DNA of 64,000 bases from Betaproteobacteria bacterium SG8_41 (GCA_001303585.1 LJTT01000007.1:74031-138030), one strand, 5' to 3'; positions 1-64,000 are shown, counted from the stretch's first letter. Numbers and translations: made by a program. The notes: generated by a model not told the origin, from the sequence alone.

Positions 1-443
1 ATGAAGGGACACAGAAGATCGATCACCTTGATTCCGGTTTCGAGCACTTCCGATATGCTGCGAGTTTCGTGCAAAGACGGGGCCTTCGCGAGCACGTTGC
101 GGAATTCGCGCGCAGGCAATGGCTCACCGCCATCCAGCGGCTCGCCAAAAACGTTCAGGAGACGATTCAGGCAATCGGGGGTTACCGGGACGTGCAGCGA
201 CGAGCCGGTGTCATAAATTGGCATGCCACGTCGCAACCCCGTCGTACGGTGCAGCGTAATGGCGCGCACATGCGTTTCATCGAGATGCTGATGCACCTCG
301 AACGTGTAGGTTTCATGATTGATGCGCGCCCACAAGGCCTGATGCAACGCGGGCAGGATTTCGCACCGGATGTCCACCACAGGGCCGCGCACCCGCGCAA
401 TCGTCCCCACACGTGGTGCAGGTTCGACGATGTTGCTGGCCAC
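1..443 (-). CDS. atpD: F1-ATPase beta subunit, N-terminal ~147 codons; the gene runs off the left edge. Probably the first gene of an alternative (N-ATPase-like) operon.
   Basis: Absent from the ORF track. My minus-strand translation from GTG 443..441 reads VASNIVEPAPRVGTIARVRGPVVDIRCE...GMPIYDTGSSLHVPVTPDCLNRLLNVFGEPLDGGEPLP...SEVLETGIKVIDLLCPF. This is typical of the F1 beta N-terminal barrel and the start of the nucleotide-binding domain. A purine-rich GGGAGCCGGAAGA lies just upstream. Confidence 0.75.
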   Translation of the reverse strand, partial: MASNIVEPAPRVGTIARVRGPVVDIRCEILPALHQALWARINHETYTFEVHQHLDETHVRAITLHRTTGLRRGMPIYDTGSSLHVPVTPDCLNRLLNVFGEPLDGGEPLPAREFRNVLAKAPSLHETRSISEVLETGIKVIDLLCPF

Positions 444-546
444 TCTTCCGGCTCCCTTCCTGACTCAAACGCGCAACCGTACGGGACAACGGCCGCGCCG
501 ATGGTCGTAGGATTGTTTACGTTACAGCGTTACGCCGGAAGGAACT

Positions 547-560
547 TGATATGGATCAAT
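547..560. promoter_or_regulatory. FNR/CRP-family box TTGAT-ATGG-ATCAA
   Basis: Perfect match to the FNR consensus TTGAT-N4-ATCAA. Its centre lies about 110 nt upstream of the atpD GTG, in the spacer after the FDH operon terminator. Confidence 0.45.
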
Positions 561-631
561 GCATTGCGTGACTCATCTCAAGCCGGCACGGGAACGGCGC
601 CGGGACCCCGCCACACGGGCAGCGCAAAGCG

Positions 632-658
632 AAAAGGCCCGGGATTCCCGGGCCTTTT
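632..658. terminator. Bidirectional rho-independent terminator; ends the FDH operon on the minus strand
   Basis: AAAA-GGCCCGGG-ATT-CCCGGGCC-TTTT: a perfect 8-bp GC stem with a 3-nt loop, flanked by A and T runs. It lies 47 nt after the lipoprotein gene stop. Confidence 0.65.
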
Positions 659-704
659 GCCGCACTGTAATGCTCGATGTCAGCGCCATTTGGCCTGCAA
701 GGAA

Positions 705-935
705 TCAGCCTCCCTTGATGCGAACGTACTCGTTCTGCCCGACCGCGCGTTGGTTGACCGTTCGTTCCCACTCGGCCTTGTCGCCCTTGAACTGCTGGCC
801 GTCCCACGGGCGCGTATCCGGCTTGCCCTGATACTTCCCGGGTTTATAGACGATCACCTCTTTTGTCTCGCCGCAGCCCGCAACGATGATGAACGGCAGC
901 GCAAGCAGGATTGCAGCCGCGAGTTTCGGGTTCAT
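705..935 (-). CDS. Small lipoprotein (76 aa), last gene of the FDH operon
   Basis: The N-terminus MNPKLAAAILLALPFIIVAGC has a signal peptide plus a lipobox (VAGC). The ATG lies 3 nt after the fdhB stop. I recognise no family. Confidence 0.6.
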   Translation of the reverse strand: MNPKLAAAILLALPFIIVAGCGETKEVIVYKPGKYQGKPDTRPWDGQQFKGDKAEWERTVNQRAVGQNEYVRIKGG

Positions 936-938
936 GGA

Positions 939-1553
939 TCAGCCTTTCGGTTTCGCCGCCGGCCGCTCCGGCTTGCCATAGGCCGTGCCCCAGCCCCAGA
1001 CTTCGGAGCCCTTGCCGCGCACCAGGACGCGATTGCGGTAAATGTCTGCGATCACGTCACCGTCTCCGCCAAGCAGCGCCTTCGTCGAGCACATCTCTGC
1101 GCACGCGGGAAGCTTGCCTTCCGCCAGACGATTTCGTCCGTATTTCCGCATCTCGGCCGCCGAGAAGTCGGGTTCGGGCCCCCCGGCGCAGAACGTGCAC
1201 TTGTCCATCTTGCCGCGCAGCCCGAACGCACCGTCTTGCGGGAATTGCGGCGCGCCAAACGGGCACGCGTAGAAGCAATAGCCGCAGCCGATGCACAGGT
1301 CCTTGTCGTGCAGCACGACCCCCTCGGTCGTCTTGTAGAAGCAGTCCACCGGACACACCGCCATGCACGGCGCATCCGAGCAATGCATGCAGGCGACCGA
1401 AACCGAGCGCTCGCCCGGCACGCCGTCATTCAACGTGACGACGCGGCGGCGGTTGACGCCCCAGGGCACCTCGTTCTCGTTCTTGCACGCCGTCACACAG
1501 CCGTTGCACTCGATGCAGCGCTCGGCATCACACAGAAACTTCATTCTTGCCAT
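939..1553 (-). CDS. fdhB: Formate dehydrogenase iron-sulfur (beta) subunit, 4x[4Fe-4S] ferredoxin type
   Basis: Starts MARMKFLCDAERCIECNGCVTACK. Also has CMHCSDAPCMAVCP, CIGCGYCFYACP and CTFC motifs. No C-terminal TM helix. Lies directly downstream of the alpha subunit. Confidence 0.9.
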   Translation of the reverse strand: MARMKFLCDAERCIECNGCVTACKNENEVPWGVNRRRVVTLNDGVPGERSVSVACMHCSDAPCMAVCPVDCFYKTTEGVVLHDKDLCIGCGYCFYACPFGAPQFPQDGAFGLRGKMDKCTFCAGGPEPDFSAAEMRKYGRNRLAEGKLPACAEMCSTKALLGGDGDVIADIYRNRVLVRGKGSEVWGWGTAYGKPERPAAKPKG

Positions 1554-1579
1554 GGTTGACTCCTCAAGGGCCCTTTACC

Positions 1580-4528
1580 TCACGCCTTCATGACCTGGCA
1601 CAGCGTCGTCTTGGTTTCCTGCATCTGGGTGACGATGTCGTAGCCGTAAGTGGTCGCCGTGTTCACCGCCTCGCCGCGCACGATCGGCGCCGCGCCCTCC
1701 GGATAGTGGGCAAGCATGTCCTTGCCCTGCCACCAGCCGGAGAAATGGAACGGTATGAACACCGTGTTGGCGTCAACACGTTCGGTGACCTGCGCCTTGA
1801 CCTTGATCTTGGCACCCGTGGGCGTGCTGACCCAGACGTATTCGCCTGGCCGAATGCCGCGGTCGGCGGCCGCCTTCGGATTGATTTCGACGAAATTATC
1901 CTGCTGCAGCTCGGCGAGCCACGGGTTGGAGCGCGTCTCCTCGCCCCCGCCCTCGTACTCCACCAGGCGCCCGCTCGTCAGGATCAGCGGGTAGCTCTCG
2001 TGCACCTTGTCGGCAATGTTCTTGTCCTGGATCGTCTTGAACAGCGTCGCCAGGCGGTAGAGCGATTTCTTGTCTGGATGCGTCGGCCACTTCGCCGCCA
2101 GCTCCGGACTCGGGCCATACAGCGGCTCGCGGTGCAGCGGCACCTTGTCGGGGAAGTTCCACACCACCGCGCGCGCCCGCGCATTGCCGAACGGCACGCA
2201 GCCGTGTTTGAGCGCAACGCGCTGGATACCGCCCGAGAGGTCGGTCTTCCAGTTCTTGCCCTCGGCTTCCTTGCGCTCGCTTTCCGTGAGCTCGTCCCAC
2301 CAGCCGAGTTTCTTGAGGAAGGTGTGATCGAACTCCGGATAGCCGGTGGTGATTTCGCTGCCCACCGAATGCGATCCGTCGGCAGCCAGCAAGCTGACGC
2401 CGTCCCTGACGACACCGTAGCGCGCGCGGAACGTGCCGCCGCCATCCATCACTGACTTGGACGTGTCGTACAGATTCGGCGTGCCCGGGTGCTTGACCTC
2501 CGGGCTGCCCCAGCACGGCCACGGCAGGCCGAAGTAATCCCCGGTAAGGTCGTAGCCGGTCTCCTTGTCCTTTCCGCCCTTCGCGCGCAGCGTCTTCACG
2601 TCGAACACATGCATGTTGCGCATATGCGCCTTGAGGCGCTCCGGCGACTGCCCCGTATAACCGATGGTCCACGTCCCGCTATTGACTTCGCGCAGCGTGT
2701 CTTCCATCTCGGGTTCATCCATCCCGCCTTTGCCCTTGACCAGCTTGATGTTCTGCTTGCCATTGCCCTTTCCGACCAGCTGGTCTGCAAAACCGAGCTT
2801 CTGGGCGAGCTGGTACATGATCATGTGGTCCGTGCGCGACTCGAACAGGGGCTCGATCACCCGTTCGCGCCACTGGATCGAGCGGTTCGACGCCGTCACG
2901 CTTCCGGCGCACTCGAATTGCGTGGCCGCCGGCAGCAGGTAGGCGCCCTCCTTTCGCGCCATGGCGAACATCGCCGCGCTCGCCGATGGATAAGGGTCAA
3001 TGACCACCATCAAATCGAGCTTCTTCATCGCCTCGACCTGGTCGGGGCCGCGCGTCTGCGAGTTCGGCGCGTGGCCCCAGAATATGACGGCGCGCAGGTT
3101 CGTGTCCTGGTCGATGTTTTCCTTCTTCTCCAGCACGGCATCGTGCCAGCGCGCGACCGTAAAACCGAACTTGCCCATCATCTTTTCGTTCGGGAAGCGC
3201 TTCTGCAACCAGTCGAGATCCACGTTCCATACCCGCGCCCAATGCTTCCAGGCGCCCGCGGAGAGCCCGTAATAGCCGGGAAGCGACTGCGCGTTCGGAC
3301 CGATATCGGTCGCGCCCTGCACGTTGTCGTGGCCGCGGTATATGTTGCAGCCGCCGCCGGTGCGTCCGGCATTTCCCAGCGCGAGCATGAGCACGGCGCT
3401 CGCGCGAGTAATCGAGTTGCCATTCGTGTGCTGCGTCTGACCCATCGCCCAGATGATGAATCCCGGGCGGTTGTCGGAGAGCATCTTGGCCGTCTCGTAC
3501 ATTTCCTTCTCGGGCACGCCGGTGACTTCCTCAACCGCGGCCGGCGTGTACTTGGCCATCACCTCGTTCTTGACCTCTTCCATACCGTAGACGCGCGCGT
3601 TGATGTACTCCTTGTCCTCCCAGCCATTCTTGAAGATGTGATAGAGCAGGCCGAAAAGAAACGCGACGTCGCCCCCCGATCGCATGCGCACATACTTGTC
3701 GGCTCTCGCCGCGGTGCGCGTAAAGCGCGGGTCGGCCACGATCACTTTGGCGCCGTTTTCCTTGGCGTGCAGCGTGTGCAGCATCGACACCGGGTGCGCT
3801 TCGGCCGCATTGGAGCCGAGAAAGAACAGGCACTTCGAGTTCTGCTCGTCGTTGTAGGAGTTGGTCATCGCCCCGTAACCCCAGGTGTTGGCGATGCCGG
3901 CGACCGTGGTCGAGTGGCAGATCCGCGCCTGGTGGTCGATGTTGTTAGAGCCCCAGAGCGCGATCCATTTTCGCAGCAGGTACGACTGTTCGTTGTTGTG
4001 CTTGGACGAGCCGAGCACGAACATCGCGTCGGGTCCGCTCTCCTTGCGGATGGCAAGCAGCTTGTCGCTGATCTCCTGGTAGGCCTGGTCCCACGAGAGC
4101 CGCCTCCATTTGCCGCCCTCGAGCTTCATCGGATATTTGAGGCGGTGCGAATCGTGCGTCATGCCGTGCTCGCGCACCGAGGCGCCTTTTGCGCAATGTG
4201 CGCCGAGATTGATCGGGGAATCGAACACGGGCTCCTGGCGCACCCAGACGCCGTTTTCAACGATCGCGTCAATCGCGCACCCGACCGAACAGTGCGTGCA
4301 CACCGTGCGCCGCACCTCGGTCTTGCCTCCGGTCATCGGTTGCGCGGCTTCAGCCTTCTCCACGATGTTGAAAGGCAATTGCGACGCGACCGCGCCGGCG
4401 CCGAGCGTAACGCCCGATTGCTTGAGGAAATCGCGCCGCCCGATCGTTTTGCCGACCATGCCTACGACACTGCGAGCCAGCCGGTTGCGGGCTGGAGATA
4501 CGCCGTTCGATGTCTTCGTGAGTAACAT
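1580..4528 (-). CDS. fdhA: Formate dehydrogenase alpha subunit (Mo/W-bis-MGD), Tat-exported, Cys variant
   Basis: Tat motif GRRDFLKQSG, N-terminal CTHCSVGC Fe-S motif, and active-site HQARICHSTTVAG with Cys where E. coli FdnG has Sec. The ORF extends to 4546 (TTG). ATG 4528 has GAGGAG 7 nt upstream and is the likelier start; ATG 4459 is also possible. Confidence 0.95.
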   Translation of the reverse strand: MLLTKTSNGVSPARNRLARSVVGMVGKTIGRRDFLKQSGVTLGAGAVASQLPFNIVEKAEAAQPMTGGKTEVRRTVCTHCSVGCAIDAIVENGVWVRQEPVFDSPINLGAHCAKGASVREHGMTHDSHRLKYPMKLEGGKWRRLSWDQAYQEISDKLLAIRKESGPDAMFVLGSSKHNNEQSYLLRKWIALWGSNNIDHQARICHSTTVAGIANTWGYGAMTNSYNDEQNSKCLFFLGSNAAEAHPVSMLHTLHAKENGAKVIVADPRFTRTAARADKYVRMRSGGDVAFLFGLLYHIFKNGWEDKEYINARVYGMEEVKNEVMAKYTPAAVEEVTGVPEKEMYETAKMLSDNRPGFIIWAMGQTQHTNGNSITRASAVLMLALGNAGRTGGGCNIYRGHDNVQGATDIGPNAQSLPGYYGLSAGAWKHWARVWNVDLDWLQKRFPNEKMMGKFGFTVARWHDAVLEKKENIDQDTNLRAVIFWGHAPNSQTRGPDQVEAMKKLDLMVVIDPYPSASAAMFAMARKEGAYLLPAATQFECAGSVTASNRSIQWRERVIEPLFESRTDHMIMYQLAQKLGFADQLVGKGNGKQNIKLVKGKGGMDEPEMEDTLREVNSGTWTIGYTGQSPERLKAHMRNMHVFDVKTLRAKGGKDKETGYDLTGDYFGLPWPCWGSPEVKHPGTPNLYDTSKSVMDGGGTFRARYGVVRDGVSLLAADGSHSVGSEITTGYPEFDHTFLKKLGWWDELTESERKEAEGKNWKTDLSGGIQRVALKHGCVPFGNARARAVVWNFPDKVPLHREPLYGPSPELAAKWPTHPDKKSLYRLATLFKTIQDKNIADKVHESYPLILTSGRLVEYEGGGEETRSNPWLAELQQDNFVEINPKAAADRGIRPGEYVWVSTPTGAKIKVKAQVTERVDANTVFIPFHFSGWWQGKDMLAHYPEGAAPIVRGEAVNTATTYGYDIVTQMQETKTTLCQVMKA

Positions 4529-4542
4529 GCGGGCGCTCCTCG

Positions 4543-4737
4543 TCAAACCTTGGTGGTGCGATAGTAATTTTGAACGTGCTCCGTAAGCCGGTAGCCCTTA
4601 CCCGTCTCGCTCTTCGCGGAGTGGCCGGCGTCCGACTTGGTGTCTTTGGATACCAGCGCAACCGTTGCGGACGCTCCGCCTGCACCCAGTCCGATCAGGA
4701 AGTTTCGGCGGGAAAGTTTACGGTCTGTATTCTTCAT
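4543..4737 (-). CDS. Small twin-arginine-signal protein of FDH regions (formate dehydrogenase region TAT target type)
   Basis: MKNTDRKLSRRNFLIGLGAGGASATVALV followed by a short hydrophilic tail. GAGGAG lies 6 nt before ATG 4737. The ORF track starts it at 4791. Confidence 0.75.
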   Translation of the reverse strand: MKNTDRKLSRRNFLIGLGAGGASATVALVSKDTKSDAGHSAKSETGKGYRLTEHVQNYYRTTKV

Positions 4738-4889
4738 TGGACGCTCCTCGAAAGGGATCGGTGTGCGCACGTCGCGGACCTTGTCTAACATGAAGCCAAT
4801 TTACCTTGCGTCACCAACGCAATCAACCGCGACGTGAGTTGGGCGACTCGTCCGGGATATCTCGCACGTCCGGTTTCGCGGCTTTTTGT

Positions 4890-4909
4890 TTGCAGATGCG
4901 CATTTGCAA
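4890..4909. promoter_or_regulatory. 20-bp near-perfect palindrome TTGCAGATGC|GCATTTGCAA
   Basis: One mismatch between the arms. It lies in the 150-210 nt gap between the TorD-like gene and the Tat-target/fdhA genes. A CCCTGT...ACAGGG hairpin lies next to it. Confidence 0.3.
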
Positions 4910-4949
4910 GGCCCTGTCTAGGACGAAACAGGGAGTCGCCAACCGACGG

Positions 4950-5570
4950 CTAGCCGTCCTCCATGTCGAACGCCGTTCTCTCGAGGGCCAGGAAGGCGAG
5001 CGTGAATTGTGCAACGCAACGATAGAATGACGCGTTCGGAGATTTCCCGATGGCCTCGCAGAACGGCACCAGCCCCGGGTACACAAACTCGCTGAAAAAC
5101 AGATTTTGTTCATCAAGCGAACGGCTATCGACTACCAGAAGCCGCATCACGTCGCAGAGACCGGACACGTGATCTTCGGATTCCGTTTGTGCGCCGCGTT
5201 TTTCCAGGCGCCATGACTCGAGCGCCTGGCGCAACCGCACAAGGTGGCGGTCCGGCGCCGCCTCTTTCACGTAATGGGAACTGAAGGGCGTGATTTCACA
5301 TTTACCCACGCCGACGAAAAGGTTATCGAATTCCCGCCGGAGAGCCGGCGGGTCAGCCGCCCCACAGGTCTCGCGCAACTCGCGCCAGGCGCGAGCCAGC
5401 GCTCCGCTCTCCGCGTCGTCCTCACCGCCGCCTCGAGCGATCGCCGCGACCAATGACTCGTCAGGCGCGTCGTAAAAAAAACGCCCGATGATCGCGTAGA
5501 CATTTGCCCGCGCCTCGTCCTGGGCCCGAAGCGCATCGTCGCGCGCGGTGTTCGCATACGGGCCCGTCAC
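4950..5570 (-). CDS. TorD/DmsD-family redox-enzyme maturation chaperone
   Basis: 206 aa. ANVYAIIGRFFYDAPDESLV...FDNLFVG...PFSSHY resembles the TorD-like family. It overlaps the upstream gene by 4 nt. Confidence 0.75.
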   Translation of the reverse strand: MTGPYANTARDDALRAQDEARANVYAIIGRFFYDAPDESLVAAIARGGGEDDAESGALARAWRELRETCGAADPPALRREFDNLFVGVGKCEITPFSSHYVKEAAPDRHLVRLRQALESWRLEKRGAQTESEDHVSGLCDVMRLLVVDSRSLDEQNLFFSEFVYPGLVPFCEAIGKSPNASFYRCVAQFTLAFLALERTAFDMEDG

Positions 5571-7678
5571 GCGCGGCCCTTTCCGCCCGGCTCGAAATAG
5601 TCAAAAACGCTCGTCTCGCCTTTGTTCTCCATCATGTCGATGACACGGCAGTCCGCGCACATCTGCAGACGCTGCTGAGCACCCGCCGTCGCGAACATGG
5701 AATGCGAGGCCAGCCGGCCAAGCATGTTGTCGATCATCTGGCGGGTTGCAAATGGCTTGCCGCAACGCACGCAGTTGTAGGGTTCGGCCTCGTTCAACAC
5801 GACCGCGCTCTGCGCTTCTCGTCCCAGCAAAAGCCGCGGCGCAATCGAGATGGCGTTCTCAGGGCAGGTCTTCTCGCACAGACCGCACTGCACGCAGTTG
5901 CGCTCGATGAATTTCAGCTGGGGCGCGTCCTTCGCGTCGAGCAGCGCTCCTTCGGGACAGGCGCCTACGCACGCGAGGCACAGCGTGCAGCGTTGCCGGT
6001 TTACGGCCACACGCCCAAAAGGCGCGCCGCCGGAAAGCGCCACTTCTTCCCGCGGCTGCGGCGCATGTTGGTGCAGATGCTCAAATACGAATTCGAGCGT
6101 TGCGCGCTTATCGTTCGACAGATTGAACGTTGCTGGCGGAGCACTGCGGATCTGAGGCAGGTTCCAAACCGCGTTCTCGAGCGCAACCGCATCCCCGGCC
6201 TCGATCAAGTCCACGTGGCCCTCGCCATAACCCAGGCCTGACAGAATTTCGCCGGCATGGGTCATCTGCGCCCGCAGCGCCGCAAGATATTCCTGCGCCT
6301 CGGATCCGGCCGACATCAGGCGCACGCCGCTCGCCCCCAGCGCGATACAGCCCAACATGGCGTCCAGACCCAGGGACGCGATGTGGTGGACCTCGAGAGG
6401 GATGACGTTGGCCGGAAGACCCCTGCCACGGCGAGCCAGCCGCCCGATCGAATCACGCCCGTCGCCCGTGTTGTGGAACAGCAAAACGGGATCGCGCCCG
6501 CCCGCGCGGGAATAGGTCTGGAGAACGGTCTTGACGCGGGCGCCCAAATCGGCGACGCGCGGATACGCATAGCTCATTGCACCTGACGGGCATACGCTGG
6601 CACAACCGCCGCACCCCATGCAAAGGTGGGGCTCCACAGCCACCCGGTTGCCGTCGACATCGCTGCGAATGGCGTGTGTCGAGCAGACGTCGACGCAGCG
6701 CCGGCAGCCGACGATCCCCGAGCGGCTGTGGGCACAGATACTTTCTTTGTACGCGTAGAACCTCGGCTTTTCGAACTCGCCCACCAGTGCCACGAGTTGC
6801 GTCACTGCCAGGGCTTGCTCGAGCGCGTCGCGTCCTGGCGCGCTATAGCCCTGCGGGGGTTGCGACACTTTGATCAGGGGCTCCGGGGACAGGTCCAGGA
6901 CCAGGTCAAAGCGATCGCTGCGCCTACGCTCGGCACGCTCGAAGTCGATCGCGCCGATCGCCCCGCAGGCCGTCACGCATTTTCGGTGCGACTTGCATTT
7001 GTCGAGGTCGACCTGGTAGCCGTAATCGATGGCAGCTTCCGGGCAAACCGCGATGCACGCATTGCAGCGCGTGCAGAGCTCCAGGTCGATCGGGTTCGCC
7101 TGCTCCCAAGTTGCTTCGAAAGCACCGAGATAACCCGTCAGCCCGACGCCGCGGCCCGAGAAGACCGGATAGCGCCGCTCCAGCGGCATCTCGGCGCGGG
7201 CGCTCTCGCCGACAATCAGCACATTCACCTGGAGCTGGCCCGCCAGTCTTTCCGCCCAGGCGAGCGCGACGTCGGCCTGGCCGATGATGAGCAATTGCCC
7301 GGCCGACTGATACGAGACTGTCGCGACCGGCTCCGGGTCCGGCACCCCCGCCAAGGCCAGAAGCGCCGCGATCTTGGGCGTCGCCTTGCCGCCGTCGTCC
7401 GACCAGCCCCCCGTCTCGCGAATATTGATGAACTTGACGTTGCTGGTGGCCGCGGATTCCTCGTGAAGCTCGTTGAAGAGGGCAGCTTCCTGCGTGCACG
7501 CCACGACCACATCCGGGTCATTGAGCGCCGCCTGGAAGATGCCCGCTTCCTTGCGGCACAATCCGCTGTAAACCGTCAGCGGCGCCCCTGCCTGCAGCGC
7601 CTTGCCCAGCGCCTTGGCATCGAGCGACATCGTCCTGTTGCAATTGCAGAGCTTGAGCGTCTTGCCCGCGAGCGCCAT
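5567..7678 (-). CDS. 703-aa cytoplasmic polyferredoxin (multiple 4Fe-4S dicluster domains)
   Basis: No signal peptide. Motifs: CTRCNACIAVCP, CRRCVDVCS, CMGCGGCASVCP, CTLCLACVGACP, CVQCGLCEKTCP. A C-terminal CVRCGKPF...CADCR ribbon-like motif is also present. Confidence 0.85.
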   Translation of the reverse strand: MALAGKTLKLCNCNRTMSLDAKALGKALQAGAPLTVYSGLCRKEAGIFQAALNDPDVVVACTQEAALFNELHEESAATSNVKFINIRETGGWSDDGGKATPKIAALLALAGVPDPEPVATVSYQSAGQLLIIGQADVALAWAERLAGQLQVNVLIVGESARAEMPLERRYPVFSGRGVGLTGYLGAFEATWEQANPIDLELCTRCNACIAVCPEAAIDYGYQVDLDKCKSHRKCVTACGAIGAIDFERAERRRSDRFDLVLDLSPEPLIKVSQPPQGYSAPGRDALEQALAVTQLVALVGEFEKPRFYAYKESICAHSRSGIVGCRRCVDVCSTHAIRSDVDGNRVAVEPHLCMGCGGCASVCPSGAMSYAYPRVADLGARVKTVLQTYSRAGGRDPVLLFHNTGDGRDSIGRLARRGRGLPANVIPLEVHHIASLGLDAMLGCIALGASGVRLMSAGSEAQEYLAALRAQMTHAGEILSGLGYGEGHVDLIEAGDAVALENAVWNLPQIRSAPPATFNLSNDKRATLEFVFEHLHQHAPQPREEVALSGGAPFGRVAVNRQRCTLCLACVGACPEGALLDAKDAPQLKFIERNCVQCGLCEKTCPENAISIAPRLLLGREAQSAVVLNEAEPYNCVRCGKPFATRQMIDNMLGRLASHSMFATAGAQQRLQMCADCRVIDMMENKGETSVFDYFEPGGKGRA

Positions 7679-7680
7679 CG

Positions 7681-8223
7681 TCAGCCGTGCCCTTCGTCCT
7701 TTTCACCCGATTTGCGCTGCGCCGCGCTCGCGCGCGCCTGCGGTGCTTCTTCTTCGCCGGCTGCCGGCTGGTCGCCAGACCGCGCAGCGGCTTGGTCGGC
7801 GGGCTGAGCTTCCCCCTCAGGGCTCGCCTGTTCTTCCGTAGGTGTCCCGGCCCGAGCACCCTCCTCGGGCTCGGGACCCTGCAAGATGCGCCGGGCGTGC
7901 TGCAAGGTGTCCACCACGGATTTCGGAAGATCCTCGAGCGCCGAGTAGTCTTCGGCGTAGACGTCGAGACCGTCTGTAAGATTGAAACGAGGGTCACTGA
8001 AGAGCTTTTTCAACGCAATCCGGCGCAATCCGTCGTCCACCCGCTTGTCCATGAAGGCCTTGAAATCCGAATCGAAGTTGAGCTGATCGGCAGGCGGAAG
8101 CTCGGGCGCGGGCTGCGTCTGCTCCTCCTTCGCCGTCGCCTTCTGCTCCGGCTCGTCACGCGCCTGCTGCTTCAGGCGCGACCAGCGCGACATAAACCGC
8201 TCTCTGTCATCTTTGGTCGCCAT
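7681..8223 (-). CDS. Acidic, low-complexity protein resembling the DUF3306 family
   Basis: Starts MATKDDRERFMSRWSRLKQQARDE and contains LRRIALKKLFSDPRFNLTDGLDVYAEDYS. My recollection is that this family accompanies FDH clusters. Assigned by memory only. Confidence 0.6.
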   Translation of the reverse strand: MATKDDRERFMSRWSRLKQQARDEPEQKATAKEEQTQPAPELPPADQLNFDSDFKAFMDKRVDDGLRRIALKKLFSDPRFNLTDGLDVYAEDYSALEDLPKSVVDTLQHARRILQGPEPEEGARAGTPTEEQASPEGEAQPADQAAARSGDQPAAGEEEAPQARASAAQRKSGEKDEGHG

Positions 8224-8246
8224 GACGATTCAGCGCGCCGACGCCG

Positions 8247-8750
8247 TCAACCCTGGCGTCGCGAGGCTACTCCTTTGTCCTTGCTGCTCGCATAGCGCGG
8301 TTCTTTCTTCGGCTCGGGCCGGTAGTGCGCGACAGCAAACTTAGTGATCCAGGGAACAAGATTTTCCGGTAACGGGACGCTGTCGACATGCTCGTCGCTA
8401 TCGGCCCAGCGCGTGCCTTCGTTGTAGCTGACGGTGAGCCGCTCCGGGCGCGCAAGCTCGCCGTCCATCCGCCACAGCACGAATATTCTCGGGTCCGGCG
8501 AAGTCAGGTTCAGCAAATAGCCCTCCGCCTCGGCCGGTTGGAGCCGCAGCACCATCGACGGGAACAGTACCTGCGTCGCCCGCTCTTCGTCCAGAATGAC
8601 CTGCTCCTTGCTTCCGGGGGGCGAGGTGTCGGGCACGACATTCTTGGCTTCCCACTTTTCGGTGCCCCACCGGTCTGCGAAGCGCACACGTTCCATCGTG
8701 ACCGCGAGCGAGTACGCGGCGGTGCCGGGATTGATCTGGGCATCGGGCAT
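8247..8750 (-). CDS. Protein resembling the DUF3305 family
   Basis: MPDAQINPGTAAYSLAVTMERVRFADRWGTEKWEAKNVV... The ORF extends to 8801; ATG 8750 is my preferred start. First gene of the FDH operon, divergent from moaA. Confidence 0.6.
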   Translation of the reverse strand: MPDAQINPGTAAYSLAVTMERVRFADRWGTEKWEAKNVVPDTSPPGSKEQVILDEERATQVLFPSMVLRLQPAEAEGYLLNLTSPDPRIFVLWRMDGELARPERLTVSYNEGTRWADSDEHVDSVPLPENLVPWITKFAVAHYRPEPKKEPRYASSKDKGVASRRQG

Positions 8751-8828
8751 CGGGGCATTCTGCTCCCGGCGCGCGCGACGCGCAACCCAAAACGACTCCA
8801 AATACTTGATTCGCTATGAGTGTTTTCC

Positions 8829-8857
8829 TTGCCCGCCCTTCGCGTCTTTGCCATAAT
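8829..8857 (+). promoter_or_regulatory. Candidate sigma70 promoter for moaA
   Basis: TTGCCC, a 17-nt spacer, then CATAAT. It ends 39 nt before the moaA ATG. Confidence 0.3.
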
Positions 8858-8895
8858 CGGACGCTCCATGAAACGCGGCATTACAGCCCGGACCC

Positions 8896-9927
8896 ATGAT
8901 TAATCCATTGGGCGACAGCGGCGCGGCGCCACGCGACCGGATGGGCCGCCACGTGCGAGACCTGCGCGTCTCGGTAACCGACCGGTGCAACTTCCGCTGC
9001 GTCTACTGCATGCCGAAGGAGGTTTTCGGCAAGGACTACCAGTTTCTGGAGCGCAAGGAGATCCTCAGCTTCGAGGAGATCGCGCGCATGGCGCGTATCT
9101 TTCGGGGGTTGGGAGTCAATAAGATCCGTCTGACCGGCGGAGAACCGCTCGTGCGGCGCAACATCGAGCGGCTTATCGGGATGCTCGCGGCCATCCCGGG
9201 ACTCGATCTCACACTGACGACTAACGGTTCCCTCCTCCGCCAGAAGGCGCAGGCACTCAAGAGTGCCGGGCTGAATCGGGTAACCGTCAGCCTCGATTCA
9301 CTCGACGACACCGTATTCCGCCGGATGAACGATGTGGACTTTCCGGTCACCCGCGTGCTCGAGGGCATCGACGCCGCCGCGGCCGCCGGCCTCGCACCGG
9401 TCAAGGTCAACATGGTGGTGAAGCGCGGAGAGAACGAGAACGGCATTGTGGCGATGGCACGCCGTTTCCGCGGCACCGGCCATATTTTGCGGTTCATCGA
9501 GTACATGGACGTCGGCCATACCAACGGCTGGCGCATGGATGACGTCATCACTGCGCGCGAGATCCTTGGCATGATCGACGCGGAGATGCCGCTCGAGCCT
9601 ATCGATCCGAATTACCCCGGAGAGGTGGCAGAGCGCTGGCGCTATCGGGACGGCAGCGGCGAGATCGGTCTCATCGCTTCGGTCACCCAGGCGTTCTGCC
9701 GGGACTGTACCCGCATACGCCTCTCGACCGACGGCAAACTCTACACCTGCCTGTTTGCGACTACTGGCCATGATGTGCGCGACCTCTTGCGCGGCGGCGC
9801 CTCCGACGGCGATATCACTTCCTCGATCTCGGAGATCTGGACCCGGCGCGGGGACCGGTACTCGGAAATCCGGACTGCAAACACCGGAAGCGTCAAGAAG
9901 ATCGAGATGTCCTACATTGGCGGCTGA
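8896..9927 (+). CDS. moaA: GTP 3',8-cyclase (molybdenum cofactor biosynthesis protein A)
   Basis: Radical-SAM motif [14 protein letters not shown], then GGEPLVRR, and a C-terminal [20 protein letters not shown] cluster. Confidence 0.95.
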
Positions 9928-9940
9928 CGCCGCCGATCAC

Positions 9941-10019
9941 TGATGAGTGTTGAATGATGAGTTTTGAATTGAAACGACCCGCTTCAACCCTGCGTTCGTT
10001 CGTCATTCATCAATCATAA
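9941..10019. repeat. Heptad-periodic intergenic element with two arms of opposite polarity
   Basis: Left arm: TGATGAG TGTTGAA TGATGAG TTTTGAA TTGAAAC. Right arm: GCGTTCG TTCGTCA TTCATCA ATCATAA. It fills the moaA-fdhD spacer. Confidence 0.7.
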
Positions 10020-10032
10020 CTCCGCATTCCGA

Positions 10033-10869
10033 ATGGGCAAGACCTATCGCCCAAAATTGACGAACGCCGGGCGCCCGTTGACCTTCGAGGTCGAAGCGGT
10101 CAATGAGCGCGGCGAGCGTTTGGCGACGCCGATCGCGGGAGAACACCCGCTTACGCTTTATCTGGACAAACGCGAGATCGTCACCCTGATGACGCTCGGG
10201 CAGGCACCCGAGGCGCTCACCATCGGCTATCTCCGCAATCAACGCCTGGTCGGCTCGATCGATGAAATCGCCGCCGTGCAGGTCGACTGGGAAACCGATT
10301 CGGTCGCCGTCACCACGCGCAAAGGCGTCAAGGGGCTCCGCGAACGCCTCAGCAAACGCACTGTGACGACCGGCTGCGGACAGGGCACGATGTTCGGCGA
10401 CCTCATGGATGAGATCGATTCGATCAGGCTTCGCGACGACGTGCGCCTGAAGGAAGAGACACTCCACGCGTTGCTCGACGCGGTACGGCGCCACGAGACG
10501 ATCTACAAGAGCGCCGGTGCGGTGCATGGCTGCGCGCTGGCCGCAGGCGGCGAAATCCTGTATTTCGTCGAAGACGTCGGGCGGCACAACGCCGTCGATG
10601 CCATTGCGGGCCTGATGTGGCTGGACCGCGTCGATGGGTGCGACAAGATCTTCTACACCACCGGTCGACTCACCTCGGAAATGGTGATCAAAGCGGCACA
10701 GATGCAGATTCCGTTCCTCGTCTCGCGCTCGGGGCTCACCGAAATGGGACACAAAATCGCCTCCAGGGTCGGCATCACCATGCTCGGGCGCGCCGTGGGG
10801 AAGCACTATTTGCTCTTCACCGGCAACCACCGCTTCGTCAAGCAAATCGGGCCAACCATGCTGGCATGA
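10033..10869 (+). CDS. fdhD: Formate dehydrogenase accessory sulfurtransferase FdhD
   Basis: 278 aa with TTGCGQGTMFG and GRHNAVDAIAG motifs typical of FdhD. Confidence 0.9.
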   Translation: MGKTYRPKLTNAGRPLTFEVEAVNERGERLATPIAGEHPLTLYLDKREIVTLMTLGQAPEALTIGYLRNQRLVGSIDEIAAVQVDWETDSVAVTTRKGVKGLRERLSKRTVTTGCGQGTMFGDLMDEIDSIRLRDDVRLKEETLHALLDAVRRHETIYKSAGAVHGCALAAGGEILYFVEDVGRHNAVDAIAGLMWLDRVDGCDKIFYTTGRLTSEMVIKAAQMQIPFLVSRSGLTEMGHKIASRVGITMLGRAVGKHYLLFTGNHRFVKQIGPTMLA

Positions 10870-10883
10870 TTTGCCGCTCAAAA

Positions 10884-11002
10884 TTTAGAGTTCCAGGTTC
10901 ACCGTTGAGCACTCATGAAGCAGTCAATCCCTCGACCCGGATTTCGGCGCGCAGACCGTAGAACCTTGAACGCGGAACGCGGAACGCGGAACCTTGAACG
11001 CC
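10884..11002. repeat. Heptad-periodic element in the fdhD-mobA spacer
   Basis: Left arm has GTT in a 7-nt register at 10890, 10897 and 10904. Right arm from 10961: GAACCTT GAACGCG GAACGCG GAACGCG GAACCTT GAACGCC. Confidence 0.7.
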
Positions 11003-11592
11003 CGCCCGCCAAAATCACAGGGGTGATTTTGGCGGGCGGGCGGGGCCAGCGCATGGGCGGCGTGGACAAGGGCCTCAAGCTGCTGCGCGGCAGACCGATG
11101 ATTGCGTGGGTCATCGAGCGCTTCGCCCCGCAGGTGGACGAGCTGCTCGTCAACGCCAACCAGAACCTCGACCAATACGCACAACTCGGTTATCGAGTCA
11201 TTCCTGACGCGCTCGAGGGCTTTGCGGGCCCGCTTGCCGGGCTGCAGAGCGCCCTGGCAGAGGCACGCCACGGCCTCGTCGCCACAGCGCCGTGCGACTC
11301 GCCCTACCTGCCGCTCGATCTGATCGAGCGGCTTCACGGCGCGATGCAGCGCGGTGAAGCCGACCTTGCGGTCGCAAAGACGGGCGCCCAGGCGCACCCG
11401 ATTTTTTGCCTTTGCCGCAAGAGCGTCTCGTCCAGCCTGACGGAATTCCTGGCGGGCGGAGGCCGCAAGATCGACGCGTGGTACGCGCGGCTCAAGGTCG
11501 CCGAGGTCGCTTTCGACGACAACCCGGCGGCGTTCAGCAATATCAACACCGAGGCGGATCTCGCCGCGCTCGAGAGCCACCCGCCGGCGTGA
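10915..11592 (+). CDS. mobA: Molybdenum cofactor guanylyltransferase MobA (start uncertain)
   Basis: ITGVILAGGRGQRMGGVDKGL is the MobA N-terminal signature. ATG 10915 would translate the heptad tract. Alternative in-frame starts are TTG 10966 and GTG 11023. Confidence 0.85.
   Translation: MKQSIPRPGFRRADRRTLNAERGTRNLERPPAKITGVILAGGRGQRMGGVDKGLKLLRGRPMIAWVIERFAPQVDELLVNANQNLDQYAQLGYRVIPDALEGFAGPLAGLQSALAEARHGLVATAPCDSPYLPLDLIERLHGAMQRGEADLAVAKTGAQAHPIFCLCRKSVSSSLTEFLAGGGRKIDAWYARLKVAEVAFDDNPAAFSNINTEADLAALESHPPA
11001..11040 (+). promoter_or_regulatory. 18-bp perfect hairpin over the mobA 5' end
   Basis: CCCGCCCGCCAAAATCAC (11001-11018), loop AGGG, then GTGATTTTGGCGGGCGGG (11023-11040). The right arm encodes the conserved VILAGG of MobA. 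Confidence 0.7.
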
Positions 11593-11610
11593 CGCCGCGC
11601 GCGCCCGCTC

Positions 11611-12621
11611 TCAGCCGAGCATCCGCTGCGCTTCGGTCGCGGCGCCCAGGAGCCCGACCCGCGGGTTCATGATGATGCTAACCGGAATGGTCGAGAGAAG
11701 GTCGGCGAAGCGGCCCTTGCCGGTGAATGCCCGCGTGAAGGTCCCGTCCTTGAGCTTCGTCGCCAGTTTTGGCGCAATCCCGCCTGCCAGATAGACCCCG
11801 CCCCGGGCGAGTGTCGCAAGCGCCATATTGCCGGCGAAGGCCCCGTAGGCGCTCGCAAACACATCCAGAGCACGCACCGCGAGCGGATCGCGTTTCGCGA
11901 GGCCGAACTCGCCGATGACTCCGGCCGTGTCGGCATTGTTGCGCGCGGCTTCCTGCAGCTGCTTCGAGGGAATGCCTGCGCCGGATTCCTGCAGAAAGCT
12001 GAATATACGCATCAGCCCCGGGCCAGACACCACACGCTCGTACGATACCCGTCCGAACGTGCGGCGCAGATATACGAGCAACCGGTCCTGCAATTCGTCC
12101 AAGGGCGCGAAATCGATGTGGCCGGCTTCCGAGGCATGCGCCACGTAGCCCTCGCCGTGAGCGGTCAGGAAACCCGTGCCAAGACCGGTTCCGGCCCCGA
12201 TGACGAGCCTCGTGCCTCGGGCAACCGGATAGCCCTCTTGCAGCGTCTCGAGTTCCGTGGGCGCAAGTCGCGGAATCCCCATTCCGGCCGCCGCAAAGTC
12301 GTTGAGCAGCCTGACCTCGGGCACCCCGAGCTCCGCTGCCAGCGCATCGCCCCTCACCTTCCAGCCCAGGTTGGTCAGCGTCACGCTGTTCATCGCAACC
12401 GGCCCCGCGACAGAAAGGCACGCCGCGAGCACGCCGTTGCGGTGCGGTGCCACATCCGGCCGGGCCAGAAAATCCTCGATGATGGTCTTCAGGCTCTCGA
12501 AACGCTGACTCTCGTAGACGGCCTCGGTAGCGACACCGGGCCAGGGCTTGCCCTCCAGCGCAAGAGCAACCGTCGTGCGCGTGCCGCCAACGTCGGCGGC
12601 CAGAATATAGCGCCCGCTCAT
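11611..12621 (-). CDS. glk: Glucokinase
   Basis: ILAADVGGTRTTVAL ATP-binding start; 336 aa; overall resembles the bacterial Glk family. Confidence 0.85.
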   Translation of the reverse strand: MSGRYILAADVGGTRTTVALALEGKPWPGVATEAVYESQRFESLKTIIEDFLARPDVAPHRNGVLAACLSVAGPVAMNSVTLTNLGWKVRGDALAAELGVPEVRLLNDFAAAGMGIPRLAPTELETLQEGYPVARGTRLVIGAGTGLGTGFLTAHGEGYVAHASEAGHIDFAPLDELQDRLLVYLRRTFGRVSYERVVSGPGLMRIFSFLQESGAGIPSKQLQEAARNNADTAGVIGEFGLAKRDPLAVRALDVFASAYGAFAGNMALATLARGGVYLAGGIAPKLATKLKDGTFTRAFTGKGRFADLLSTIPVSIIMNPRVGLLGAATEAQRMLG

Positions 12622-12632
12622 GCAGCCAACCG

Positions 12633-15038
12633 TTACGCTGAAAGAACGGCCCGTTCGTGGCCGGACTCGGCGCCGAGCGCCTCCGGCTCGGAGATGAAGT
12701 AGCCCTGCGCGTAGTCGACACCCATTTCCTTCAAACGCGAGAGCGTTGCCGCGTCCTCCACGGACTCGGCAACGGTCTGCATCCCGAGGATATGGCCAAT
12801 ACGGTTCACCGAATCCACGATCGCATGGTCCATCGGATCGGTTTCCATGTCCTTGATGAACATGCCTGCAATCTTCAGGTAGTCCACAGGCAAATACTTC
12901 AGATAGGCGAACGATGACATGCCAGTGCCAAAATCATCCAGCGCGAAACGGCAGCCCATGCCCTTGAGCTCATGCATCAGCTCGGCCGCCTTGGTGAGGT
13001 TCGAGATGGCTGTCGTCTCGGTGATCTCGAAGCACAGCAGCCCGTGCGGCAGCTCGTAGCGCGTCAGCAGGTTCCGGAGAAAGTCCGGGAAGCTCTTGTC
13101 GTTGATGCTCGCGCCTGAAATGTTTACAGAGTAGAAGCCCCGCTCTCCATGCGCGTCGGTTTCGCGCGGGATGCCTCCGCTCAGCCATTGCCGGTGAAGA
13201 TACTCGACCAGCGTGCTCACGACCCAGCGCTCGATCGAAGTGAGCAGGTTATAGCGCTCGGCCGCCGGCATGAATCCGGTCGGCGGAATGAGATTGCCCG
13301 CGCGGTCCAGCATCCGCACCAGCACTTCGTGATGCGGCGGCATCCCGCGCGCCGGATTCACGGGCATGATGAACTGGCGGTAGAGCCGGAACTGGCCCAG
13401 CTCGAACGCACGGTTGATCTGGGACACTACCTGGAGATCGCTGTGTCGACCGGTGTAGTCGCGGTCCTGCGGACGGTAGACCTGCACGCGATCACGGCCC
13501 CGGTTCTTCGCTTCGTAGCAGCACACGTCAGCAAGCGTGAGCACGTTGTTTGCATCCCGGCTCTCCGCATTGAGCGGGACGAGTCCGATGCTCACCCCCA
13601 CGCTGAAGGTCTTGTCCTGCCAGACGAAGCGGAACTCGCGGATGGTTTCACGCAGGGCATTGGCAACGCGCACCGCCTGTTCGGTCAGGCATGATTCCAG
13701 CAGCGCCCCGAACTCGTCGCCACCGAGACGCGCGAGCGTATCGCTGCCGCGCATCTTGGTCTGCATCAATGACGTCAGCTGCCGCAGCAGCTCGTCGCCG
13801 GCGGCATGCCCGCAGGTATCGTTCACCGCCTTGAAATTGTCCAGGTCGAGGTAGAGCAGCGCATGCTCCTTGCCCTGGGTCTTCGCCGTGTCGATGAGCT
13901 CCGAGAGACGCCGCTCGAATTCGCGCCGGTTGACCAGACCCGTGAGCGCGTCATGGCTCGCCTGCCAGATCAGCTGCTGCGCCATTGCGCGGACCTGGCT
14001 CACGTCGTGGAAGACCACGATCATTCCGTGCACGGTGCCGTCGCGCCCCCGTATCGGCGCGTGCGAGTAGCGGATCGGGCATTCGCGCCCCTTGCGGTCG
14101 ACGAGGCGCACCGAAACGGGCTCGTCCTCGGCCGCCGCATCCGCGCCGCCGGCGAGCGGATCGATCCCGTTTCCGCTCCGCTCGTCGATGACGCGGTAGA
14201 CCTCGGCGAGCGGCTTCCCGTGCGCGTCCTGGGTGCTCCACCCCAGATAGCGCTCGGCCACCGGGTTGAGGTAGTCCACGCGCCCCGAAGCGTCGGTGGT
14301 GATCACACCATCGACGATCGAGTGGAGCGTGACCTCGGCCAGCTCCTTCTCGTGTTCGAGGTTTGCCTCGGTGGCCGCGACCACCCGGATCACCAGCAGG
14401 GCGATCACCGCGCCCGCCAGCAGCGCGAACAGGCCACCGGCGCCGATCAGCAAAAAGCCGTTACGCATGCCCTGGTTCGCGACGGCGACGGCCTGCGCCG
14501 TGGCGCTGTGGTTGGCTTCGAGCAGCCGGTAAAGAGTTTCCTGCAGGCGGCCGTCCGTCAGCACGGCCTGCGTAAGATTGAGTTCGGAGGCAGGCGCGAC
14601 CTGCCCTTTGAGCAGGAGCTGGACAATTTCCTCTCCCACGCCCCGGGCAAGCGCTGCGGCCCTGATCGCATCGTCGCGTGCCGCACGGCTCGCGGCGGAG
14701 ACCGGCAGCTCGCGCAGACTCGTGACCGCACGGTTGTAGATTTCAATCGTCCGGCGATACCGGGCATGGACGTCCGCGCGTTCTTCCGGGGTCGCAGCCG
14801 CAAAAATCCGGTCGATGATCGAGACGCGCTGCCCGTTGCTCAGGAATAGCTCGGATACCGTGCCGATATTGCGGCTCTGCGAATCCGTTACCTCGTTCAG
14901 CCGGCTGTTGAACGACTCGATTCGCGTCATTCCCAGCGCCATAAGCGCCGTCAGCACCAGCAGCAACAATCCGAAACTGAACACCAGCAGGTACTGCGAT
15001 CGGGGCTTCGGCGGATTCATGGGTCGGTTGAGGGCCAT
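12633..15038 (-). CDS. Membrane sensor with periplasmic helical domain, PAS, GGDEF and EAL domains (c-di-GMP turnover)
   Basis: Two TM segments flank a ~170-aa helical sensor region. PAS (HSIVDGVITTD), RLGGDEFGAL (GGDEF), then an EAL-type domain (EVLVRM, CFEITE, DDFGTG). Confidence 0.9.
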   Translation of the reverse strand: MALNRPMNPPKPRSQYLLVFSFGLLLLVLTALMALGMTRIESFNSRLNEVTDSQSRNIGTVSELFLSNGQRVSIIDRIFAAATPEERADVHARYRRTIEIYNRAVTSLRELPVSAASRAARDDAIRAAALARGVGEEIVQLLLKGQVAPASELNLTQAVLTDGRLQETLYRLLEANHSATAQAVAVANQGMRNGFLLIGAGGLFALLAGAVIALLVIRVVAATEANLEHEKELAEVTLHSIVDGVITTDASGRVDYLNPVAERYLGWSTQDAHGKPLAEVYRVIDERSGNGIDPLAGGADAAAEDEPVSVRLVDRKGRECPIRYSHAPIRGRDGTVHGMIVVFHDVSQVRAMAQQLIWQASHDALTGLVNRREFERRLSELIDTAKTQGKEHALLYLDLDNFKAVNDTCGHAAGDELLRQLTSLMQTKMRGSDTLARLGGDEFGALLESCLTEQAVRVANALRETIREFRFVWQDKTFSVGVSIGLVPLNAESRDANNVLTLADVCCYEAKNRGRDRVQVYRPQDRDYTGRHSDLQVVSQINRAFELGQFRLYRQFIMPVNPARGMPPHHEVLVRMLDRAGNLIPPTGFMPAAERYNLLTSIERWVVSTLVEYLHRQWLSGGIPRETDAHGERGFYSVNISGASINDKSFPDFLRNLLTRYELPHGLLCFEITETTAISNLTKAAELMHELKGMGCRFALDDFGTGMSSFAYLKYLPVDYLKIAGMFIKDMETDPMDHAIVDSVNRIGHILGMQTVAESVEDAATLSRLKEMGVDYAQGYFISEPEALGAESGHERAVLSA

Positions 15039-15043
15039 CTTTT

Positions 15044-15817
15044 TTAAGACATTGTCATCCGCGACAGGCGCAGCGCCGGATCCTGTCGGTAGAAGGCAGC
15101 CAGCTCGCCGTAGACCGCAGGATACTCGCTCCGCACCGCGTCCGGCGTCTCGAAAAATGCTTCGCTCAGCACCGCGAAAAATTCCGCCGGGTTTTCCGCG
15201 GCATAGGGGTCAATTGCGGTCTCCTCGCGCCGCTCGACCCGCGCGCAAAATTCCTCGTAAGCGGCACCGAAGGTGGCGGACCAGCGCGCCCGGTCCATGT
15301 CGGCGTGCAACGGCGGGAAGCCGTTGGCATCCCCGTTCAGCATGTCGAGCTTGTGCGCAAACTCGTGGATTACGACGTTATAGCCGTCGCCGCCCCGCTC
15401 GGCATCCGCCCAGGAGAGAATCACCGGCCCCGCCAGCCATGATTCACCAGATAAGGCCCCCCTGACCTGATGAGCGATGCCGTCGTCATCAACGAACTCG
15501 TAGTCGACAAGAAACTCGTCGGGATAAACGATCACCTCCACCCACCCCCGAAAAAAATCAAGATCGAGGTTGAGCACGAGCATACAGGCCTGCGCAGCAA
15601 CGCACATGCGTATTTCGTCACGCACGTCGAGCCCTCCCGCGCCGGCAATCGATTTCTCGTTCAGAAACAGAACGGCGCGCTCGCGCAGCCGGGCGGACTC
15701 TGCGCTCGAGAGCGCTCTCGTAAACGGATAGCGCGCGAGGACCGAGCGCCACAACCCCTCGTCGAGCTTGGCACGGCTGAGAACCCGTTTGCGGCGCCAG
15801 TTTCGCAACCAATCCAT
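15044..15817 (-). CDS. mtfA: MtfA-type zinc metallopeptidase (M90)
   Basis: HEFAHKLD zinc motif, ~257 aa, overall MtfA-like sequence. Confidence 0.8.
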   Translation of the reverse strand: MDWLRNWRRKRVLSRAKLDEGLWRSVLARYPFTRALSSAESARLRERAVLFLNEKSIAGAGGLDVRDEIRMCVAAQACMLVLNLDLDFFRGWVEVIVYPDEFLVDYEFVDDDGIAHQVRGALSGESWLAGPVILSWADAERGGDGYNVVIHEFAHKLDMLNGDANGFPPLHADMDRARWSATFGAAYEEFCARVERREETAIDPYAAENPAEFFAVLSEAFFETPDAVRSEYPAVYGELAAFYRQDPALRLSRMTMS

Positions 15818-15835
15818 TGTTGTTGGCCCAAAAAC

Positions 15836-17116
15836 TCACTTGCTACCCTTGTTTTCCTCCCGCAGCTCAACCACCTTGGGGGACATGGACTCCAACTCGT
15901 CAACCTCGGCCGACTCGATGCGCAGGAACTGCTGCGTGATCTTGCCGCCCGTGACCTGTATCTTCTCGACATCTTCGTGAGCCTGCCGGATGTGACGCGC
16001 GAGGTCCTTTAGCCGGTCGTCGAAGCGATTGAACTCGACCGCGAGCCGTGCGAGGGCCTCCCGAATGACGTGAATCTGCTTGCGTGTCTCGACGTCCTTG
16101 AGGACGGCGCGCGCCGTATTGAGAACCGCCATGAGCGTGGTCGGGGACACGATCCACACCCGCTTGCCGTTGGCATAATCGACGACCTCCGCGTGGTAGG
16201 CATGGATTTCCGCAAACACCGCCTCGGCCGGAACGAACATGACTGCGCCGTCCGAAGTCTCGTTGGCGAGGATGTACTTGCTCGAAATGTCATCGACGTG
16301 CTTTCTAACGTCGGCACGGAACTGGCGCTGCGCCAGGGCGCGGTCGACATCATTCGTGTCCGGCGCGAGCATACGGTGATAGTTCTCGAGCGGGAACTTC
16401 GAATCAACGCACACAAGCCCCGTTGGGTCCGGCAGCTTCAACACGCAGTCAGCGCGCATGCCGTTCGACAGCGTGTACTGCATCTCGAATGCTGCCGGCG
16501 GCAGCACATTGCGGACCAGCGCTTCCAGCTGAACCTCGCCAAAGGCGCCGCGGGAGCGCTTGTCCCCGAGCAACTCCTGGAGGCTGACGACGCTGCCCGT
16601 CAGGGTCTCTATCTTCTTCTGCGCCTCGTCGATGGTCGCAAGCCGCGCCATGACGCTCACGAAAGTCTCGTTGGTTTTGCGGAATCCCTCGTCGAGGCGC
16701 TCGTTAACCTTGCCCGAGATCTGCTCCAGCCGCTCGTCGATCTTACCGGTAAGCGCTTGCGTGGTGTCGGCAAGCCGCCCCAGCATCGCTTCGCGGCTCT
16801 CCGACAGGCTCCGTGACAGGGCAAGCTGCAGGGCGTGGACGGACTCGCGGGTCTGGGTCAGCTCTTCGGCAACACGCGCACGCAGCCGCTCAGAGCTTTC
16901 GCCCAGCACCGAGCCCACGCGGTCGGACTGTTTGGCGAGGCCCTCGTGCAGGTCGCGAAGCATCGCCCGGTGCTTCTCCTCGAGGATCTCACCCTGCTGC
17001 GCGGACTGCGCGCGCTCGAGCCCCGTGAGCTTGAGGTAGAGCGCCACGACCAGCCCCAGCAGAGCCAGGAGGCCAAGCGCGATCAGGATGTCGAGCGCCG
17101 TTCCCAAGTTGCCCAA
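15836..17116 (-). CDS. rmuC: DNA recombination protein RmuC
   Basis: N-terminal TM helix, a long coiled-coil, and a C-terminal RmuC nuclease-like region (VMFVPAEAVF...WIVSPTTLMA). Confidence 0.85.
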   Translation of the reverse strand: MGNLGTALDILIALGLLALLGLVVALYLKLTGLERAQSAQQGEILEEKHRAMLRDLHEGLAKQSDRVGSVLGESSERLRARVAEELTQTRESVHALQLALSRSLSESREAMLGRLADTTQALTGKIDERLEQISGKVNERLDEGFRKTNETFVSVMARLATIDEAQKKIETLTGSVVSLQELLGDKRSRGAFGEVQLEALVRNVLPPAAFEMQYTLSNGMRADCVLKLPDPTGLVCVDSKFPLENYHRMLAPDTNDVDRALAQRQFRADVRKHVDDISSKYILANETSDGAVMFVPAEAVFAEIHAYHAEVVDYANGKRVWIVSPTTLMAVLNTARAVLKDVETRKQIHVIREALARLAVEFNRFDDRLKDLARHIRQAHEDVEKIQVTGGKITQQFLRIESAEVDELESMSPKVVELREENKGSK

Positions 17117-17135
17117 GTATACCTGCTTGGGCGCG

Positions 17136-19628
17136 CTACTCGGCCTCCCGCAGGGCCGTTACCGGCGGGCGCGACAGTGCAGCACGCGCACCGGCCAATG
17201 CGTTGACCGCAACGCAGGCGGCGCCCAGAGCTGGACCCCACAGCCACAGCCAGGGATTCGGCCAATACGGGAGGCTCAGCACGCGCTCGGCGAGCAAGGC
17301 GCCGATCCCGGCCGCGCCCGCGGCCGAGAGGATTCCCGCGGCCAGCCCGATGGCGATGAATTCGGCGCGTTGAGCGGCCGTGACCTGAGAACGGCTTGCA
17401 CCGAGCGCCCGCAGCAACGCGGCCTCGCGCACGCGCTCGTCCTCCGTGGCCATGAGCGCCGCATAGAGCACCAGCAGGCCTGCGGCAAGTGCGAACAGGA
17501 ACACCACCTGTACGGCCTGGACGACGCGTTCAATCACGGCCAGCGCCTGGCGCAGGATCACGCTCATATCGACCACCGTGAGATTGGGAAACGCTTGCGT
17601 CAACTCGTTCATATCCGCCGCGTGCGAGCCCCCGAGGTGAAAGCTCGTGATGTAACTCGTCGGGTAGCGCTCGAGCAGCGGCGGGGTGGCGATGACGAAG
17701 AAATTGACCTGCATCGAATCCCAGTCGAGCTTGCGTATGTTCGTGGCCGGCGCAGTGAACGAACGCCCCCCCACGGACCAGGTGAGCCGGTCACCGACCT
17801 CGATTCCCAGCCTCTTCGCAATCCCCTGCTCCACCGAGAACGCGCCGCTTGCGCGGTCCGCCGCCGTAAACCAGCGCCCCGCCTCGATCCGGTTGTGCGC
17901 CGGAAGCTCGTTCATGTAGGAAAGATTGAACTCCCGCTCGACCAGGCGCCGGGTGCGCTCCTCATCGTAGCGCTCCGCGCTGACTTCCACGCCGTTGATC
18001 GCCAGCAGCCGGCCACGGATCATCGGGTAGATCGTGACAGGCGGCAGGTTGCGCTCGCGGAAGAAACGCGCCAGTGGCTCGCGTTGCTCCGGCTGAATGT
18101 TCAGTATGAAACGATTCGGCGCGTCCGGCGGCGTTTTTGCGCGCCAGGCAGCGAGCAGATCGGCGCGGGTTACGGTAAGCAGCAGGATCGCCGTCAATCC
18201 CAGCGCGAGCGCCAATATTTGCACCGTGCTCTGCGACGCGCGGCGCCTGAGGTTAGCCAACCCGTAGCGCCAGGCGATGCCGCCCAATGCGCCCGTGCCG
18301 GCGATCAGCCTGAGCGCACCGTAACTGATGACCGCGAAGGCGATGGCCGCCATTGCGAACCCACCGAGCACGTAGCCGCCGAGCATCGCGTCTCCAGCCT
18401 GCCACAGCACGAGCCCAGTGAGCGCCACAAAGCCGGCCGCGTAGGAAACGAGCTGGCGCTCGCGCGGGGGGCCGATGTCCCGACGCAGCACGCGCAGCGC
18501 TGACACGTCCTTCAGTTGCATCAGCGGCGGCAGGGCGAAACCCAGCAGCAGCACAAAGGCCAGCAGCACGCCCTGCGCTGCGGGAACCCACGAGGGCGGA
18601 GGCAATTCGGCGGCGACAAACTCCGTGAGGCCGCCCGCCAGCAGCTGCTGCGTGCCGAAGCCCAGCGCGCAACCTATCGCCGAGGCGATCAGCCCGAGCG
18701 CGGTGAATTCCCACGCAAACAGCCAGAACAGCTGCCACTGGCTCGCCCCCAGGCAGCGCATCACTGCGTAGTTGTCGAAGTGGCGCCGCGTGTAGCGCCG
18801 CGTGGCAAGACCAATCGCAACGGCAGCGAGAATCACCGCCAGCAACGCCGTCAGGCCGAGGAACTGTTGCGCCCGGTCGAGGCCCGCGCGGATCTCAGGC
18901 CGGGCCGAATCGAGGCCTTCCAGCCGCTCGCCGCGGCCGATCCGGGCCTTGGCCCAGCGCTTGTAGGCCTCTACCACCTCGCGTTCGCCCGCGACCAGGA
19001 GCCCGTAGCGCACGCGGCTTCCCACCTGGATCAACTCGGTGCGGGGCACGTCGGCCACGTTCATGATGAGCCGCGGCGCGAGGTTGAAGAAACTGACTCC
19101 GCGGTCGGGCTCGAGCGTCAGGATGGCGCCGATATCGAATTGCGCCGCGCCCAATTCCAGTTGCATTCCGACCCGGGCGTTCAGCGCGGCGGCGAGGCGC
19201 TCGTCGATCCACACGCTCCCCGACGGTGGCCCTCCGCCCGCGTCCGCATCCGGTGCATTGGGCGCCGGTGCGATGCGCAGCTTGCCGCGCGCCGGGTAAT
19301 TCTCGCTCACAGCCTTAACCCCGGTGAGCTGCATCGCCTCTCCGTAGCGGGACATGCTGATGAAACGGGTGCGAAGGGCAACGGTCAGCCCCCGGCGCTG
19401 CGCTTCCGCAATAAATTGCAGCTCGAGTGGATGGTCTGCGGTGATCAGCAGGTCGCCGCCGAGCAGTTGATGGGCATCGCGCACCAGCGCTTGGCGCACG
19501 CGGTCAGCGAAGAAAGACACGCTGGTGACGCTCGTCACCGCCACGACGAGCGCGAGCGCAAGGAGCTTGAGCTCGCCTGCGCGCCAGTCCCGAGCGAGCA
19601 TGCGCCAGGCAATGCCGATGCGTCCCAT
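17136..19628 (-). CDS. FtsX-family ABC transporter permease (YbbP-like, duplicated FtsX domains)
   Basis: ~830 aa with many TM helices. ATG 19628 shares its A with the TGA of the upstream ATPase gene (TGATG). The ORF track extends it to 19682. Confidence 0.85.
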   Translation of the reverse strand: MGRIGIAWRMLARDWRAGELKLLALALVVAVTSVTSVSFFADRVRQALVRDAHQLLGGDLLITADHPLELQFIAEAQRRGLTVALRTRFISMSRYGEAMQLTGVKAVSENYPARGKLRIAPAPNAPDADAGGGPPSGSVWIDERLAAALNARVGMQLELGAAQFDIGAILTLEPDRGVSFFNLAPRLIMNVADVPRTELIQVGSRVRYGLLVAGEREVVEAYKRWAKARIGRGERLEGLDSARPEIRAGLDRAQQFLGLTALLAVILAAVAIGLATRRYTRRHFDNYAVMRCLGASQWQLFWLFAWEFTALGLIASAIGCALGFGTQQLLAGGLTEFVAAELPPPSWVPAAQGVLLAFVLLLGFALPPLMQLKDVSALRVLRRDIGPPRERQLVSYAAGFVALTGLVLWQAGDAMLGGYVLGGFAMAAIAFAVISYGALRLIAGTGALGGIAWRYGLANLRRRASQSTVQILALALGLTAILLLTVTRADLLAAWRAKTPPDAPNRFILNIQPEQREPLARFFRERNLPPVTIYPMIRGRLLAINGVEVSAERYDEERTRRLVEREFNLSYMNELPAHNRIEAGRWFTAADRASGAFSVEQGIAKRLGIEVGDRLTWSVGGRSFTAPATNIRKLDWDSMQVNFFVIATPPLLERYPTSYITSFHLGGSHAADMNELTQAFPNLTVVDMSVILRQALAVIERVVQAVQVVFLFALAAGLLVLYAALMATEDERVREAALLRALGASRSQVTAAQRAEFIAIGLAAGILSAAGAAGIGALLAERVLSLPYWPNPWLWLWGPALGAACVAVNALAGARAALSRPPVTALREAE

Positions 19629-20320
19629 CACCGTTCTCCGTCGACGACGCGTCCGCCCGCGAGGCGGATTTGGCGCGCGCACCGACCGGCGAGCATTTCG
19701 TCGTGCGTGACCAGGACCAATGTGGTCCCGTGCTCCGCATTCAAGGCGAACAACAGATCGATGATGCCCTTTCCGGTGGCGGCGTCGAGATTCCCGGTTG
19801 GCTCGTCAGCGAAGAGCACCTTGGGCTGAACGACGAACGCGCGCGCCAGCGCAACGCGCTGCTGCTCGCCGCCAGAGAGGTATTTGGGGTAATGGCCGAG
19901 CCGGTCGCCCAGGCCCACCCGCTCGAGCATCGCCCGCGCCTGAACCTCGGCGTCGCCCTGCTCGGCAAGCTCGAGCGGCAGCATGACGTTCTCCAGGGCG
20001 GTCAGCGGCGCGAGCAGCTGGAAAGACTGGAAGACGAAACCGACCAGACGCTTGCGCAGCGCGGCGCGCCCGTCCTCATCCAGCGCAAAGAGCTCGACGC
20101 CGTCCAGGCGCACGCTGCCCCGCGATGCCGTATCCAGTCCCGCGAGTAACCCAAGCAAAGTGGATTTGCCCGATCCTGATGCCCCGACGACGGCCACTGC
20201 CTCACCGGGCATGACGGCAAGGTCGATATCCTGCAAAATCGTGAGAGTCGAGTCGCCGTTGGGGACGATCTTGGTCAGTCCCGCTGCGCGAACGATCGGC
20301 TCATCAATGCGCTCAATCAT
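19628..20320 (-). CDS. ABC transporter ATP-binding protein (YbbA-like)
   Basis: Walker A GASGSGKST, signature LSGGEQQR, Walker B LFADEPTGNLD. Confidence 0.9.
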   Translation of the reverse strand: MIERIDEPIVRAAGLTKIVPNGDSTLTILQDIDLAVMPGEAVAVVGASGSGKSTLLGLLAGLDTASRGSVRLDGVELFALDEDGRAALRKRLVGFVFQSFQLLAPLTALENVMLPLELAEQGDAEVQARAMLERVGLGDRLGHYPKYLSGGEQQRVALARAFVVQPKVLFADEPTGNLDAATGKGIIDLLFALNAEHGTTLVLVTHDEMLAGRCARQIRLAGGRVVDGER

Positions 20321-20927
20321 AAGAAAGCTTTTATTTGCCGTTCTGCTGTGGTTCGCCAGCGGCGCGGGCTACGCCGCGACTCTGCTCGTCCTGGGCGACA
20401 GCCTTTCCGCTGCCTACGGCATTGGCCCCAGGGAAGGCTGGGTCTCCCTACTAGAAGAGCGTCTGAAGCAAAAAAGGTTCGATTATAGCGTCGTAAATGC
20501 CAGTATTTCTGGCGAAACTACCAGCGGAGGGGCGACCCGGATTGGGGAAGCGCTGGAGCGCGAGCGCCCGGCCGTCGTCATCGTTGCCCTCGGGGGCAAC
20601 GATGGCTTGCGCGGCCTGCCGGTCAGCCAGATGAAGGCGAATCTCTCGCGCATCGTGACGGCAGCCAAGGGCAGTGGCGCGCGAGTGCTGCTCGTGGGTA
20701 TCCGGGTGCCGCCGAATTATGGGCCGCGCTATGCTCTAGATTTCGAGGGCGTATTCGTCGCGGTCGGCAAGCAGCACCGCGTCCCGCTGGTGCCTTACAT
20801 ACTCCAGGGAATTGGAGACCGCCGCGAGCTCATGCAGGATGACAATATCCATCCGACGGCGGCCGCGCAGCCAAGGATACTCGAGAACATCTGGCCTAAG
20901 CTTGAGCCCTTGCTCGAACGCAAGTGA
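20307..20927 (+). CDS. tesA: SGNH/GDSL arylesterase-thioesterase (TesA-like), secreted
   Basis: Signal peptide MRSIIRKLLFAVLLWFASGAGYA, then LVLGDSLSAAYG (GDSL block), GGNDGLRG and DNIHP blocks. The upstream part of the listed ORF is antisense to ybbA. Confidence 0.85.
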   Translation: MRSIIRKLLFAVLLWFASGAGYAATLLVLGDSLSAAYGIGPREGWVSLLEERLKQKRFDYSVVNASISGETTSGGATRIGEALERERPAVVIVALGGNDGLRGLPVSQMKANLSRIVTAAKGSGARVLLVGIRVPPNYGPRYALDFEGVFVAVGKQHRVPLVPYILQGIGDRRELMQDDNIHPTAAAQPRILENIWPKLEPLLERK

Positions 20928-21007
20928 ACGGTGTTAGCTCACGCAGAAGACACGCGGCTTTTCTTGCGGGCAACAGCTCACCGATCAGTGGTCACTGATG
21001 ACCGCCT

Positions 21008-22066
21008 CTAGGTGACGACGACCCTCGCCTCTCCGGCTAGAAACGATCCAATGACGGCCGCTTGATTGAATCCCTGCTTCCTGAAGATCTCCAGCACCGT
21101 TGGCGCACTCGCGGCGTCGCAGGCGACCAACAGCCCGCCGCTGGTTTGGGGATCCGTGAGAATATTTCGTTCCCAGACCGGTTGGCCGCTTGGCGTCTCG
21201 ACGGCGGAACCGTAACTCGTCCAGTTCCGGTCGGACGCGCCCGTGGTGTAGCCATCCTGCGCCAGGTGCCGCGCCGCGGACAGGAGCGGAATCGCCTTGA
21301 AACTCACGCGGGCCTGGAGCTTCGAGCCCCGGCAAATCTCCAGCAAATGCCCGAGCAGGCCGAAGCCCGTGATATCGGTGAGAGCGTGAACGCCATCCAT
21401 CGCGGACAACTCCGGACCCGGCGTGTTGAGCTGCGTCGTCGAGTCAATCATCTGCTGGTAGGCCTTATCCCGCAGCTCGCCCTTCTTCAGTGCGGCACTG
21501 AGGATGCCCACGCCCAGCCCCTTGCCCAGGATCAGCACATCGCCCTCACGTGCGCGGTCGTTGCGCTTTACCCGGTCCGGGTGCACCAGCCCCAGCACGA
21601 CCAGCCCGTACATCGGCTCTGGTGCGTCGATCGAGTGCCCGCCCGCGATGGGAATGCCGATACCGGCGCAGACGTCATGGCCGCCCGCAACGATGGCGCG
21701 CACCGCATCAACGGGCAGCTTGCCGACCGGGATGCCCAGCAAGGCCAGCGCCATAAAAGGCTTTCCGCCCATCGCGTACACATCCGAGATCGCATTGGTG
21801 GCGGCAATACGGCCGAAATCGTAAGGGTCGTCCACGATCGGCATGAAGAAATCGGTCGTTGCGACCACTGCCTGCGTGTCGTTCAGGCGATAGACCGCCG
21901 CATCGTCGCTCGACTCAGTGCCGACCAGCAGGTCCGGAAAGGCCTTGGCGACCGGTGTGCCTGCAAGAACTTCGCTCAGCAACGCTGGCGTGAGCTTGCA
22001 CCCTCACCCGCCGCCATGCGACAGTTGCGTCAGGCGGACGGGCGCGACTTCTGAAGGCTTGTTCAT
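21008..22066 (-). CDS. selD: Selenide, water dikinase SelD, selenocysteine-containing (in-frame UGA at 22006..22004)
   Basis: Translation from ATG 22066 reads MNKPSEVAPVRLTQLSHGGG-UGA-GCKLTPALLSEVLAG, continuing into the listed ORF. It aligns with E. coli SelD ...LTQYSHGAGCGCK, with the UGA at Cys17. Confidence 0.85.
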
Positions 22067-22148
22067 GGGTGTACCTTAAACTGTGTGCTGGCGCGCGCAA
22101 TCATCACAAACCGAGCTGCCAGGAAAATGCGATGCGACAGGAAATTCC

Positions 22149-23222
22149 GTGCGTGGACCAGCGATCGTTACCGTAGCACAACTGCCCGAATTTGACGAGT
22201 TGATCGACGTTCGCTCCGAGTCCGAGTTCGGGGAAGACCACATTCCGGGGGCGGTGAACTGCCCCATCCTCGACGACGCCGAGCGCGCCCGGGTGGGCAC
22301 CCTCTACAAGCAAGTCTCGCCCTTCGAAGCCAAGAAGATCGGCGCTGCGCTCGTCAGCGCGAATATTGGACGCTACATTCAGGCGCGTTTTCTCGACCGC
22401 CCGCGCGAATGGCGTCCGGTGTTCTACTGTTGGCGCGGTGGCGAACGCAGCGGAGCGTTCGCGCACGTGATGGCCCAGATTGGCTGGCGCGTTGGCCGGC
22501 TCGACGGCGGCTACAAGGCCTATCGCCGGGCAGTGGTGGCCGACCTCTCCGCGCTACCGCGCAAATTCAGCTGGCGTGTCGTATGCGGCCTTACCGGTAC
22601 GGGCAAGAGCCGGCTGCTGCACGCGCTCGGCGATGCGGGCAGTCAGGTGCTCGACCTCGAGGCACTCGCTGCCCATCGCGGATCCGTGCTGGGCGGACTT
22701 CCCGAGGAAGCCCAGCCGTCGCAGAAATTATTCGAGAGCCGCATCTGGAGCGCATTGCATCGATTCGATGCGAAGCGCCCTGTCTACGTCGAAGCCGAGA
22801 GCAAAAAAGTCGGAGACCTGCGCGTACCCGAGGCCTTGATCGCGTCGATGTGGGTGAGCGAGTGTGTCGTCATCGAAGCGACCCTGCCGGTTCGAGTGGC
22901 ATTGCTCAAGGAGGAGTACGCGCATTTCCTCGAACAACCCGAGAAACTCATCGCGAAACTCGAGTGCCTGACCTCGCTGCACGGGCGCGCGGTGATCGAC
23001 CGCTGGCGGGAACTCGCCCTGGCACGGCAGTGGGACGAGCTCACCGCGGATCTGCTGGTGAAACATTACGACCCCGCCTATACGCGCGCGATCACGAAGC
23101 ACTACCCTGCGCTGCCGCGCGCCTTGAAATTGGCCGCGCTCGGTGCAGACGAGCATGAATTCCAGTCGCTGGCGCGCCGCTGTATCGAAGCCGAAAAGAA
23201 ATCAACACTCCCGGGGGCCTGA
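22149..23222 (+). CDS. selU: tRNA 2-selenouridine synthase (SelU/MnmH/YbbB)
   Basis: Rhodanese part LIDVRSESEFGEDHIPGAVN...CWRGGERS and P-loop GLTGTGKS. The ORF opens at GTG 22083, only 16 nt from the selD ATG. GTG 22149 has AGGA upstream and matches the E. coli N-terminal length better. Confidence 0.85.
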   Translation: MRGPAIVTVAQLPEFDELIDVRSESEFGEDHIPGAVNCPILDDAERARVGTLYKQVSPFEAKKIGAALVSANIGRYIQARFLDRPREWRPVFYCWRGGERSGAFAHVMAQIGWRVGRLDGGYKAYRRAVVADLSALPRKFSWRVVCGLTGTGKSRLLHALGDAGSQVLDLEALAAHRGSVLGGLPEEAQPSQKLFESRIWSALHRFDAKRPVYVEAESKKVGDLRVPEALIASMWVSECVVIEATLPVRVALLKEEYAHFLEQPEKLIAKLECLTSLHGRAVIDRWRELALARQWDELTADLLVKHYDPAYTRAITKHYPALPRALKLAALGADEHEFQSLARRCIEAEKKSTLPGA

Positions 23223-23232
23223 TGAATCCCGT

Positions 23233-23267
23233 CGATTCGCGATTCACGATGCACGATTTACGGATCT
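23233..23267. repeat. Heptad-periodic tract filling the selU/deacetylase spacer
   Basis: CGATTCG CGATTCA CGATGCA CGATTTA CGGATCT. It ends directly at the GTG start at 23269. Confidence 0.65.
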
Positions 23268-23268
23268 T

Positions 23269-24150
23269 GTGAAGCTCGCGCTCCGCATCGAAGTGGCCAC
23301 GCTGCGCGGAACCCGGGAAGCGGTCCCGCGCCTGCTATCCGTGCTAAAGGAGCATGGCGCGGGCGCAACTTTTTTGTTCAGCCTGGGGCCCGATCGCACC
23401 GGTCGCGCCCTCGGCACGCTGCCACGTGTCCCGCGATTTCGCTGCTATGGGCTCCCGGCATTGCTCTCCGGAACGCTCCTGCCAGCCGCGGACATCGGCG
23501 CCCGTTGCGCCGACGTCATGCGCGCCGTCCGTGATGAAGGATTCGAGCCCGGAATTCATGCGTACGACCGCGTCGCCTGGCTGCATCACAGCCTTCGGGG
23601 CGATGCCGCATGGACTCACGGCGCGATGACTCGCGCCTGCCAACGTTTCGAGGAAATTCTTGGCACGCCTGCGCTCTCGCACGGCGCGCCGGGCTGGCTC
23701 ATGAACCGCTACGCCTTCCGGCAGACGCAACGCCTCGGCTTCCGGCATGGGTCGGATACCCGCGGCAGCGGCCCCTTCGTGCCAATCCTCGACGGGGAAA
23801 TCGTTGCCTGTCCGCAGCTTCCGACGACACTGCCCACGCTCGACGAAGTGCTAGGATCCAAAGGCGTCACCACTGCAACTGCCGCGGAACGGCTGCTGGA
23901 GTTGAGCCGCGATCCGCCGGAGACCGGGCATGTCTACACCCTGCGCGCCGAAGTGGAAGGCACCGTATTCGAGCCAGTTCTGCGCACGCTGCTCTCGGGA
24001 TGGCGCGCGCTCGGCTATGAGCTGGTTGCGCTTCAGGATTACGCAACCGGGCTCGACGCAGCAAGCCTGCCGCGCAGCATAGTCGAGACGCAAATCCTGC
24101 CGGGTTGCCGCCGCCCTGTCTCGGTGCAAGGCCGGGAGTTTCTGGCTTAA
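23269..24150 (+). CDS. Polysaccharide deacetylase family protein, ArnD-like
   Basis: VKLALRIEVATLRGTREAVPRLLSVLKEHGAGATFLFSLGPDRTG aligns with the E. coli ArnD N-terminus ([24 protein letters not shown]...FFSVGPDN). The start was moved to GTG 23269 because the upstream ORF part overlaps selU. Confidence 0.75.
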   Translation: MKLALRIEVATLRGTREAVPRLLSVLKEHGAGATFLFSLGPDRTGRALGTLPRVPRFRCYGLPALLSGTLLPAADIGARCADVMRAVRDEGFEPGIHAYDRVAWLHHSLRGDAAWTHGAMTRACQRFEEILGTPALSHGAPGWLMNRYAFRQTQRLGFRHGSDTRGSGPFVPILDGEIVACPQLPTTLPTLDEVLGSKGVTTATAAERLLELSRDPPETGHVYTLRAEVEGTVFEPVLRTLLSGWRALGYELVALQDYATGLDAASLPRSIVETQILPGCRRPVSVQGREFLA

Positions 24151-24219
24151 CTTGCGTCGGTGAACGCTTTCGGTCAACATTACACGGGGCCGTCGCACGA
24201 CGGATACCCGAACTGAAGA

Positions 24220-24678
24220 ATGCTAGATCAGCCAGCGCCTGACTTCGAATTGCCCGCCACCGGCGGCGAGACCTTCCGCCTCACGAGCGCCAAAGGCAAG
24301 CCTCTCGTCCTCTACTTTTATCCGAAAGACAACACTCCCGCTTGCACGACTGAAGGCCAGCAGTTTCGAGACCTTCATTCCGAGTTCGCGCGGCTCGGGT
24401 GCGCCGTTTACGGGATATCGCGCGACAGCCTGAGATCACACGAGAATTTCAAGGCCAAGATGGGCTTCCCGTTCGACCTGCTTTCCGACGCCGACGAAAT
24501 CGCCTGCAAGGCGTTCGCCGTCATCAAGATGAAAAACATGTACGGCAGAAAGGTGCGCGGCATCGAGCGCAGCACTTTCGTCATCGATGCCGGCGGGATC
24601 GTGCGGCGAGAATGGCGCGGAGTCAAGGTGCCAGGGCACGCGCAGGAAGTGCTCGAGTTCGTCAAGTCGATCAAATGA
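24220..24678 (+). CDS. bcp: Thiol peroxidase Bcp (peroxiredoxin)
   Basis: FYPKDNTPACTTEG peroxidatic Cys motif; 152 aa. Confidence 0.9.
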   Translation: MLDQPAPDFELPATGGETFRLTSAKGKPLVLYFYPKDNTPACTTEGQQFRDLHSEFARLGCAVYGISRDSLRSHENFKAKMGFPFDLLSDADEIACKAFAVIKMKNMYGRKVRGIERSTFVIDAGGIVRREWRGVKVPGHAQEVLEFVKSIK

Positions 24679-24685
24679 ATGAGCG

Positions 24686-24836
<151 letters not shown>

Positions 24837-24843
24837 GAGGTTC

Positions 24844-26271
24844 ATGATCCACCGCAAAACCAGTGCTGTCATCAGTCGTCTCCCCTCCTCCGCGACCCGG
24901 CTTTTCGTGCTCGACACCAACGTCCTCATGCATGACCCCACCTGCCTGTTCCACTTCGAAGAGCACGATCTCTATATCCCGATGGCCATACTGGAGGAGC
25001 TCGACAACAACAAGAAGGGGATGTCGGAAGTCTCGCGCAACGCACGGCAGGCAAGCCGGTTCCTCGATGAGTTGATCAACCACTCCGAGGGCAAGATCGC
25101 CGATGGCATCGCCCTGGCACTCCACGGCGACAAGACCGCGACCGGTCGGGTTTTCCTGCAGACCGAGGCTATCACCGGCGAGCTGCCGGCACGGCTCGCG
25201 AGCGGCAAGGTCGACAACCAGATTCTCTCCGTCGTCAGGCACCTGCAGGACACTCATCCCGGCCGTGAGGTTATTCTCGTATCGAAGGACATCAACATGC
25301 GCATCAAGGCGCATGCATTGGGTCTTTCGGCGGAGGATTACTTCAACGACAAGGTCCTTGAGGACACCGACCTTCTTTATTCCGGGACGCGCGAGTTGCC
25401 GACCGACTTCTGGGACCAGCACGGGCGCGACATGGAGTCCTGGCAGCAGGCAGGTCAAACCTTCTACCGCGTGCAGGGTCCGCTGTGCTCAAAGCTGCTG
25501 GTGAACGAGTTCGTCTATCTGGAGGGAGATCGCCCGTTCTACGCCCAGGTCAAGGAAGCCAATGGCAAGACGGCGGTTCTGCAGACGCTCCGCGATTATG
25601 CGCAGCAGCGCCACAACGTGTGGGGCATCATCGCGCGCAACCGCGAGCAGATTTTCGCGTTGAACGCGCTGATGAACCCTCAGATCGATTTCGTGACCCT
25701 TCTCGGGCAGGCCGGCACGGGGAAGACGCTGCTCACTCTGGCCGCGGGACTTATGCAGACGCTGGAGCACAAGGTCTACACCGAGATCATCATGACCCGC
25801 GTGACGGTCCCGGTGGGAGAGGACATTGGCTTCCTCCCCGGAACCGAGGAAGAGAAGATGAACCCGTGGATGGGAGCGCTCGAGGACAATCTCGACGTTC
25901 TAAACAAGACCGACGATGAGGCCGGCGAATGGGGACGCGCAGCCACGCGCGATCTGATTCGCTCGCGCATCAAGGTCAAGTCGCTCAATTTCATGCGCGG
26001 GCGCACATTCATACACAAATACCTCATCATCGACGAGGCGCAGAACCTGACGCCAAAGCAGATGAAGACGCTGATTACCCGCGCCGGACCGGGGACCAAA
26101 GTGGTCTGCCTGGGCAATATCGCCCAGATCGACACGCCTTATCTGACCGAGGGCAGCTCGGGCCTGACCTACGTGGTGGACCGTATGAAGGGCTGGGCAC
26201 ACAGCGGGCACGTCACGCTCATGCGCGGCGAGCGCTCGCGCCTGGCAGACCACGCCGCCGAAGCCCTTTAG
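24844..26271 (+). CDS. PIN-domain plus PhoH-like ATPase fusion (PhoH2/YlaK type)
   Basis: N-terminal PIN (FVLDTNVLMHDP...ILEELD) and C-terminal PhoH NTPase (GQAGTGKTLL, IIDEAQNLTP). Confidence 0.85.
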   Translation: MIHRKTSAVISRLPSSATRLFVLDTNVLMHDPTCLFHFEEHDLYIPMAILEELDNNKKGMSEVSRNARQASRFLDELINHSEGKIADGIALALHGDKTATGRVFLQTEAITGELPARLASGKVDNQILSVVRHLQDTHPGREVILVSKDINMRIKAHALGLSAEDYFNDKVLEDTDLLYSGTRELPTDFWDQHGRDMESWQQAGQTFYRVQGPLCSKLLVNEFVYLEGDRPFYAQVKEANGKTAVLQTLRDYAQQRHNVWGIIARNREQIFALNALMNPQIDFVTLLGQAGTGKTLLTLAAGLMQTLEHKVYTEIIMTRVTVPVGEDIGFLPGTEEEKMNPWMGALEDNLDVLNKTDDEAGEWGRAATRDLIRSRIKVKSLNFMRGRTFIHKYLIIDEAQNLTPKQMKTLITRAGPGTKVVCLGNIAQIDTPYLTEGSSGLTYVVDRMKGWAHSGHVTLMRGERSRLADHAAEAL

Positions 26272-26275
26272 CGCA

Positions 26276-26339
26276 GTTCAAGGTTCCAGGTTTCCAGTTC
26301 CGTGTTCGAACCTTGAACCTTGAACCTTGAACCTTGAAC
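26276..26339. repeat. 64-nt imperfect palindrome made of heptads, between convergent phoH2 and dnaB
   Basis: Left arm: GTTCAAG GTTCCAG GTTTCCA GTTCCGT GTTC. Right arm: GAACCTT x4 then GAAC. By my count 23 of 32 positions are complementary. A CGCGC-GGAA-GCGCG hairpin follows at 26339-26352. Confidence 0.85.
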
Positions 26340-26352
26340 GCGCGGAAGCGCG

Positions 26353-27738
26353 CTAGAAGCGGTCGCCCCCTGCGTAATTCTCGAAACGTGTGTACTTGCC
26401 GAGGAAGGTGAGGGTCAGCTTGCCCGTCGGTCCGTTGCGCTGCTTGGCTACAATGAGCTCAGCCATGCCCCGACTGGGTGAGTCGGGGTTGTAGACCTCG
26501 TCGCGGTAGATGAAGATGATCAGGTCGGCGTCCTGCTCGATCGCGCCCGATTCGCGCAGGTCGGACATCATCGGGCGTTTGTCCTGGCGCGACTCGACGC
26601 TGCGGTTGAGCTGCGAGAGCGCGACGACCGGCACCTTGAGCTCTTTCGCCAGCGCCTTCAGCGAGCGCGAGATCTCGGCAATCTCGGTCGCACGGTTCTC
26701 TTCCCGCCCGCTCGACGACATGAGCTGGAGGTAATCCACCACGATCATCGAGAGCCCGCCGCACTGGCGATGGAGGCGGCGCGCCCGCGACCGCACTTCG
26801 AGCGCATTGAGGCCGGCAGTATCATCGATAAAGACCTGCGTCTCATTGAGCCGGCCCACCGCATCGACCAGCCGTGACCAGTCCTCTTCCTTGAACGTTC
26901 CGGTGCGCAGCTCGTGCTGATCGAAGCGCCCGACCGAGCCAATCATGCGCATGGCCAGCTGGGCACCCGACATTTCCATGCTGAAAACCGCAACCGCCTT
27001 CTTCAAGTGCAGGGTGGCATGCTCGACGAAGTTCATTGCGAGCGCTGTCTTGCCCATCGAAGGTCGCGCCGCAATGATGATGAGCTCGCCCTCCTGCAAC
27101 CCGGACGTCATCCGGTCGAGGTCCACGAAGCCGGTGGCAAGCCCGATGACGTCGTCCTTGTTCTCGCGGTTGTAGAGGATGTCAACCCGCTCGACAGTTT
27201 CGGTCAGCAACGGGTCAATCTTGACGAATCCCTGCCGCGACTTCGAACCCGCTTCCGCAATCCGGAAGATCTTGGTCTCCGCCTCGTCGAGCAGCGCTTT
27301 GGCGTCGCGCCCCGCGGGGTTATAGGCGGCATCCGCGATCTCCGTGCCGATTGCAGCGAGACTGCGCATGACAGAGCGCTCGCGAACAATCTCCGCATAG
27401 CGCCGGATATTGGCTGCGCTGGGGGTATTGGCCGCCAGCGCGCCCAGATAGGCGTGTCCGCCCACCTCCGCGAGCTGCCCGCTGCGCTCAAGGCTTTCGG
27501 CCACCGTGAGGGCGTCCGCCGGGCGGCCGCTCTCGATCAGCCCGCCGATGTGCTCCAGGATAAGGCGATGGTCCGCGCGATAGAGGTCCGCCGCCGTGAT
27601 GAGATCGGAAATCCGGTCCCAGGCGGTGTTGTCGAGCAGCAGACCGCCGAGCACTGACTGCTCGGCTTCGATTGACTGCGGGGGAACTCGAGTGGCTTCA
27701 AGCTGCGCGTCTTTGACGATCGAGGTGATCTGTGCCAT
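26353..27738 (-). CDS. dnaB: Replicative DNA helicase DnaB
   Basis: PPQSIEAEQSVLGGLL N-terminal motif, Walker A ARPSMGKTA, typical DnaB C-terminus. ATG 27738 gives 461 aa. The ORF track starts at 27816. Confidence 0.95.
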   Translation of the reverse strand: MAQITSIVKDAQLEATRVPPQSIEAEQSVLGGLLLDNTAWDRISDLITAADLYRADHRLILEHIGGLIESGRPADALTVAESLERSGQLAEVGGHAYLGALAANTPSAANIRRYAEIVRERSVMRSLAAIGTEIADAAYNPAGRDAKALLDEAETKIFRIAEAGSKSRQGFVKIDPLLTETVERVDILYNRENKDDVIGLATGFVDLDRMTSGLQEGELIIIAARPSMGKTALAMNFVEHATLHLKKAVAVFSMEMSGAQLAMRMIGSVGRFDQHELRTGTFKEEDWSRLVDAVGRLNETQVFIDDTAGLNALEVRSRARRLHRQCGGLSMIVVDYLQLMSSSGREENRATEIAEISRSLKALAKELKVPVVALSQLNRSVESRQDKRPMMSDLRESGAIEQDADLIIFIYRDEVYNPDSPSRGMAELIVAKQRNGPTGKLTLTFLGKYTRFENYAGGDRF

Positions 27739-27835
27739 GACGCGCGCCGCCGTTGTCTCGACTGTCTGTCCAGTGTGGTCTGAAAGGGAAACGTCGCGCG
27801 CCGAAGTCGCTCGCAACTGAGGGAGAAATCTACAG

Positions 27836-27867
27836 AAAAAAAAGGGCTGTCGCCAGCCCTTTTTTTT
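27836..27867. terminator. Bidirectional rho-independent terminator after rplI
   Basis: A8-GGGCTG-TCGC-CAGCCC-T8, located 30 nt downstream of the rplI stop. Confidence 0.8.
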
Positions 27868-27897
27868 AGAAAAATTTTTCCTTTGTTTCGATTGGCT

Positions 27898-28347
27898 TTA
27901 TTGCTCGCCCAGTACGGAGACGGTGACCGTCGCCACGACGTCTGCATGCAGCGCAACCTTGATCGGGTGATCGCCGACCGTCTTGATCGGCCCCTGCGGC
28001 ATGCGAATCATCGAGCGCAGGACCTCGACGCCTTGCGCCTTGAGCGCATCGGTGATGTCCACGTTCGTCACCGAACCGAAAAGCTTGCCATCCACGCCGG
28101 CTTTTTGCGTGATCTGAAGCATCATGCCGTCGATCTTCGCCGCCTTCTCCTGGGCCTGCGCAAGCGCATCGGATTGCGCTTTCTCGAGCTCGGCACGGCG
28201 CGTTTCGAACTCCGCGAGGTTGCTCGCCGTCGCGCGCTTCGCTTTGCCCTGCGGGATCAGATAGTTGCGCGCGAACCCGTCCTTGACCTTCACGACGTCG
28301 CCCAGCTGACCCAGATTTATGATTTTTTCGAGCAGTATGATTTGCAT
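27898..28347 (-). CDS. rplI: 50S ribosomal protein L9
   Basis: [36 protein letters not shown]. Confidence 0.97.
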
Positions 28348-28363
28348 ATTCCAACCCTGTCTG

Positions 28364-28446
28364 AAATTTCAGGTTTCACGTTTCAAGTTTCAGGTTAAGT
28401 TGTGGACCTAGCGAACCTTAAACCTGCAACCTTAGACCCGGAACCA
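28364..28446. repeat. Heptad-periodic two-arm element inside the rpsR-rplI spacer
   Basis: TTTC ends at 28370, 28377, 28384 and 28391. AACC starts at 28414, 28421, 28428 and 28442. The arms have opposite polarity around 28400-28410. Confidence 0.8.
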
Positions 28447-28449
28447 ATC

Positions 28450-28764
28450 TTAGTGCAGATCGGTGTAAGGCAGCAGCGCGAGAAAGCGCGCGCGATTGAC
28501 CGCCACCGAGAGCTGCCGCTGGTACCGGGCCTTCGTGCCGGTAATACGGGCCGGGATGATCTTGCCGTTCTCGTTGATGAAGTCCTTCAGCAGATTGATA
28601 TCCTTGTAATCAACCTGTTTGATGCCCTCCGCCGTGAAGCGGCAGAACTTGCGGCGCCGGAAAAGCTGGCCGCGGCCGCGGCTGTCGCGGCCCTTGCCCT
28701 TGCTGAATTTTCCGCCTTTGCCCCGGCCCTTACCGCCGGACCTGCCCTGTCTTCCCATCGCCAT
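28450..28764 (-). CDS. rpsR: 30S ribosomal protein S18 with an extended Gly/Arg/Lys-rich N-terminus
   Basis: The core [50 protein letters not shown] is S18. It is preceded by [33 protein letters not shown]. Confidence 0.95.
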
Positions 28765-29065
28765 GACTGTCGTCCTCTGTGATCTGTGCTTCCGTTGCGT
28801 GCAAAATAACCTGCCTGCTCATCCGGTTCCTGCGGTTGAGAAACCCGCTCACCGTGACTTTCTGGCCCGCCTTCAGCCGCGCCAGCCTCACCGCGACTTC
28901 GCCCATCGCCACCGCGCCCATCTCGCAATCGACCTGGCGTTGGAAGCCGGCCTCGCTCTGATGCGATCGGTGCTGCAGCTTGAAGTGCAGGAGCGGAATT
29001 CCGGCCGGTGTGTGGCGTAGCGGCTCGATCTCCGTGAGTTCACCGTGGAGCTCGACCGAGTTCAC
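28730..29065 (-). CDS. priB: Primosomal replication protein N (PriB)
   Basis: 111 aa, OB-fold-like ([24 protein letters not shown]...VTVSGFL). Sits in the conserved rpsF-priB-rpsR position. Overlaps the rpsR start by 35 nt. Confidence 0.85.
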
Positions 29066-29070
29066 ATCGG

Positions 29071-29484
29071 CTAGCTGGCCGACTCTGTCGGTGCCGCAGC
29101 CGGTGCCGGCGCCGCCGGCGCAGGCCTGGCGCCCTCGGCTGCTGGCGCGCTCAGCGAACGCGATTTCTCTTCCTTCATCATTGGCGAGGGTCCGGTCACG
29201 GCCTCGTCCATCTTCACAATGAGGTGGCGCAGCACGGCGTCATTGAACTTGAACGCATGCTGCATCTCGCCCAGCGTCTCGGCGTCGCATTCGACATTCA
29301 TGAGCACGTAGTGGGCCTTGTGCACCTTCTCCAGCGGAAATGCGAGCTGGCGGCGGCCCCAGTCTTCCAGGCGGTGGATCTTGCCGTTCCGCCCGGTCAC
29401 CAGCTGGCGGTAACGGTCGACCATGCCCGGAACCTGCTCGCTCTGGTCCGGATGGACGATGAAAACGATCTCGTAATGACGCAT
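29071..29484 (-). CDS. rpsF: 30S ribosomal protein S6
   Basis: [25 protein letters not shown]..., followed by an Ala/Pro-rich C-terminal tail. Confidence 0.97.
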
Positions 29485-29629
29485 TTCGATCTCTCCTTAT
29501 GGGTAAAGCCTCCCGTGATGCGTGCGCGGTGAGGCAAGGACCAAGGCCACCGATTGAGTGATGGCCGCAGCTACAGAAGGCGCGGATTATACAGGACTTT
29601 CCGACACAGTCAACGCTGGCCGCAAAGGC

Positions 29630-29712
29630 GGAATCGGAGCATCCCGAAACGCGAATCGAGTAGACCTCCTCCGCGAGTCCTTACGATTTACGATTCAAGA
29701 TTCAGAGCTCAA
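29630..29712. repeat. Weaker heptad element downstream of tpsA
   Basis: GGAATCG...GCGAATCG on the left. CGATTTA CGATTCA AGATTCA on the right (29684-29704). The GAATCG and CGATTC arms are inverted. Confidence 0.5.
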
Positions 29713-29717
29713 GGAAG

Positions 29718-32306
29718 TTAGGAGCAACCGCGACTCGTGCACTGCCGACCGCCGGCGCCCATGCCAGCAGCGACAGCCGTCGCCGCCTGGCTCTTGCTGC
29801 TTCCCGTGCAGACCGGCTTCTTCGCGGTTTCCTTCTTTTCTTCCTCGGTATCCTTGGTGCCCGATGACACTGCCACGGGCGGCGTAACGGCCTGGTCGGT
29901 TGATCCGACCAGGGTGTTTTGAGGGGACACCGATGGTGGCTCAACCCCGGGCGGCAGTTCGCTCGATTCGCCGCTTGACCCGCCGGTCGACCCACCGCTT
30001 GACCCGCCGCTTGAGCCACCGCTTGACCCACCGCTTGACCCACCGCTTGAGCCACCGGAGCCGCTAGAGCCGGAACACAGCGCCCCATTCAACGAACAGA
30101 CACCGCTGCCTGAATTGATAGATCCGCTTGAACCCAGAACAAGGCCGCCGGGAGCAGTGATCGTCAAGCTGTCGTTTCCCGCCGTTGTGTCGATCGTCTC
30201 GTTGAGGTTGACAGTGCCCGATGTCGAAATCACGACGTCCTGGTAGGCAATAATCGGGCGGTCAAGCGTGATGCCGTCTGCTCCTGCGATCAGCTCAAAG
30301 GACGCACCGGACTCCGAGGAAAGCGGAATCGCTCCCGCAGTGCTGTTGGTGATCGATTTAACGGTGAGTGTCTGGGCATTGAGCCCCCGTCCATCGCTTC
30401 CGGCCGTCGTTGCCTCTCCAATCACCAGCCGGCCGGTCGTTTTGAGCCTGGCGATGTCATCGCTCGAAAGCTGGGTCGCACCGGGCGCGCCGACTCCAAG
30501 GTCGAGCGTGCCGGCCGCGCTTAGCGAAATTTGTATTCCGCCCGTTCCGGCGGCGACGTCAAAGTTCCCCAATTCAATTCCACCAGCATTCGCGCCAGAG
30601 CTTCTGTTTCCCCCACCGATCAGCGTGATCGATCCATCATTGACAAGCCCTAAGGTTCCTCGCGTGCTGACGGCCGCAACGATCTGAACTTGACCCGACC
30701 CATCCCCGCCCCCAGCGGGAGAGTGCGGCGAGTCCGCTTCCAGGTGGATGTCACCGCCGTTCGTCGTGATCGTGGCGTTAATGGTGATATTGTTGCCGGC
30801 CTGAGCGACGAAGCCCGCGCCGGTGGTCGTCAGATTGACTGCATTGGAGACCGTGATGTCGTTGGTCGCTTGCAGCACTACCGTCGTGCCAGCAGCATCG
30901 AGCGTGCCCGGGTCGATCGTCTGTAGCGTGCCGGGATCGGTGAAGGCATCCACATCACTCACGGCCGCGCCGCTGGCCGTCGTGGCAACGTTGATATTGT
31001 CGGGGTCGAGCAGAAGTGTGCCCGGCGTACCGCCCGGCGCCGAAGCATTGACCTTCGCCGCAAAATCGAGCGCGTTCTTGCTAGAGACCTCTATGAAGCC
31101 GCCGTCGCCCGATTGGCTGCCGCCCTTGGCGCTGATCGTGCCATAAGCGCGCGTTGCATCATCCGACCATACGATCACCCTGCCCCCATCGCCGCTCGTG
31201 ACCGCATCGGCTGTGATGTTCGCCTCCGGCCCGACATAGGTGCGATAGGCGTTCTGCACCTCGGGGTTCTTGCCCTCGAAGTCGCCCCCCACCAGCACCG
31301 TGCCCCCTGCCGTCTCGCCCGACACGTCAATGTTGGCGTGTCCAATCAGCCCCACTTTATTGCCCAGCACCTCGACCGTGCCCCCCGCGCCTTCGCTGCC
31401 CTTCGCCTCTATCGCTCCGGCCACCAGCGTGGTGTCACCCGAGTCCACCGTGACGCTGCCGCCCTTGGGACCATTCGCCGCGGTCACGCTGCCCGCCTCC
31501 AGCGTCGCGCTCTGCGTCGCTTTCAAAACGATGCGACCATCCTCGGTCACCTGCGCGCTGTTCGCCTGGATCGTGCCGCCCTGCGTGATCAGCCCCGCGT
31601 AGATGCCGACTCTCCCGGCGTCGGCCGCAATGTGGCCCAGGTTCACCGCCGCGTTGTCCGGCGCAGTGACCTCCACCCTCAGGTTCGGCGTGCCCGGGTC
31701 AACCAGCTCCACGCTCTTGCCCGCCGCCAGCACCACCTCGCCTTGCGGGCTCTTGATCAGCCCCTTGTTCTCAACACCCGCGCCCACCAGGTAGACCTGG
31801 CCCCCGCTCGGGGTCGTGATCGCCCCTTCGTTGACCACCGCGCCGGCGCCGACGGTCTCGGCAAACTTCAACTTCCCGCCCAGGAAGTCCGCGTCCGAGA
31901 GCTTCAGGGTGGACGCCACCAGCCCCGCCACATCGACCTGCGCGTTGACACCAAAGACGATGCCGTTGGGGTTGATGAGAAAGACCCGGCCGTTCGACTG
32001 CAGCGCGCCCAGGATCGCCGAGGGGTTCTGGCCGATGACGCGATTCAATACCGCGCTTGAGTCCGACTGCTGCAGGAAGCGCGTAATCTCGTTCGCCCCG
32101 ACCGAGAAGCTCTGCCAGTTGATGATGGCGTTGGGACTGTTGGTGATCTGCAGCAGGTTGCCCTGCTGGTGGATGCTCACCTGGCCGTTGGCGACCGCGG
32201 CACCCGTGGGATTCGCAAGAACGACCGGCGTCGCAAAGCAGGAGGCTACCGCCAAGGCGATTGCAGCGCGGCGCAGCCGACGACGGGCGTTGCGTTTTGG
32301 CCTCAC
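29718..32306 (-). CDS. Two-partner-secretion exoprotein (TpsA) with filamentous-haemagglutinin-type TPS domain
   Basis: TPS domain NGQVSIHQQGNLLQITNSPNAIINWQSFSVG...NRVIGQNPSAILGALQSNGRVFLINPNGIVFG, then beta-helix-like G/A/T/V-rich repeats, a (GGSS)n linker and a Cys-containing tail. The ORF opens at 32399. GTG 32306 has GGAG 8 nt upstream and gives the signal peptide VRPKRNARRRLRRAAIALAVASCFATPVVLA. Confidence 0.85.
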   Translation of the reverse strand: MRPKRNARRRLRRAAIALAVASCFATPVVLANPTGAAVANGQVSIHQQGNLLQITNSPNAIINWQSFSVGANEITRFLQQSDSSAVLNRVIGQNPSAILGALQSNGRVFLINPNGIVFGVNAQVDVAGLVASTLKLSDADFLGGKLKFAETVGAGAVVNEGAITTPSGGQVYLVGAGVENKGLIKSPQGEVVLAAGKSVELVDPGTPNLRVEVTAPDNAAVNLGHIAADAGRVGIYAGLITQGGTIQANSAQVTEDGRIVLKATQSATLEAGSVTAANGPKGGSVTVDSGDTTLVAGAIEAKGSEGAGGTVEVLGNKVGLIGHANIDVSGETAGGTVLVGGDFEGKNPEVQNAYRTYVGPEANITADAVTSGDGGRVIVWSDDATRAYGTISAKGGSQSGDGGFIEVSSKNALDFAAKVNASAPGGTPGTLLLDPDNINVATTASGAAVSDVDAFTDPGTLQTIDPGTLDAAGTTVVLQATNDITVSNAVNLTTTGAGFVAQAGNNITINATITTNGGDIHLEADSPHSPAGGGDGSGQVQIVAAVSTRGTLGLVNDGSITLIGGGNRSSGANAGGIELGNFDVAAGTGGIQISLSAAGTLDLGVGAPGATQLSSDDIARLKTTGRLVIGEATTAGSDGRGLNAQTLTVKSITNSTAGAIPLSSESGASFELIAGADGITLDRPIIAYQDVVISTSGTVNLNETIDTTAGNDSLTITAPGGLVLGSSGSINSGSGVCSLNGALCSGSSGSGGSSGGSSGGSSGGSSGGSSGGSTGGSSGESSELPPGVEPPSVSPQNTLVGSTDQAVTPPVAVSSGTKDTEEEKKETAKKPVCTGSSKSQAATAVAAGMGAGGRQCTSRGCS

Positions 32307-32633
32307 GCGCACATCTCCGAGCGTCGAGAAAACGTCGCACAGCGGAAAACACGTCCGCTGGACCGTTGATCCTGAAAATTCAATTCCACCCCCGTGCAAG
32401 TCAAATCAGCGCCTTAGCAAGCTTACTTCAAGCGGCGCTCCCGCCGCTCGAGCAACCTCGGCAGCTCAGGACGTTATCCATGCAAAAACCGGGCCAATAT
32501 CACACAACACGTGTGCAGAAATTCACGAAACAGATTTCGGCTCCGAGACCCGCGACCAACGTGCGCTTCACGGTGCTTGCCCCGGCGCTTATCTGCATTT
32601 AGCTGCGCCTAATTCTAGTCTTCCAACCAGGAT

Positions 32634-34268
32634 CTAATAAATGATCGCCAGCGCTGCGCTCACGCGCCAGCTGCCATCGTCACGATTCAGCGTCGGCTTG
32701 AGGATATTGGCCACGTCAAAGCGTAAGCTGACCGATTTCGCATAGCTCAGCCGCAAGCCCACCCCGGTGCTCGCCAGCACGCTGTGGTCGATTTCTCCCG
32801 GTAGCGGATCGTTGCGTTTGAGAGAACCGTAATCGTAGAACGCAAGGAGCCGCACGCGAAGCTCGTCCGGGGCTTCGAGATGTCGCGCGATATCGGGTGT
32901 GTAGAGCTCCGCTTGGCCAGAGTAGCCGCGGTCATTTGCGACTTCGCGCAGGAGATAGCCGCGCACCGTGTCCGGGCCGCCGAGCCCGTATTGCTCGCCG
33001 GGCACGAGCAGGTCCTTAGAATATTGGCCGTTCAATCCCACCCGCGTCTGCCACTCGTTCTGGAATTGACGCACGTAGTTGAAGCCGCCGCGGAAGATCG
33101 TGTAGTGCTCGCTTGCGCCCGGGCGTGTCAGCTGAAACGCGAGGTCATCGCCGTCATTGCCCCCCGGGATGTTGGTCGAGCCGCTCGCAAAAAACGAAAG
33201 CTCAGCTGCCGCGTAGCGGCGAAGGCCGCTGTAAGTCAGGCTCGCCGGGTGGATCGTAATGTCGGGCACGATCTGCGTGCCCGCGAAAACAACATCATTC
33301 TGGAATTCCCGGTAATCAAGGCCGAAGGCCAGCTTCTGCTCGAGTTCGCCCCAGCGCGGAAGCAGGTAGTTCCAGCGGGCAATTCCGATGGTGCCGGCTC
33401 CGCTCACGTTAAACAGCCCTTGGACCGTGCCCGAATCGACATCCGAATAACCCGCGATGAGGTCAAGCGAGCTGTTCAGGTCGTAGAACGGGATGCGATA
33501 GCCCACGCCATAGATGGAGACCTTGCTCGGCTCGGTCGGCGAGGTGATGTACTGCGCCGTTAATGTGTGATCGCGATTGAAGAGATTCGAGTGCTGCAGG
33601 CCGATCCCCGCCCGGTAATAACCGGTCTCGCCCGTGCCGGTATTGTCGAGTGTCAGAAAGCCGCGCCAGGGCTTGTCGTCACTGACCTTGATATTGACGT
33701 CGACTTCGCCTTCCTTCGCCCCCGAGCGCAGGAGCACATTGGTCTGCTTGACCGGATGCTCTCCGAGGAGCTGCAGGTTGCGCGCGATATCACGGGAATT
33801 GGGTGTCTCGCCTTCCTTGACCGTCGGCAGGCTCCGCCGGATGTTCTCGGCGTCAAAGTGCTTGTTGCCGTCGATAAGAACGCGCCCGACGCGGGGCTGG
33901 TTCACGCGAAACTGCACCACGCCCTTCGTGATGTCCTGCTCGGGCAGCAAGACTTGCACGACACCGTAGCCGCGATCCCGGTAGGATTGCTCGAGCGCTT
34001 CCAGCGCCCGCTGAATGTCCGCGAAATCCTTGTTCTTGCCCGCGAACGGCGCGACCGCCGCCTGCACCACTTCCGGCGACAGCAACGTGTTCCCCTGCAC
34101 ATCGAAGCGTTTGATCTCGAAGCGCGGGGCGGGAATGGGCGCCTGCGGCTGCTGCGCCCGCGACACGGGCGCAACCGGCGCGAGAAGGCACCCCGCGAGC
34201 AGCAGCAGAGCAACTTCCCGGCCCAAACGAATTCCGGCCGGTAGTTTTGTTTTTTTACTCGCGTCCAA
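32634..34268 (-). CDS. TpsB outer-membrane transporter (ShlB/FhaC/HecB family)
   Basis: Signal peptide, a POTRA-like region (FEIKRFDVQGNTLL...) and a C-terminal beta-barrel ending ...ALAIIY. Lies directly upstream of the TpsA gene. Confidence 0.85.
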   Translation of the reverse strand: MDASKKTKLPAGIRLGREVALLLLAGCLLAPVAPVSRAQQPQAPIPAPRFEIKRFDVQGNTLLSPEVVQAAVAPFAGKNKDFADIQRALEALEQSYRDRGYGVVQVLLPEQDITKGVVQFRVNQPRVGRVLIDGNKHFDAENIRRSLPTVKEGETPNSRDIARNLQLLGEHPVKQTNVLLRSGAKEGEVDVNIKVSDDKPWRGFLTLDNTGTGETGYYRAGIGLQHSNLFNRDHTLTAQYITSPTEPSKVSIYGVGYRIPFYDLNSSLDLIAGYSDVDSGTVQGLFNVSGAGTIGIARWNYLLPRWGELEQKLAFGLDYREFQNDVVFAGTQIVPDITIHPASLTYSGLRRYAAAELSFFASGSTNIPGGNDGDDLAFQLTRPGASEHYTIFRGGFNYVRQFQNEWQTRVGLNGQYSKDLLVPGEQYGLGGPDTVRGYLLREVANDRGYSGQAELYTPDIARHLEAPDELRVRLLAFYDYGSLKRNDPLPGEIDHSVLASTGVGLRLSYAKSVSLRFDVANILKPTLNRDDGSWRVSAALAIIY

Positions 34269-34385
34269 TCGTTTCTTTAAGTGGTTTCGAGATACACGTC
34301 GTTATTTTATGATTCTATGACCGTATTTTTCAGTTGTCTATCGCGCTTAAGGACGGCAGCCGGCCCCCGCTGGAACCGCCGAGGC

Positions 34386-34391
34386 ATTATA
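34386..34391 (-). promoter_or_regulatory. Candidate -10 box (TATAAT) for the tpsBA operon
   Basis: Perfect TATAAT on the minus strand, ~120 nt upstream of the tpsB ATG, in an AT-rich leader. The -35 element is weak. Confidence 0.25.
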
Positions 34392-34630
34392 TCGCCCTGA
34401 TGATTAAGGAAGTAAGGCAGGAGGAGGTAACGGGGCAATCCGCCGTCAGGCTGGCCAATCGGGGCTGATCCCCTCTTCGATCCTTGGCGGGCCCTCTCTG
34501 ATGTCCCGAAAGAGCCGTGTTGTCCCGCTTTTCGCCCCGAACGAGCCCTCAATTATGTCAAATTTTCTTGAGCGGATCCCCCGCGACACACTGTGCCATT
34601 TGCCCACAAAGGCGCTGTGAGGGGCAAGAA

Positions 34631-35377
34631 TTATCGAGCACGCACCGCGCGCTGGCGGCGCGTTTCTGCAAGACAGATGCCGGCCGAGACCGACACGTTC
34701 AGGCTCTCCACCGTGCCGACCATGGGAATGCGGACGAGCTCGTCGCAATTCTCGCGCGTAAGCCGGCGCATGCCTTCCCCTTCCGCGCCGAGCACCCACG
34801 CCACCGGTCCATCGAGCTTGACCGAATACAGCTCGTTTTCACCGTCCTGGTCGGCACCCATCAGCCAGATTCCGCGTTCCTTCAGGTCGCGCATCGCGCG
34901 CGCAAGGTTCGTCACGACAATAAGCGGCACGGTTTCCACTGCACCGCTGGCAACCTTCTCGACCGTCGCATTTATCCCGACCGCCCGATCCTTTGGCGAG
35001 ATCACCGCATGCACGCCCATCGCATCCGCCACCCGCAGGCACGCGCCCAGGTTGTGCGGGTCGGTAACCCCGTCGAGGATCAGCAACAACGCCGGCTCCC
35101 GCAGCCCCTCCAGCACGCTCTCAAGATCCCGCGCGGGACCCGCCACGTCGACGCGCGCTGCCACCCCTTGATGTCGCGCATGCTGCGTCATGCCGTCGAG
35201 CCGCGCGCCGTTCACCCTGATCACGCGCGCACCGCGCTCGCCCGCAAGCCGGACGAGCTCGCGCACGCGCCGGTCCTCCCGCCCCTCGTCGAGCAGGATT
35301 TCCTTCACGCTCGCGGCATTCTGCCGCAGCCGGCTCGTGACCACATGGAAGCCGTAGATGAGACGCGTCTCGTTCAT
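34631..35377 (-). CDS. rlmB: 23S rRNA (guanosine2251-2'-O)-methyltransferase RlmB
   Basis: SpoU/TrmH family: MNETRLIYGFHVV..., LLILDGVTDPHNLGACLR, VESLNVSVSAG. ATG 35377 is preferred over TTG 35401. Confidence 0.9.
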   Translation of the reverse strand: MNETRLIYGFHVVTSRLRQNAASVKEILLDEGREDRRVRELVRLAGERGARVIRVNGARLDGMTQHARHQGVAARVDVAGPARDLESVLEGLREPALLLILDGVTDPHNLGACLRVADAMGVHAVISPKDRAVGINATVEKVASGAVETVPLIVVTNLARAMRDLKERGIWLMGADQDGENELYSVKLDGPVAWVLGAEGEGMRRLTRENCDELVRIPMVGTVESLNVSVSAGICLAETRRQRAVRAR

Positions 35378-35458
35378 GTTCTCGTGAATCGTCAATCGCA
35401 AATCGAAGTCGCTATTGCCGCCGCCTTGGACTCATGGCGAACTACATTCTTCCTTCCA

Positions 35459-35480
35459 CGAATTACGATTTGCGATTCAC
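35459..35480. repeat. Short heptad tract in the rnr-rlmB spacer
   Basis: CGAATTA CGATTTG CGATTCA. Confidence 0.45.
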
Positions 35481-35485
35481 AGCTG

Positions 35486-37657
35486 TCAGGCGAGCGTGAA
35501 ATCGATCTTGCTCGTGTCCAGGTCTACGCGTACCAGTGTGACTTCGACGCGGTCGCCCAGACGAAAACGCTTGCGCGTGCGCTCTCCCATCAGCTGATGC
35601 TTCGCTGCATCGAAGTGGAAGTAGTCATTGCCCAATTCCGAGACATGCACCAGACCTTCGACATAAACTTCGTCGAGCGCAATGAACGCGCCAAATGCCG
35701 TCACGCCGCTGATCGTGCCTGTGAACGTCTCGCCGATCCGGTCCTTCATGTAATAGCATTTGAGCCAGGCCACAACATCGCGTGTTGCGTCATCCGCCCG
35801 ACGCTCGGTCATCGAACAGTTAAGACCGAGCTCATGCCAGTTTCCCGGATCATAGCGCCGTTTCTGGAGCACTGCCTTGATCGCGCGGTGCACGAGCAGG
35901 TCAGGATAGCGCCGGATCGGGGATGTGAAGTGGGTGTACGACTCATAGGCAAGACCGAAATGGCCCACGTTGTCGGGACTGTACACCGCCTGTTGTAAAG
36001 AGCGGAGCATCACGGTCTGCAACAGCTGCGCGTCCGGCCGGTCCTTCACGCGCGCCAGCAGCTTGGCGTAATCACGCGCGTGGGGATCATCTCCGCCGTC
36101 GATCTGCAAGCCAAAACTGCCGAGGAAATCGCGCAGTGCGGCAAGCTTCTCCGGCGTCGGCCCCTCGTGAATACGGTAGAGCATCGCCTGGCGGTGACTG
36201 CGCAGGAAGTCTGAGGCGCAAACGTTCGCAGCCAGCATGCACTCCTCGATCAGGCGATGCGCGTCATTGCGCACGACCGGAACGATGCGCTCGATCTTGC
36301 CGCGGTCATCGAAGATCATCTCGGTCTCGATGGTTTCAAAATCGATCGCGCCGCGCCTCGCCCGAGCCTGCGCGAGTCGTTGGTAGAGCCGGTAGAGCGC
36401 CTTGATGTGGGGCAGCAGCCCCCGATGCCGCCGCGCCGCCTCGCCGCGCTCGCTTTCCAGCATGGCCCCGACCTCCGTGTAGGTCAGCCGGGCGTGCGAG
36501 TTTATGACCGCCGGGAAGAACTCATAGGACTCGATCTCCCCGTCGGCGCCGATCTCCATGTCGCACGCCATCGACAGGCGGGGCACCTTGGGGTTGAGCG
36601 AGCACAGGCCGTTCGAGAGTTTCTCTGGCAGCATCGGGATCACGCGCCGCGGAAAGTAGACGGAATTGCCGCGTAGTCGCGCCTCGAGGTCGAGGGCGTC
36701 CCCGTGCTTCACGTAGTGGCTCACGTCCGCGATCGCGACAACCAGCCGGAAGCGGCCGTTGGCGCCCTTGCCCAATGGCTCACAATAGACGGCGTCGTCG
36801 AAATCTTTCGCGCTCTCCCCATCGATGGTGACCAGCGGCAAATGCGTGAGGTCCGTGCGTCCCGAATGCTCCTCGGCCCTGATCCGGTCGGGAAGTCTCG
36901 CGCAAAGACGCTCGGCCTGGCGCGAAAACAGGTACGGCAGCGCGTGCTTGCGCAGCGCAATCTCGATCTCCATGCCCGGATCCGCGTAGGTTCCGAGCAC
37001 CTCGACGATCCGGGCCACTGGCTGCGCGTGCTTGGAGGGCTGCGCGACAATCTCGGCCGTGACAACCTGTCCCGGCTTTGCCCCGCGCGCTTCATGGGGC
37101 GGTATGAGCAACTCATGACTCAGGCGCTTGTCCTCGGCCGTCACGAACAGGATGCCGTGCTCCCGATGCAGCCGTCCAACCACATGCTGCTGACCACGCT
37201 CCAGCACCTCGACGACCTTGCCCTCCGGGCGTCCCCGCCGGTCGGTCCCGGCGATGCGGCACACGGCGCGGTCACCATGCATGAGCTGATGCATCTCCTT
37301 GGGCCCGAGGAAGAGATCGGGACCCCGATCATCTCGCACGAGAAATCCAAAGCCATCGGGATGACCCTGCACCCGTCCCCGCACGAGGTCGAGCTTCGCA
37401 ACAACGCAGATCGCCCCGCGGCGATTGCGCATGATCTCGCCCTCTCTCTCCATCGCGGCAATGCGTCGCGCAAACCCCTCACGCTGGTGAGCGTTGATGC
37501 CGAGCAAGCGCTCGAGCTCCGTCTCCCGGATGGGCACGCCGCAATCAGTCAGCCGCTCGAGTATCTGTTCTCGGCTGGGCACCTCGTACGCGTGACGAGG
37601 GGTGCGCTCCCTGCGTTTGCGCGGAGCAGCGGCCTTGTGTGCTTTGCGTTGATTCAT
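35486..37657 (-). CDS. rnr: Ribonuclease R
   Basis: 723 aa with an RNB catalytic region (DGESAKDFDDAVY, RGNSVYFPRRVIPMLP) and a C-terminal S1 domain (GTISGVTAFGAFIAL). Confidence 0.95.
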   Translation of the reverse strand: MNQRKAHKAAAPRKRRERTPRHAYEVPSREQILERLTDCGVPIRETELERLLGINAHQREGFARRIAAMEREGEIMRNRRGAICVVAKLDLVRGRVQGHPDGFGFLVRDDRGPDLFLGPKEMHQLMHGDRAVCRIAGTDRRGRPEGKVVEVLERGQQHVVGRLHREHGILFVTAEDKRLSHELLIPPHEARGAKPGQVVTAEIVAQPSKHAQPVARIVEVLGTYADPGMEIEIALRKHALPYLFSRQAERLCARLPDRIRAEEHSGRTDLTHLPLVTIDGESAKDFDDAVYCEPLGKGANGRFRLVVAIADVSHYVKHGDALDLEARLRGNSVYFPRRVIPMLPEKLSNGLCSLNPKVPRLSMACDMEIGADGEIESYEFFPAVINSHARLTYTEVGAMLESERGEAARRHRGLLPHIKALYRLYQRLAQARARRGAIDFETIETEMIFDDRGKIERIVPVVRNDAHRLIEECMLAANVCASDFLRSHRQAMLYRIHEGPTPEKLAALRDFLGSFGLQIDGGDDPHARDYAKLLARVKDRPDAQLLQTVMLRSLQQAVYSPDNVGHFGLAYESYTHFTSPIRRYPDLLVHRAIKAVLQKRRYDPGNWHELGLNCSMTERRADDATRDVVAWLKCYYMKDRIGETFTGTISGVTAFGAFIALDEVYVEGLVHVSELGNDYFHFDAAKHQLMGERTRKRFRLGDRVEVTLVRVDLDTSKIDFTLA

Positions 37658-37697
37658 TTGATAAATGCGGCGCCTTCAGCTAGAATCGCGCGCTCAC

Positions 37698-37784
37698 GCC
37701 CAGGTGGCGGAATTGGTAGACGCACCAGGTTCAGGTCCTGGCGCCAGCAATGGTGTGGGGGTTCGAATCCCTTCCTGGGCACCA
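37698..37784 (+). tRNA. tRNA-Leu (anticodon CAG), class II with long variable arm, CCA encoded
   Basis: Acceptor GCCCAGG pairs with CCTGGGC. Anticodon stem CCAGG/CCTGG with loop TTCAGGT. T-arm GGGGGTTCGAATCCC. 3' ACCA. Confidence 0.9.
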
Positions 37785-37796
37785 CTCCTTTGATCT

Positions 37797-37874
37797 TAAA
37801 TTATGAATTTTGAATGTTGAATTGCAGCGCACTTCATTCGACATCGAACATTTGACATTCAAAATTTAACATTG
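37797..37874. repeat. Heptad-periodic two-arm element between tRNA-Leu and the purA stop
   Basis: TGAAT at 37804, 37811 and 37818. CAT in register at 37835, 37842, 37849, 37856 and 37870. The arms are partly complementary. Confidence 0.75.
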
Positions 37875-39179
<1,305 letters not shown>

Positions 39180-39248
39180 TTACCGCTGGAACACGAAAAG
39201 CGCACCACGATTATGCTCCGCTTTGCGGGCTCTTCGCGCCTTTATGGT

Positions 39249-40412
39249 TCATGAATTCATCCGTTTGAGTACCCATTTGCCGTTGCGCTTCTCGAGCCTG
39301 CGATTGCAGCCGAATTCGCCTCGCGTGCCGGCATGTCCTGGAAGATCATCGATCACGACCTGTCCACGAGCCCGCAATGTTTCAACGGCACGTTGCAGCG
39401 AGGCGTCAGCTGGCCGGTACGGTGCGAGCACGGCCGCCCTCGCTACTCCGTTGGGGCTCGACGAGACAAGCTCGCGAAGGTCCATGCTGAACCCGGTCGC
39501 GGACCGCGCGCGCCCGAAGGCCTTGCCGACTTCGTCGTAACGCCCGCCCAGCGCCAGCGCGTTTGACCAGCCTTCGGCGTAGGCCGCAAACACAACGCCG
39601 CTGTGATAGTGATAGCCGCGCAACTCCGCCAGATCGAAGCAGCGAATGACCGCCACGTCCCGCAGTTTCCGGGAAAGCGCCTGTAACCCCGCAAGTGCCG
39701 AGCGGATCTCAGGGTAATCGGGCAACAGCTTGCGCGCCCGGGTAATGATCCCGGTTTCGCCGTAGAGCTCCGGCAGAGTCATCAGCGCCTTGCGGGTCGC
39801 AGGCGCAAGTCCGCGCACAAGCCCGCGCAAAGCCGGCACATCCTTCGCCTGCGTCGCCCGGAAAAGCTCCGCCTCAAGCTCGGCTCGAACGCCACCACGC
39901 CGGATCACGCTGCGAAAAATCGCCACATGGCCGATCTCGAGGTAACAGCGTTTGATACCGGCAGCCGCAAGCGCCCTCATCAGCAGACGCTGGATCTCGA
40001 CATCGCTCTCGATGCCGGCGTGACCGTAGAGCTCGGCGCCGATCTGCAGCGGCTCCCGCGTGCGGTTCATTCCCGATGGCAGCGTGTGCAGCACGCTGCC
40101 CGTGTAGCAAAGGCGCGTGACGCCCTTGCGGTTGAGAAGATGAGCATCGATGCGGGCGACTTGGGGCGTAATGTCGGCTCTTACCCCGAGCATGCGCCCC
40201 GACAGCCGGTCCACCAGCTTGAACGTCTTCAGGTCCAGATCATGCCCCGTGCCGGTAAGCAGGGACTCCACGTACTCCAGCAACGGCGGCATGACGAGCT
40301 CATAGCCGTGCGTGCGGAAGAGATCGAGAATGCGGCGGCGCAGCCGCTCGATGCGCGCGGCCTCGGCCGGAAGTATGTCCTCGATATATTCGGGCAGCGC
40401 CCAGGCGCGCAT
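39249..40412 (-). CDS. hisZ: ATP phosphoribosyltransferase regulatory subunit HisZ
   Basis: HisRS paralog lacking an anticodon domain: WALPEYIEDILPAEA...YELVMPPLLEY. Conserved position before purA. Confidence 0.85.
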   Translation of the reverse strand: MRAWALPEYIEDILPAEAARIERLRRRILDLFRTHGYELVMPPLLEYVESLLTGTGHDLDLKTFKLVDRLSGRMLGVRADITPQVARIDAHLLNRKGVTRLCYTGSVLHTLPSGMNRTREPLQIGAELYGHAGIESDVEIQRLLMRALAAAGIKRCYLEIGHVAIFRSVIRRGGVRAELEAELFRATQAKDVPALRGLVRGLAPATRKALMTLPELYGETGIITRARKLLPDYPEIRSALAGLQALSRKLRDVAVIRCFDLAELRGYHYHSGVVFAAYAEGWSNALALGGRYDEVGKAFGRARSATGFSMDLRELVSSSPNGVARAAVLAPYRPADASLQRAVETLRARGQVVIDDLPGHAGTRGEFGCNRRLEKRNGKWVLKRMNS

Positions 40413-40525
40413 GTCTAGAGCCAGGAGTAAAAGCTGAGGATTCGCAGACCGGAACCGACGGGATTATAGAGAAAAACGGCGACGCTCCTTACGCGCCAGA
40501 CCCCGATCGCGCAGTTTTTGGCGCA

Positions 40526-40714
40526 TCAATGACGCACAAGCAGCAACAGCAGCAGGCCGGCCAGCATCGAGGTCAGGCCGACAAAACGGATTTGCCCATC
40601 GGACATCGCTATCAATTTTCGAAAGGTCTCGCGCCATAGAGCGGGCATCAGGAAGGGAAGCACCCCCTCGATGATGAGCATGAGAGCGAAGGCCGTTAGC
40701 AGGATACTGCCCAT
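40526..40714 (-). CDS. Small membrane protein, DUF2065/YjeT-like
   Basis: 62 aa with two TM helices. Conserved position after hflC. Confidence 0.7.
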   Translation of the reverse strand: MGSILLTAFALMLIIEGVLPFLMPALWRETFRKLIAMSDGQIRFVGLTSMLAGLLLLLLVRH

Positions 40715-40767
40715 GGAGATCTCGGCAACGGCGGCCCGGGGTACGCTCCCATCTGCCCGGCGACCCG

Positions 40768-41646
40768 CTACTTGCCGGGATTGCCACCTGACTTGAGATA
40801 CTTGAAGAAATCCGAACTCGGGTCGATCACCAGCAGATCGTTCTTGTCCTTGAAGCTTCCTCTGTACGCTTCGAGGCTGCGGTAGAACGCGTAGAATTCG
40901 GGGTTCGGCTCGTAGGCGCGCGCATAGGTCGCCGTCGCCCTGGCGTCGCCTTCACCCTTGATTTTCTCCGCTTCACGGTAAGCTTCCGCCACGATCACCT
41001 CGCGCTGCCGGTCAGCGTTGGCCCGGATCTTTTCGGACTCGGCGGCACCGGTGGAACGCAATTCGTTCGCGACCCGTTTGCGCTCCGCTTCCATCCGGCG
41101 ATACACCGATTCGCTCACCTCCTGCGGGAGGTCCACGCGTTTGAGCCTGACGTCGAGCACCTTGACGCCGATTTTGACGGCATCCTCGTTCGCCTTCGCG
41201 CGCATCAGGTCCATGATCTGGTCACGCTCGCCTGACACCACCTCGTGCACGGTGCGATTGCCGAACTCCGCGCGCAGGCCGTCGTTGATGGTCTGCAGCA
41301 ATCGGGTCTGCGCAAGCGACTCATTGCCCTGCACGCTAACGTAGAACTGCCGCACGTCGGTTATCCGCCACTTGATGAACAGATCGACCAGCACGTTCTT
41401 CTTTTCCGAGGTCAGGAACCGCTCCGGCTCGGGCGTATCGATGGTGAGAATCCGCACGTCGAAGGTGCGCACATTGTCGACCAGGGGCACCTTGAGATAG
41501 AGGCCCGGCTTCGTCTTGACGCCGACCACCTCACCCAAGCGGAATACAATCGCGTTCTCCCTCTGGTCGACCACGAAAACGCTCAGGGAAGCGATGATCA
41601 AGAGGACCACCGCGCCAACGACTACCGCGCCGAAATAGGCTCTCAT
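40768..41646 (-). CDS. hflC: Protease modulator HflC (SPFH domain)
   Basis: N-terminal TM helix then a band-7 domain. Overlaps hflK by 1 nt. Confidence 0.92.
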   Translation of the reverse strand: MRAYFGAVVVGAVVLLIIASLSVFVVDQRENAIVFRLGEVVGVKTKPGLYLKVPLVDNVRTFDVRILTIDTPEPERFLTSEKKNVLVDLFIKWRITDVRQFYVSVQGNESLAQTRLLQTINDGLRAEFGNRTVHEVVSGERDQIMDLMRAKANEDAVKIGVKVLDVRLKRVDLPQEVSESVYRRMEAERKRVANELRSTGAAESEKIRANADRQREVIVAEAYREAEKIKGEGDARATATYARAYEPNPEFYAFYRSLEAYRGSFKDKNDLLVIDPSSDFFKYLKSGGNPGK

Positions 41647-42815
41647 CAGCGCCCCTCCCGCGCGCGCGAGCGGAACGCCTCGCGCGAACGCGCAGTCGAC
41701 GCGTCTGGCGACGGCGCCTGCTCCACCGGCTTCGACTTCGCATCAGCCGCACTCCCGCGTGACATTTCCATGATCTTGTCCAAGGGCAGGTAGGTCAGGT
41801 TGCTCCCGCCCTTCTGGTCAATCATCACTTTGGTCGTGTTGCTCATGATCTCCTGCATAGCCTCGATGTAGAGCCGCTGACGCGTAACCTGCGGCGCCTT
41901 GTTGTACTCGGCCAGAATCTGGCGGAAGCGCGCGGCGTCACCTTCGGATTGCTCGATCACGCGCTGACGATAGCCCTCCGCTTCCTGCTGCAAGCGTGCC
42001 GCCATCCCGCGCGCCCTCGGGATAACGTCGTTGGCGTAGGCTTGCCCTTCGTTCTTCTGCCGCTCCCGGTCCTGCCCGGCCTTGACCGCATCATCGAACG
42101 ACGCCTGCACCTGCTCCGGCGGCTGCGCGTTTTGCATGGTGACCTTGCTGATGTTGATGCCCGTGCCGTAACGGTCGAGGATCTCCTGCATCAGCTTGTG
42201 TGCGCGCGCCGCAACCTCTGCCCGGCCCTCGAACACCACAAAGTCCATGCTGCTCTTGCCCACGATCTCCCGGACCGCCGTCTCCGCCGCCTGCAGCACC
42301 GCGTCATCCGGTGACCGGCTGTTGAAGAGGTAGTCGGTCGGGCTCTTCAGCACGTACTGAACTGCGAACTGAACGTCGACGATGTTCTCGTCGTCAGTCA
42401 GCATCAGGGATTCCTTGAGCACCTTGCTTTTCACATTGTTGCGGTAGCCGACCTCGACGGTGCGCACCTGGTCGAGGTTCACTACCTCGGCTGACTCGAC
42501 CGGATACGGCAGGTGCCAGCGCGGGCCGGGCATTGTCGTTGCCGAATACTTGCCAAAGAGCAGCACGACCCCGCGCTGGCCTTCGTTCACGATATAGAAG
42601 CCGCTCGCGAGCCACACCACGACGATAAGCCCCAGCAGCAGCCCAGCCCCGCCGCCGAAACGCTTCACATCACCCCCGCGCGGCGGCTCGTCGCCTCCTC
42701 CGCCGCGTCGGCCGAAGAGATTGTTCAGCTTGCGGTTGAACTCCCGCAGGATCTCGTCCAGGTCCGGCGGCCCTTGATTGGGGCGCCGGCCCCACTGTGG
42801 ATCGTTAAGCGACAT
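41646..42815 (-). CDS. hflK: Protease modulator HflK (SPFH domain)
   Basis: MSLNDPQWGRRPNQGPPDLDEILREFNRKL, then a TM helix and band-7 domain. The ORF track starts at 42884. Confidence 0.92.
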   Translation of the reverse strand: MSLNDPQWGRRPNQGPPDLDEILREFNRKLNNLFGRRGGGGDEPPRGGDVKRFGGGAGLLLGLIVVVWLASGFYIVNEGQRGVVLLFGKYSATTMPGPRWHLPYPVESAEVVNLDQVRTVEVGYRNNVKSKVLKESLMLTDDENIVDVQFAVQYVLKSPTDYLFNSRSPDDAVLQAAETAVREIVGKSSMDFVVFEGRAEVAARAHKLMQEILDRYGTGINISKVTMQNAQPPEQVQASFDDAVKAGQDRERQKNEGQAYANDVIPRARGMAARLQQEAEGYRQRVIEQSEGDAARFRQILAEYNKAPQVTRQRLYIEAMQEIMSNTTKVMIDQKGGSNLTYLPLDKIMEMSRGSAADAKSKPVEQAPSPDASTARSREAFRSRAREGR

Positions 42816-42902
42816 GAGCGCGCCGAGCAATCGCAGCGAGCCGTCCCGAACGGTTCCGCCAAATGTCTTGAGGTATGCGAGCATAATCGGAGCTGATAGG
42901 TT

Positions 42903-44033
42903 TCAGGCCGCAGCCGTTTGGTTGATTTGGGCGGGCGCAAGTGCCTGGTCAACATACTCCTCGAGGGCGAGGCGCACACCCTCTATACCGTCGCCCGTTT
43001 TTGCGCTGACCCAGACGCGCGAAATTCTACCATACTGATCGCGCTCAACCCGGGCCGGAAGCCGCGTGAGATCGATTTTGTTCATGACGAGCACCTGTGG
43101 AATCTCCTCTGCGCCGATTTCCGCCAAAACCTGATCCACCGCTGCAATCTGCGCAGCCCGATCGGCACTGCTTGCGTCCACAACGTGCAGCAACATACTG
43201 GCTTCGGCCGTTTCTTCAAGCGTGGCGCGAAAAGCGGCGACCAGCGTGTGCGGCAGCCGGCGGATGAACCCGACCGTATCAGACAGCGCGACACCCGCCC
43301 CGTTTGCCGTGTGTACACGGCGCGTCGTTGTGTCCAGCGTTGCGAACAGGCGGTCCATCGCGAAAACATCGGCCCGCGCGATCCGGTTGAACAGTGTGGA
43401 TTTGCCTGCGTTGGTGTAACCGACAAGCGACGCTTGCAGGAGATTCGACCGCCTGCGCGCGCGACGCTGCACCGTGCGCTGGGCGCGCACCTTCGCCAAC
43501 TTCTCCTTCAGCACCTTGACGCGTTTTCCAAGGAGCCGCCTGTCGGTCTCGAGCTGGGTTTCACCCGGTCCTCTCAAGCCAATACCCCCCCGCTGGCGCT
43601 CCAAGTGGGTCCATCCTCGCACGAGACGCGTCGCCAGGTGCTCGAGTTGAGCGAGCTCAACCTGAAGTTTGCCCTCATGGGTGCGCGCGCGCTGCGCAAA
43701 AATGTCCAGGATCAGGCTCACCCGGTCGACGACCCGGCAATCGAGCGCGCGCTCGAGGTTGCGCTCCTGTATCGGAGAGAGCTCGTGATTGAAGATCACG
43801 AGCCGGGCACCGCTTTCAGCAACCACCCGCCTGATCTCCTCGACCTTGCCTTTACCAGCGAAGAAAGCCGCGTCCGGTCGCGCGCGCCGGCCCTTGACGA
43901 GCGCACGCGCCATGACCCCGGCGCTGGATGCCAGCAGCTGAATTTCTTCCAGCCCTTCCGCGTAATCGGCCGCGCCCAAGTCGAGGCCGACCAGCACCGC
44001 GTCGGTGCCAGTGCCGGGACGATCAAACATCAA
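42903..44033 (-). CDS. hflX: GTPase HflX
   Basis: G-domain GYTNAGKST, DTVGF, NKID, and an HflX-type N-domain. Confidence 0.92.
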   Translation of the reverse strand: MMFDRPGTGTDAVLVGLDLGAADYAEGLEEIQLLASSAGVMARALVKGRRARPDAAFFAGKGKVEEIRRVVAESGARLVIFNHELSPIQERNLERALDCRVVDRVSLILDIFAQRARTHEGKLQVELAQLEHLATRLVRGWTHLERQRGGIGLRGPGETQLETDRRLLGKRVKVLKEKLAKVRAQRTVQRRARRRSNLLQASLVGYTNAGKSTLFNRIARADVFAMDRLFATLDTTTRRVHTANGAGVALSDTVGFIRRLPHTLVAAFRATLEETAEASMLLHVVDASSADRAAQIAAVDQVLAEIGAEEIPQVLVMNKIDLTRLPARVERDQYGRISRVWVSAKTGDGIEGVRLALEEYVDQALAPAQINQTAAA

Positions 44034-44051
44034 ACAACGGGGATAGCGGCA

Positions 44052-44291
44052 TCAACCGTCGGAACTCTGGTCGGCCTGGAGGTTGACGGCGCGGGCCGGC
44101 ACGACGGTCGAGATCGCGTGCTTGTAGACCATCTGCGTGACCGTGTTCTTGAGCAGGACCACGTATTGGTCGAACGAGTCGATCTGACCCTGGAGCTTGA
44201 TGCCGTTGACGAGGTAGATCGATACAGGGATGTGCTCCTTGCGCAGGGTGTTCAGGAACGGGTCTTGTAGCAACTGCCCTTTATTGCTCAT
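44052..44291 (-). CDS. hfq: RNA chaperone Hfq
   Basis: [49 protein letters not shown]. Confidence 0.98.
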
Positions 44292-44360
44292 ATAAGCCTC
44301 ATCGTTATCGTGTTTTTGCTGGTACCACTCTACTCGCTTTTATGCAATTACGCCATGGGG

Positions 44361-45701
44361 TTATCGCCGGGAAGCGACCCGCCGGGCGTAGGGATTCGCG
44401 CCACCCCGGAACTCCACCTGTAGCGGAGTGCCCTGGAGTTGGAAAGCTTCCCGGAAGAAACGTTCCAGATAGCGGCGGTAAGCCTCGGGCACGTGGTCGA
44501 GCGCGTTGCCGTGGACGATGATGCGGGGCGGGTTGACGCCTCCCTGGTGAGCGTAGCGCAGCTTTGGCCGGATGGCGCCCGACCGGGGCGGAGGCTGCTG
44601 TGCCACGGCCAGCGCGAGCGCCCGGCTCAGCCGCGGCGTGGGAAGGCGCGCCATGGCCGCCGCGTAGGCCCCGTCTACCGATTTCAGGAGAGACGGGATT
44701 CCCTGCCCGGTCAGGGCCGAGATGAAATGCAACCGCGCAAAAGCCAGGAAATTAAGCTTGCGCACCAGCGTGCGCTTGGTCAAATCGCGATCTTCCTCCG
44801 ACAGTTTCTCCCACTTATTGACAGCGATCACCACGGCGCGTCCCGCCTCCAGCACGTATCCGGCGATGTGTGCGTCCTGCTCAGCAATCTCCTCGCTCGC
44901 GTCGAGCACCAGAATCGCGACGTTCGCATCCTCGATGGCGCGCATCGTCTTCAGCATCGAGAACTTTTCTGTGCCCTCGGTAACCCGCCCGCGCCGGCGC
45001 AATCCCGCGGTATCAATGAGGGTATAGCGGCGGGAGCCGCGCTCGAAATCGATGTAGATGGAGTCCCGCGTGGTTCCGGGCTGGTCGAAAACGATCATGC
45101 GCTCCTCGCCAACGAGGGCATTGACCAGCGTGGACTTGCCCACGTTGGGCCGCCCCACCACCGCGATCTTGGGATGCCTCTCCTCGCGCGGTGGCGCCTC
45201 CTCCTCATCGGGCAGCCCGGCCAATACGTGCTCCATGAGGGCGGTGACGTTGTCACCGTGCGCGGACGATACTGAAACTGGATCGCCGATGGCGAGAGCG
45301 TGAAACTCGGCGCAGGCGATGGCTGGATCCATGCCCTCGGCCTTGTTGACTACCAGAAATACTCGACGGCCGCTGCGCCGCAACTCCGACGCGATCGCAC
45401 GGTCCTGCCCGACGAGCCCTGCACGCGCATCGACCACGAACAGCACCGCGTCAGCCTCGTCCAGCGCCTGGCGGGTCTGCCGCGCCATCTCATGCAAAAT
45501 GCCCTCGCTTGCCACCGGCTCGAAACCGCCCGTATCCACGACGAGATAGGGTTTTCCGCCAACGCGCCCGCGACCGTAATGGCGGTCGCGTGTCAAACCG
45601 GCAACGTCCGCGACGATCGCATCGCGGCTGCGCGTGAGCCGGTTGAAGAGCGTGGACTTGCCCACGTTCGGCCGGCCCACGATGACGATGATGGGAAGCA
45701 T
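44361..45701 (-). CDS. der: Ribosome-biogenesis GTPase Der (EngA), tandem G domains
   Basis: Two [10 protein letters not shown]-loops and a KH-like C-terminus. Confidence 0.95.
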
Positions 45702-45805
45702 GTTAGAAGGGCTCTACCGCAAAGGCGCGAAGACGCGAAGGAACACAAAAATACGTGAAGCTTTGCGTTCTCTTTGCGCCTCGGCGTCTTGGCGGTTTTC
45801 TTAAG

Positions 45806-46963
45806 TTACTGGACGGTGATCGCGAAAACGCCGCCGTTTTCCGTCTGCACGACGAAGCTGGTCCGGTCAAGCGCCACCGGCGGCGCCATGATGGCGCTGC
45901 CATCCGTTGGAAGGCGGGCCTCGAACGCGCCATTTTCGCGCGAGATCACGTGCACGTAACCCTCGATATCGCCGACGATGACATGCCGGCCAATGCTCAG
46001 GGGCGCACTCAGCCTGCGGCCGGCGAGCTTATCCTGCTTCCAGATGCTCGTTCCATTTGTCTTGTCCAGGGCCAGCACCGCGCTCTTGTCGTCGGTGACG
46101 TAAGCATAGCGCGCGTCGAGCGCGAGCCCTGCGACACTGGAGACTTCGCGCGACCAGCGCTGAGTGCCGCGAATCAGGTCGAAGCACGCGATCCGGCCCT
46201 GAAAAGCGACGGCGCACACTTGCGTCGCGTCGACCGCCGGAACGCTGGTGATATCGGCGACGCGCTCGAGCTCCGTCGTGCCCTGCGGCAGCGCAACGAC
46301 ACCCTCCCATCCGACAGCGCCAGTGGGGAGCGCCAGAGCTATCAGGCGACCGCCGGCGAAACCGGCAAATACGCCCCCGCGGTACAGCGCCACGCCCGCG
46401 TGCGCGCGCACTGACAGACTGGGCGTCCTGCGCTGATACACCCAGCGTCGTTTGCCATCGGCAGCATTCAGGCCGTGGATCTGATTGTCACCGACGCGCA
46501 CGACCACGACCCCCTGGTCGGCTTCCGGGGGCGCCAATAGTTCGCCCAGTATTTGCGCTTTCCAAACAGAACGGCCCTGGTCGTTGAATGCCAGTATCTC
46601 CCCGTTGTCGGCCCCAACCAGTATCAGACCGCTGCCGACGCCGACGCCGGTGGCGATGCGCGTCCCGGCTTCAAAGCGGCTGACGCTATTTCCGGTCGCC
46701 GCGTCAAAACCCGCGATCTGGCCCGCTCTGCCCGCTGCATAGACCACGCCGTTGGCCGCGGCGGGGAAAAACACGCTCTTCTCGGCTGCGCCGACATTCG
46801 CCTGCCACAGGATCCGCGCGGTCGCAGTCGGCTTGATGGGCGCCAGTTCCGGAATCTTTGGCTTGGAGCTGCCAAAAACCCGGTCGTACGCGTCCCCCAT
46901 CGTCTGGCAGCCGCACAGCAAGACGACAGCAACCGCGACGAGCGCGTTGCGCGCGCGTATCAC
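45806..46963 (-). CDS. bamB: Outer-membrane assembly lipoprotein BamB
   Basis: Lipobox LLCGC, PQQ-like beta-propeller repeats, conserved yfgM-bamB-der order. Confidence 0.88.
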   Translation of the reverse strand: MIRARNALVAVAVVLLCGCQTMGDAYDRVFGSSKPKIPELAPIKPTATARILWQANVGAAEKSVFFPAAANGVVYAAGRAGQIAGFDAATGNSVSRFEAGTRIATGVGVGSGLILVGADNGEILAFNDQGRSVWKAQILGELLAPPEADQGVVVVRVGDNQIHGLNAADGKRRWVYQRRTPSLSVRAHAGVALYRGGVFAGFAGGRLIALALPTGAVGWEGVVALPQGTTELERVADITSVPAVDATQVCAVAFQGRIACFDLIRGTQRWSREVSSVAGLALDARYAYVTDDKSAVLALDKTNGTSIWKQDKLAGRRLSAPLSIGRHVIVGDIEGYVHVISRENGAFEARLPTDGSAIMAPPVALDRTSFVVQTENGGVFAITVQ

Positions 46964-47595
46964 CGGGCCTCACCCAACGAATCGAGTTTCAGCTGAAGCG
47001 TTGCCCGATAAGGGCTGTCCGCCTGGCTCTTGTCGAGCGCCAACTGATAGGCACTGCGCGCCTCCGGCACCTTCCCCTGGGCGAGGAAGATGTCGCCCTT
47101 GAGGTCGGCGTAAAGTCCCGTCATAGCGTCCACCGGCTTCGTTTCAAGCGTTTTCAATGCCTCATCGTACTTTTTCTCGTCGAGCAGAACGGCGGCCAGC
47201 CGCAGCCGCGCCACGTCGCGAATCTCCTCTTCTCGCGCATGCTCGGTGACCCATTGGAGGCGCGCCTTGGCTTCGACCAGATCGCCACCGGCAAATGCGT
47301 GCCGTGCGGCAACAAGCGAAGCCAGTACCGCGTAGGCGGTCGAGCCATACTTGTCCACGATCTGTGCCGCGATAGCGCGCGCCTTCTTGCCATCGCCCGC
47401 CTGATCGGCCCGCTCAAGCTGTCCGTAGAGCGTGACGGCGGCCGTTGCCTGGGTAGCGCGGTAATAACGCCAGCCCTGAAACGCCGTCAGGCTGGCAAAA
47501 AACGCCACGACAACCAGTATCACGAGCTTGCCGTGCCGCTTCCACCACGCCTTCAGCTCGTCGAGTTGTTCCTGCTCCGCATGATCGTATGCCAT
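46960..47595 (-). CDS. YfgM-like TPR membrane protein (ancillary SecYEG-associated)
   Basis: MAYDHAEQEQLDELKAWWKRHGKLV, then a TM helix and TPR-like repeats. 4-nt overlap with bamB. Confidence 0.8.
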   Translation of the reverse strand: MAYDHAEQEQLDELKAWWKRHGKLVILVVVAFFASLTAFQGWRYYRATQATAAVTLYGQLERADQAGDGKKARAIAAQIVDKYGSTAYAVLASLVAARHAFAGGDLVEAKARLQWVTEHAREEEIRDVARLRLAAVLLDEKKYDEALKTLETKPVDAMTGLYADLKGDIFLAQGKVPEARSAYQLALDKSQADSPYRATLQLKLDSLGEAR

Positions 47596-47674
47596 CTCTT
47601 ATCCTAACTACGCGATTCGTGAATGTTGAGCCGAAAAACCGCAAAACCGGCTTCGCGCTTCCGCGAGCCACGAT

Positions 47675-48952
47675 TCACGAGGTGCGACCCACGCTTTTCT
47701 TTATAAGGTCGATCGCCTCGTCAATCGATGCCCGCACCTGTTGCGCGGCCTCGCGCAGCGGCTTGAGGCTTACGACACCCGCGCCGGATTCGTCATCGCC
47801 AACGATCACGGCGACGCGCGCCCCGCTTGCGTCCGCCTTCCTCATCTGCGACTTGAAGCTTCCGCCGCCGCAATGCAGGAGCACGTCGAGACCCGCGTCT
47901 CGCAGCACCTCTGCCACACGCGCGCCAAAACGCTCCGCAAGCTCGCCCTGCCGCACGAGGTAGACGTCTGGTACCCGCGAGGGAACTTCGCTGCCGTCCT
48001 TGACCAGCACCAGCAGCCGCTCGATTCCCATCGCGAACCCGCACGCGGGAGCCGGCTTCCCCCCGATTTGCTCGACCAGCCCGTCGTAGCGGCCTCCGGC
48101 GCAAACCGCGTTTTGCGCACCCAGCCGGCCGCTCACCCACTCGTATACGGCACCGTTGTAATAGTCCAGCCCACGGACAAGCCTCGGATTGATCCTGTAG
48201 CTCACCCCCGCGTCGCGCAGCAGCGCCTGCAGCTCGTCGAACGCCTTGATCGAGCTCTCGTCGAGATCGTCGGCGAGCCTGGGCGCCCCTGCGATGAGAT
48301 CCTGCAACGCCGGATTCTTGCTGTCGAGGACCCGCAGGGGGTTCGAGTGCAGCCGGCGCTGCGAATCGCCGTCGAGCTGCGCCTCGTTCCGCTGCAAGTA
48401 TTGGACGAGTCGGGCACGGTAACGCACGCGCGCGTCGCTGTCACCAAGCGTGTTGAGCTCGAGCTCGATTCCGTCGAGGCCCAGCGCGCGCCAGAGGCGA
48501 GCGCACATGACGAGATGCTCCGCGTCGACATCCGGACCGGCAAAGCCCAACGCCTCCACCCCGACCTGGTGAAATTGGCGATAGCGTCCCTTCTGGGGCC
48601 GCTCGTGGCGGAACATCGGCCCCCAATACCAGAGGCGTTGCGGACCCGCATACAGGAGATTGTGCTCGATGACCGCGCGCACGCACGCTGCGGTCCCTTC
48701 CGGGCGCAGCGCCAGGTTCTCTCCGTTCAGCTCATCGACGAAGGTGTACATCTCCTTCTCGACGATATCGGTGGCCGCGCCGATCGAGCGCACGAAGAGA
48801 TCGGTCTGCTCGAGCACGGGCGTGCGGATGTTGCGGTACCCGTACGAGCCCAGCCAATCGCGCACGGTCTCTTCGAAAAACTCCCACAGATAGGACTCGT
48901 CTGGCAGGATGTCGTTCATCCCCCGGATGGCCTGTATTGTCCTGGCGCTCAT
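47675..48952 (-). CDS. hisS: Histidine--tRNA ligase
   Basis: [12 protein letters not shown]..., class II motifs ([24 protein letters not shown]). ATG 48952 is preferred over the listed 48997. Confidence 0.95.
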
Positions 48953-49049
48953 GGCAGACGGTGGCTGGAAGATTGCTGCTTCAGAATGGCAAACCAAAAA
49001 ATATCGTTATGTTGCGGTCACGGTGCAGCGTGAACGGCTCCCCTGCCGC

Positions 49050-50330
49050 TCACGCGTGGGCCGCGTCCGGCCGCTTCTCGCGCGACGCGTCCACCTGCGC
49101 TGGATACTTTGCAACCACGTATTCTTCGACGAGCCGCTGAAATTCGGCGGCAATATTGTCGCCTTTTAGCGTGACCGTCTTGACGCCATCGACGTACACT
49201 GGCGCCACGGGATTTTCGCCCGAGCCGGGCAGGCTGATGCCCACGTTCGCGTGCTTACTTTCTCCTGGACCATTGACGACACAACCCATCACCGCCACCC
49301 GCATGTTCTCCACGCCCGCATGCCGCCCGCGCCACGACGGCATCTGCGCACGAAGCCAGCTCTGAATGCGGTCGGCGAGCTCCTGGAAGTAGGTGCTGGT
49401 GGTGCGGCCGCAGCCAGGACAGGCGATGACGAGCGGGGTAAACGAGCGCAGACCCATCGTCTGAAGGATCTCCTGGGCAACGACCACCTCTCGAGTACGG
49501 TCGCCCCCCGGCTCCGGGGTCAGCGAAACGCGGATGGTATCGCCAATGCCTTCCTGCAGCAGCACGGCGAGCGCTACGGATGAGGCGACGATCCCCTTCG
49601 ACCCCATGCCCGCTTCGGTCAGACCAAGGTGCAACGCAAAGTCGCCGCGTTGCGCAAGGTCACGATAGACGGCGATCAGGTCCTGCACACCGCTTACCTT
49701 GCACGACAGCACGATCCGGTCATGCGCCAGGCCCAGGCGCTCTGCCTGGCGAGCGCTTTCCAGCGCAGAAGCCACCAGCGCCTTGCGCGTGACGACCGGG
49801 GCGTCGTCGGGTTGCGGCTGGCGCGCATTCTCGTCCATCATGCGCGCCAAAAGCTCCGGGTCAAGACTGCCCCAATTGACGCCGATGCGCACCGGCCGGT
49901 CGTATCGGCAGGCAAACTCGATCATCGTTGCAAACTGATCGTCTCGCCGCGAGCCGCGACCGACATTACCGGGATTGATACGCAGTTTCGCAAGGGCCTC
50001 TGCACAGGCCGGATGCTGCGCCAGCAGCCGATGCCCATTGAAATGAAAATCGCCCACCAGGGGCACGTTCACGCCCATTGCGTCCAGCCGCTCGCGGATG
50101 AGCGGAACGGCTGCAGCCGCGTCAGCGTCGTTGACCGTAATGCGCACGATTTCGGAACCGGCGCGCGCAAGCGCCGCGACCTGATCCACCGTGGCCGCCA
50201 CATTTGCCGTGTCCGTATTCGTCATGGACTGAACGACGATCGGTGCATCTCCCCCGATCGTGACATGCCCAACCCGGACCTGGGCGCTCGTGCGCCGCAC
50301 AGTGGGGCCGTATTCCGGATAGCACTTCAT
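49050..50330 (-). CDS. ispG: 4-hydroxy-3-methylbut-2-en-1-yl diphosphate synthase IspG
   Basis: [22 protein letters not shown]... and a C-terminal ACPGCGRT Fe-S motif. Confidence 0.95.
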
Positions 50331-51355
50331 TCCAGAGTCATGCGAGCCACCCCGGTCTTGGAGTGAGGCTCGAGATCCACCACGCGGTCGTCATAAGTTA
50401 GCCGCACGCTCTGGGGGTTGCCGATCACGAACGAAAGCGGCGGGAGCCCGTTCACGGCCTCGCGCGTGCCGGGCGGGTTCAACTGATACAGGAGCACTTT
50501 GCCATGGCGGTCGCGGATCTCGACCCACGACTCATCTTCGAACACGAGCGTGACCTGCCGTTCGGCCGGGTCGGGCGGTACGGATGCGGATTCCGGTTGC
50601 GGGGCAGGCGCCACTGCGGCAGCAGGAGGCGGTGTCACCGAGTCCTCGGGAGCAGGAGCCACTTTGGCTGGCTCGGCTGCAGACTGCTCCGTAGCAGCCT
50701 GTGCGGGCTGTGTGCTCGCCTGAGAGGGAGCGGACGTCTTCTCCGCGGTCACTACCTTTTCCGCATTGGACGGAGCGGCCATTGGTTTAGTGGGGGCGGC
50801 GATCGGCTCAGGCGATGCGGTTTCTGGCTTAGGGATAGCAGCCGCCGGCTCAGGACTCTTCTCCTCCTTCGCTATGGTCAAAGGCAATGGCGGGGGCGTG
50901 ACCTCGATCGGGTGTGTGGTCACCACAGTCTCTTCGCTGCTCACGAAGAACTCATAAAACGCCAGCGCTGCCACGAGCACCACCGCTCCCCATATGTATT
51001 TTCCCCGCCGACGGGGTCGCGATGAGGGAAACGGTATGTTCTGTGACGGCGGTGCTTCGGGCCGTGCGCTTTGCTGCGGAAGGCTGCCGGCCGCCGCCGC
51101 CAGCAATTGGTCCGGATCGAGCTTGACCAGCCGCGCGTAATTGCGAATGAAACCGCGCACAAAGACGACCCCCGGCAGGCGTTCGAATTGTCCGCTCTCC
51201 AGCGCCTCGACTTGCGCCACCGAAAGCTTGAGCTGCCGCGCGACGTCAGCCGCGCTCAGCTTGAGGCGCTCGCGCGCCTCCGCCAGGCGCACGCCGGGTT
51301 GGACCCCCACGTCCGCGCTCGCGTCTTCCGGCGTCCGATCGTCGATTTCGTTCAT
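50327..51355 (-). CDS. rodZ: Cytoskeleton protein RodZ
   Basis: N-terminal HTH ([23 protein letters not shown]), a TM helix, a Pro/Ala-rich linker and a C-terminal DUF4115-like domain. Confidence 0.85.
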
Positions 51356-52146
51356 TCGAACTGGCCCGCGCTCAGGGCGCGCGCCTCTCTGGAATCAGGA
51401 AAATTCTTCCGCAGCTGCTGCGCATAGCTTGCCGCCGACGCAGCGTCACCCACATTACGCTCGATGCGGATCGCCAGCCACAGCGCCTCGGCGTTGGGCT
51501 GCACGGCGCGCATCAGACGATCAATGTGTCCCTTGGCCGCATCGTAGTTGCGTTCTTCGTAGTTCAGCTCGGCCAGGTTGTACAGCGCCTGTGGCTGGTT
51601 TGGCCGCAGCCGCAGCGCCTGCCGGAGGTAGCCCTTTGCCGCTTCGGCGTCGCCCATCCGACGCGCGCAAACCCCCGCATTGACGTAAGAGCGCTCGGGC
51701 GTCCGGTATAGCGGGTTTCGCACTGCCGCCATGAAATAGCCAATGCCTTCCTTCTCGCGCTTGCGCTCGCACAGAAACTGCCCGTAATTGTGATTGGCGT
51801 CCGAGTCGAGCGCATTGATTGTCAATGCGCGCCGAAAGCTCGCTTCTGCCTGGCTGTCCCGCTTGAGCGCCGCATAAACCAGCCCAGCGGCGTTATGTCC
51901 CGGGCCATAGTCCGGATCGATCTGCACCGCCGTCTTCGCTTCCTCGAGGGCAACGCCCATGTTGCCCAGCTGGTAATAGCTGGCTGCCAGCTCGGTATGA
52001 ATACGCGCCCGAACGCGGGTCTGGGATTCGTCACCGGTGGTCGGCATCGCCGGCCTGAGCTCCCCGTCCGCGCCCGGCTGCGTTGCGCACCCTGCCGCAA
52101 GCGCGCCTATCAGGCAAAAGGCGGGCACCAGCGACTTCATGGTCAT
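51352..52146 (-). CDS. pilW: Type IV pilus biogenesis/stability TPR lipoprotein (PilW/PilF)
   Basis: Lipobox LAAGC, TPR repeats, conserved rlmN-pilW-rodZ position. Confidence 0.8.
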
Positions 52147-53231
52147 CGTGCCACCTCCTCCACATTGCGGCGTTGCCTGCGCTTCGTGCGGTCTTGCACC
52201 TGCCCCGCCAGCTGTCCGCAGGCCGCCTCGATGTCATCGCCGCGTGTCTTGCGGATCGTGGCCAGCAGACCTGCTTGCATCAAGACGTCGCGAAAACGGG
52301 CAATGGAATCAGGAGCGGAGCGTACGTAGCGCGAATCCGCGAAGGCATTGAACGGGATCAGGTTGATCTTGCAGGGCACGTCCTTCACGAGCGACACCAG
52401 CTCGCGCGCATGGCCCACGCTATCGTTTACGCCGCCCAGCATGACGTACTCGAACATGATGAAGTTACGCGGCGCCCGGTCGAGGTAGCGCACGCACGCG
52501 GCGAGCAGCTCCTTGATGGGATATTTGCGGTTGATCGGCACCAGACGATCCCTGAGCTCGTCATTGGACGCGTGCAGCGAAACCGCAAGCGCGACCGGAC
52601 ACGCGTCCCGCAGCCGGTCGATGCCGGGCACCAGACCCGCGGTCGAGACCGTAACGCGGCGCCGGGAGAGCCCGTAGGCCAGATCATCGAGCATGAGCTC
52701 CAGCGCCGCCACGACGTTGTCGAAATTCGCGAGCGGCTCGCCCATGCCCATCATCACCACGTTGCTGATTGGACGATCGGCGGAGACGCCCCGGCCCAGG
52801 CATCGGTTCGCCCACCATAACTGGCTGATGATCTCCTCCGTCGACAGGTTCCGGTTGAAGCCCTGCGCTCCCGTCGAGCAGAACGAGCACTCGAGTGCGC
52901 ACCCGGCCTGCGACGATATGCACAACGTGCCGCGGTTTTCCTCTGGGATAAAAACAGTCTCGATTGCATTGCCTGTGCCGACGTCGAGCAGCCATTTATG
53001 CGTGCCATCACCGGCCGTGCTGTCGCGTATGACTCGCGGAGCCGTAATGCGCGCGCAATCCTGAAGCCGCGTGCGCAGCGCCTTCGACATGTCAGTCATG
53101 AGGTCAAAATCGTCAACGCCGGCCTGATGGATCCAGCGCAGCAACTGCCGCGCGCGATACGGCTTCTCGCCCAAGCCGGCGCAGAAGGCCTTCAGTCCTT
53201 CCTGATCGAGCCCGAGCAGGTTCACCGTCAT
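52143..53231 (-). CDS. rlmN: Dual-specificity RNA methyltransferase RlmN (radical SAM)
   Basis: [32 protein letters not shown] 53231 was chosen because the listed ORF (to 53432) overlaps ndk. Confidence 0.93.
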
Positions 53232-53244
53232 CACCACGTCGCGT

Positions 53245-53670
53245 TCAGCGCGAATAAATTTCCTGTTTGGAAAAAAAATAGGCGATTTCTGTTGATGCCG
53301 TCTGCGGCGAATCTGAGCCGTGCACCGCGTTGGCATCGATGCTTTGAGCGAAATCCGCCCGGATAGTGCCCTTCTCGGCTTTTCGGGGATCGGTTGCCCC
53401 CATGAGGTCACGGTTTTTCTGAATCGCGTCATCGCCTTCCAGCACTTGAATCATGACCGGCCCCGACGTCATGAAATCAACCAAGTCCTTGAAAAACGGC
53501 CGTTCTCTGTGCACCTCGTAGAACCCCTCAGCCTCGGCGCGCGAGAGCCACTTCATGCGCGCCGCGACGATCTTCAGTCCCGCCTGCTCGAATCGTCCGT
53601 AAATGCTGCCAATGACATTCTTGGCGACGGCATCCGGCTTGATTATTGACAACGTACGTTCGACTGCCAT
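53245..53670 (-). CDS. ndk: Nucleoside diphosphate kinase
   Basis: [21 protein letters not shown]...NAVHGSDS. Confidence 0.97.
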
Positions 53671-53875
53671 TAAGCTTCCCCCCGCTGATGCGTGTACTTT
53701 ACGCCGAGCGCGAAGGATAACACGGTAAGGCTTTGAAATGAAGAGATTTCAGGCCAAATTCAGTCCTCGGTACGACCCTGGATCCACCGCCTGTTTGGAG
53801 CCGCACGGCCCGGCACAGCATCAGCTCTGGCGGGCCGCCCCTCGGCCTAGCCCTACGATCACGAGACGGGCACGG

Positions 53876-55285
53876 CTACCGCGCCGCACGCTTCCATTCG
53901 GGTCGGACCGCGGCCTCATCCGCGCGCGCCTGGAAAGCACTATCGATGCCGACTTCGGGCACCCAGACCAAAACATTCCCGCAATAAATCAGAGGCAAGC
54001 GGTCTCGTTGCCAGGGTGCAACGCGCGCTTCCTGCAGCAGGTTTTTAAGGCTGCGACGCGGCCGGCGGGCGTCCGGCTGGAATCGCTCGCCGCCCTGTCG
54101 CGAGCGGATCGTCACAGGCCCTCCACCCAAGCGCGCCAGGCTGATGCCATGATCGCGGCTGCGCCGAAACAACAGGGTGCCGCCCAACTCGGGCAGATCG
54201 ATCTTGCGCTCGCCGCGCCAGCGCCGAATATACCCTTCGGACAGCGGCCGACTGGCGGGAACCACGTGAAGGCGATCAGCGTAACGCCGTAGCACGCTGT
54301 CATCGAGCACGACAGCGACACGGGCATCCTGGCGTGCGGTCAGGACCTGCCGCAGCGCCTCCTCGAGCCGCTCGACATTCGGCATCATCGCTCCCCGGCG
54401 TGCCAGGAAAAAACGCAGCAGGTTGCGAGCACGGGCGCTCGAAAGGCCACGAAGCGGCGCTACCGCGAGTGTTTCGCCGTCGAACCAGTCCGCCGCATCC
54501 TGCTCGGCAAGCTCATCCAGCAGCTCGCCGGCTTCGGCCATATGGCCCGCGCTTCGCGCCAAAGTGGCGCGATAAGAAGGAAAGCGCCGGGCAATCACGG
54601 GCAGCACTTCGTGGCGCAGGAAGTTGCGGCGGAAGTCGACGCTGGCGTTGCTCTCGTCTTCGATCCATTCAAGGCGCCGCACGCGGGCGTACTCGAGAAT
54701 CTCGGTGCGCGTCACATCAAGCATCGGCCGCAATATGGCTGGTGATGGGCGAGTCCCGCGCGGGCACTGGACGCCTTCCGCTTTTAGCCTTTCGCGTTTC
54801 GCTTTCCGGATAAGCGGCATGGCCGCAAGCCCTCTCACGCCGGCGCCCCGCAGCATCTGCAGCAACAGCGTCTCGACCTGATCATCCTGGTGCTGCGCGA
54901 GAACGATGTAATCCGCCTGCTGCGCGTTGAACACCGAATAGCGCGCCGCGCGCGCGGCAGCCTCCACACTGTCGCCGGGCGCCACCCGCACCCTCACACT
55001 TGCATACGGAATCTTTCGCGCCCGGCACTGGCGGCGGCAAAACGCCTCCCAAAGTCCCGCGTTCGGGCTCAATTGGTGATTCACGTGCAAGGCGCCCACG
55101 TGGACGCGCAGCCGGGCAGCAACGCGCAGCAGGCAATCAAGCAGCACGATCGAATCAACGCCCCCACTCAATCCCACTACGAGCTGGTCACGAAACGAAA
55201 CAATCGGGGCAAGCCGCGCCAGCAGGCGCGCGGCCAGGTCGGGAGGACGCGCCCTACTTTTGCTCGACTTCCTTGAACCTGCCAT
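53876..55285 (-). CDS. tilS: tRNA(Ile)-lysidine synthase TilS
   Basis: PP-loop VGLSGGVDS. 469 aa. Conserved accA-tilS order. 32-nt overlap with accA. Confidence 0.88.
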
Positions 55286-56222
55286 GGCCGACGAGCCGGT
55301 CGAAGCGCCGCTCGAGCAGCTCGTCGAGGGGAATGTCCTTGAGCTGCCGCCAGGTATCCTGCAGAGCCTTCTTGAGGTTTTGCATCATCGCGTCGTAGTC
55401 ACGATGCGCGCCGCCCAGCGGCTCGTTGACAATCTTGTCCACGAGACCCAGCGCTTTCAGGCGGGGGGCTGTGATACCAAGCGTCTCGGCCGCCTCTTCG
55501 GCGTAATCAGCGCTCTTCCACAGGATCGACGCGCAGCCTTCCGGTGAAATCACGGAGTACGTGGCGTATTGCAGCATGAGCAGCGCGTCCCCCACCGCGA
55601 TGGCGAGCGCGCCCCCCGAGCCGCCTTCCCCGATGACGGTGCAGATAATGGGAATGCGCAACTCGGTCATCGTGTAAAGATTACGGCCGATTGCTTCCGA
55701 CTGACCGCGCTCTTCGGCGCCAACGCCCGGGTAGGCGCCCGGCGTATCGATAAAGCTGAACACGGGAATGCCGAAGCGCTCTGCAAGCTTCATGAGGCGA
55801 ATCGCCTTGCGATAGCCTTCGGGCTTTGGCATGCCAAAGTTGCGCAGGATCTTCTCCTTGGTGTCGCGCCCTTTCTGGTGCCCGATCACCATGCACGGCT
55901 CGCCATTCATCCGGGCGAGCCCGCCCACGATCGCCAGGTCATCGGCAAAGGTACGGTCGCCATGCAGCTCCTCGAAATCCGTGAACAGCCCGGCGATGTA
56001 GTCGAGTGTGTAAGGCCGCTGCGGGTGGCGCGCGACTTGTGCGATTTGCCAGGCAGTGAGCTTGGCGTAGATGTCCTTGGTAAGCGCCTGGCTTTTCTTT
56101 CGCAGCCGCGCGATATCCTCGGAAATGTCGAGTGCCGAATCGTCCTGCACGTAGCGCAACTCGTCGATCTTCGCCTCGAGTTCGGCAACGGGCTGCTCGA
56201 AATCCAGAAACGTCGTCTTCAT
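55254..56222 (-). CDS. accA: Acetyl-CoA carboxylase carboxyltransferase alpha subunit
   Basis: [23 protein letters not shown]...[23 protein letters not shown]-like core. Confidence 0.96.
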
Positions 56223-56311
56223 CGCCTGTCAATGATACCGGATCGGATGCCGTGACGGGGAAAGGACGAGGAGCGGCAAGACCGGCCGCGGACTGCGAAC
56301 CGGCTGAAACG

Positions 56312-56353
56312 CAACATTCAACATTCAACATTCAACATTCAACATTCAATATC
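56312..56353. repeat. Tandem heptamer (CAACATT)x5 plus one degenerate unit
   Basis: Perfect units start at 56312, 56319, 56326, 56333 and 56340, then CAATATC. It lies between the ggt stop and the accA start. Confidence 0.9.
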
Positions 56354-56363
56354 GACCACCTCG

Positions 56364-58088
56364 CTAATACCAAGCGACATCCCCGCCACGCGGATCGTTT
56401 GCGATGCTCACAGTGCCGTTTGCTTTCGACTTGAAAACGGCCTGCATGTTGCCCCACTTCCGTTTCACCGTTCGCAGACGGTGGCCTTTTGCTTCCAGGC
56501 CCGACTGCCATTCAGGGCTGAAGCTGTCCAGCTCGATCTCGACCCGGTCGGGCCACCATTGATGGTGATAGCGCGGCGCACCCACGATCCGCGCCAGATC
56601 GACTGTTGTCGACCCGACGTAATCCAGTATCGCAAGCAGCTGCTGGCTCACGATGCGGGATCCGCCCGGGGCGCCGATGATCAGAATTCCCTTCTCGTCC
56701 TCCACGAATGCCGGCGTCATGCTTGACAGCGGCCGCTTGCGGGGAGCGACCGCATTCGCGGCTCCACCGCGCAGGCGGAATGCATTCGGCACGTCTGCCT
56801 TCAAGGAAAAATCGTCCATCTCGTTATTAAGGAGCACGCCGGTACCTGAAGCGACGATGCCGGAGCCGAACAGCAGATTGATGCTCAGCGTTGCAGCCAC
56901 CCGATTACCCATGCGGTCGATAATCGACAGGTGGGTCGTGTTACCGCTCGCCGGCGGCATGGACCGCTTGTTACCCAGCTCCTCGCTCTTTGTCGCCCTC
57001 GCCGGATCGATCGTGGCGGCGCGGCGCGCCGCGTAATCCCGGCTGGTCAGCCTCTCCACGGGCACGGCGACGAAATCATCATCGCCCAGGTGGAGCGCTC
57101 GATCCTGAAAGGCGCGCCGAAGCGCTTCGATCACCAGATGCGCGTTGCGCGGCGCCCGGGCGTCCGCGAACTCGAAGCGCTCGAGCATCTGAAGCGAGTG
57201 CGCGAGCGCGATCCCTCCCGCCGAAGGCAGCGCCACGGTTGTAATCGTAGCGCCTCGATAATCGATGCGAAGCGGTGTCCGCTCGACCACACGGTAGTTC
57301 TCGAGATCTGCCGGCTGCCAGACCCCCCCTGCCCGGTTCACCGCCGCGACCAGCGCCTGCGCCACGAAACCGCGATAGAAGCCATCACGGCCGCGGGCGC
57401 CAACGCGCTCCATCGTCTCCGCCAGTGCCGGCTGCCGCAGAACGAAACCGGGACGCGGTGCCCCGTCGTTGTCGAGGAAGGTTCGGGCTGCCACAGGCAG
57501 GCTCTGAAGGAAGCGCTCGCGCAGCTTGGCAATGCGCGCGTAGCGCGAACCCACCTCGAAGCCTTCACGCGCATAGCGAACCGCGGGTCCGAGCGACACG
57601 GACAGCGGCAGACTTCCATAACGCTCGGCAATATGAACCAGCGCCGCCGGGACACCCGGTACGGCCACCGACTTGCCGCCACGGCGCGTGGCGCCGGGAA
57701 TGGGCTTACCATCAGCATCGAAAAACAGGTCGGGAGTCGCTGCGCTCGGGGCAACCTCCCGGCTATCGACCATCACCTCATGCCCGTCGCGCGCCCGGTG
57801 CAACAACCAGAATCCCCCGCCGCCCAGTCCTGAGGAATACGGCTCCACAACCGCCAGCGCCGCCGCAACCGCAACGGCCGCGTCGAACGCATTGCCTCCC
57901 CGACCGAAGATCTCGTGCCCGGCCTCGGTCGCCAGCGGATGAGCCGAGGCGATTGCCGCCTGCTCTGCCGCCGGCAAGTCCTGTGAACGGGCGGCCCGTG
58001 GCCCGACAAGCGCAAGCGCAACGATGGCGGTCGCGCACCATGCGCCAAACCATCCGATGGAACCGATTCGGCGCCCGAGCATCAACAC
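56364..58088 (-). CDS. ggt: Gamma-glutamyltransferase
   Basis: Signal peptide and the autoprocessing site region GNTTHLSI; 574 aa. Confidence 0.9.
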   Translation of the reverse strand: MLMLGRRIGSIGWFGAWCATAIVALALVGPRAARSQDLPAAEQAAIASAHPLATEAGHEIFGRGGNAFDAAVAVAAALAVVEPYSSGLGGGGFWLLHRARDGHEVMVDSREVAPSAATPDLFFDADGKPIPGATRRGGKSVAVPGVPAALVHIAERYGSLPLSVSLGPAVRYAREGFEVGSRYARIAKLRERFLQSLPVAARTFLDNDGAPRPGFVLRQPALAETMERVGARGRDGFYRGFVAQALVAAVNRAGGVWQPADLENYRVVERTPLRIDYRGATITTVALPSAGGIALAHSLQMLERFEFADARAPRNAHLVIEALRRAFQDRALHLGDDDFVAVPVERLTSRDYAARRAATIDPARATKSEELGNKRSMPPASGNTTHLSIIDRMGNRVAATLSINLLFGSGIVASGTGVLLNNEMDDFSLKADVPNAFRLRGGAANAVAPRKRPLSSMTPAFVEDEKGILIIGAPGGSRIVSQQLLAILDYVGSTTVDLARIVGAPRYHHQWWPDRVEIELDSFSPEWQSGLEAKGHRLRTVKRKWGNMQAVFKSKANGTVSIANDPRGGDVAWY

Positions 58089-58190
58089 AGCGGATCTGCG
58101 GCCGATGGCCGCGCACGCTGACCGGGAAACATCGCGTCCACCGTAAGGTCGATCAACCCGCGCGCCACGGACTTACCTACGCGCAAAAGA

Positions 58191-59264
58191 TCAGCGCGCG
58201 ATACGGCGTATTTCTTTGACGACGGCCTGGGTGACCTCGGCTGTTTTCGCGCGCCCGCCCAGATCAGGCGTCTTGATTCCCGCGTTGAGCACGGCGATCA
58301 TGGCCTTGAGAACCACGTCATGAGCGGCGGGATAGCCCAGGTGCTCGAGCATCAACGCACCGCTCCAGATCTGGCCCAGCGGATTGGCTATGCCCTTGCC
58401 GACAATGTCCGGCGCCGAGCCATGCACCGGCTCGAAGCAGGAGGGGTAACGCTTTTCGGGATTGAGGTTGGCCGAGGCTCCGATGCCGATCGAGCCCGCG
58501 ATGGCCGCGCCGAGATCGGTGAGGATGTCACCAAAGAGATTGCTGCCCACCACCACGCCAAAGTTGTGGGGATGCGTGACAAAGCGCGCCGCCAGCGCGT
58601 CGATGTGCATCTGATCGGCGGCAATGCCGGGATATTTCTTCGCCACCTGCCAGAATACCTCGTCCCAGAAGGGCATGCTGAAGTTGATGCCGTTTGACTT
58701 CGTCGCCGAGGTTACCTTTTTCTTGCGCTTCTTGCGGGCGAGCTCGAACGCGTAGCGGATGATGCGTTCGGTACCGTGCCGCGTGAAAACGTTCAATTGC
58801 GTCACCAACTCGTGCGGCGTGTCCGTGTGCAGGCGCCCGCCCATGTTGGAATACTCGCCTTCGTTGTTTTCCCGGACGACGATGAAGTCGATATCCTGCG
58901 GCCCGCGGCCTGCGAGCGGAGAGCGCACGCCCGGAAGCAGTTTCACCGGCCGCACGCACGCATACTGCTGGAAGCCGCGACGGATCGGGATCAGCAAACC
59001 CCACAAGGAGATATGGTCCGCCACCCCGGGAAAGCCGACGGCGCCGAGAAAAATCGCATCGGAGTCGCCGATGCGCTGCAAACCATCGTCGGGCATCATG
59101 CGGCCGTGCTTGAGATAGTAAGCACAGCTCCATGGATGTGATTTGTAGCGGAACCGGAATCCGCCATGCACTTCACCGGCAACGTCCAGTATCCTCTGCC
59201 CGGCCGGCACGACTTCACGTCCAATGCCATCGCCGGGTATCAACGCGATATCGAAACGCTTCAT
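58191..59264 (-). CDS. Tartrate dehydrogenase/decarboxylase-like enzyme (isocitrate/isopropylmalate dehydrogenase family)
   Basis: IALIPGDGIGREVV..., NLFGDILTDLGA..., 357 aa. Resembles TtuC/D-malate dehydrogenase more than LeuB. Confidence 0.8.
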   Translation of the reverse strand: MKRFDIALIPGDGIGREVVPAGQRILDVAGEVHGGFRFRYKSHPWSCAYYLKHGRMMPDDGLQRIGDSDAIFLGAVGFPGVADHISLWGLLIPIRRGFQQYACVRPVKLLPGVRSPLAGRGPQDIDFIVVRENNEGEYSNMGGRLHTDTPHELVTQLNVFTRHGTERIIRYAFELARKKRKKKVTSATKSNGINFSMPFWDEVFWQVAKKYPGIAADQMHIDALAARFVTHPHNFGVVVGSNLFGDILTDLGAAIAGSIGIGASANLNPEKRYPSCFEPVHGSAPDIVGKGIANPLGQIWSGALMLEHLGYPAAHDVVLKAMIAVLNAGIKTPDLGGRAKTAEVTQAVVKEIRRIAR

Positions 59265-59319
59265 TGCGGCTCCCCTGCGGAGTAAAGGCCGTTATCATAG
59301 CATTTGGACCACCGAACCC

Positions 59320-59802
59320 ATGATCGACGAGCCACACGATTCGAAACCATCCGCACGAGCGCGACTGTGGAAAGCCGCTTTTATGCTGATCGCGGCGGTA
59401 TATGCCTGGCCGGTATTTTGGGTTGCGCACGATCGCGTCCAGGAAGTCAACCGCAAGCAGCGCCACCAGTTGATCGTCCGGCACCAGCTCTGGGAGCTTC
59501 ATCCGGAATACGCAGGCACGCCACAGACGTGGACGCGCTTCGCGTCGATCCTGCTGTCCGACCGCCAGCTGATGCGGCGGATCAAGAGGAAATATGGCGC
59601 CCTCGCCGAGCAGATCGAGCTCGACTACCACCGCGACCTGTTCATCGCGCAGGCAGAAGTCGTCCTCGTGGCGGGCGCGCTGTGGGCGTTGCCTCTGGTG
59701 GTTCTCTACGGCGTCGGCGAGCTGGCCGCGCGCCGTCGCCAGCCGGTGCGCCCCCCGGAGCCCGAGCGCTCCGCCACGTCCGATTCGCGGTACCGCCCGT
59801 GA
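59320..59802 (+). CDS. Hypothetical membrane protein (160 aa, two predicted TM helices)
   Basis: ATG 59320. Hydrophobic segments AAFMLIAAVYAWPVFWVA and VVLVAGALWALPLVVLYGV. No family recognised. Confidence 0.5.
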   Translation: MIDEPHDSKPSARARLWKAAFMLIAAVYAWPVFWVAHDRVQEVNRKQRHQLIVRHQLWELHPEYAGTPQTWTRFASILLSDRQLMRRIKRKYGALAEQIELDYHRDLFIAQAEVVLVAGALWALPLVVLYGVGELAARRRQPVRPPEPERSATSDSRYRP

Positions 59803-59928
59803 TCCGCTACCATGCCGGCCTGGCGCACGGCGCGCGGAGCAAGCTTCGGGCCGCCGCAGCGCGCCGGCCGCAGAACGAGACGACTCGACGGCCGCAGACA
59901 ATCAAGAGCGGAAGGACCACGAACGTCC

Positions 59929-61686
59929 ATGAGTGAAAAACAAACCACCCCAGGTTCCATCGTTCACGACGCGCCGATGCCCTCCCAGCGCTCAGACGAG
60001 TTCTGGGGCAGCGACGCGATTGCCGGGGTCCTGCGTGACCTGCAGACCGAGTACATCGCGCTCAACCCGGGCGCGAGCTACCGGGGGCTTCACGACAGCC
60101 TCGTCAATTACCTTGGAAACCGCGCGCCCCAGATGCTGCTGACGATCCATGACGAGCACGCGGTATCCATCGCGCACGGCTACTGGAAGGCATCGGAACG
60201 CATGATGGCGGCCGCGCTGCACTCCAACGTCGGCCTCATGCATGCGTCCATGCAAATCTTCAACTGCTGGTGCGACCGCGCGCCGGTGCTGATCATCGGT
60301 GCTACCGGCCCCTGGGACGCAGCCAAGCGCCGTCCATGGATTGACTGGATCCATACCTGTTCCGATCAGGGAGGGCTGATCCGCAACTACACCAAATGGG
60401 ACAACCAGCCGGGTTCAGTCCCCGCTGCGATGGAGGCCATCTTGCGCGCGGCGCAAATCGCGCAGACAGCCCCGCGCGGCCCGGTCTACGTCAATCTGGA
60501 CTCCTCGGTCCAGGAGTCCAAGCTCGCCGCCCTGCCACCCATGCCGGAAGTCACCCGCTACCGGGCACCCCAGCCGGTGCAGCCGGCAACAGAGCTCGTC
60601 GCCACCGCGGCGAAAATACTTTCCGGCGCAAAAAGCCCTCTGGTGCTGGCGGGCCGCAGCTCGCGCAGTCTCGACGCGTGGAACGCACGCGTCGCGCTCG
60701 TGGAGAAGCTGAACTCGCCCGTGCTCACCAACCTCAAGGTTGCGGCAGCCTTCCCGACCGATCATCGCCTGCATGTTGTGCCGCCTTTCGTGCGGCTGTC
60801 GCCAGAAGCGCAAAAACTCGTCGCTGAAGCCGACGTCATCCTGTCGCTCGATTGGCTGGATCTCGGCGGCACGCTCAAGCAGGCCTTCGGTGAGAAACCG
60901 GTCAATGCCAAGGTGATACAGGTGTCATGCGATGCGCACTCGCATCGCGGCTGGAGCATGGATTACCAGGGGCTGCCGCCCGTGGACGTGTATCTGATGT
61001 GCGAATCCGACACGGCAGTGCCGTTGCTGCTGGAATCGGTGAAGGCGCGGACCGCAACCGTTCCCGCGATCGCGCCCGCGAAGCAGCCCGCAGCGGCAAC
61101 GGACGCCGTCACGTTGCGCGGCGTCGCGGACGCGCTCAACGCGGCCATCAAGGGCAACGATGTCTGTTTTACGCGGTTCCCGCTCGGATGGCATGGCGCC
61201 TACACGCACTTCCGGCATCCACTCGACTACATCGGCTATGACGGCGGCGGGGGCCTGGGTTCAGGACCGGGGATCAGCGTTGGCGCGGCATTGGCGCTGA
61301 AGGGCAGCGGCCGGATCCCCATCGGCCTGCTCGGCGACGGTGATTTTCTGATGGGAAACACCGCGGTGTGGACTGCCGTCCACTACGAGATCCCCTGCCT
61401 TCTCATCATCTGCAACAACCGTTCGTTCTTCAACGACGAGATGCACCAGGAGCGCGTGGCGCGTGCGCGACACCGGCCTGTGGAGAATCGCTGGATCGGA
61501 CAACGCATCGGCAACCCCGACATGGATCTCGCGGCAATCGCGCGCGCGCAGGGCGCAATCGGCATTGGCCCCGTGACGCGCCCGTCCGAAGTGCAACCCG
61601 CGCTCGAGCAAGGCATCAAAGCCGTGCGCGCGGGCGGGGTGTGCGTGATCGATGCGCGGGTGCTGCCAGGCTACGACGCGGAGTAG
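59929..61686 (+). CDS. Thiamine-diphosphate-dependent enzyme (acetolactate synthase/benzoylformate decarboxylase superfamily)
   Basis: N-terminal Pyr domain (YIALNPGASYRGLHDSL, IHDEHAVSIAHGY) and C-terminal PP domain with GDGDFLMGNTAVWTAV...NN. ATG 59929; the upstream part of the listed ORF is spurious. Confidence 0.85.
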   Translation: MSEKQTTPGSIVHDAPMPSQRSDEFWGSDAIAGVLRDLQTEYIALNPGASYRGLHDSLVNYLGNRAPQMLLTIHDEHAVSIAHGYWKASERMMAAALHSNVGLMHASMQIFNCWCDRAPVLIIGATGPWDAAKRRPWIDWIHTCSDQGGLIRNYTKWDNQPGSVPAAMEAILRAAQIAQTAPRGPVYVNLDSSVQESKLAALPPMPEVTRYRAPQPVQPATELVATAAKILSGAKSPLVLAGRSSRSLDAWNARVALVEKLNSPVLTNLKVAAAFPTDHRLHVVPPFVRLSPEAQKLVAEADVILSLDWLDLGGTLKQAFGEKPVNAKVIQVSCDAHSHRGWSMDYQGLPPVDVYLMCESDTAVPLLLESVKARTATVPAIAPAKQPAAATDAVTLRGVADALNAAIKGNDVCFTRFPLGWHGAYTHFRHPLDYIGYDGGGGLGSGPGISVGAALALKGSGRIPIGLLGDGDFLMGNTAVWTAVHYEIPCLLIICNNRSFFNDEMHQERVARARHRPVENRWIGQRIGNPDMDLAAIARAQGAIGIGPVTRPSEVQPALEQGIKAVRAGGVCVIDARVLPGYDAE

Positions 61687-61694
61687 CTGCAGCG

Positions 61695-62867
61695 CTAGGT
61701 CGGCTTGCTTTCAGTCGAGGCGTGCTTCCCGCCGCCGCGGGCTTCGCGGTGCATGAGCCAGCCGCCAACGCCCAGCATCACAGCATCAAGCCAGAACACG
61801 GGCAACATTCCCAGCGCCGTGCTGAGGGTGCCGAATATGATGGGCACCAGCACCTCGGTGCCCTTGTTCACCGTCTGACGCAACCCCATCGCCTCGCCAG
61901 ATCTGCCAGATGGCGCCCGGTTGTACGCGAGCACCAGGGAAAGCGGCGCGCCGCAGCCCAACCCCAACCCCATCACGAACGAGACTGCGAGCAACAGAAC
62001 GAAGGTTTCGACGAACGGAAACGCGAGGCATGTCAAACCCGCAAGCAACATCGAGCCGCTCAGGACCCGCTCCTCGCTCCAATGCCGCACCAGCGCCGGC
62101 ATGAGTGCGCGGATGAACAGCAGCGAGGTGGCGTAGGCCCCGATGACGAGACCGATTTGCGAGGCCGACAATCCAATCGAATGGCCGTAGATCGGCAGCA
62201 GAAAGTTGACCAGCTCGTTTCCCGTCTCGAGAATTCCGGCCGTCACCAGCACCCGTCGCAGAGGAACATTCCCGAGCAGGTCGATCACGCGGTGGCCGGT
62301 ACGCGGCTCGTCATGGCGATGAGGCTGCGGGAGATAACGCCTGAGGAACATCAAGACGGCGATCGGAATCACCGGAAACACGGCCAGCAGCAGATAAGTC
62401 GAGCGATGCCCAATGCCGTCGATGGCAAAGCCGGCGGTCGTGGGCCCGAGCAGGCTGGTCAATCCGATGAAGACGCTGAAGATGCTGTAGTTCCGCGTGC
62501 GCGCGACCCCTTCGCCCATCGCGCCAATCAGATGCTGCACCGAAACGATGTAGAAGATGTAGCACATGCCGATCAGAGTCGCCGAGAAGAAAAGCGCGGT
62601 GACACTGGGCACCCAATACGGCAGAAGCAGCCCGCACAACAGACCGATCGAGCCAAAAATCATCGGTGGGCGGAAGCCGAGGCGGTCAGATACCTTGCCG
62701 GCGTACACCGACAGAAAGACCGGGAACACCGAGTACATTGCAAACAGCACCCCGATCATCATCGGGCTCGCTCCGAGGTCTATCGCGAACAGCGTGATCA
62801 CTATTTTGCTGCCCTTGAAGCTGACGTGATTGAGCAGCGTGACCAGCAAGATGAGATAGAACGCCAT
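61695..62867 (-). CDS. MFS transporter (paralog 1)
   Basis: 12-TM-like hydrophobic profile. ATG 62867 follows the upstream paralog's TGA by 1 nt (TGAcATG). Confidence 0.85.
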   Translation of the reverse strand: MAFYLILLVTLLNHVSFKGSKIVITLFAIDLGASPMMIGVLFAMYSVFPVFLSVYAGKVSDRLGFRPPMIFGSIGLLCGLLLPYWVPSVTALFFSATLIGMCYIFYIVSVQHLIGAMGEGVARTRNYSIFSVFIGLTSLLGPTTAGFAIDGIGHRSTYLLLAVFPVIPIAVLMFLRRYLPQPHRHDEPRTGHRVIDLLGNVPLRRVLVTAGILETGNELVNFLLPIYGHSIGLSASQIGLVIGAYATSLLFIRALMPALVRHWSEERVLSGSMLLAGLTCLAFPFVETFVLLLAVSFVMGLGLGCGAPLSLVLAYNRAPSGRSGEAMGLRQTVNKGTEVLVPIIFGTLSTALGMLPVFWLDAVMLGVGGWLMHREARGGGKHASTESKPT

Positions 62868-62868
62868 G

Positions 62869-64000
62869 TCAGGTCCCGGCTCTCGCCCCGCGGGCGTTGG
62901 CATAGCCGCCGCCGACCATCAGCGCCGCATTCGATAAAAACACCGCGATCACGCCAAGCGCCGATCCGAGGGTGCCGAAAGCCAGCGGAATCGCCATGTG
63001 GGTGAAGTTCACGACCGCGAACCGCACGCCGAGCGCCTCGCCGGATCGTCCTGCCGGCGCCCGATTGTAGGTCATGAGAATCGATAACGGCTGGCCACAG
63101 CCCAGACCCAGACCGAGCACAAACGCGAGCAGCATCAGGGGCGCTGCCCCCTCGAATACGGGTATCAGCAGGAACGCCGCGCCGGCGAGATACATCGAAT
63201 AACTCATGACGCGCTCTTCACCCAGCCACCGCGTGAGCCGCGGGAGCAGCCCGCGCACGATCAGCACGGCCAGCGAGTTCGCGCCGAAGACCACGCCGAT
63301 CATGGTTGCGGACAAACCCACCGAATGCCCGTATATCGGCATGTAGAAGTTGTATAGGTCCACGCCCGCGACCACCAGCCCGCTGACCACAACGGTGCGG
63401 CGCAGCTGCGGCAGCTTCAGCAGTTCTCGCATGTCGGTCGGTGCTGCAGAAGCGCCCCGCGCGTGCGAGTCGGTGACAAAACGCCGGCTGACCAACCAGC
63501 CAACGGCGGCGGCAATCGCCAGCATCGTCAGCAGCAGATAGGCGAACACATGCCCTTGACGGTCAATAACGAAACCCGTCAGCAGCGGTCCGAAAAGGCC
63601 CGACAGCGCGAAGCCGAGGCTCACCAGGCTCACATCGCGCGCGCGCACGTTGGCGTCGCGGGCCGTCGATGACAAGTTCTGGATCGCGAGACTGATGAAG
63701 ACGAAGGAGAGCCCGATGATCAACGCCGACAGGTAGAGTGCCGGCAGCACGGGAAACAGCCATGGAATCGAGAAACCCAGAGCAGACAACGCCGTTCCGA
63801 GCTGGGCGGGCAGGTGGCTGCCAAAGCGGTCGATGACCTTCCCGGCATAAACTGATAGCAGGAAAGGGCAAAGAGCGAACAGCGATATCAGCACTCCGAT
63901 GGCCGCAGTGGACGCGCCCAGCTCGATTGCGAACAACGACATCAGGACGCGACACCCCATGAAGGCGGTGAAATTGAGCAGCGCAAGAAACAGAATGAGA
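62869..64000 (-). CDS. MFS transporter (paralog 2), N-terminus beyond the right edge
   Basis: The frame stays open to position 64000. ...LILFLALLNFTAFMGCRVLMSLFAIELGAS aligns with paralog 1 LILLVTLLNHVSFKGSKIVITLFAIDLGAS. Confidence 0.85.
   Translation of the reverse strand, partial: LILFLALLNFTAFMGCRVLMSLFAIELGASTAAIGVLISLFALCPFLLSVYAGKVIDRFGSHLPAQLGTALSALGFSIPWLFPVLPALYLSALIIGLSFVFISLAIQNLSSTARDANVRARDVSLVSLGFALSGLFGPLLTGFVIDRQGHVFAYLLLTMLAIAAAVGWLVSRRFVTDSHARGASAAPTDMRELLKLPQLRRTVVVSGLVVAGVDLYNFYMPIYGHSVGLSATMIGVVFGANSLAVLIVRGLLPRLTRWLGEERVMSYSMYLAGAAFLLIPVFEGAAPLMLLAFVLGLGLGCGQPLSILMTYNRAPAGRSGEALGVRFAVVNFTHMAIPLAFGTLGSALGVIAVFLSNAALMVGGGYANARGARAGT

What the first reader, a model, noticed from the sequence alone, without database searches (positions are those of the whole stretch)
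9941..56353. Family of heptad-periodic (GAANNNN / NNNNTTC)n elements occupying many intergenic spacers
**What the sequence shows**
- At least 11-12 spacers in this window are built from 7-nt units that keep a GAA or TTC trinucleotide in a strict 7-nt register while the other four positions drift.
- Loci: 9941-10019, 10884-11002, 23233-23267, 24688-24836, 26276-26339, 28364-28446, 29630-29712, 35459-35480, 37797-37874, 47610-47672 (weak) and 56312-56353.
- Example units: AGTTTCC x9, GAACCTT x4, CAACATT x5, GAACGCG x3, CGATTCA-type, TGTTGAA-type.
- They are less GC-rich than the flanking genes.
- Most loci consist of two arms of opposite polarity, so DNA or RNA could form long imperfect hairpins.
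- They lie between convergent genes, inside operons (rpsR-rplI) and in 5' leaders (phoH2, mobA).

**Interpretation**
- They are not CRISPR (7-nt unit, no spacers).
- They carry no transposase.
- I cannot match them to REP/BIME, Correia or ERIC-type elements.
- Their positions resemble those of REP elements (mRNA-stabilising or terminating hairpins).
- The 7-nt triplet register also resembles what ring-shaped RNA-binding proteins read. HutP, for example, recognises triplets separated by 4 nt. That analogy is speculation.
Basis: seen in the sequence. Interest (0 to 1): 0.8.

Follow-up and report, generated by a model that had tools for sequence, protein, structure and literature searches.

The report
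Hypervariable 7-base repeat arrays between genes
About a third of the gaps between genes in this uncultured estuary-sediment betaproteobacterium are filled with arrays of 7-base repeats, usually as two mirror-image arms, that gain and lose whole units between near-identical strains; this is a new example of a repeat class known since the 1990s, and its function and preference for 7 bases remain unexplained.

Summary
Period-7 self-similarity in the 29 spacers of at least 30 nt is 8.4 SD above dinucleotide shuffles. Eight spacers hold a strong run (0.19 expected); a ninth is partly hidden in an over-long mobA ORF call. One listed locus (47610) is not supported and one (35459) is weak.

The arrays are heptanucleotide simple-sequence repeats. 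Contigs 99.6-100% identical to the window carry 7, 9 or 10 AGTTTCC units and 4, 6 or 7 GAACCTT units. Relatives at 87-99% L9 identity have arrays in the same spacers with different units and copy numbers. An 85% relative with the same gene order has 22-28-nt spacers.

Most loci have two arms of opposite polarity. Only 2 of 11 fold better than shuffled sequence. There is no covariation, no U-tract and no Rfam match.

The (T)GAA(C) core is real: 15 of 19 arrays against 24% expected. It is not universal, and its conservation within arrays is not significant (P=0.10).

The class is already described: cyanobacterial STRR, Xanthomonas (GGGANTN)n with frequent inverted pairs, and Beggiatoaceae TAACTGA.

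Best explanation: slippage-driven arrays on small palindromes, tolerated in non-coding DNA. A heptad-reading protein is not excluded. Verdict: new member of a known kind, moderate interest.

The parts
9941..10019 (.). Two-arm degenerate heptad element between moaA and fdhD. Left arm: TGATGAG/TGTTGAA x5. Right arm: opposite polarity x5.
   Evidence: Lag-7 best run 15 of 21. RNA fold z=-1.37. Identical in same-species contigs L097, L099 and L100.
10884..11002 (.). Two-arm element between fdhD and mobA. Short GTTC-type left arm (10888-10908). Right arm: GAACCTT GAACGCG x3 GAACCTT GAACGCC (10961-11002). The right arm lies inside the longest mobA ORF call.
   Evidence: TRF. Lag scan 23 of 28. Fold z=+0.18.
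23223..23268 (+). 46-nt selU to 293-aa-gene spacer made almost wholly of CGATTCN heptads (5 units), preceded by a short GAATC of opposite polarity.
   Evidence: Best run 17 of 21. Identical in L224 and L225; a related AATCGNG array is present in L230.
24688..24757 (+). Perfect (AGTTTCC)9 array directly after the ahpC/TSA stop codon. This is the hypervariable arm.
   Evidence: TRF 9.7 copies, 100% matches. 9 copies in window, L090 and L094; 7 in L089; 10 in L091. 5 in L223, about 2 in L224/L225. Replaced by (GAAACCT)8 or 9 in L226/L227.
24793..24834 (+). Degenerate opposite-polarity arm (CTGGAAC TTTGAAC TCAAAAC TCGAAAA TTGAAAC TCGATTA). It ends at the phoH2 Shine-Dalgarno sequence GGGAGG.
   Evidence: No indels among strains. 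Conserved with substitutions in L223-L230.
26276..26342 (.). Two-arm element between convergent phoH2 and dnaB: (GTTCNNN)5 followed by (GAACCTT)4. It is the only locus with a strongly stable hairpin.
   Evidence: Fold z=-5.14. GAACCTT copies: 4 in window, 6 in L081, 7 in L089, 5 in L223, about 10 in L224. A 46-nt central loop is present in all others but missing in the window.
28364..28447 (.). Two-arm degenerate element filling the rpsR-rplI spacer: (NNGTTTC)4-5 ... (GAACCTT-type)5.
   Evidence: Invariant in 6 same-species contigs. One whole unit (7 nt) shorter in L226, L229 and L230. No compensatory pairs. Fold z=-0.68.
29630..29713 (.). Two-arm degenerate element (GAATC / GATTC type). It lies 3' of the TPS-domain gene and immediately upstream of the -35 box of the rpsF operon promoter.
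   Evidence: Promoter TTGACT-16-TATAAT at 29613-29586 on the minus strand. Element present in L224; replaced by unrelated sequence in L226 while the promoter is conserved.
35459..35480 (-). Weak, decayed heptad array (minus-strand GAATCGC AAATCGT AATTCGT) after the RNase R stop codon.
   Evidence: 13 of 21 matches only. The same spacer holds strong two-arm arrays in L226 (TGAGTGG x4 / CCACTCA x4) and L230 (TGAATGG x7 / ACTCACC x4).
37797..37874 (.). Two-arm element between the 3' end of tRNA-Leu and the purA stop codon: (TGAATNT)4 ... (NAACATT)6.
   Evidence: Fold z=-2.65. tRNA-Leu at 37698-37784. AACATTC array conserved in L226 and L229.
56312..56353 (+). Single-arm perfect (CAACATT)5 array in an intra-operon spacer on the minus strand.
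   Evidence: TRF 5.4 copies, 100% matches. 21 of 21 run. No partner arm found; fold z=+0.35.
47610..47672 (.).
   Evidence: Best lag-7 run is 11 of 21, below other lags. TRF reports only an 8-nt pattern here.

Best explanation
**What it is**
- The elements are heptanucleotide simple-sequence-repeat arrays of the STRR / Xanthomonas-GGGANTN kind.
- Most are built as two arrays of opposite polarity around a short unique centre.

**How it works**
- Shown: the arrays gain and lose whole 7-nt units, as replication slippage would produce. Perfect arrays differ in copy number between near-identical strains. Degenerate, interrupted arrays are stable.
- Shown: across a clade (ribosomal protein L9 at least 87% identical) the arrays persist in the same spacers, while the unit sequence and copy number turn over. 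A syntenic relative at 85% has minimal spacers. The arrays are therefore clade-specific additions, not parts of the operons' basic machinery.
- Inferred: the paired arms arise because arrays nucleate on small pre-existing palindromes at gene ends. Both arms then expand, with slipped or hairpin intermediates and intrastrand template switching keeping them alike.
- Inferred: the arrays are confined to non-coding, mostly non-promoter spacers because a 7-nt step would shift a reading frame.
- Inferred: most have no sequence-specific function. A few, such as the dnaB/phoH2 and tRNA-Leu/purA loci, make stable stem-loops that may act incidentally like REP hairpins.

**Left open**
- The clade-wide preference for a (T)GAA(C) core is real but unexplained.
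- The preference for a 7-nt unit is unexplained here, as it is in the literature.
For: **Whole-unit gains and losses between strains**
- (AGTTTCC)n has 7, 9 or 10 copies in contigs 99.7-100% identical to the window. The rest of the spacer is invariant.
- (GAACCTT)n has 4, 6 or 7 copies, plus a 46-nt loop indel.
- L226 and L227 differ by exactly 7 nt.
- The rpsR-rplI element is exactly one unit shorter in three lineages.
- Degenerate arrays show no indels among strains.

**Persistence with turnover in relatives**
- L223-L230 carry 4-14 period-7 arrays per 10-20 kb, against 0-1 at other non-triplet periods.
- Units differ at orthologous spacers: GGAAACT, GAAACCT and GGCGAAT; TTCAAGG and GTGACCA.

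**Absence outside the clade**
- The 85% relative has the same gene order with spacers of 22-28 nt.
- Eighty other betaproteobacterial loci (1.33 Mb) have 14 period-7 runs, against 8-9 at periods 5, 8, 11 and 13.

**Growth or collapse on a palindrome**
- The dnaB/phoH2 spacer is a 22-nt GTGAC-TG-GTCAC palindrome in L228, 2+2 units in L229 and about 5+4 units in L230.

**Against a conserved structure or a terminator**
- Folding z-scores are mostly non-significant.
- None of 26 pairs shows a compensatory change.
- No terminator-like site coincides with an array.
- No Rfam family matches.

**Published parallels**
- Xanthomonas heptamer arrays are intergenic, often in inverted pairs, and vary in length between species (PMC4692102).
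- 24% of GAAC arrays in unrelated metagenome contigs have an in-register GTTC partner within 250 nt.
Against: - Neutral slippage does not by itself explain why 7-nt units outnumber 5- and 8-nt units.
- It does not explain why about 75-79% of arrays in this clade keep GAA/TTC while the other positions and whole units are replaced.
- It does not explain why arrays persist in the same spacers across roughly 10% protein divergence.
- Template switching between arms is inferred, not shown.
- The direction of the 22-nt to 153-nt series (growth or collapse) is not resolved.
- Some copy-number differences could be assembly artefacts. Several contigs end at or within the arrays. The loop-less window version of the dnaB/phoH2 element is seen only in the window.
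- No expression data were available, so a regulatory effect cannot be excluded.
Confidence: 0.6

Rival explanations
1. The arrays are binding lattices for a protein that reads nucleic acid in 7-nt or 7-bp steps and recognises the (T)GAA(C) core. On duplex DNA this would resemble the omega repressor of pSM19035, a ribbon-helix-helix dimer that binds each 7-bp heptad in direct or inverted arrays, or a nucleoid protein that prefers A/T-rich DNA. On RNA it would resemble HutP reading NAG-N4 repeats. These comparators rest on my own knowledge.
For: - GAA/TTC is in 15 of 19 window arrays and 42 of 56 arrays of clade relatives, against 22-24% expected.
- The core is kept while whole units are replaced at orthologous spacers.
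- Some arms keep 4 invariant phases next to 3 variable ones: 10961, 26276 and 28413.
- Direct and inverted arrangements both occur, as with omega heptads.
- Other genomes have their own preferred cores: GGGANTN in Xanthomonas (PMC4692102) and TAACTGA in Beggiatoaceae (PMC4679880).
Against: - Phase clumping of mismatches is not significant overall (P=0.10).
- Several arrays of the same clade lack GAA: GTAAGCG, CCAGTGA, GTGACCA and TGAGTGG.
- Arrays are absent from a syntenic relative and from most related genomes. No conserved regulon is therefore implied.
- The loci flank functionally unrelated genes.
- No candidate protein was identified or is testable from 64 kb.
- For an RNA reader, each transcript carries both polarities.
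Confidence: 0.17
2. The arrays are REP-like structural elements. The two arms pair in RNA, or extrude as DNA cruciforms. They would protect 3' ends, separate the decay of cistrons, or terminate or insulate transcription.
For: - Two-arm architecture at 7-8 of 10 loci.
- Stable hairpins at the two convergent-end loci, z=-5.1 and z=-2.65.
- Positions after stop codons and inside operons, and none in divergent promoter spacers.
- The pair type is preserved between relatives, as reported for Xanthomonas.
Against: - Nine of 11 loci do not fold better than shuffles.
- The variable positions of the two arms are not complementary.
- None of 26 pairs shows a compensatory change, and the covariation term is +0.44.
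- No U-tracts follow the arrays.
- Single-arm arrays exist, at 56312 and at L099:18910-18977.
- A canonical intrinsic terminator is used in the neighbouring rplI-dnaB spacer.
Confidence: 0.13
3. The perfect arrays are contingency (phase- or rheostat-variable) loci. Changes in copy number would tune expression of the downstream gene, for example phoH2, as 7-nt repeats do at the Haemophilus influenzae hmw genes and the Vibrio cholerae ctxAB promoter.
For: - Copy number differs among co-occurring strains: 7, 9 or 10, and 4 to about 10.
- The AGTTTCC array lies in the leader or upstream region of phoH2.
- Published heptanucleotide contingency loci exist (listed).
Against: - No promoter hexamers flank or span the variable array.
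- The variable arm lies about 100 nt upstream of the Shine-Dalgarno sequence, directly after the ahpC stop codon.
- The other variable array lies between convergent 3' ends.
- The flanking genes are housekeeping genes, not surface or host-interaction genes.
- Most arrays are degenerate and stable.
Confidence: 0.06
4. The elements are copies of a small mobile element (MITE or REPIN-like) dispersed by a transposase encoded elsewhere in the genome.
For: - The same unit types recur at several loci. GAACCTT occurs at 10961, 26308 and 28413. GAATCGN occurs at 23233, 29630 and 35459. CAACATT occurs at 37850 and 56312.
- The unit GAGTGAT is shared with L005 at a different locus.
Against: - There is no shared sequence beyond the 7-nt unit, no terminal inverted repeats, no target-site duplications and no constant length.
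- Orthologous comparisons show gradual change in place.
- No transposase gene was noticed in the window, but its ORFs were not scanned against protein-family libraries.
Confidence: 0.04

Closest known systems
Xanthomonas (GGGANTN)n / GGGAATC heptameric intergenic repeats (Rehm et al. 2015, PMC4692102)
   Same: - 7-nt unit with heterogeneous units around a conserved core.
- Almost all intergenic, rare between divergent genes, in a high-GC genome.
- Many loci arranged as two arrays of opposite polarity (70-75 of about 185).
- Length differs between related genomes while the locus and the pair type are preserved.
   Different: - The core here is A/T-rich, (T)GAA(C), with no G-tracts. The G-quadruplex explanation proposed for Xanthomonas cannot apply.
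- Several unit families coexist.
- Density is higher: about 10 loci in 64 kb, against about 186 per roughly 5-Mb genome.
- Paired arms are the majority here.
Cyanobacterial STRR (short tandemly repeated repetitive) heptanucleotides. Calothrix/Nostoc examples are cited in PMC4692102; the unit sequences are from my own knowledge.
   Same: - Tandem 7-nt units.
- Several unit families per genome.
- Intergenic and inside operons.
- Function unknown.
   Different: - Different phylum and different units.
- Few paired or inverted arrays are reported in Nostoc.
Beggiatoaceae TAACTGA direct repeats (MacGregor 2015, PMC4679880)
   Same: - Heptamer direct repeats.
- Abundant in spacers, including ribosomal-protein operons.
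- Lineage-restricted but phylogenetically scattered.
   Different: - A single unit in 2-6 copies, mostly just upstream of start codons.
- Essentially no inverted pairs (1 of 170).
- Proposed there as a translational-regulator site. Here positions are mostly after stop codons and units are diverse.
REP/BIME extragenic palindromes
   Same: - Intergenic and transcribed.
- Located at 3' ends and inside operons.
- Palindromic arrangement.
- Lineage-specific abundance.
   Different: - REPs share a 20-40-nt genome-wide consensus and are mobilised by RAYT transposases.
- These loci share only a 3-5-nt core, are internally periodic, and evolve in place.
HutP target RNA (UAG-N4 repeats) and omega-repressor heptad operators of pSM19035 (both from my own knowledge)
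   Same: - Recognition lattices with a 7-nt or 7-bp step.
- Omega accepts both direct and inverted heptads.
   Different: - Different motifs: UAG, and WATCACW.
- Those are single dedicated regulatory sites next to the regulated promoter or terminator, not dozens of spacers.
- No cognate protein is known here.

Membership tests
Heptameric intergenic SSR (STRR-like / Xanthomonas type) | Head-to-tail arrays of 7-nt units at many loci of one genome | tested here: met
   TRF finds 8 arrays. The lag scan finds 13 regions. One further array lies in 9 kb beyond the window.
Heptameric intergenic SSR (STRR-like / Xanthomonas type) | Period 7 over-represented relative to other unit sizes and to shuffled sequence | tested here: met
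   13 regions at period 7, against 0-1 at periods 4, 5, 8, 10, 11 and 13. z=8.4 against dinucleotide shuffles.
Heptameric intergenic SSR (STRR-like / Xanthomonas type) | Confined to non-coding DNA | tested here: met
   All strong arrays lie in spacers. The two coding hits (54767, 58891) are GC-rich and chance-like. 10961-11002 overlaps only a doubtful 5' extension of the mobA ORF.
Heptameric intergenic SSR (STRR-like / Xanthomonas type) | Copy number changes in whole units between strains or relatives | tested here: met
   7, 9 or 10 copies. 4, 5, 6, 7 or about 10 copies. 8 versus 9 copies in L226/L227. A one-unit indel.
Xanthomonas/Nostoc G-rich subtype | At least four G3-4 tracts able to form a G-quadruplex | tested here: not met
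   Units such as AGTTTCC, GAACCTT, CAACATT and CGATTCA contain no G-tracts.
REP/BIME | A 20-40-nt imperfect palindrome with a genome-wide consensus sequence | tested here: not met
   The loci share only the heptad core, and arms and loops differ at each locus.
REP/BIME | Associated RAYT (TnpA-REP) gene in the genome | not testable with these tools
   Only 64 kb plus flanks of the genome could be read.
CRISPR | 23-50-nt repeats separated by unique spacers of similar length | tested here: not met
   Units are 7 nt, head to tail, with no spacers.
MITE / Correia / ERIC | Defined-length element with terminal inverted repeats and target-site duplication, inserted as a unit | tested here: not met
   Orthologous spacers show gradual unit turnover and 7-nt indels, not presence or absence of a block.
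Intrinsic terminator | GC-rich stem-loop followed by a U-tract | tested here: not met
   No terminator-like site falls on an array. Nothing T-rich follows the hairpins. A canonical A8-stem-T8 terminator exists in the rplI-dnaB spacer.
Structured cis-regulatory RNA (Rfam) | Match to a curated covariance model, or covariation supporting a fold | tested here: not met
   Rfam gathering and E-value scans find only tRNA-Leu and a sub-threshold hit outside the arrays. None of 26 pairs is compensatory.
HutP-type antiterminator site | Two sets of three UAG triplets spaced by 4 nt, upstream of a terminator, plus a hutP gene | tested here: not met
   The period matches, but the triplet is GAA/TTC, both polarities occur, no terminator is adjacent, and the sites lie in many operons. 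The presence of a hutP gene is not testable.
Phase-variable contingency locus | SSR within the promoter spacer, 5' UTR control element or ORF of the regulated gene | tested here: inconclusive
   Copy number varies. No promoter was found around the variable arm. No expression data are available.

The most novel reading that the evidence does not exclude
The arrays are the genomic footprint of a clade-specific factor, not passive microsatellites. That factor would read, or write, nucleic acid in 7-nt steps with a (T)GAA(C) core. It could be a lattice-forming DNA- or RNA-binding protein, or a repair or replication activity that templates heptad addition on palindromes. The same kind of factor, with other specificities, would underlie STRR, the Xanthomonas GGGANTN repeats and the Beggiatoaceae TAACTGA repeats.
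Probability: 0.12. Interest if true: 0.8.

Novelty: new member of a known kind. Interest (0 to 1): 0.4.

Why it matters
**The open question**
- An excess of 7-nt repeats in bacterial intergenic DNA was reported in 2007 (as cited in PMC4692102).
- It has been described in cyanobacteria, Xanthomonas and Beggiatoaceae. Neither the preference for seven nor any function has been explained.

**What this lineage adds**
- It is an unusually dense case: about 10 loci in 64 kb, roughly 17% of the spacer DNA.
- It is free of G-tracts, so it argues against the G-quadruplex explanation as a general one.
- Natural strain variants exist that differ only by whole units.
- There is a graded series of relatives, from a 22-nt palindrome to arrays of 5+4 units, and a syntenic relative with 22-28-nt spacers that leave no room for arrays.
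- A complete 3.3-Mb genome (CP070703.1) is available.

**What becomes testable**
- Phylogenetic profiling for a 'reader' or 'writer' gene becomes feasible.
- Slippage rates can be measured.

**Practical point**
- These arrays break short-read assemblies. Several contigs end in them.
- They also mislead gene callers, as with the mobA start.

Tried and rejected
**Collection scans as controls**
- I searched GAAC-N3 x5 in metagenome contigs.
- In viral contigs I searched the same pattern, two other cores (GACA, AGCA) and two other periods (8 and 5).
The counts therefore say nothing about whether GAAC or period 7 is special in those collections.
- Only the content of the fetched contigs was used.

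**Conserved core within arrays**
- A permutation test of mismatch clumping by phase gave P=0.10. I dropped this as positive evidence.

**Structure, terminators and known RNA families**
- RNA-structure hypothesis: folding of 11 loci and RNAalifold on five lineages gave no general support.
- Terminator hypothesis: the consensus scan found none at the arrays. The scan also missed the obvious A8-stem-T8 terminator at about 27835-27866, probably because it extends the stem into the A/T runs.
- Rfam: gathering and E-value modes returned nothing.

**Orthologous spacers in species representatives**
- In the 16 nearest species-representative genomes, only L005 and L006 have arrays at the orthologous spacers. 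These genomes were too distant to follow turnover, so I used closer metagenome relatives instead.

**Ideas considered and dropped**
- Stop codons in all three frames, through TGA in a 7-nt register. This fails for AGTTTCC/GGAAACT.
- CsrA GGA sites, IHF, OmpR, the Fur 7-1-7 box and the LexA Cheo box. I compared these consensus sequences from memory and none fits in motif or period.

**Literature and data gaps**
- Mrazek et al. 2007 could not be read. It is cited only through PMC4692102.
- One relative (P0048) returned a gene map but no DNA.

Full report

- Tandem Repeats Finder reports 7-nt arrays at 10968, 23233, 24688 (AGTTTCC x9.7, perfect), 26308 (GAACCTT x4.6), 28367, 29681, 37799 and 56312 (CAACATT x5.4).
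- A scan for s[i]=s[i+p] in 28-nt windows (at least 19 matches) gives 13 regions at p=7. It gives 0-1 at p=4, 5, 8, 10, 11 and 13. Multiples of three give 2-6 regions, which reflects coding periodicity.
- After building a GC3-based gene map, I pooled the 29 spacers of at least 30 nt. Their lag-7 identity is 0.313, against 0.255 +/- 0.007 in 300 dinucleotide-preserving shuffles (z=8.4). Lag 14 gives z=6.1.
- Eight spacers contain a run of at least 14 of 21 matches. Shuffles give a mean of 0.19 and a maximum of 2. A ninth array (10953-11002) is hidden inside an over-long mobA ORF call.
- Locus 47610-47672 is not supported. Locus 35459-35480 is weak in the window but credible from orthologues.
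- The arrays are about 43% GC in a window of about 63% GC.
- They make up roughly 17% of the spacer DNA. This is the sum of the listed elements over 4.5 kb of spacers.

**2. The GAA/TTC register and the two arms**

- Trinucleotides that recur at i, i+7 and i+14 are dominated by GTT/AAC and TTC/GAA. At other periods the background CGC/GCG dominates.
- Oriented to one polarity, the arm consensus units read GAACCTT, GAACGCG, GAAACTG, GAAACTT, GAATCGT, GAATGTT, GAATTTT and GAGTGAT.
- GAA/TTC is present in 15 of 19 detected window arrays and in 42 of 56 arrays of clade relatives. Composition predicts 22-24%. GAA/TTC ranks first among trinucleotides, followed by TCA/TGA and AAC/GTT. The preferred core is therefore (T)GAA(C).
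- The core is not universal. GTAAGCG, CCAGTGA, GTGACCA and TGAGTGG arrays occur in the same genome or clade.
- Clumping of mismatches into particular phases within arrays is not significant (P=0.10).
- Seven or eight of ten loci consist of two arrays of opposite polarity. Both orders occur, GTTC...GAAC and GAAC...GTTC.

**3. Organism and relatives**

- The L9 protein of the window is 100% identical to that of 'Betaproteobacteria bacterium SG8_41'. That name refers to an estuary-sediment MAG of Baker et al. 2015 (PMC4411801).
- No species-representative genome is closer than 85% in PhoH2 identity.
- Eighty related betaproteobacterial loci (1.33 Mb) have 14 period-7 runs, against 8-9 at periods 5, 8, 11 and 13. 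That is background, and about twenty-fold below the density in the window.
- Only L005 and L006 have arrays at orthologous spacers.

**4. Population variation**

- Exact-protein look-ups returned contigs from other samples that are 99.6-100% identical to the window (BLAST).
- The perfect AGTTTCC array has 9 copies in the window, L090 and L094, 7 in L089 and 10 in L091. Every other base of the spacer is identical.
- The GAACCTT arm of the dnaB/phoH2 element has 4 copies in the window, 6 in L081 and 7 in L089. L081, L089, L223 and L224 also carry a 46-nt central loop that the window lacks.
- Degenerate arrays have no indels in any of these contigs.
- Perfect tracts that change in whole-unit steps, next to stable interrupted tracts, is the behaviour expected of slippage-prone SSRs.
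- One caveat applies. Several contigs end at or within the arrays, so assembly effects cannot be fully excluded.

**5. Evolution across the clade**

Syntenic loci were fetched from relatives with 99% (L223, complete genome CP070703.1), 98% (L224/L225), 90% (L226/L227), 89% (L228), 88% (L229) and 87% (L230) L9 identity. All carry 4-14 period-7 arrays per 10-20 kb and 0-1 at other non-triplet periods. The arrays sit in the same spacers but differ in sequence:

| Spacer | Window lineage | Relatives |
|---|---|---|
| ahpC-phoH2 | (GGAAACT)9 | x5 in L223; about 2 in L224/L225; (GAAACCT)8 or 9 in L226/L227; (GGCGAAT)n/(CCATTTC)n in L229 |
| dnaB/phoH2 | (TTCAAGG)n | degenerate GTTC-N3/GAAC-N3 arms in L226; 22-nt GTGAC-TG-GTCAC palindrome in L228; 2+2 units in L229; (GTGACCA)5...(CGGTCAC)4 in L230 |

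- The rpsR-rplI element is exactly one unit shorter in three lineages.
- A relative at 85% identity has the same gene order with spacers of only 22-28 nt (gene map only).
- The arrays are therefore clade-specific additions. They persist at a locus while unit and length turn over.

**6. What the arrays are not**

- Only 26272-26352 (z=-5.1) and 37785-37874 (z=-2.65) fold better than shuffles. The other nine loci have z between -1.6 and +0.65.
- RNAalifold on five lineages of the rpsR-rplI spacer finds no compensatory pair among 26 predicted pairs, and the covariation term is unfavourable.
- No terminator-like site coincides with an array, and no T-tract follows the hairpins.
- The neighbouring rplI-dnaB spacer holds a conserved canonical bidirectional terminator and no heptads.
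- Rfam finds only tRNA-Leu.
- There is no shared long sequence, no terminal repeats, no target duplications and no CRISPR-like spacers. No transposase gene was noticed in the window, but its ORFs were not scanned against protein-family libraries.

**7. What is known**

- Rehm et al. 2015 (PMC4692102) state that heptameric SSRs were found over-represented in many bacterial genomes in 2007.
- They describe (GGGANTN)n arrays in Xanthomonas. There are 186 and 183 loci in the two genomes, and 70-75 lie in convergent inverted pairs. The arrays are mostly intergenic and rare between divergent genes. [quoted passage not shown]
- They also describe Nostoc GGGGAYT arrays and cite the Calothrix heptanucleotides (STRR).
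- MacGregor 2015 (PMC4679880) describes TAACTGA arrays in Beggiatoaceae, cyanobacteria and Bacteroidetes. That paper proposes S1, Csp or CsrA binding.
- The present elements match this class feature by feature. They differ in lineage, in the A/T-rich core (no G-quadruplex is possible), in density and in the predominance of paired arms.
- In 120 metagenome contigs fetched with GAAC-N3 x5 (GC 34-75%), many hold several period-7 arrays. Examples are 14 in 6.4 kb of L156 and 8 in 9.1 kb of L153.
- In those contigs, 34 of 140 GAAC arrays have an in-register GTTC x3 partner within 250 nt. The two-arm heptad architecture therefore recurs across unrelated bacteria.
They give no information on relative abundance.

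**8. Mechanism**

- Best supported (confidence 0.6): slippage-driven heptanucleotide arrays that nucleate on small gene-end palindromes and expand or collapse in both arms. They are tolerated only where a 7-nt step cannot shift a reading frame or disturb a promoter. A few make hairpins that may act incidentally.
- Shown: whole-unit gains and losses, persistence at a locus with unit turnover, absence from the outgroup, and lack of structural covariation.
- Inferred: the palindrome origin, template switching between arms, and neutrality.
- Unexplained: why seven, and why the (T)GAA(C) core is retained.
- Rivals: a heptad-reading protein lattice (0.17), REP-like structural function (0.13), contingency loci (0.06) and a mobile element (0.04).

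**9. Verdict**

- The finding is real and well localised, but it belongs to a described and still unexplained class. It is a new member of a known kind, with an interest score of 0.4.
- Its value is as a tractable natural series for attacking the old 'why heptamers' question.

Noticed in passing
window 29971-30072: A 12-nt tandem repeat (CCGCTTGACCCA x7.2, 86% matches) lies inside the 893-aa ORF 29718-32399 (minus strand). Its orthologue in L226 carries a TPS (two-partner-secretion) domain. A period that is a multiple of three implies a repeated tetrapeptide in a secreted exoprotein.
   Followed up: no
window about 27835-27866 (rplI-dnaB spacer): A canonical bidirectional intrinsic terminator (A8-GGGCTGGCGACAGCCC-T8), conserved in all clade relatives. 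The consensus terminator scan missed it. A sub-threshold Rfam hit (STnc40, 30.7 bits against a gathering score of 45) overlaps it and is probably spurious.
   Followed up: partly
window 29613-29586 (minus strand): A near-consensus sigma-70 promoter (TTGACT-16-TATAAT, 11 of 12 matches) for the rpsF-priB-rpsR-rplI operon. The promoter and the leader downstream of it are conserved in L224 and L226, while the heptad element just upstream is not.
   Followed up: partly
window 10915-11030: The longest mobA ORF, also the start called in public contigs, begins at ATG 10915 and would translate the GAACGCG/GAACCTT array. The conserved MobA N-terminus (ITGVILAGG) begins near 11017, and no Shine-Dalgarno sequence precedes 10915. 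The true start is uncertain and the array may be partly translated.
   Followed up: partly
window 26310 / L081:12041-12103 / L089:5075-5144: The window lacks a 46-nt central loop and 2-3 repeat units of the dnaB/phoH2 element that every other assembly carries. The junction falls at GTTC|GAAC. This is either a real hairpin-deletion allele or an assembly collapse. Contigs L090 and L081 from one sample both break at this point.
   Followed up: partly
L005:9892-9989: A more distant relative (PhoH2 81% identical) has a two-arm heptad element directly upstream of phoH2. One arm reads CATCACT x4. This is the reverse complement of the window's GAGTGAT unit at 9941. It also contains the ATCAC core of the omega-repressor heptad WATCACW (my recollection), which is probably a coincidence.
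   Followed up: no
window 26300-26315, 29630-29712; L230:1526-1637: Several units (GGTTCGA, GGTTCAA, CGAATCC, CGATTCC) resemble the universal tRNA T-arm/T-loop sequence GGTTCGAATCC, and the T-loop itself is 7 nt long. No evidence links the two.
   Followed up: no
L223:8923-9022: The complete-genome relative CP070703.1 has a masked run of N upstream of rpsF. It also has a different gene neighbourhood there (TctABC, GntR) from the window, so there is a synteny break next to the ribosomal-protein operon.
   Followed up: no
L075:7587-8208 and L079:7553-7608 (Thiobacillus MAGs): G-rich heptads of the Xanthomonas/Nostoc kind (GGGGAGC, GGGGAAT, CAGGATT) occur near phoH2 in Thiobacillus. G-rich and A/T-rich heptad families therefore both exist within the Betaproteobacteria.
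   Followed up: no
L103:589-1367: This metagenome contig (60% GC) has long arrays of TTTAGGG/TTCAGGG/TTGAGGG. TTTAGGG is identical to the plant-type telomere repeat, so the contig may be eukaryotic and not comparable with the bacterial arrays.
   Followed up: no
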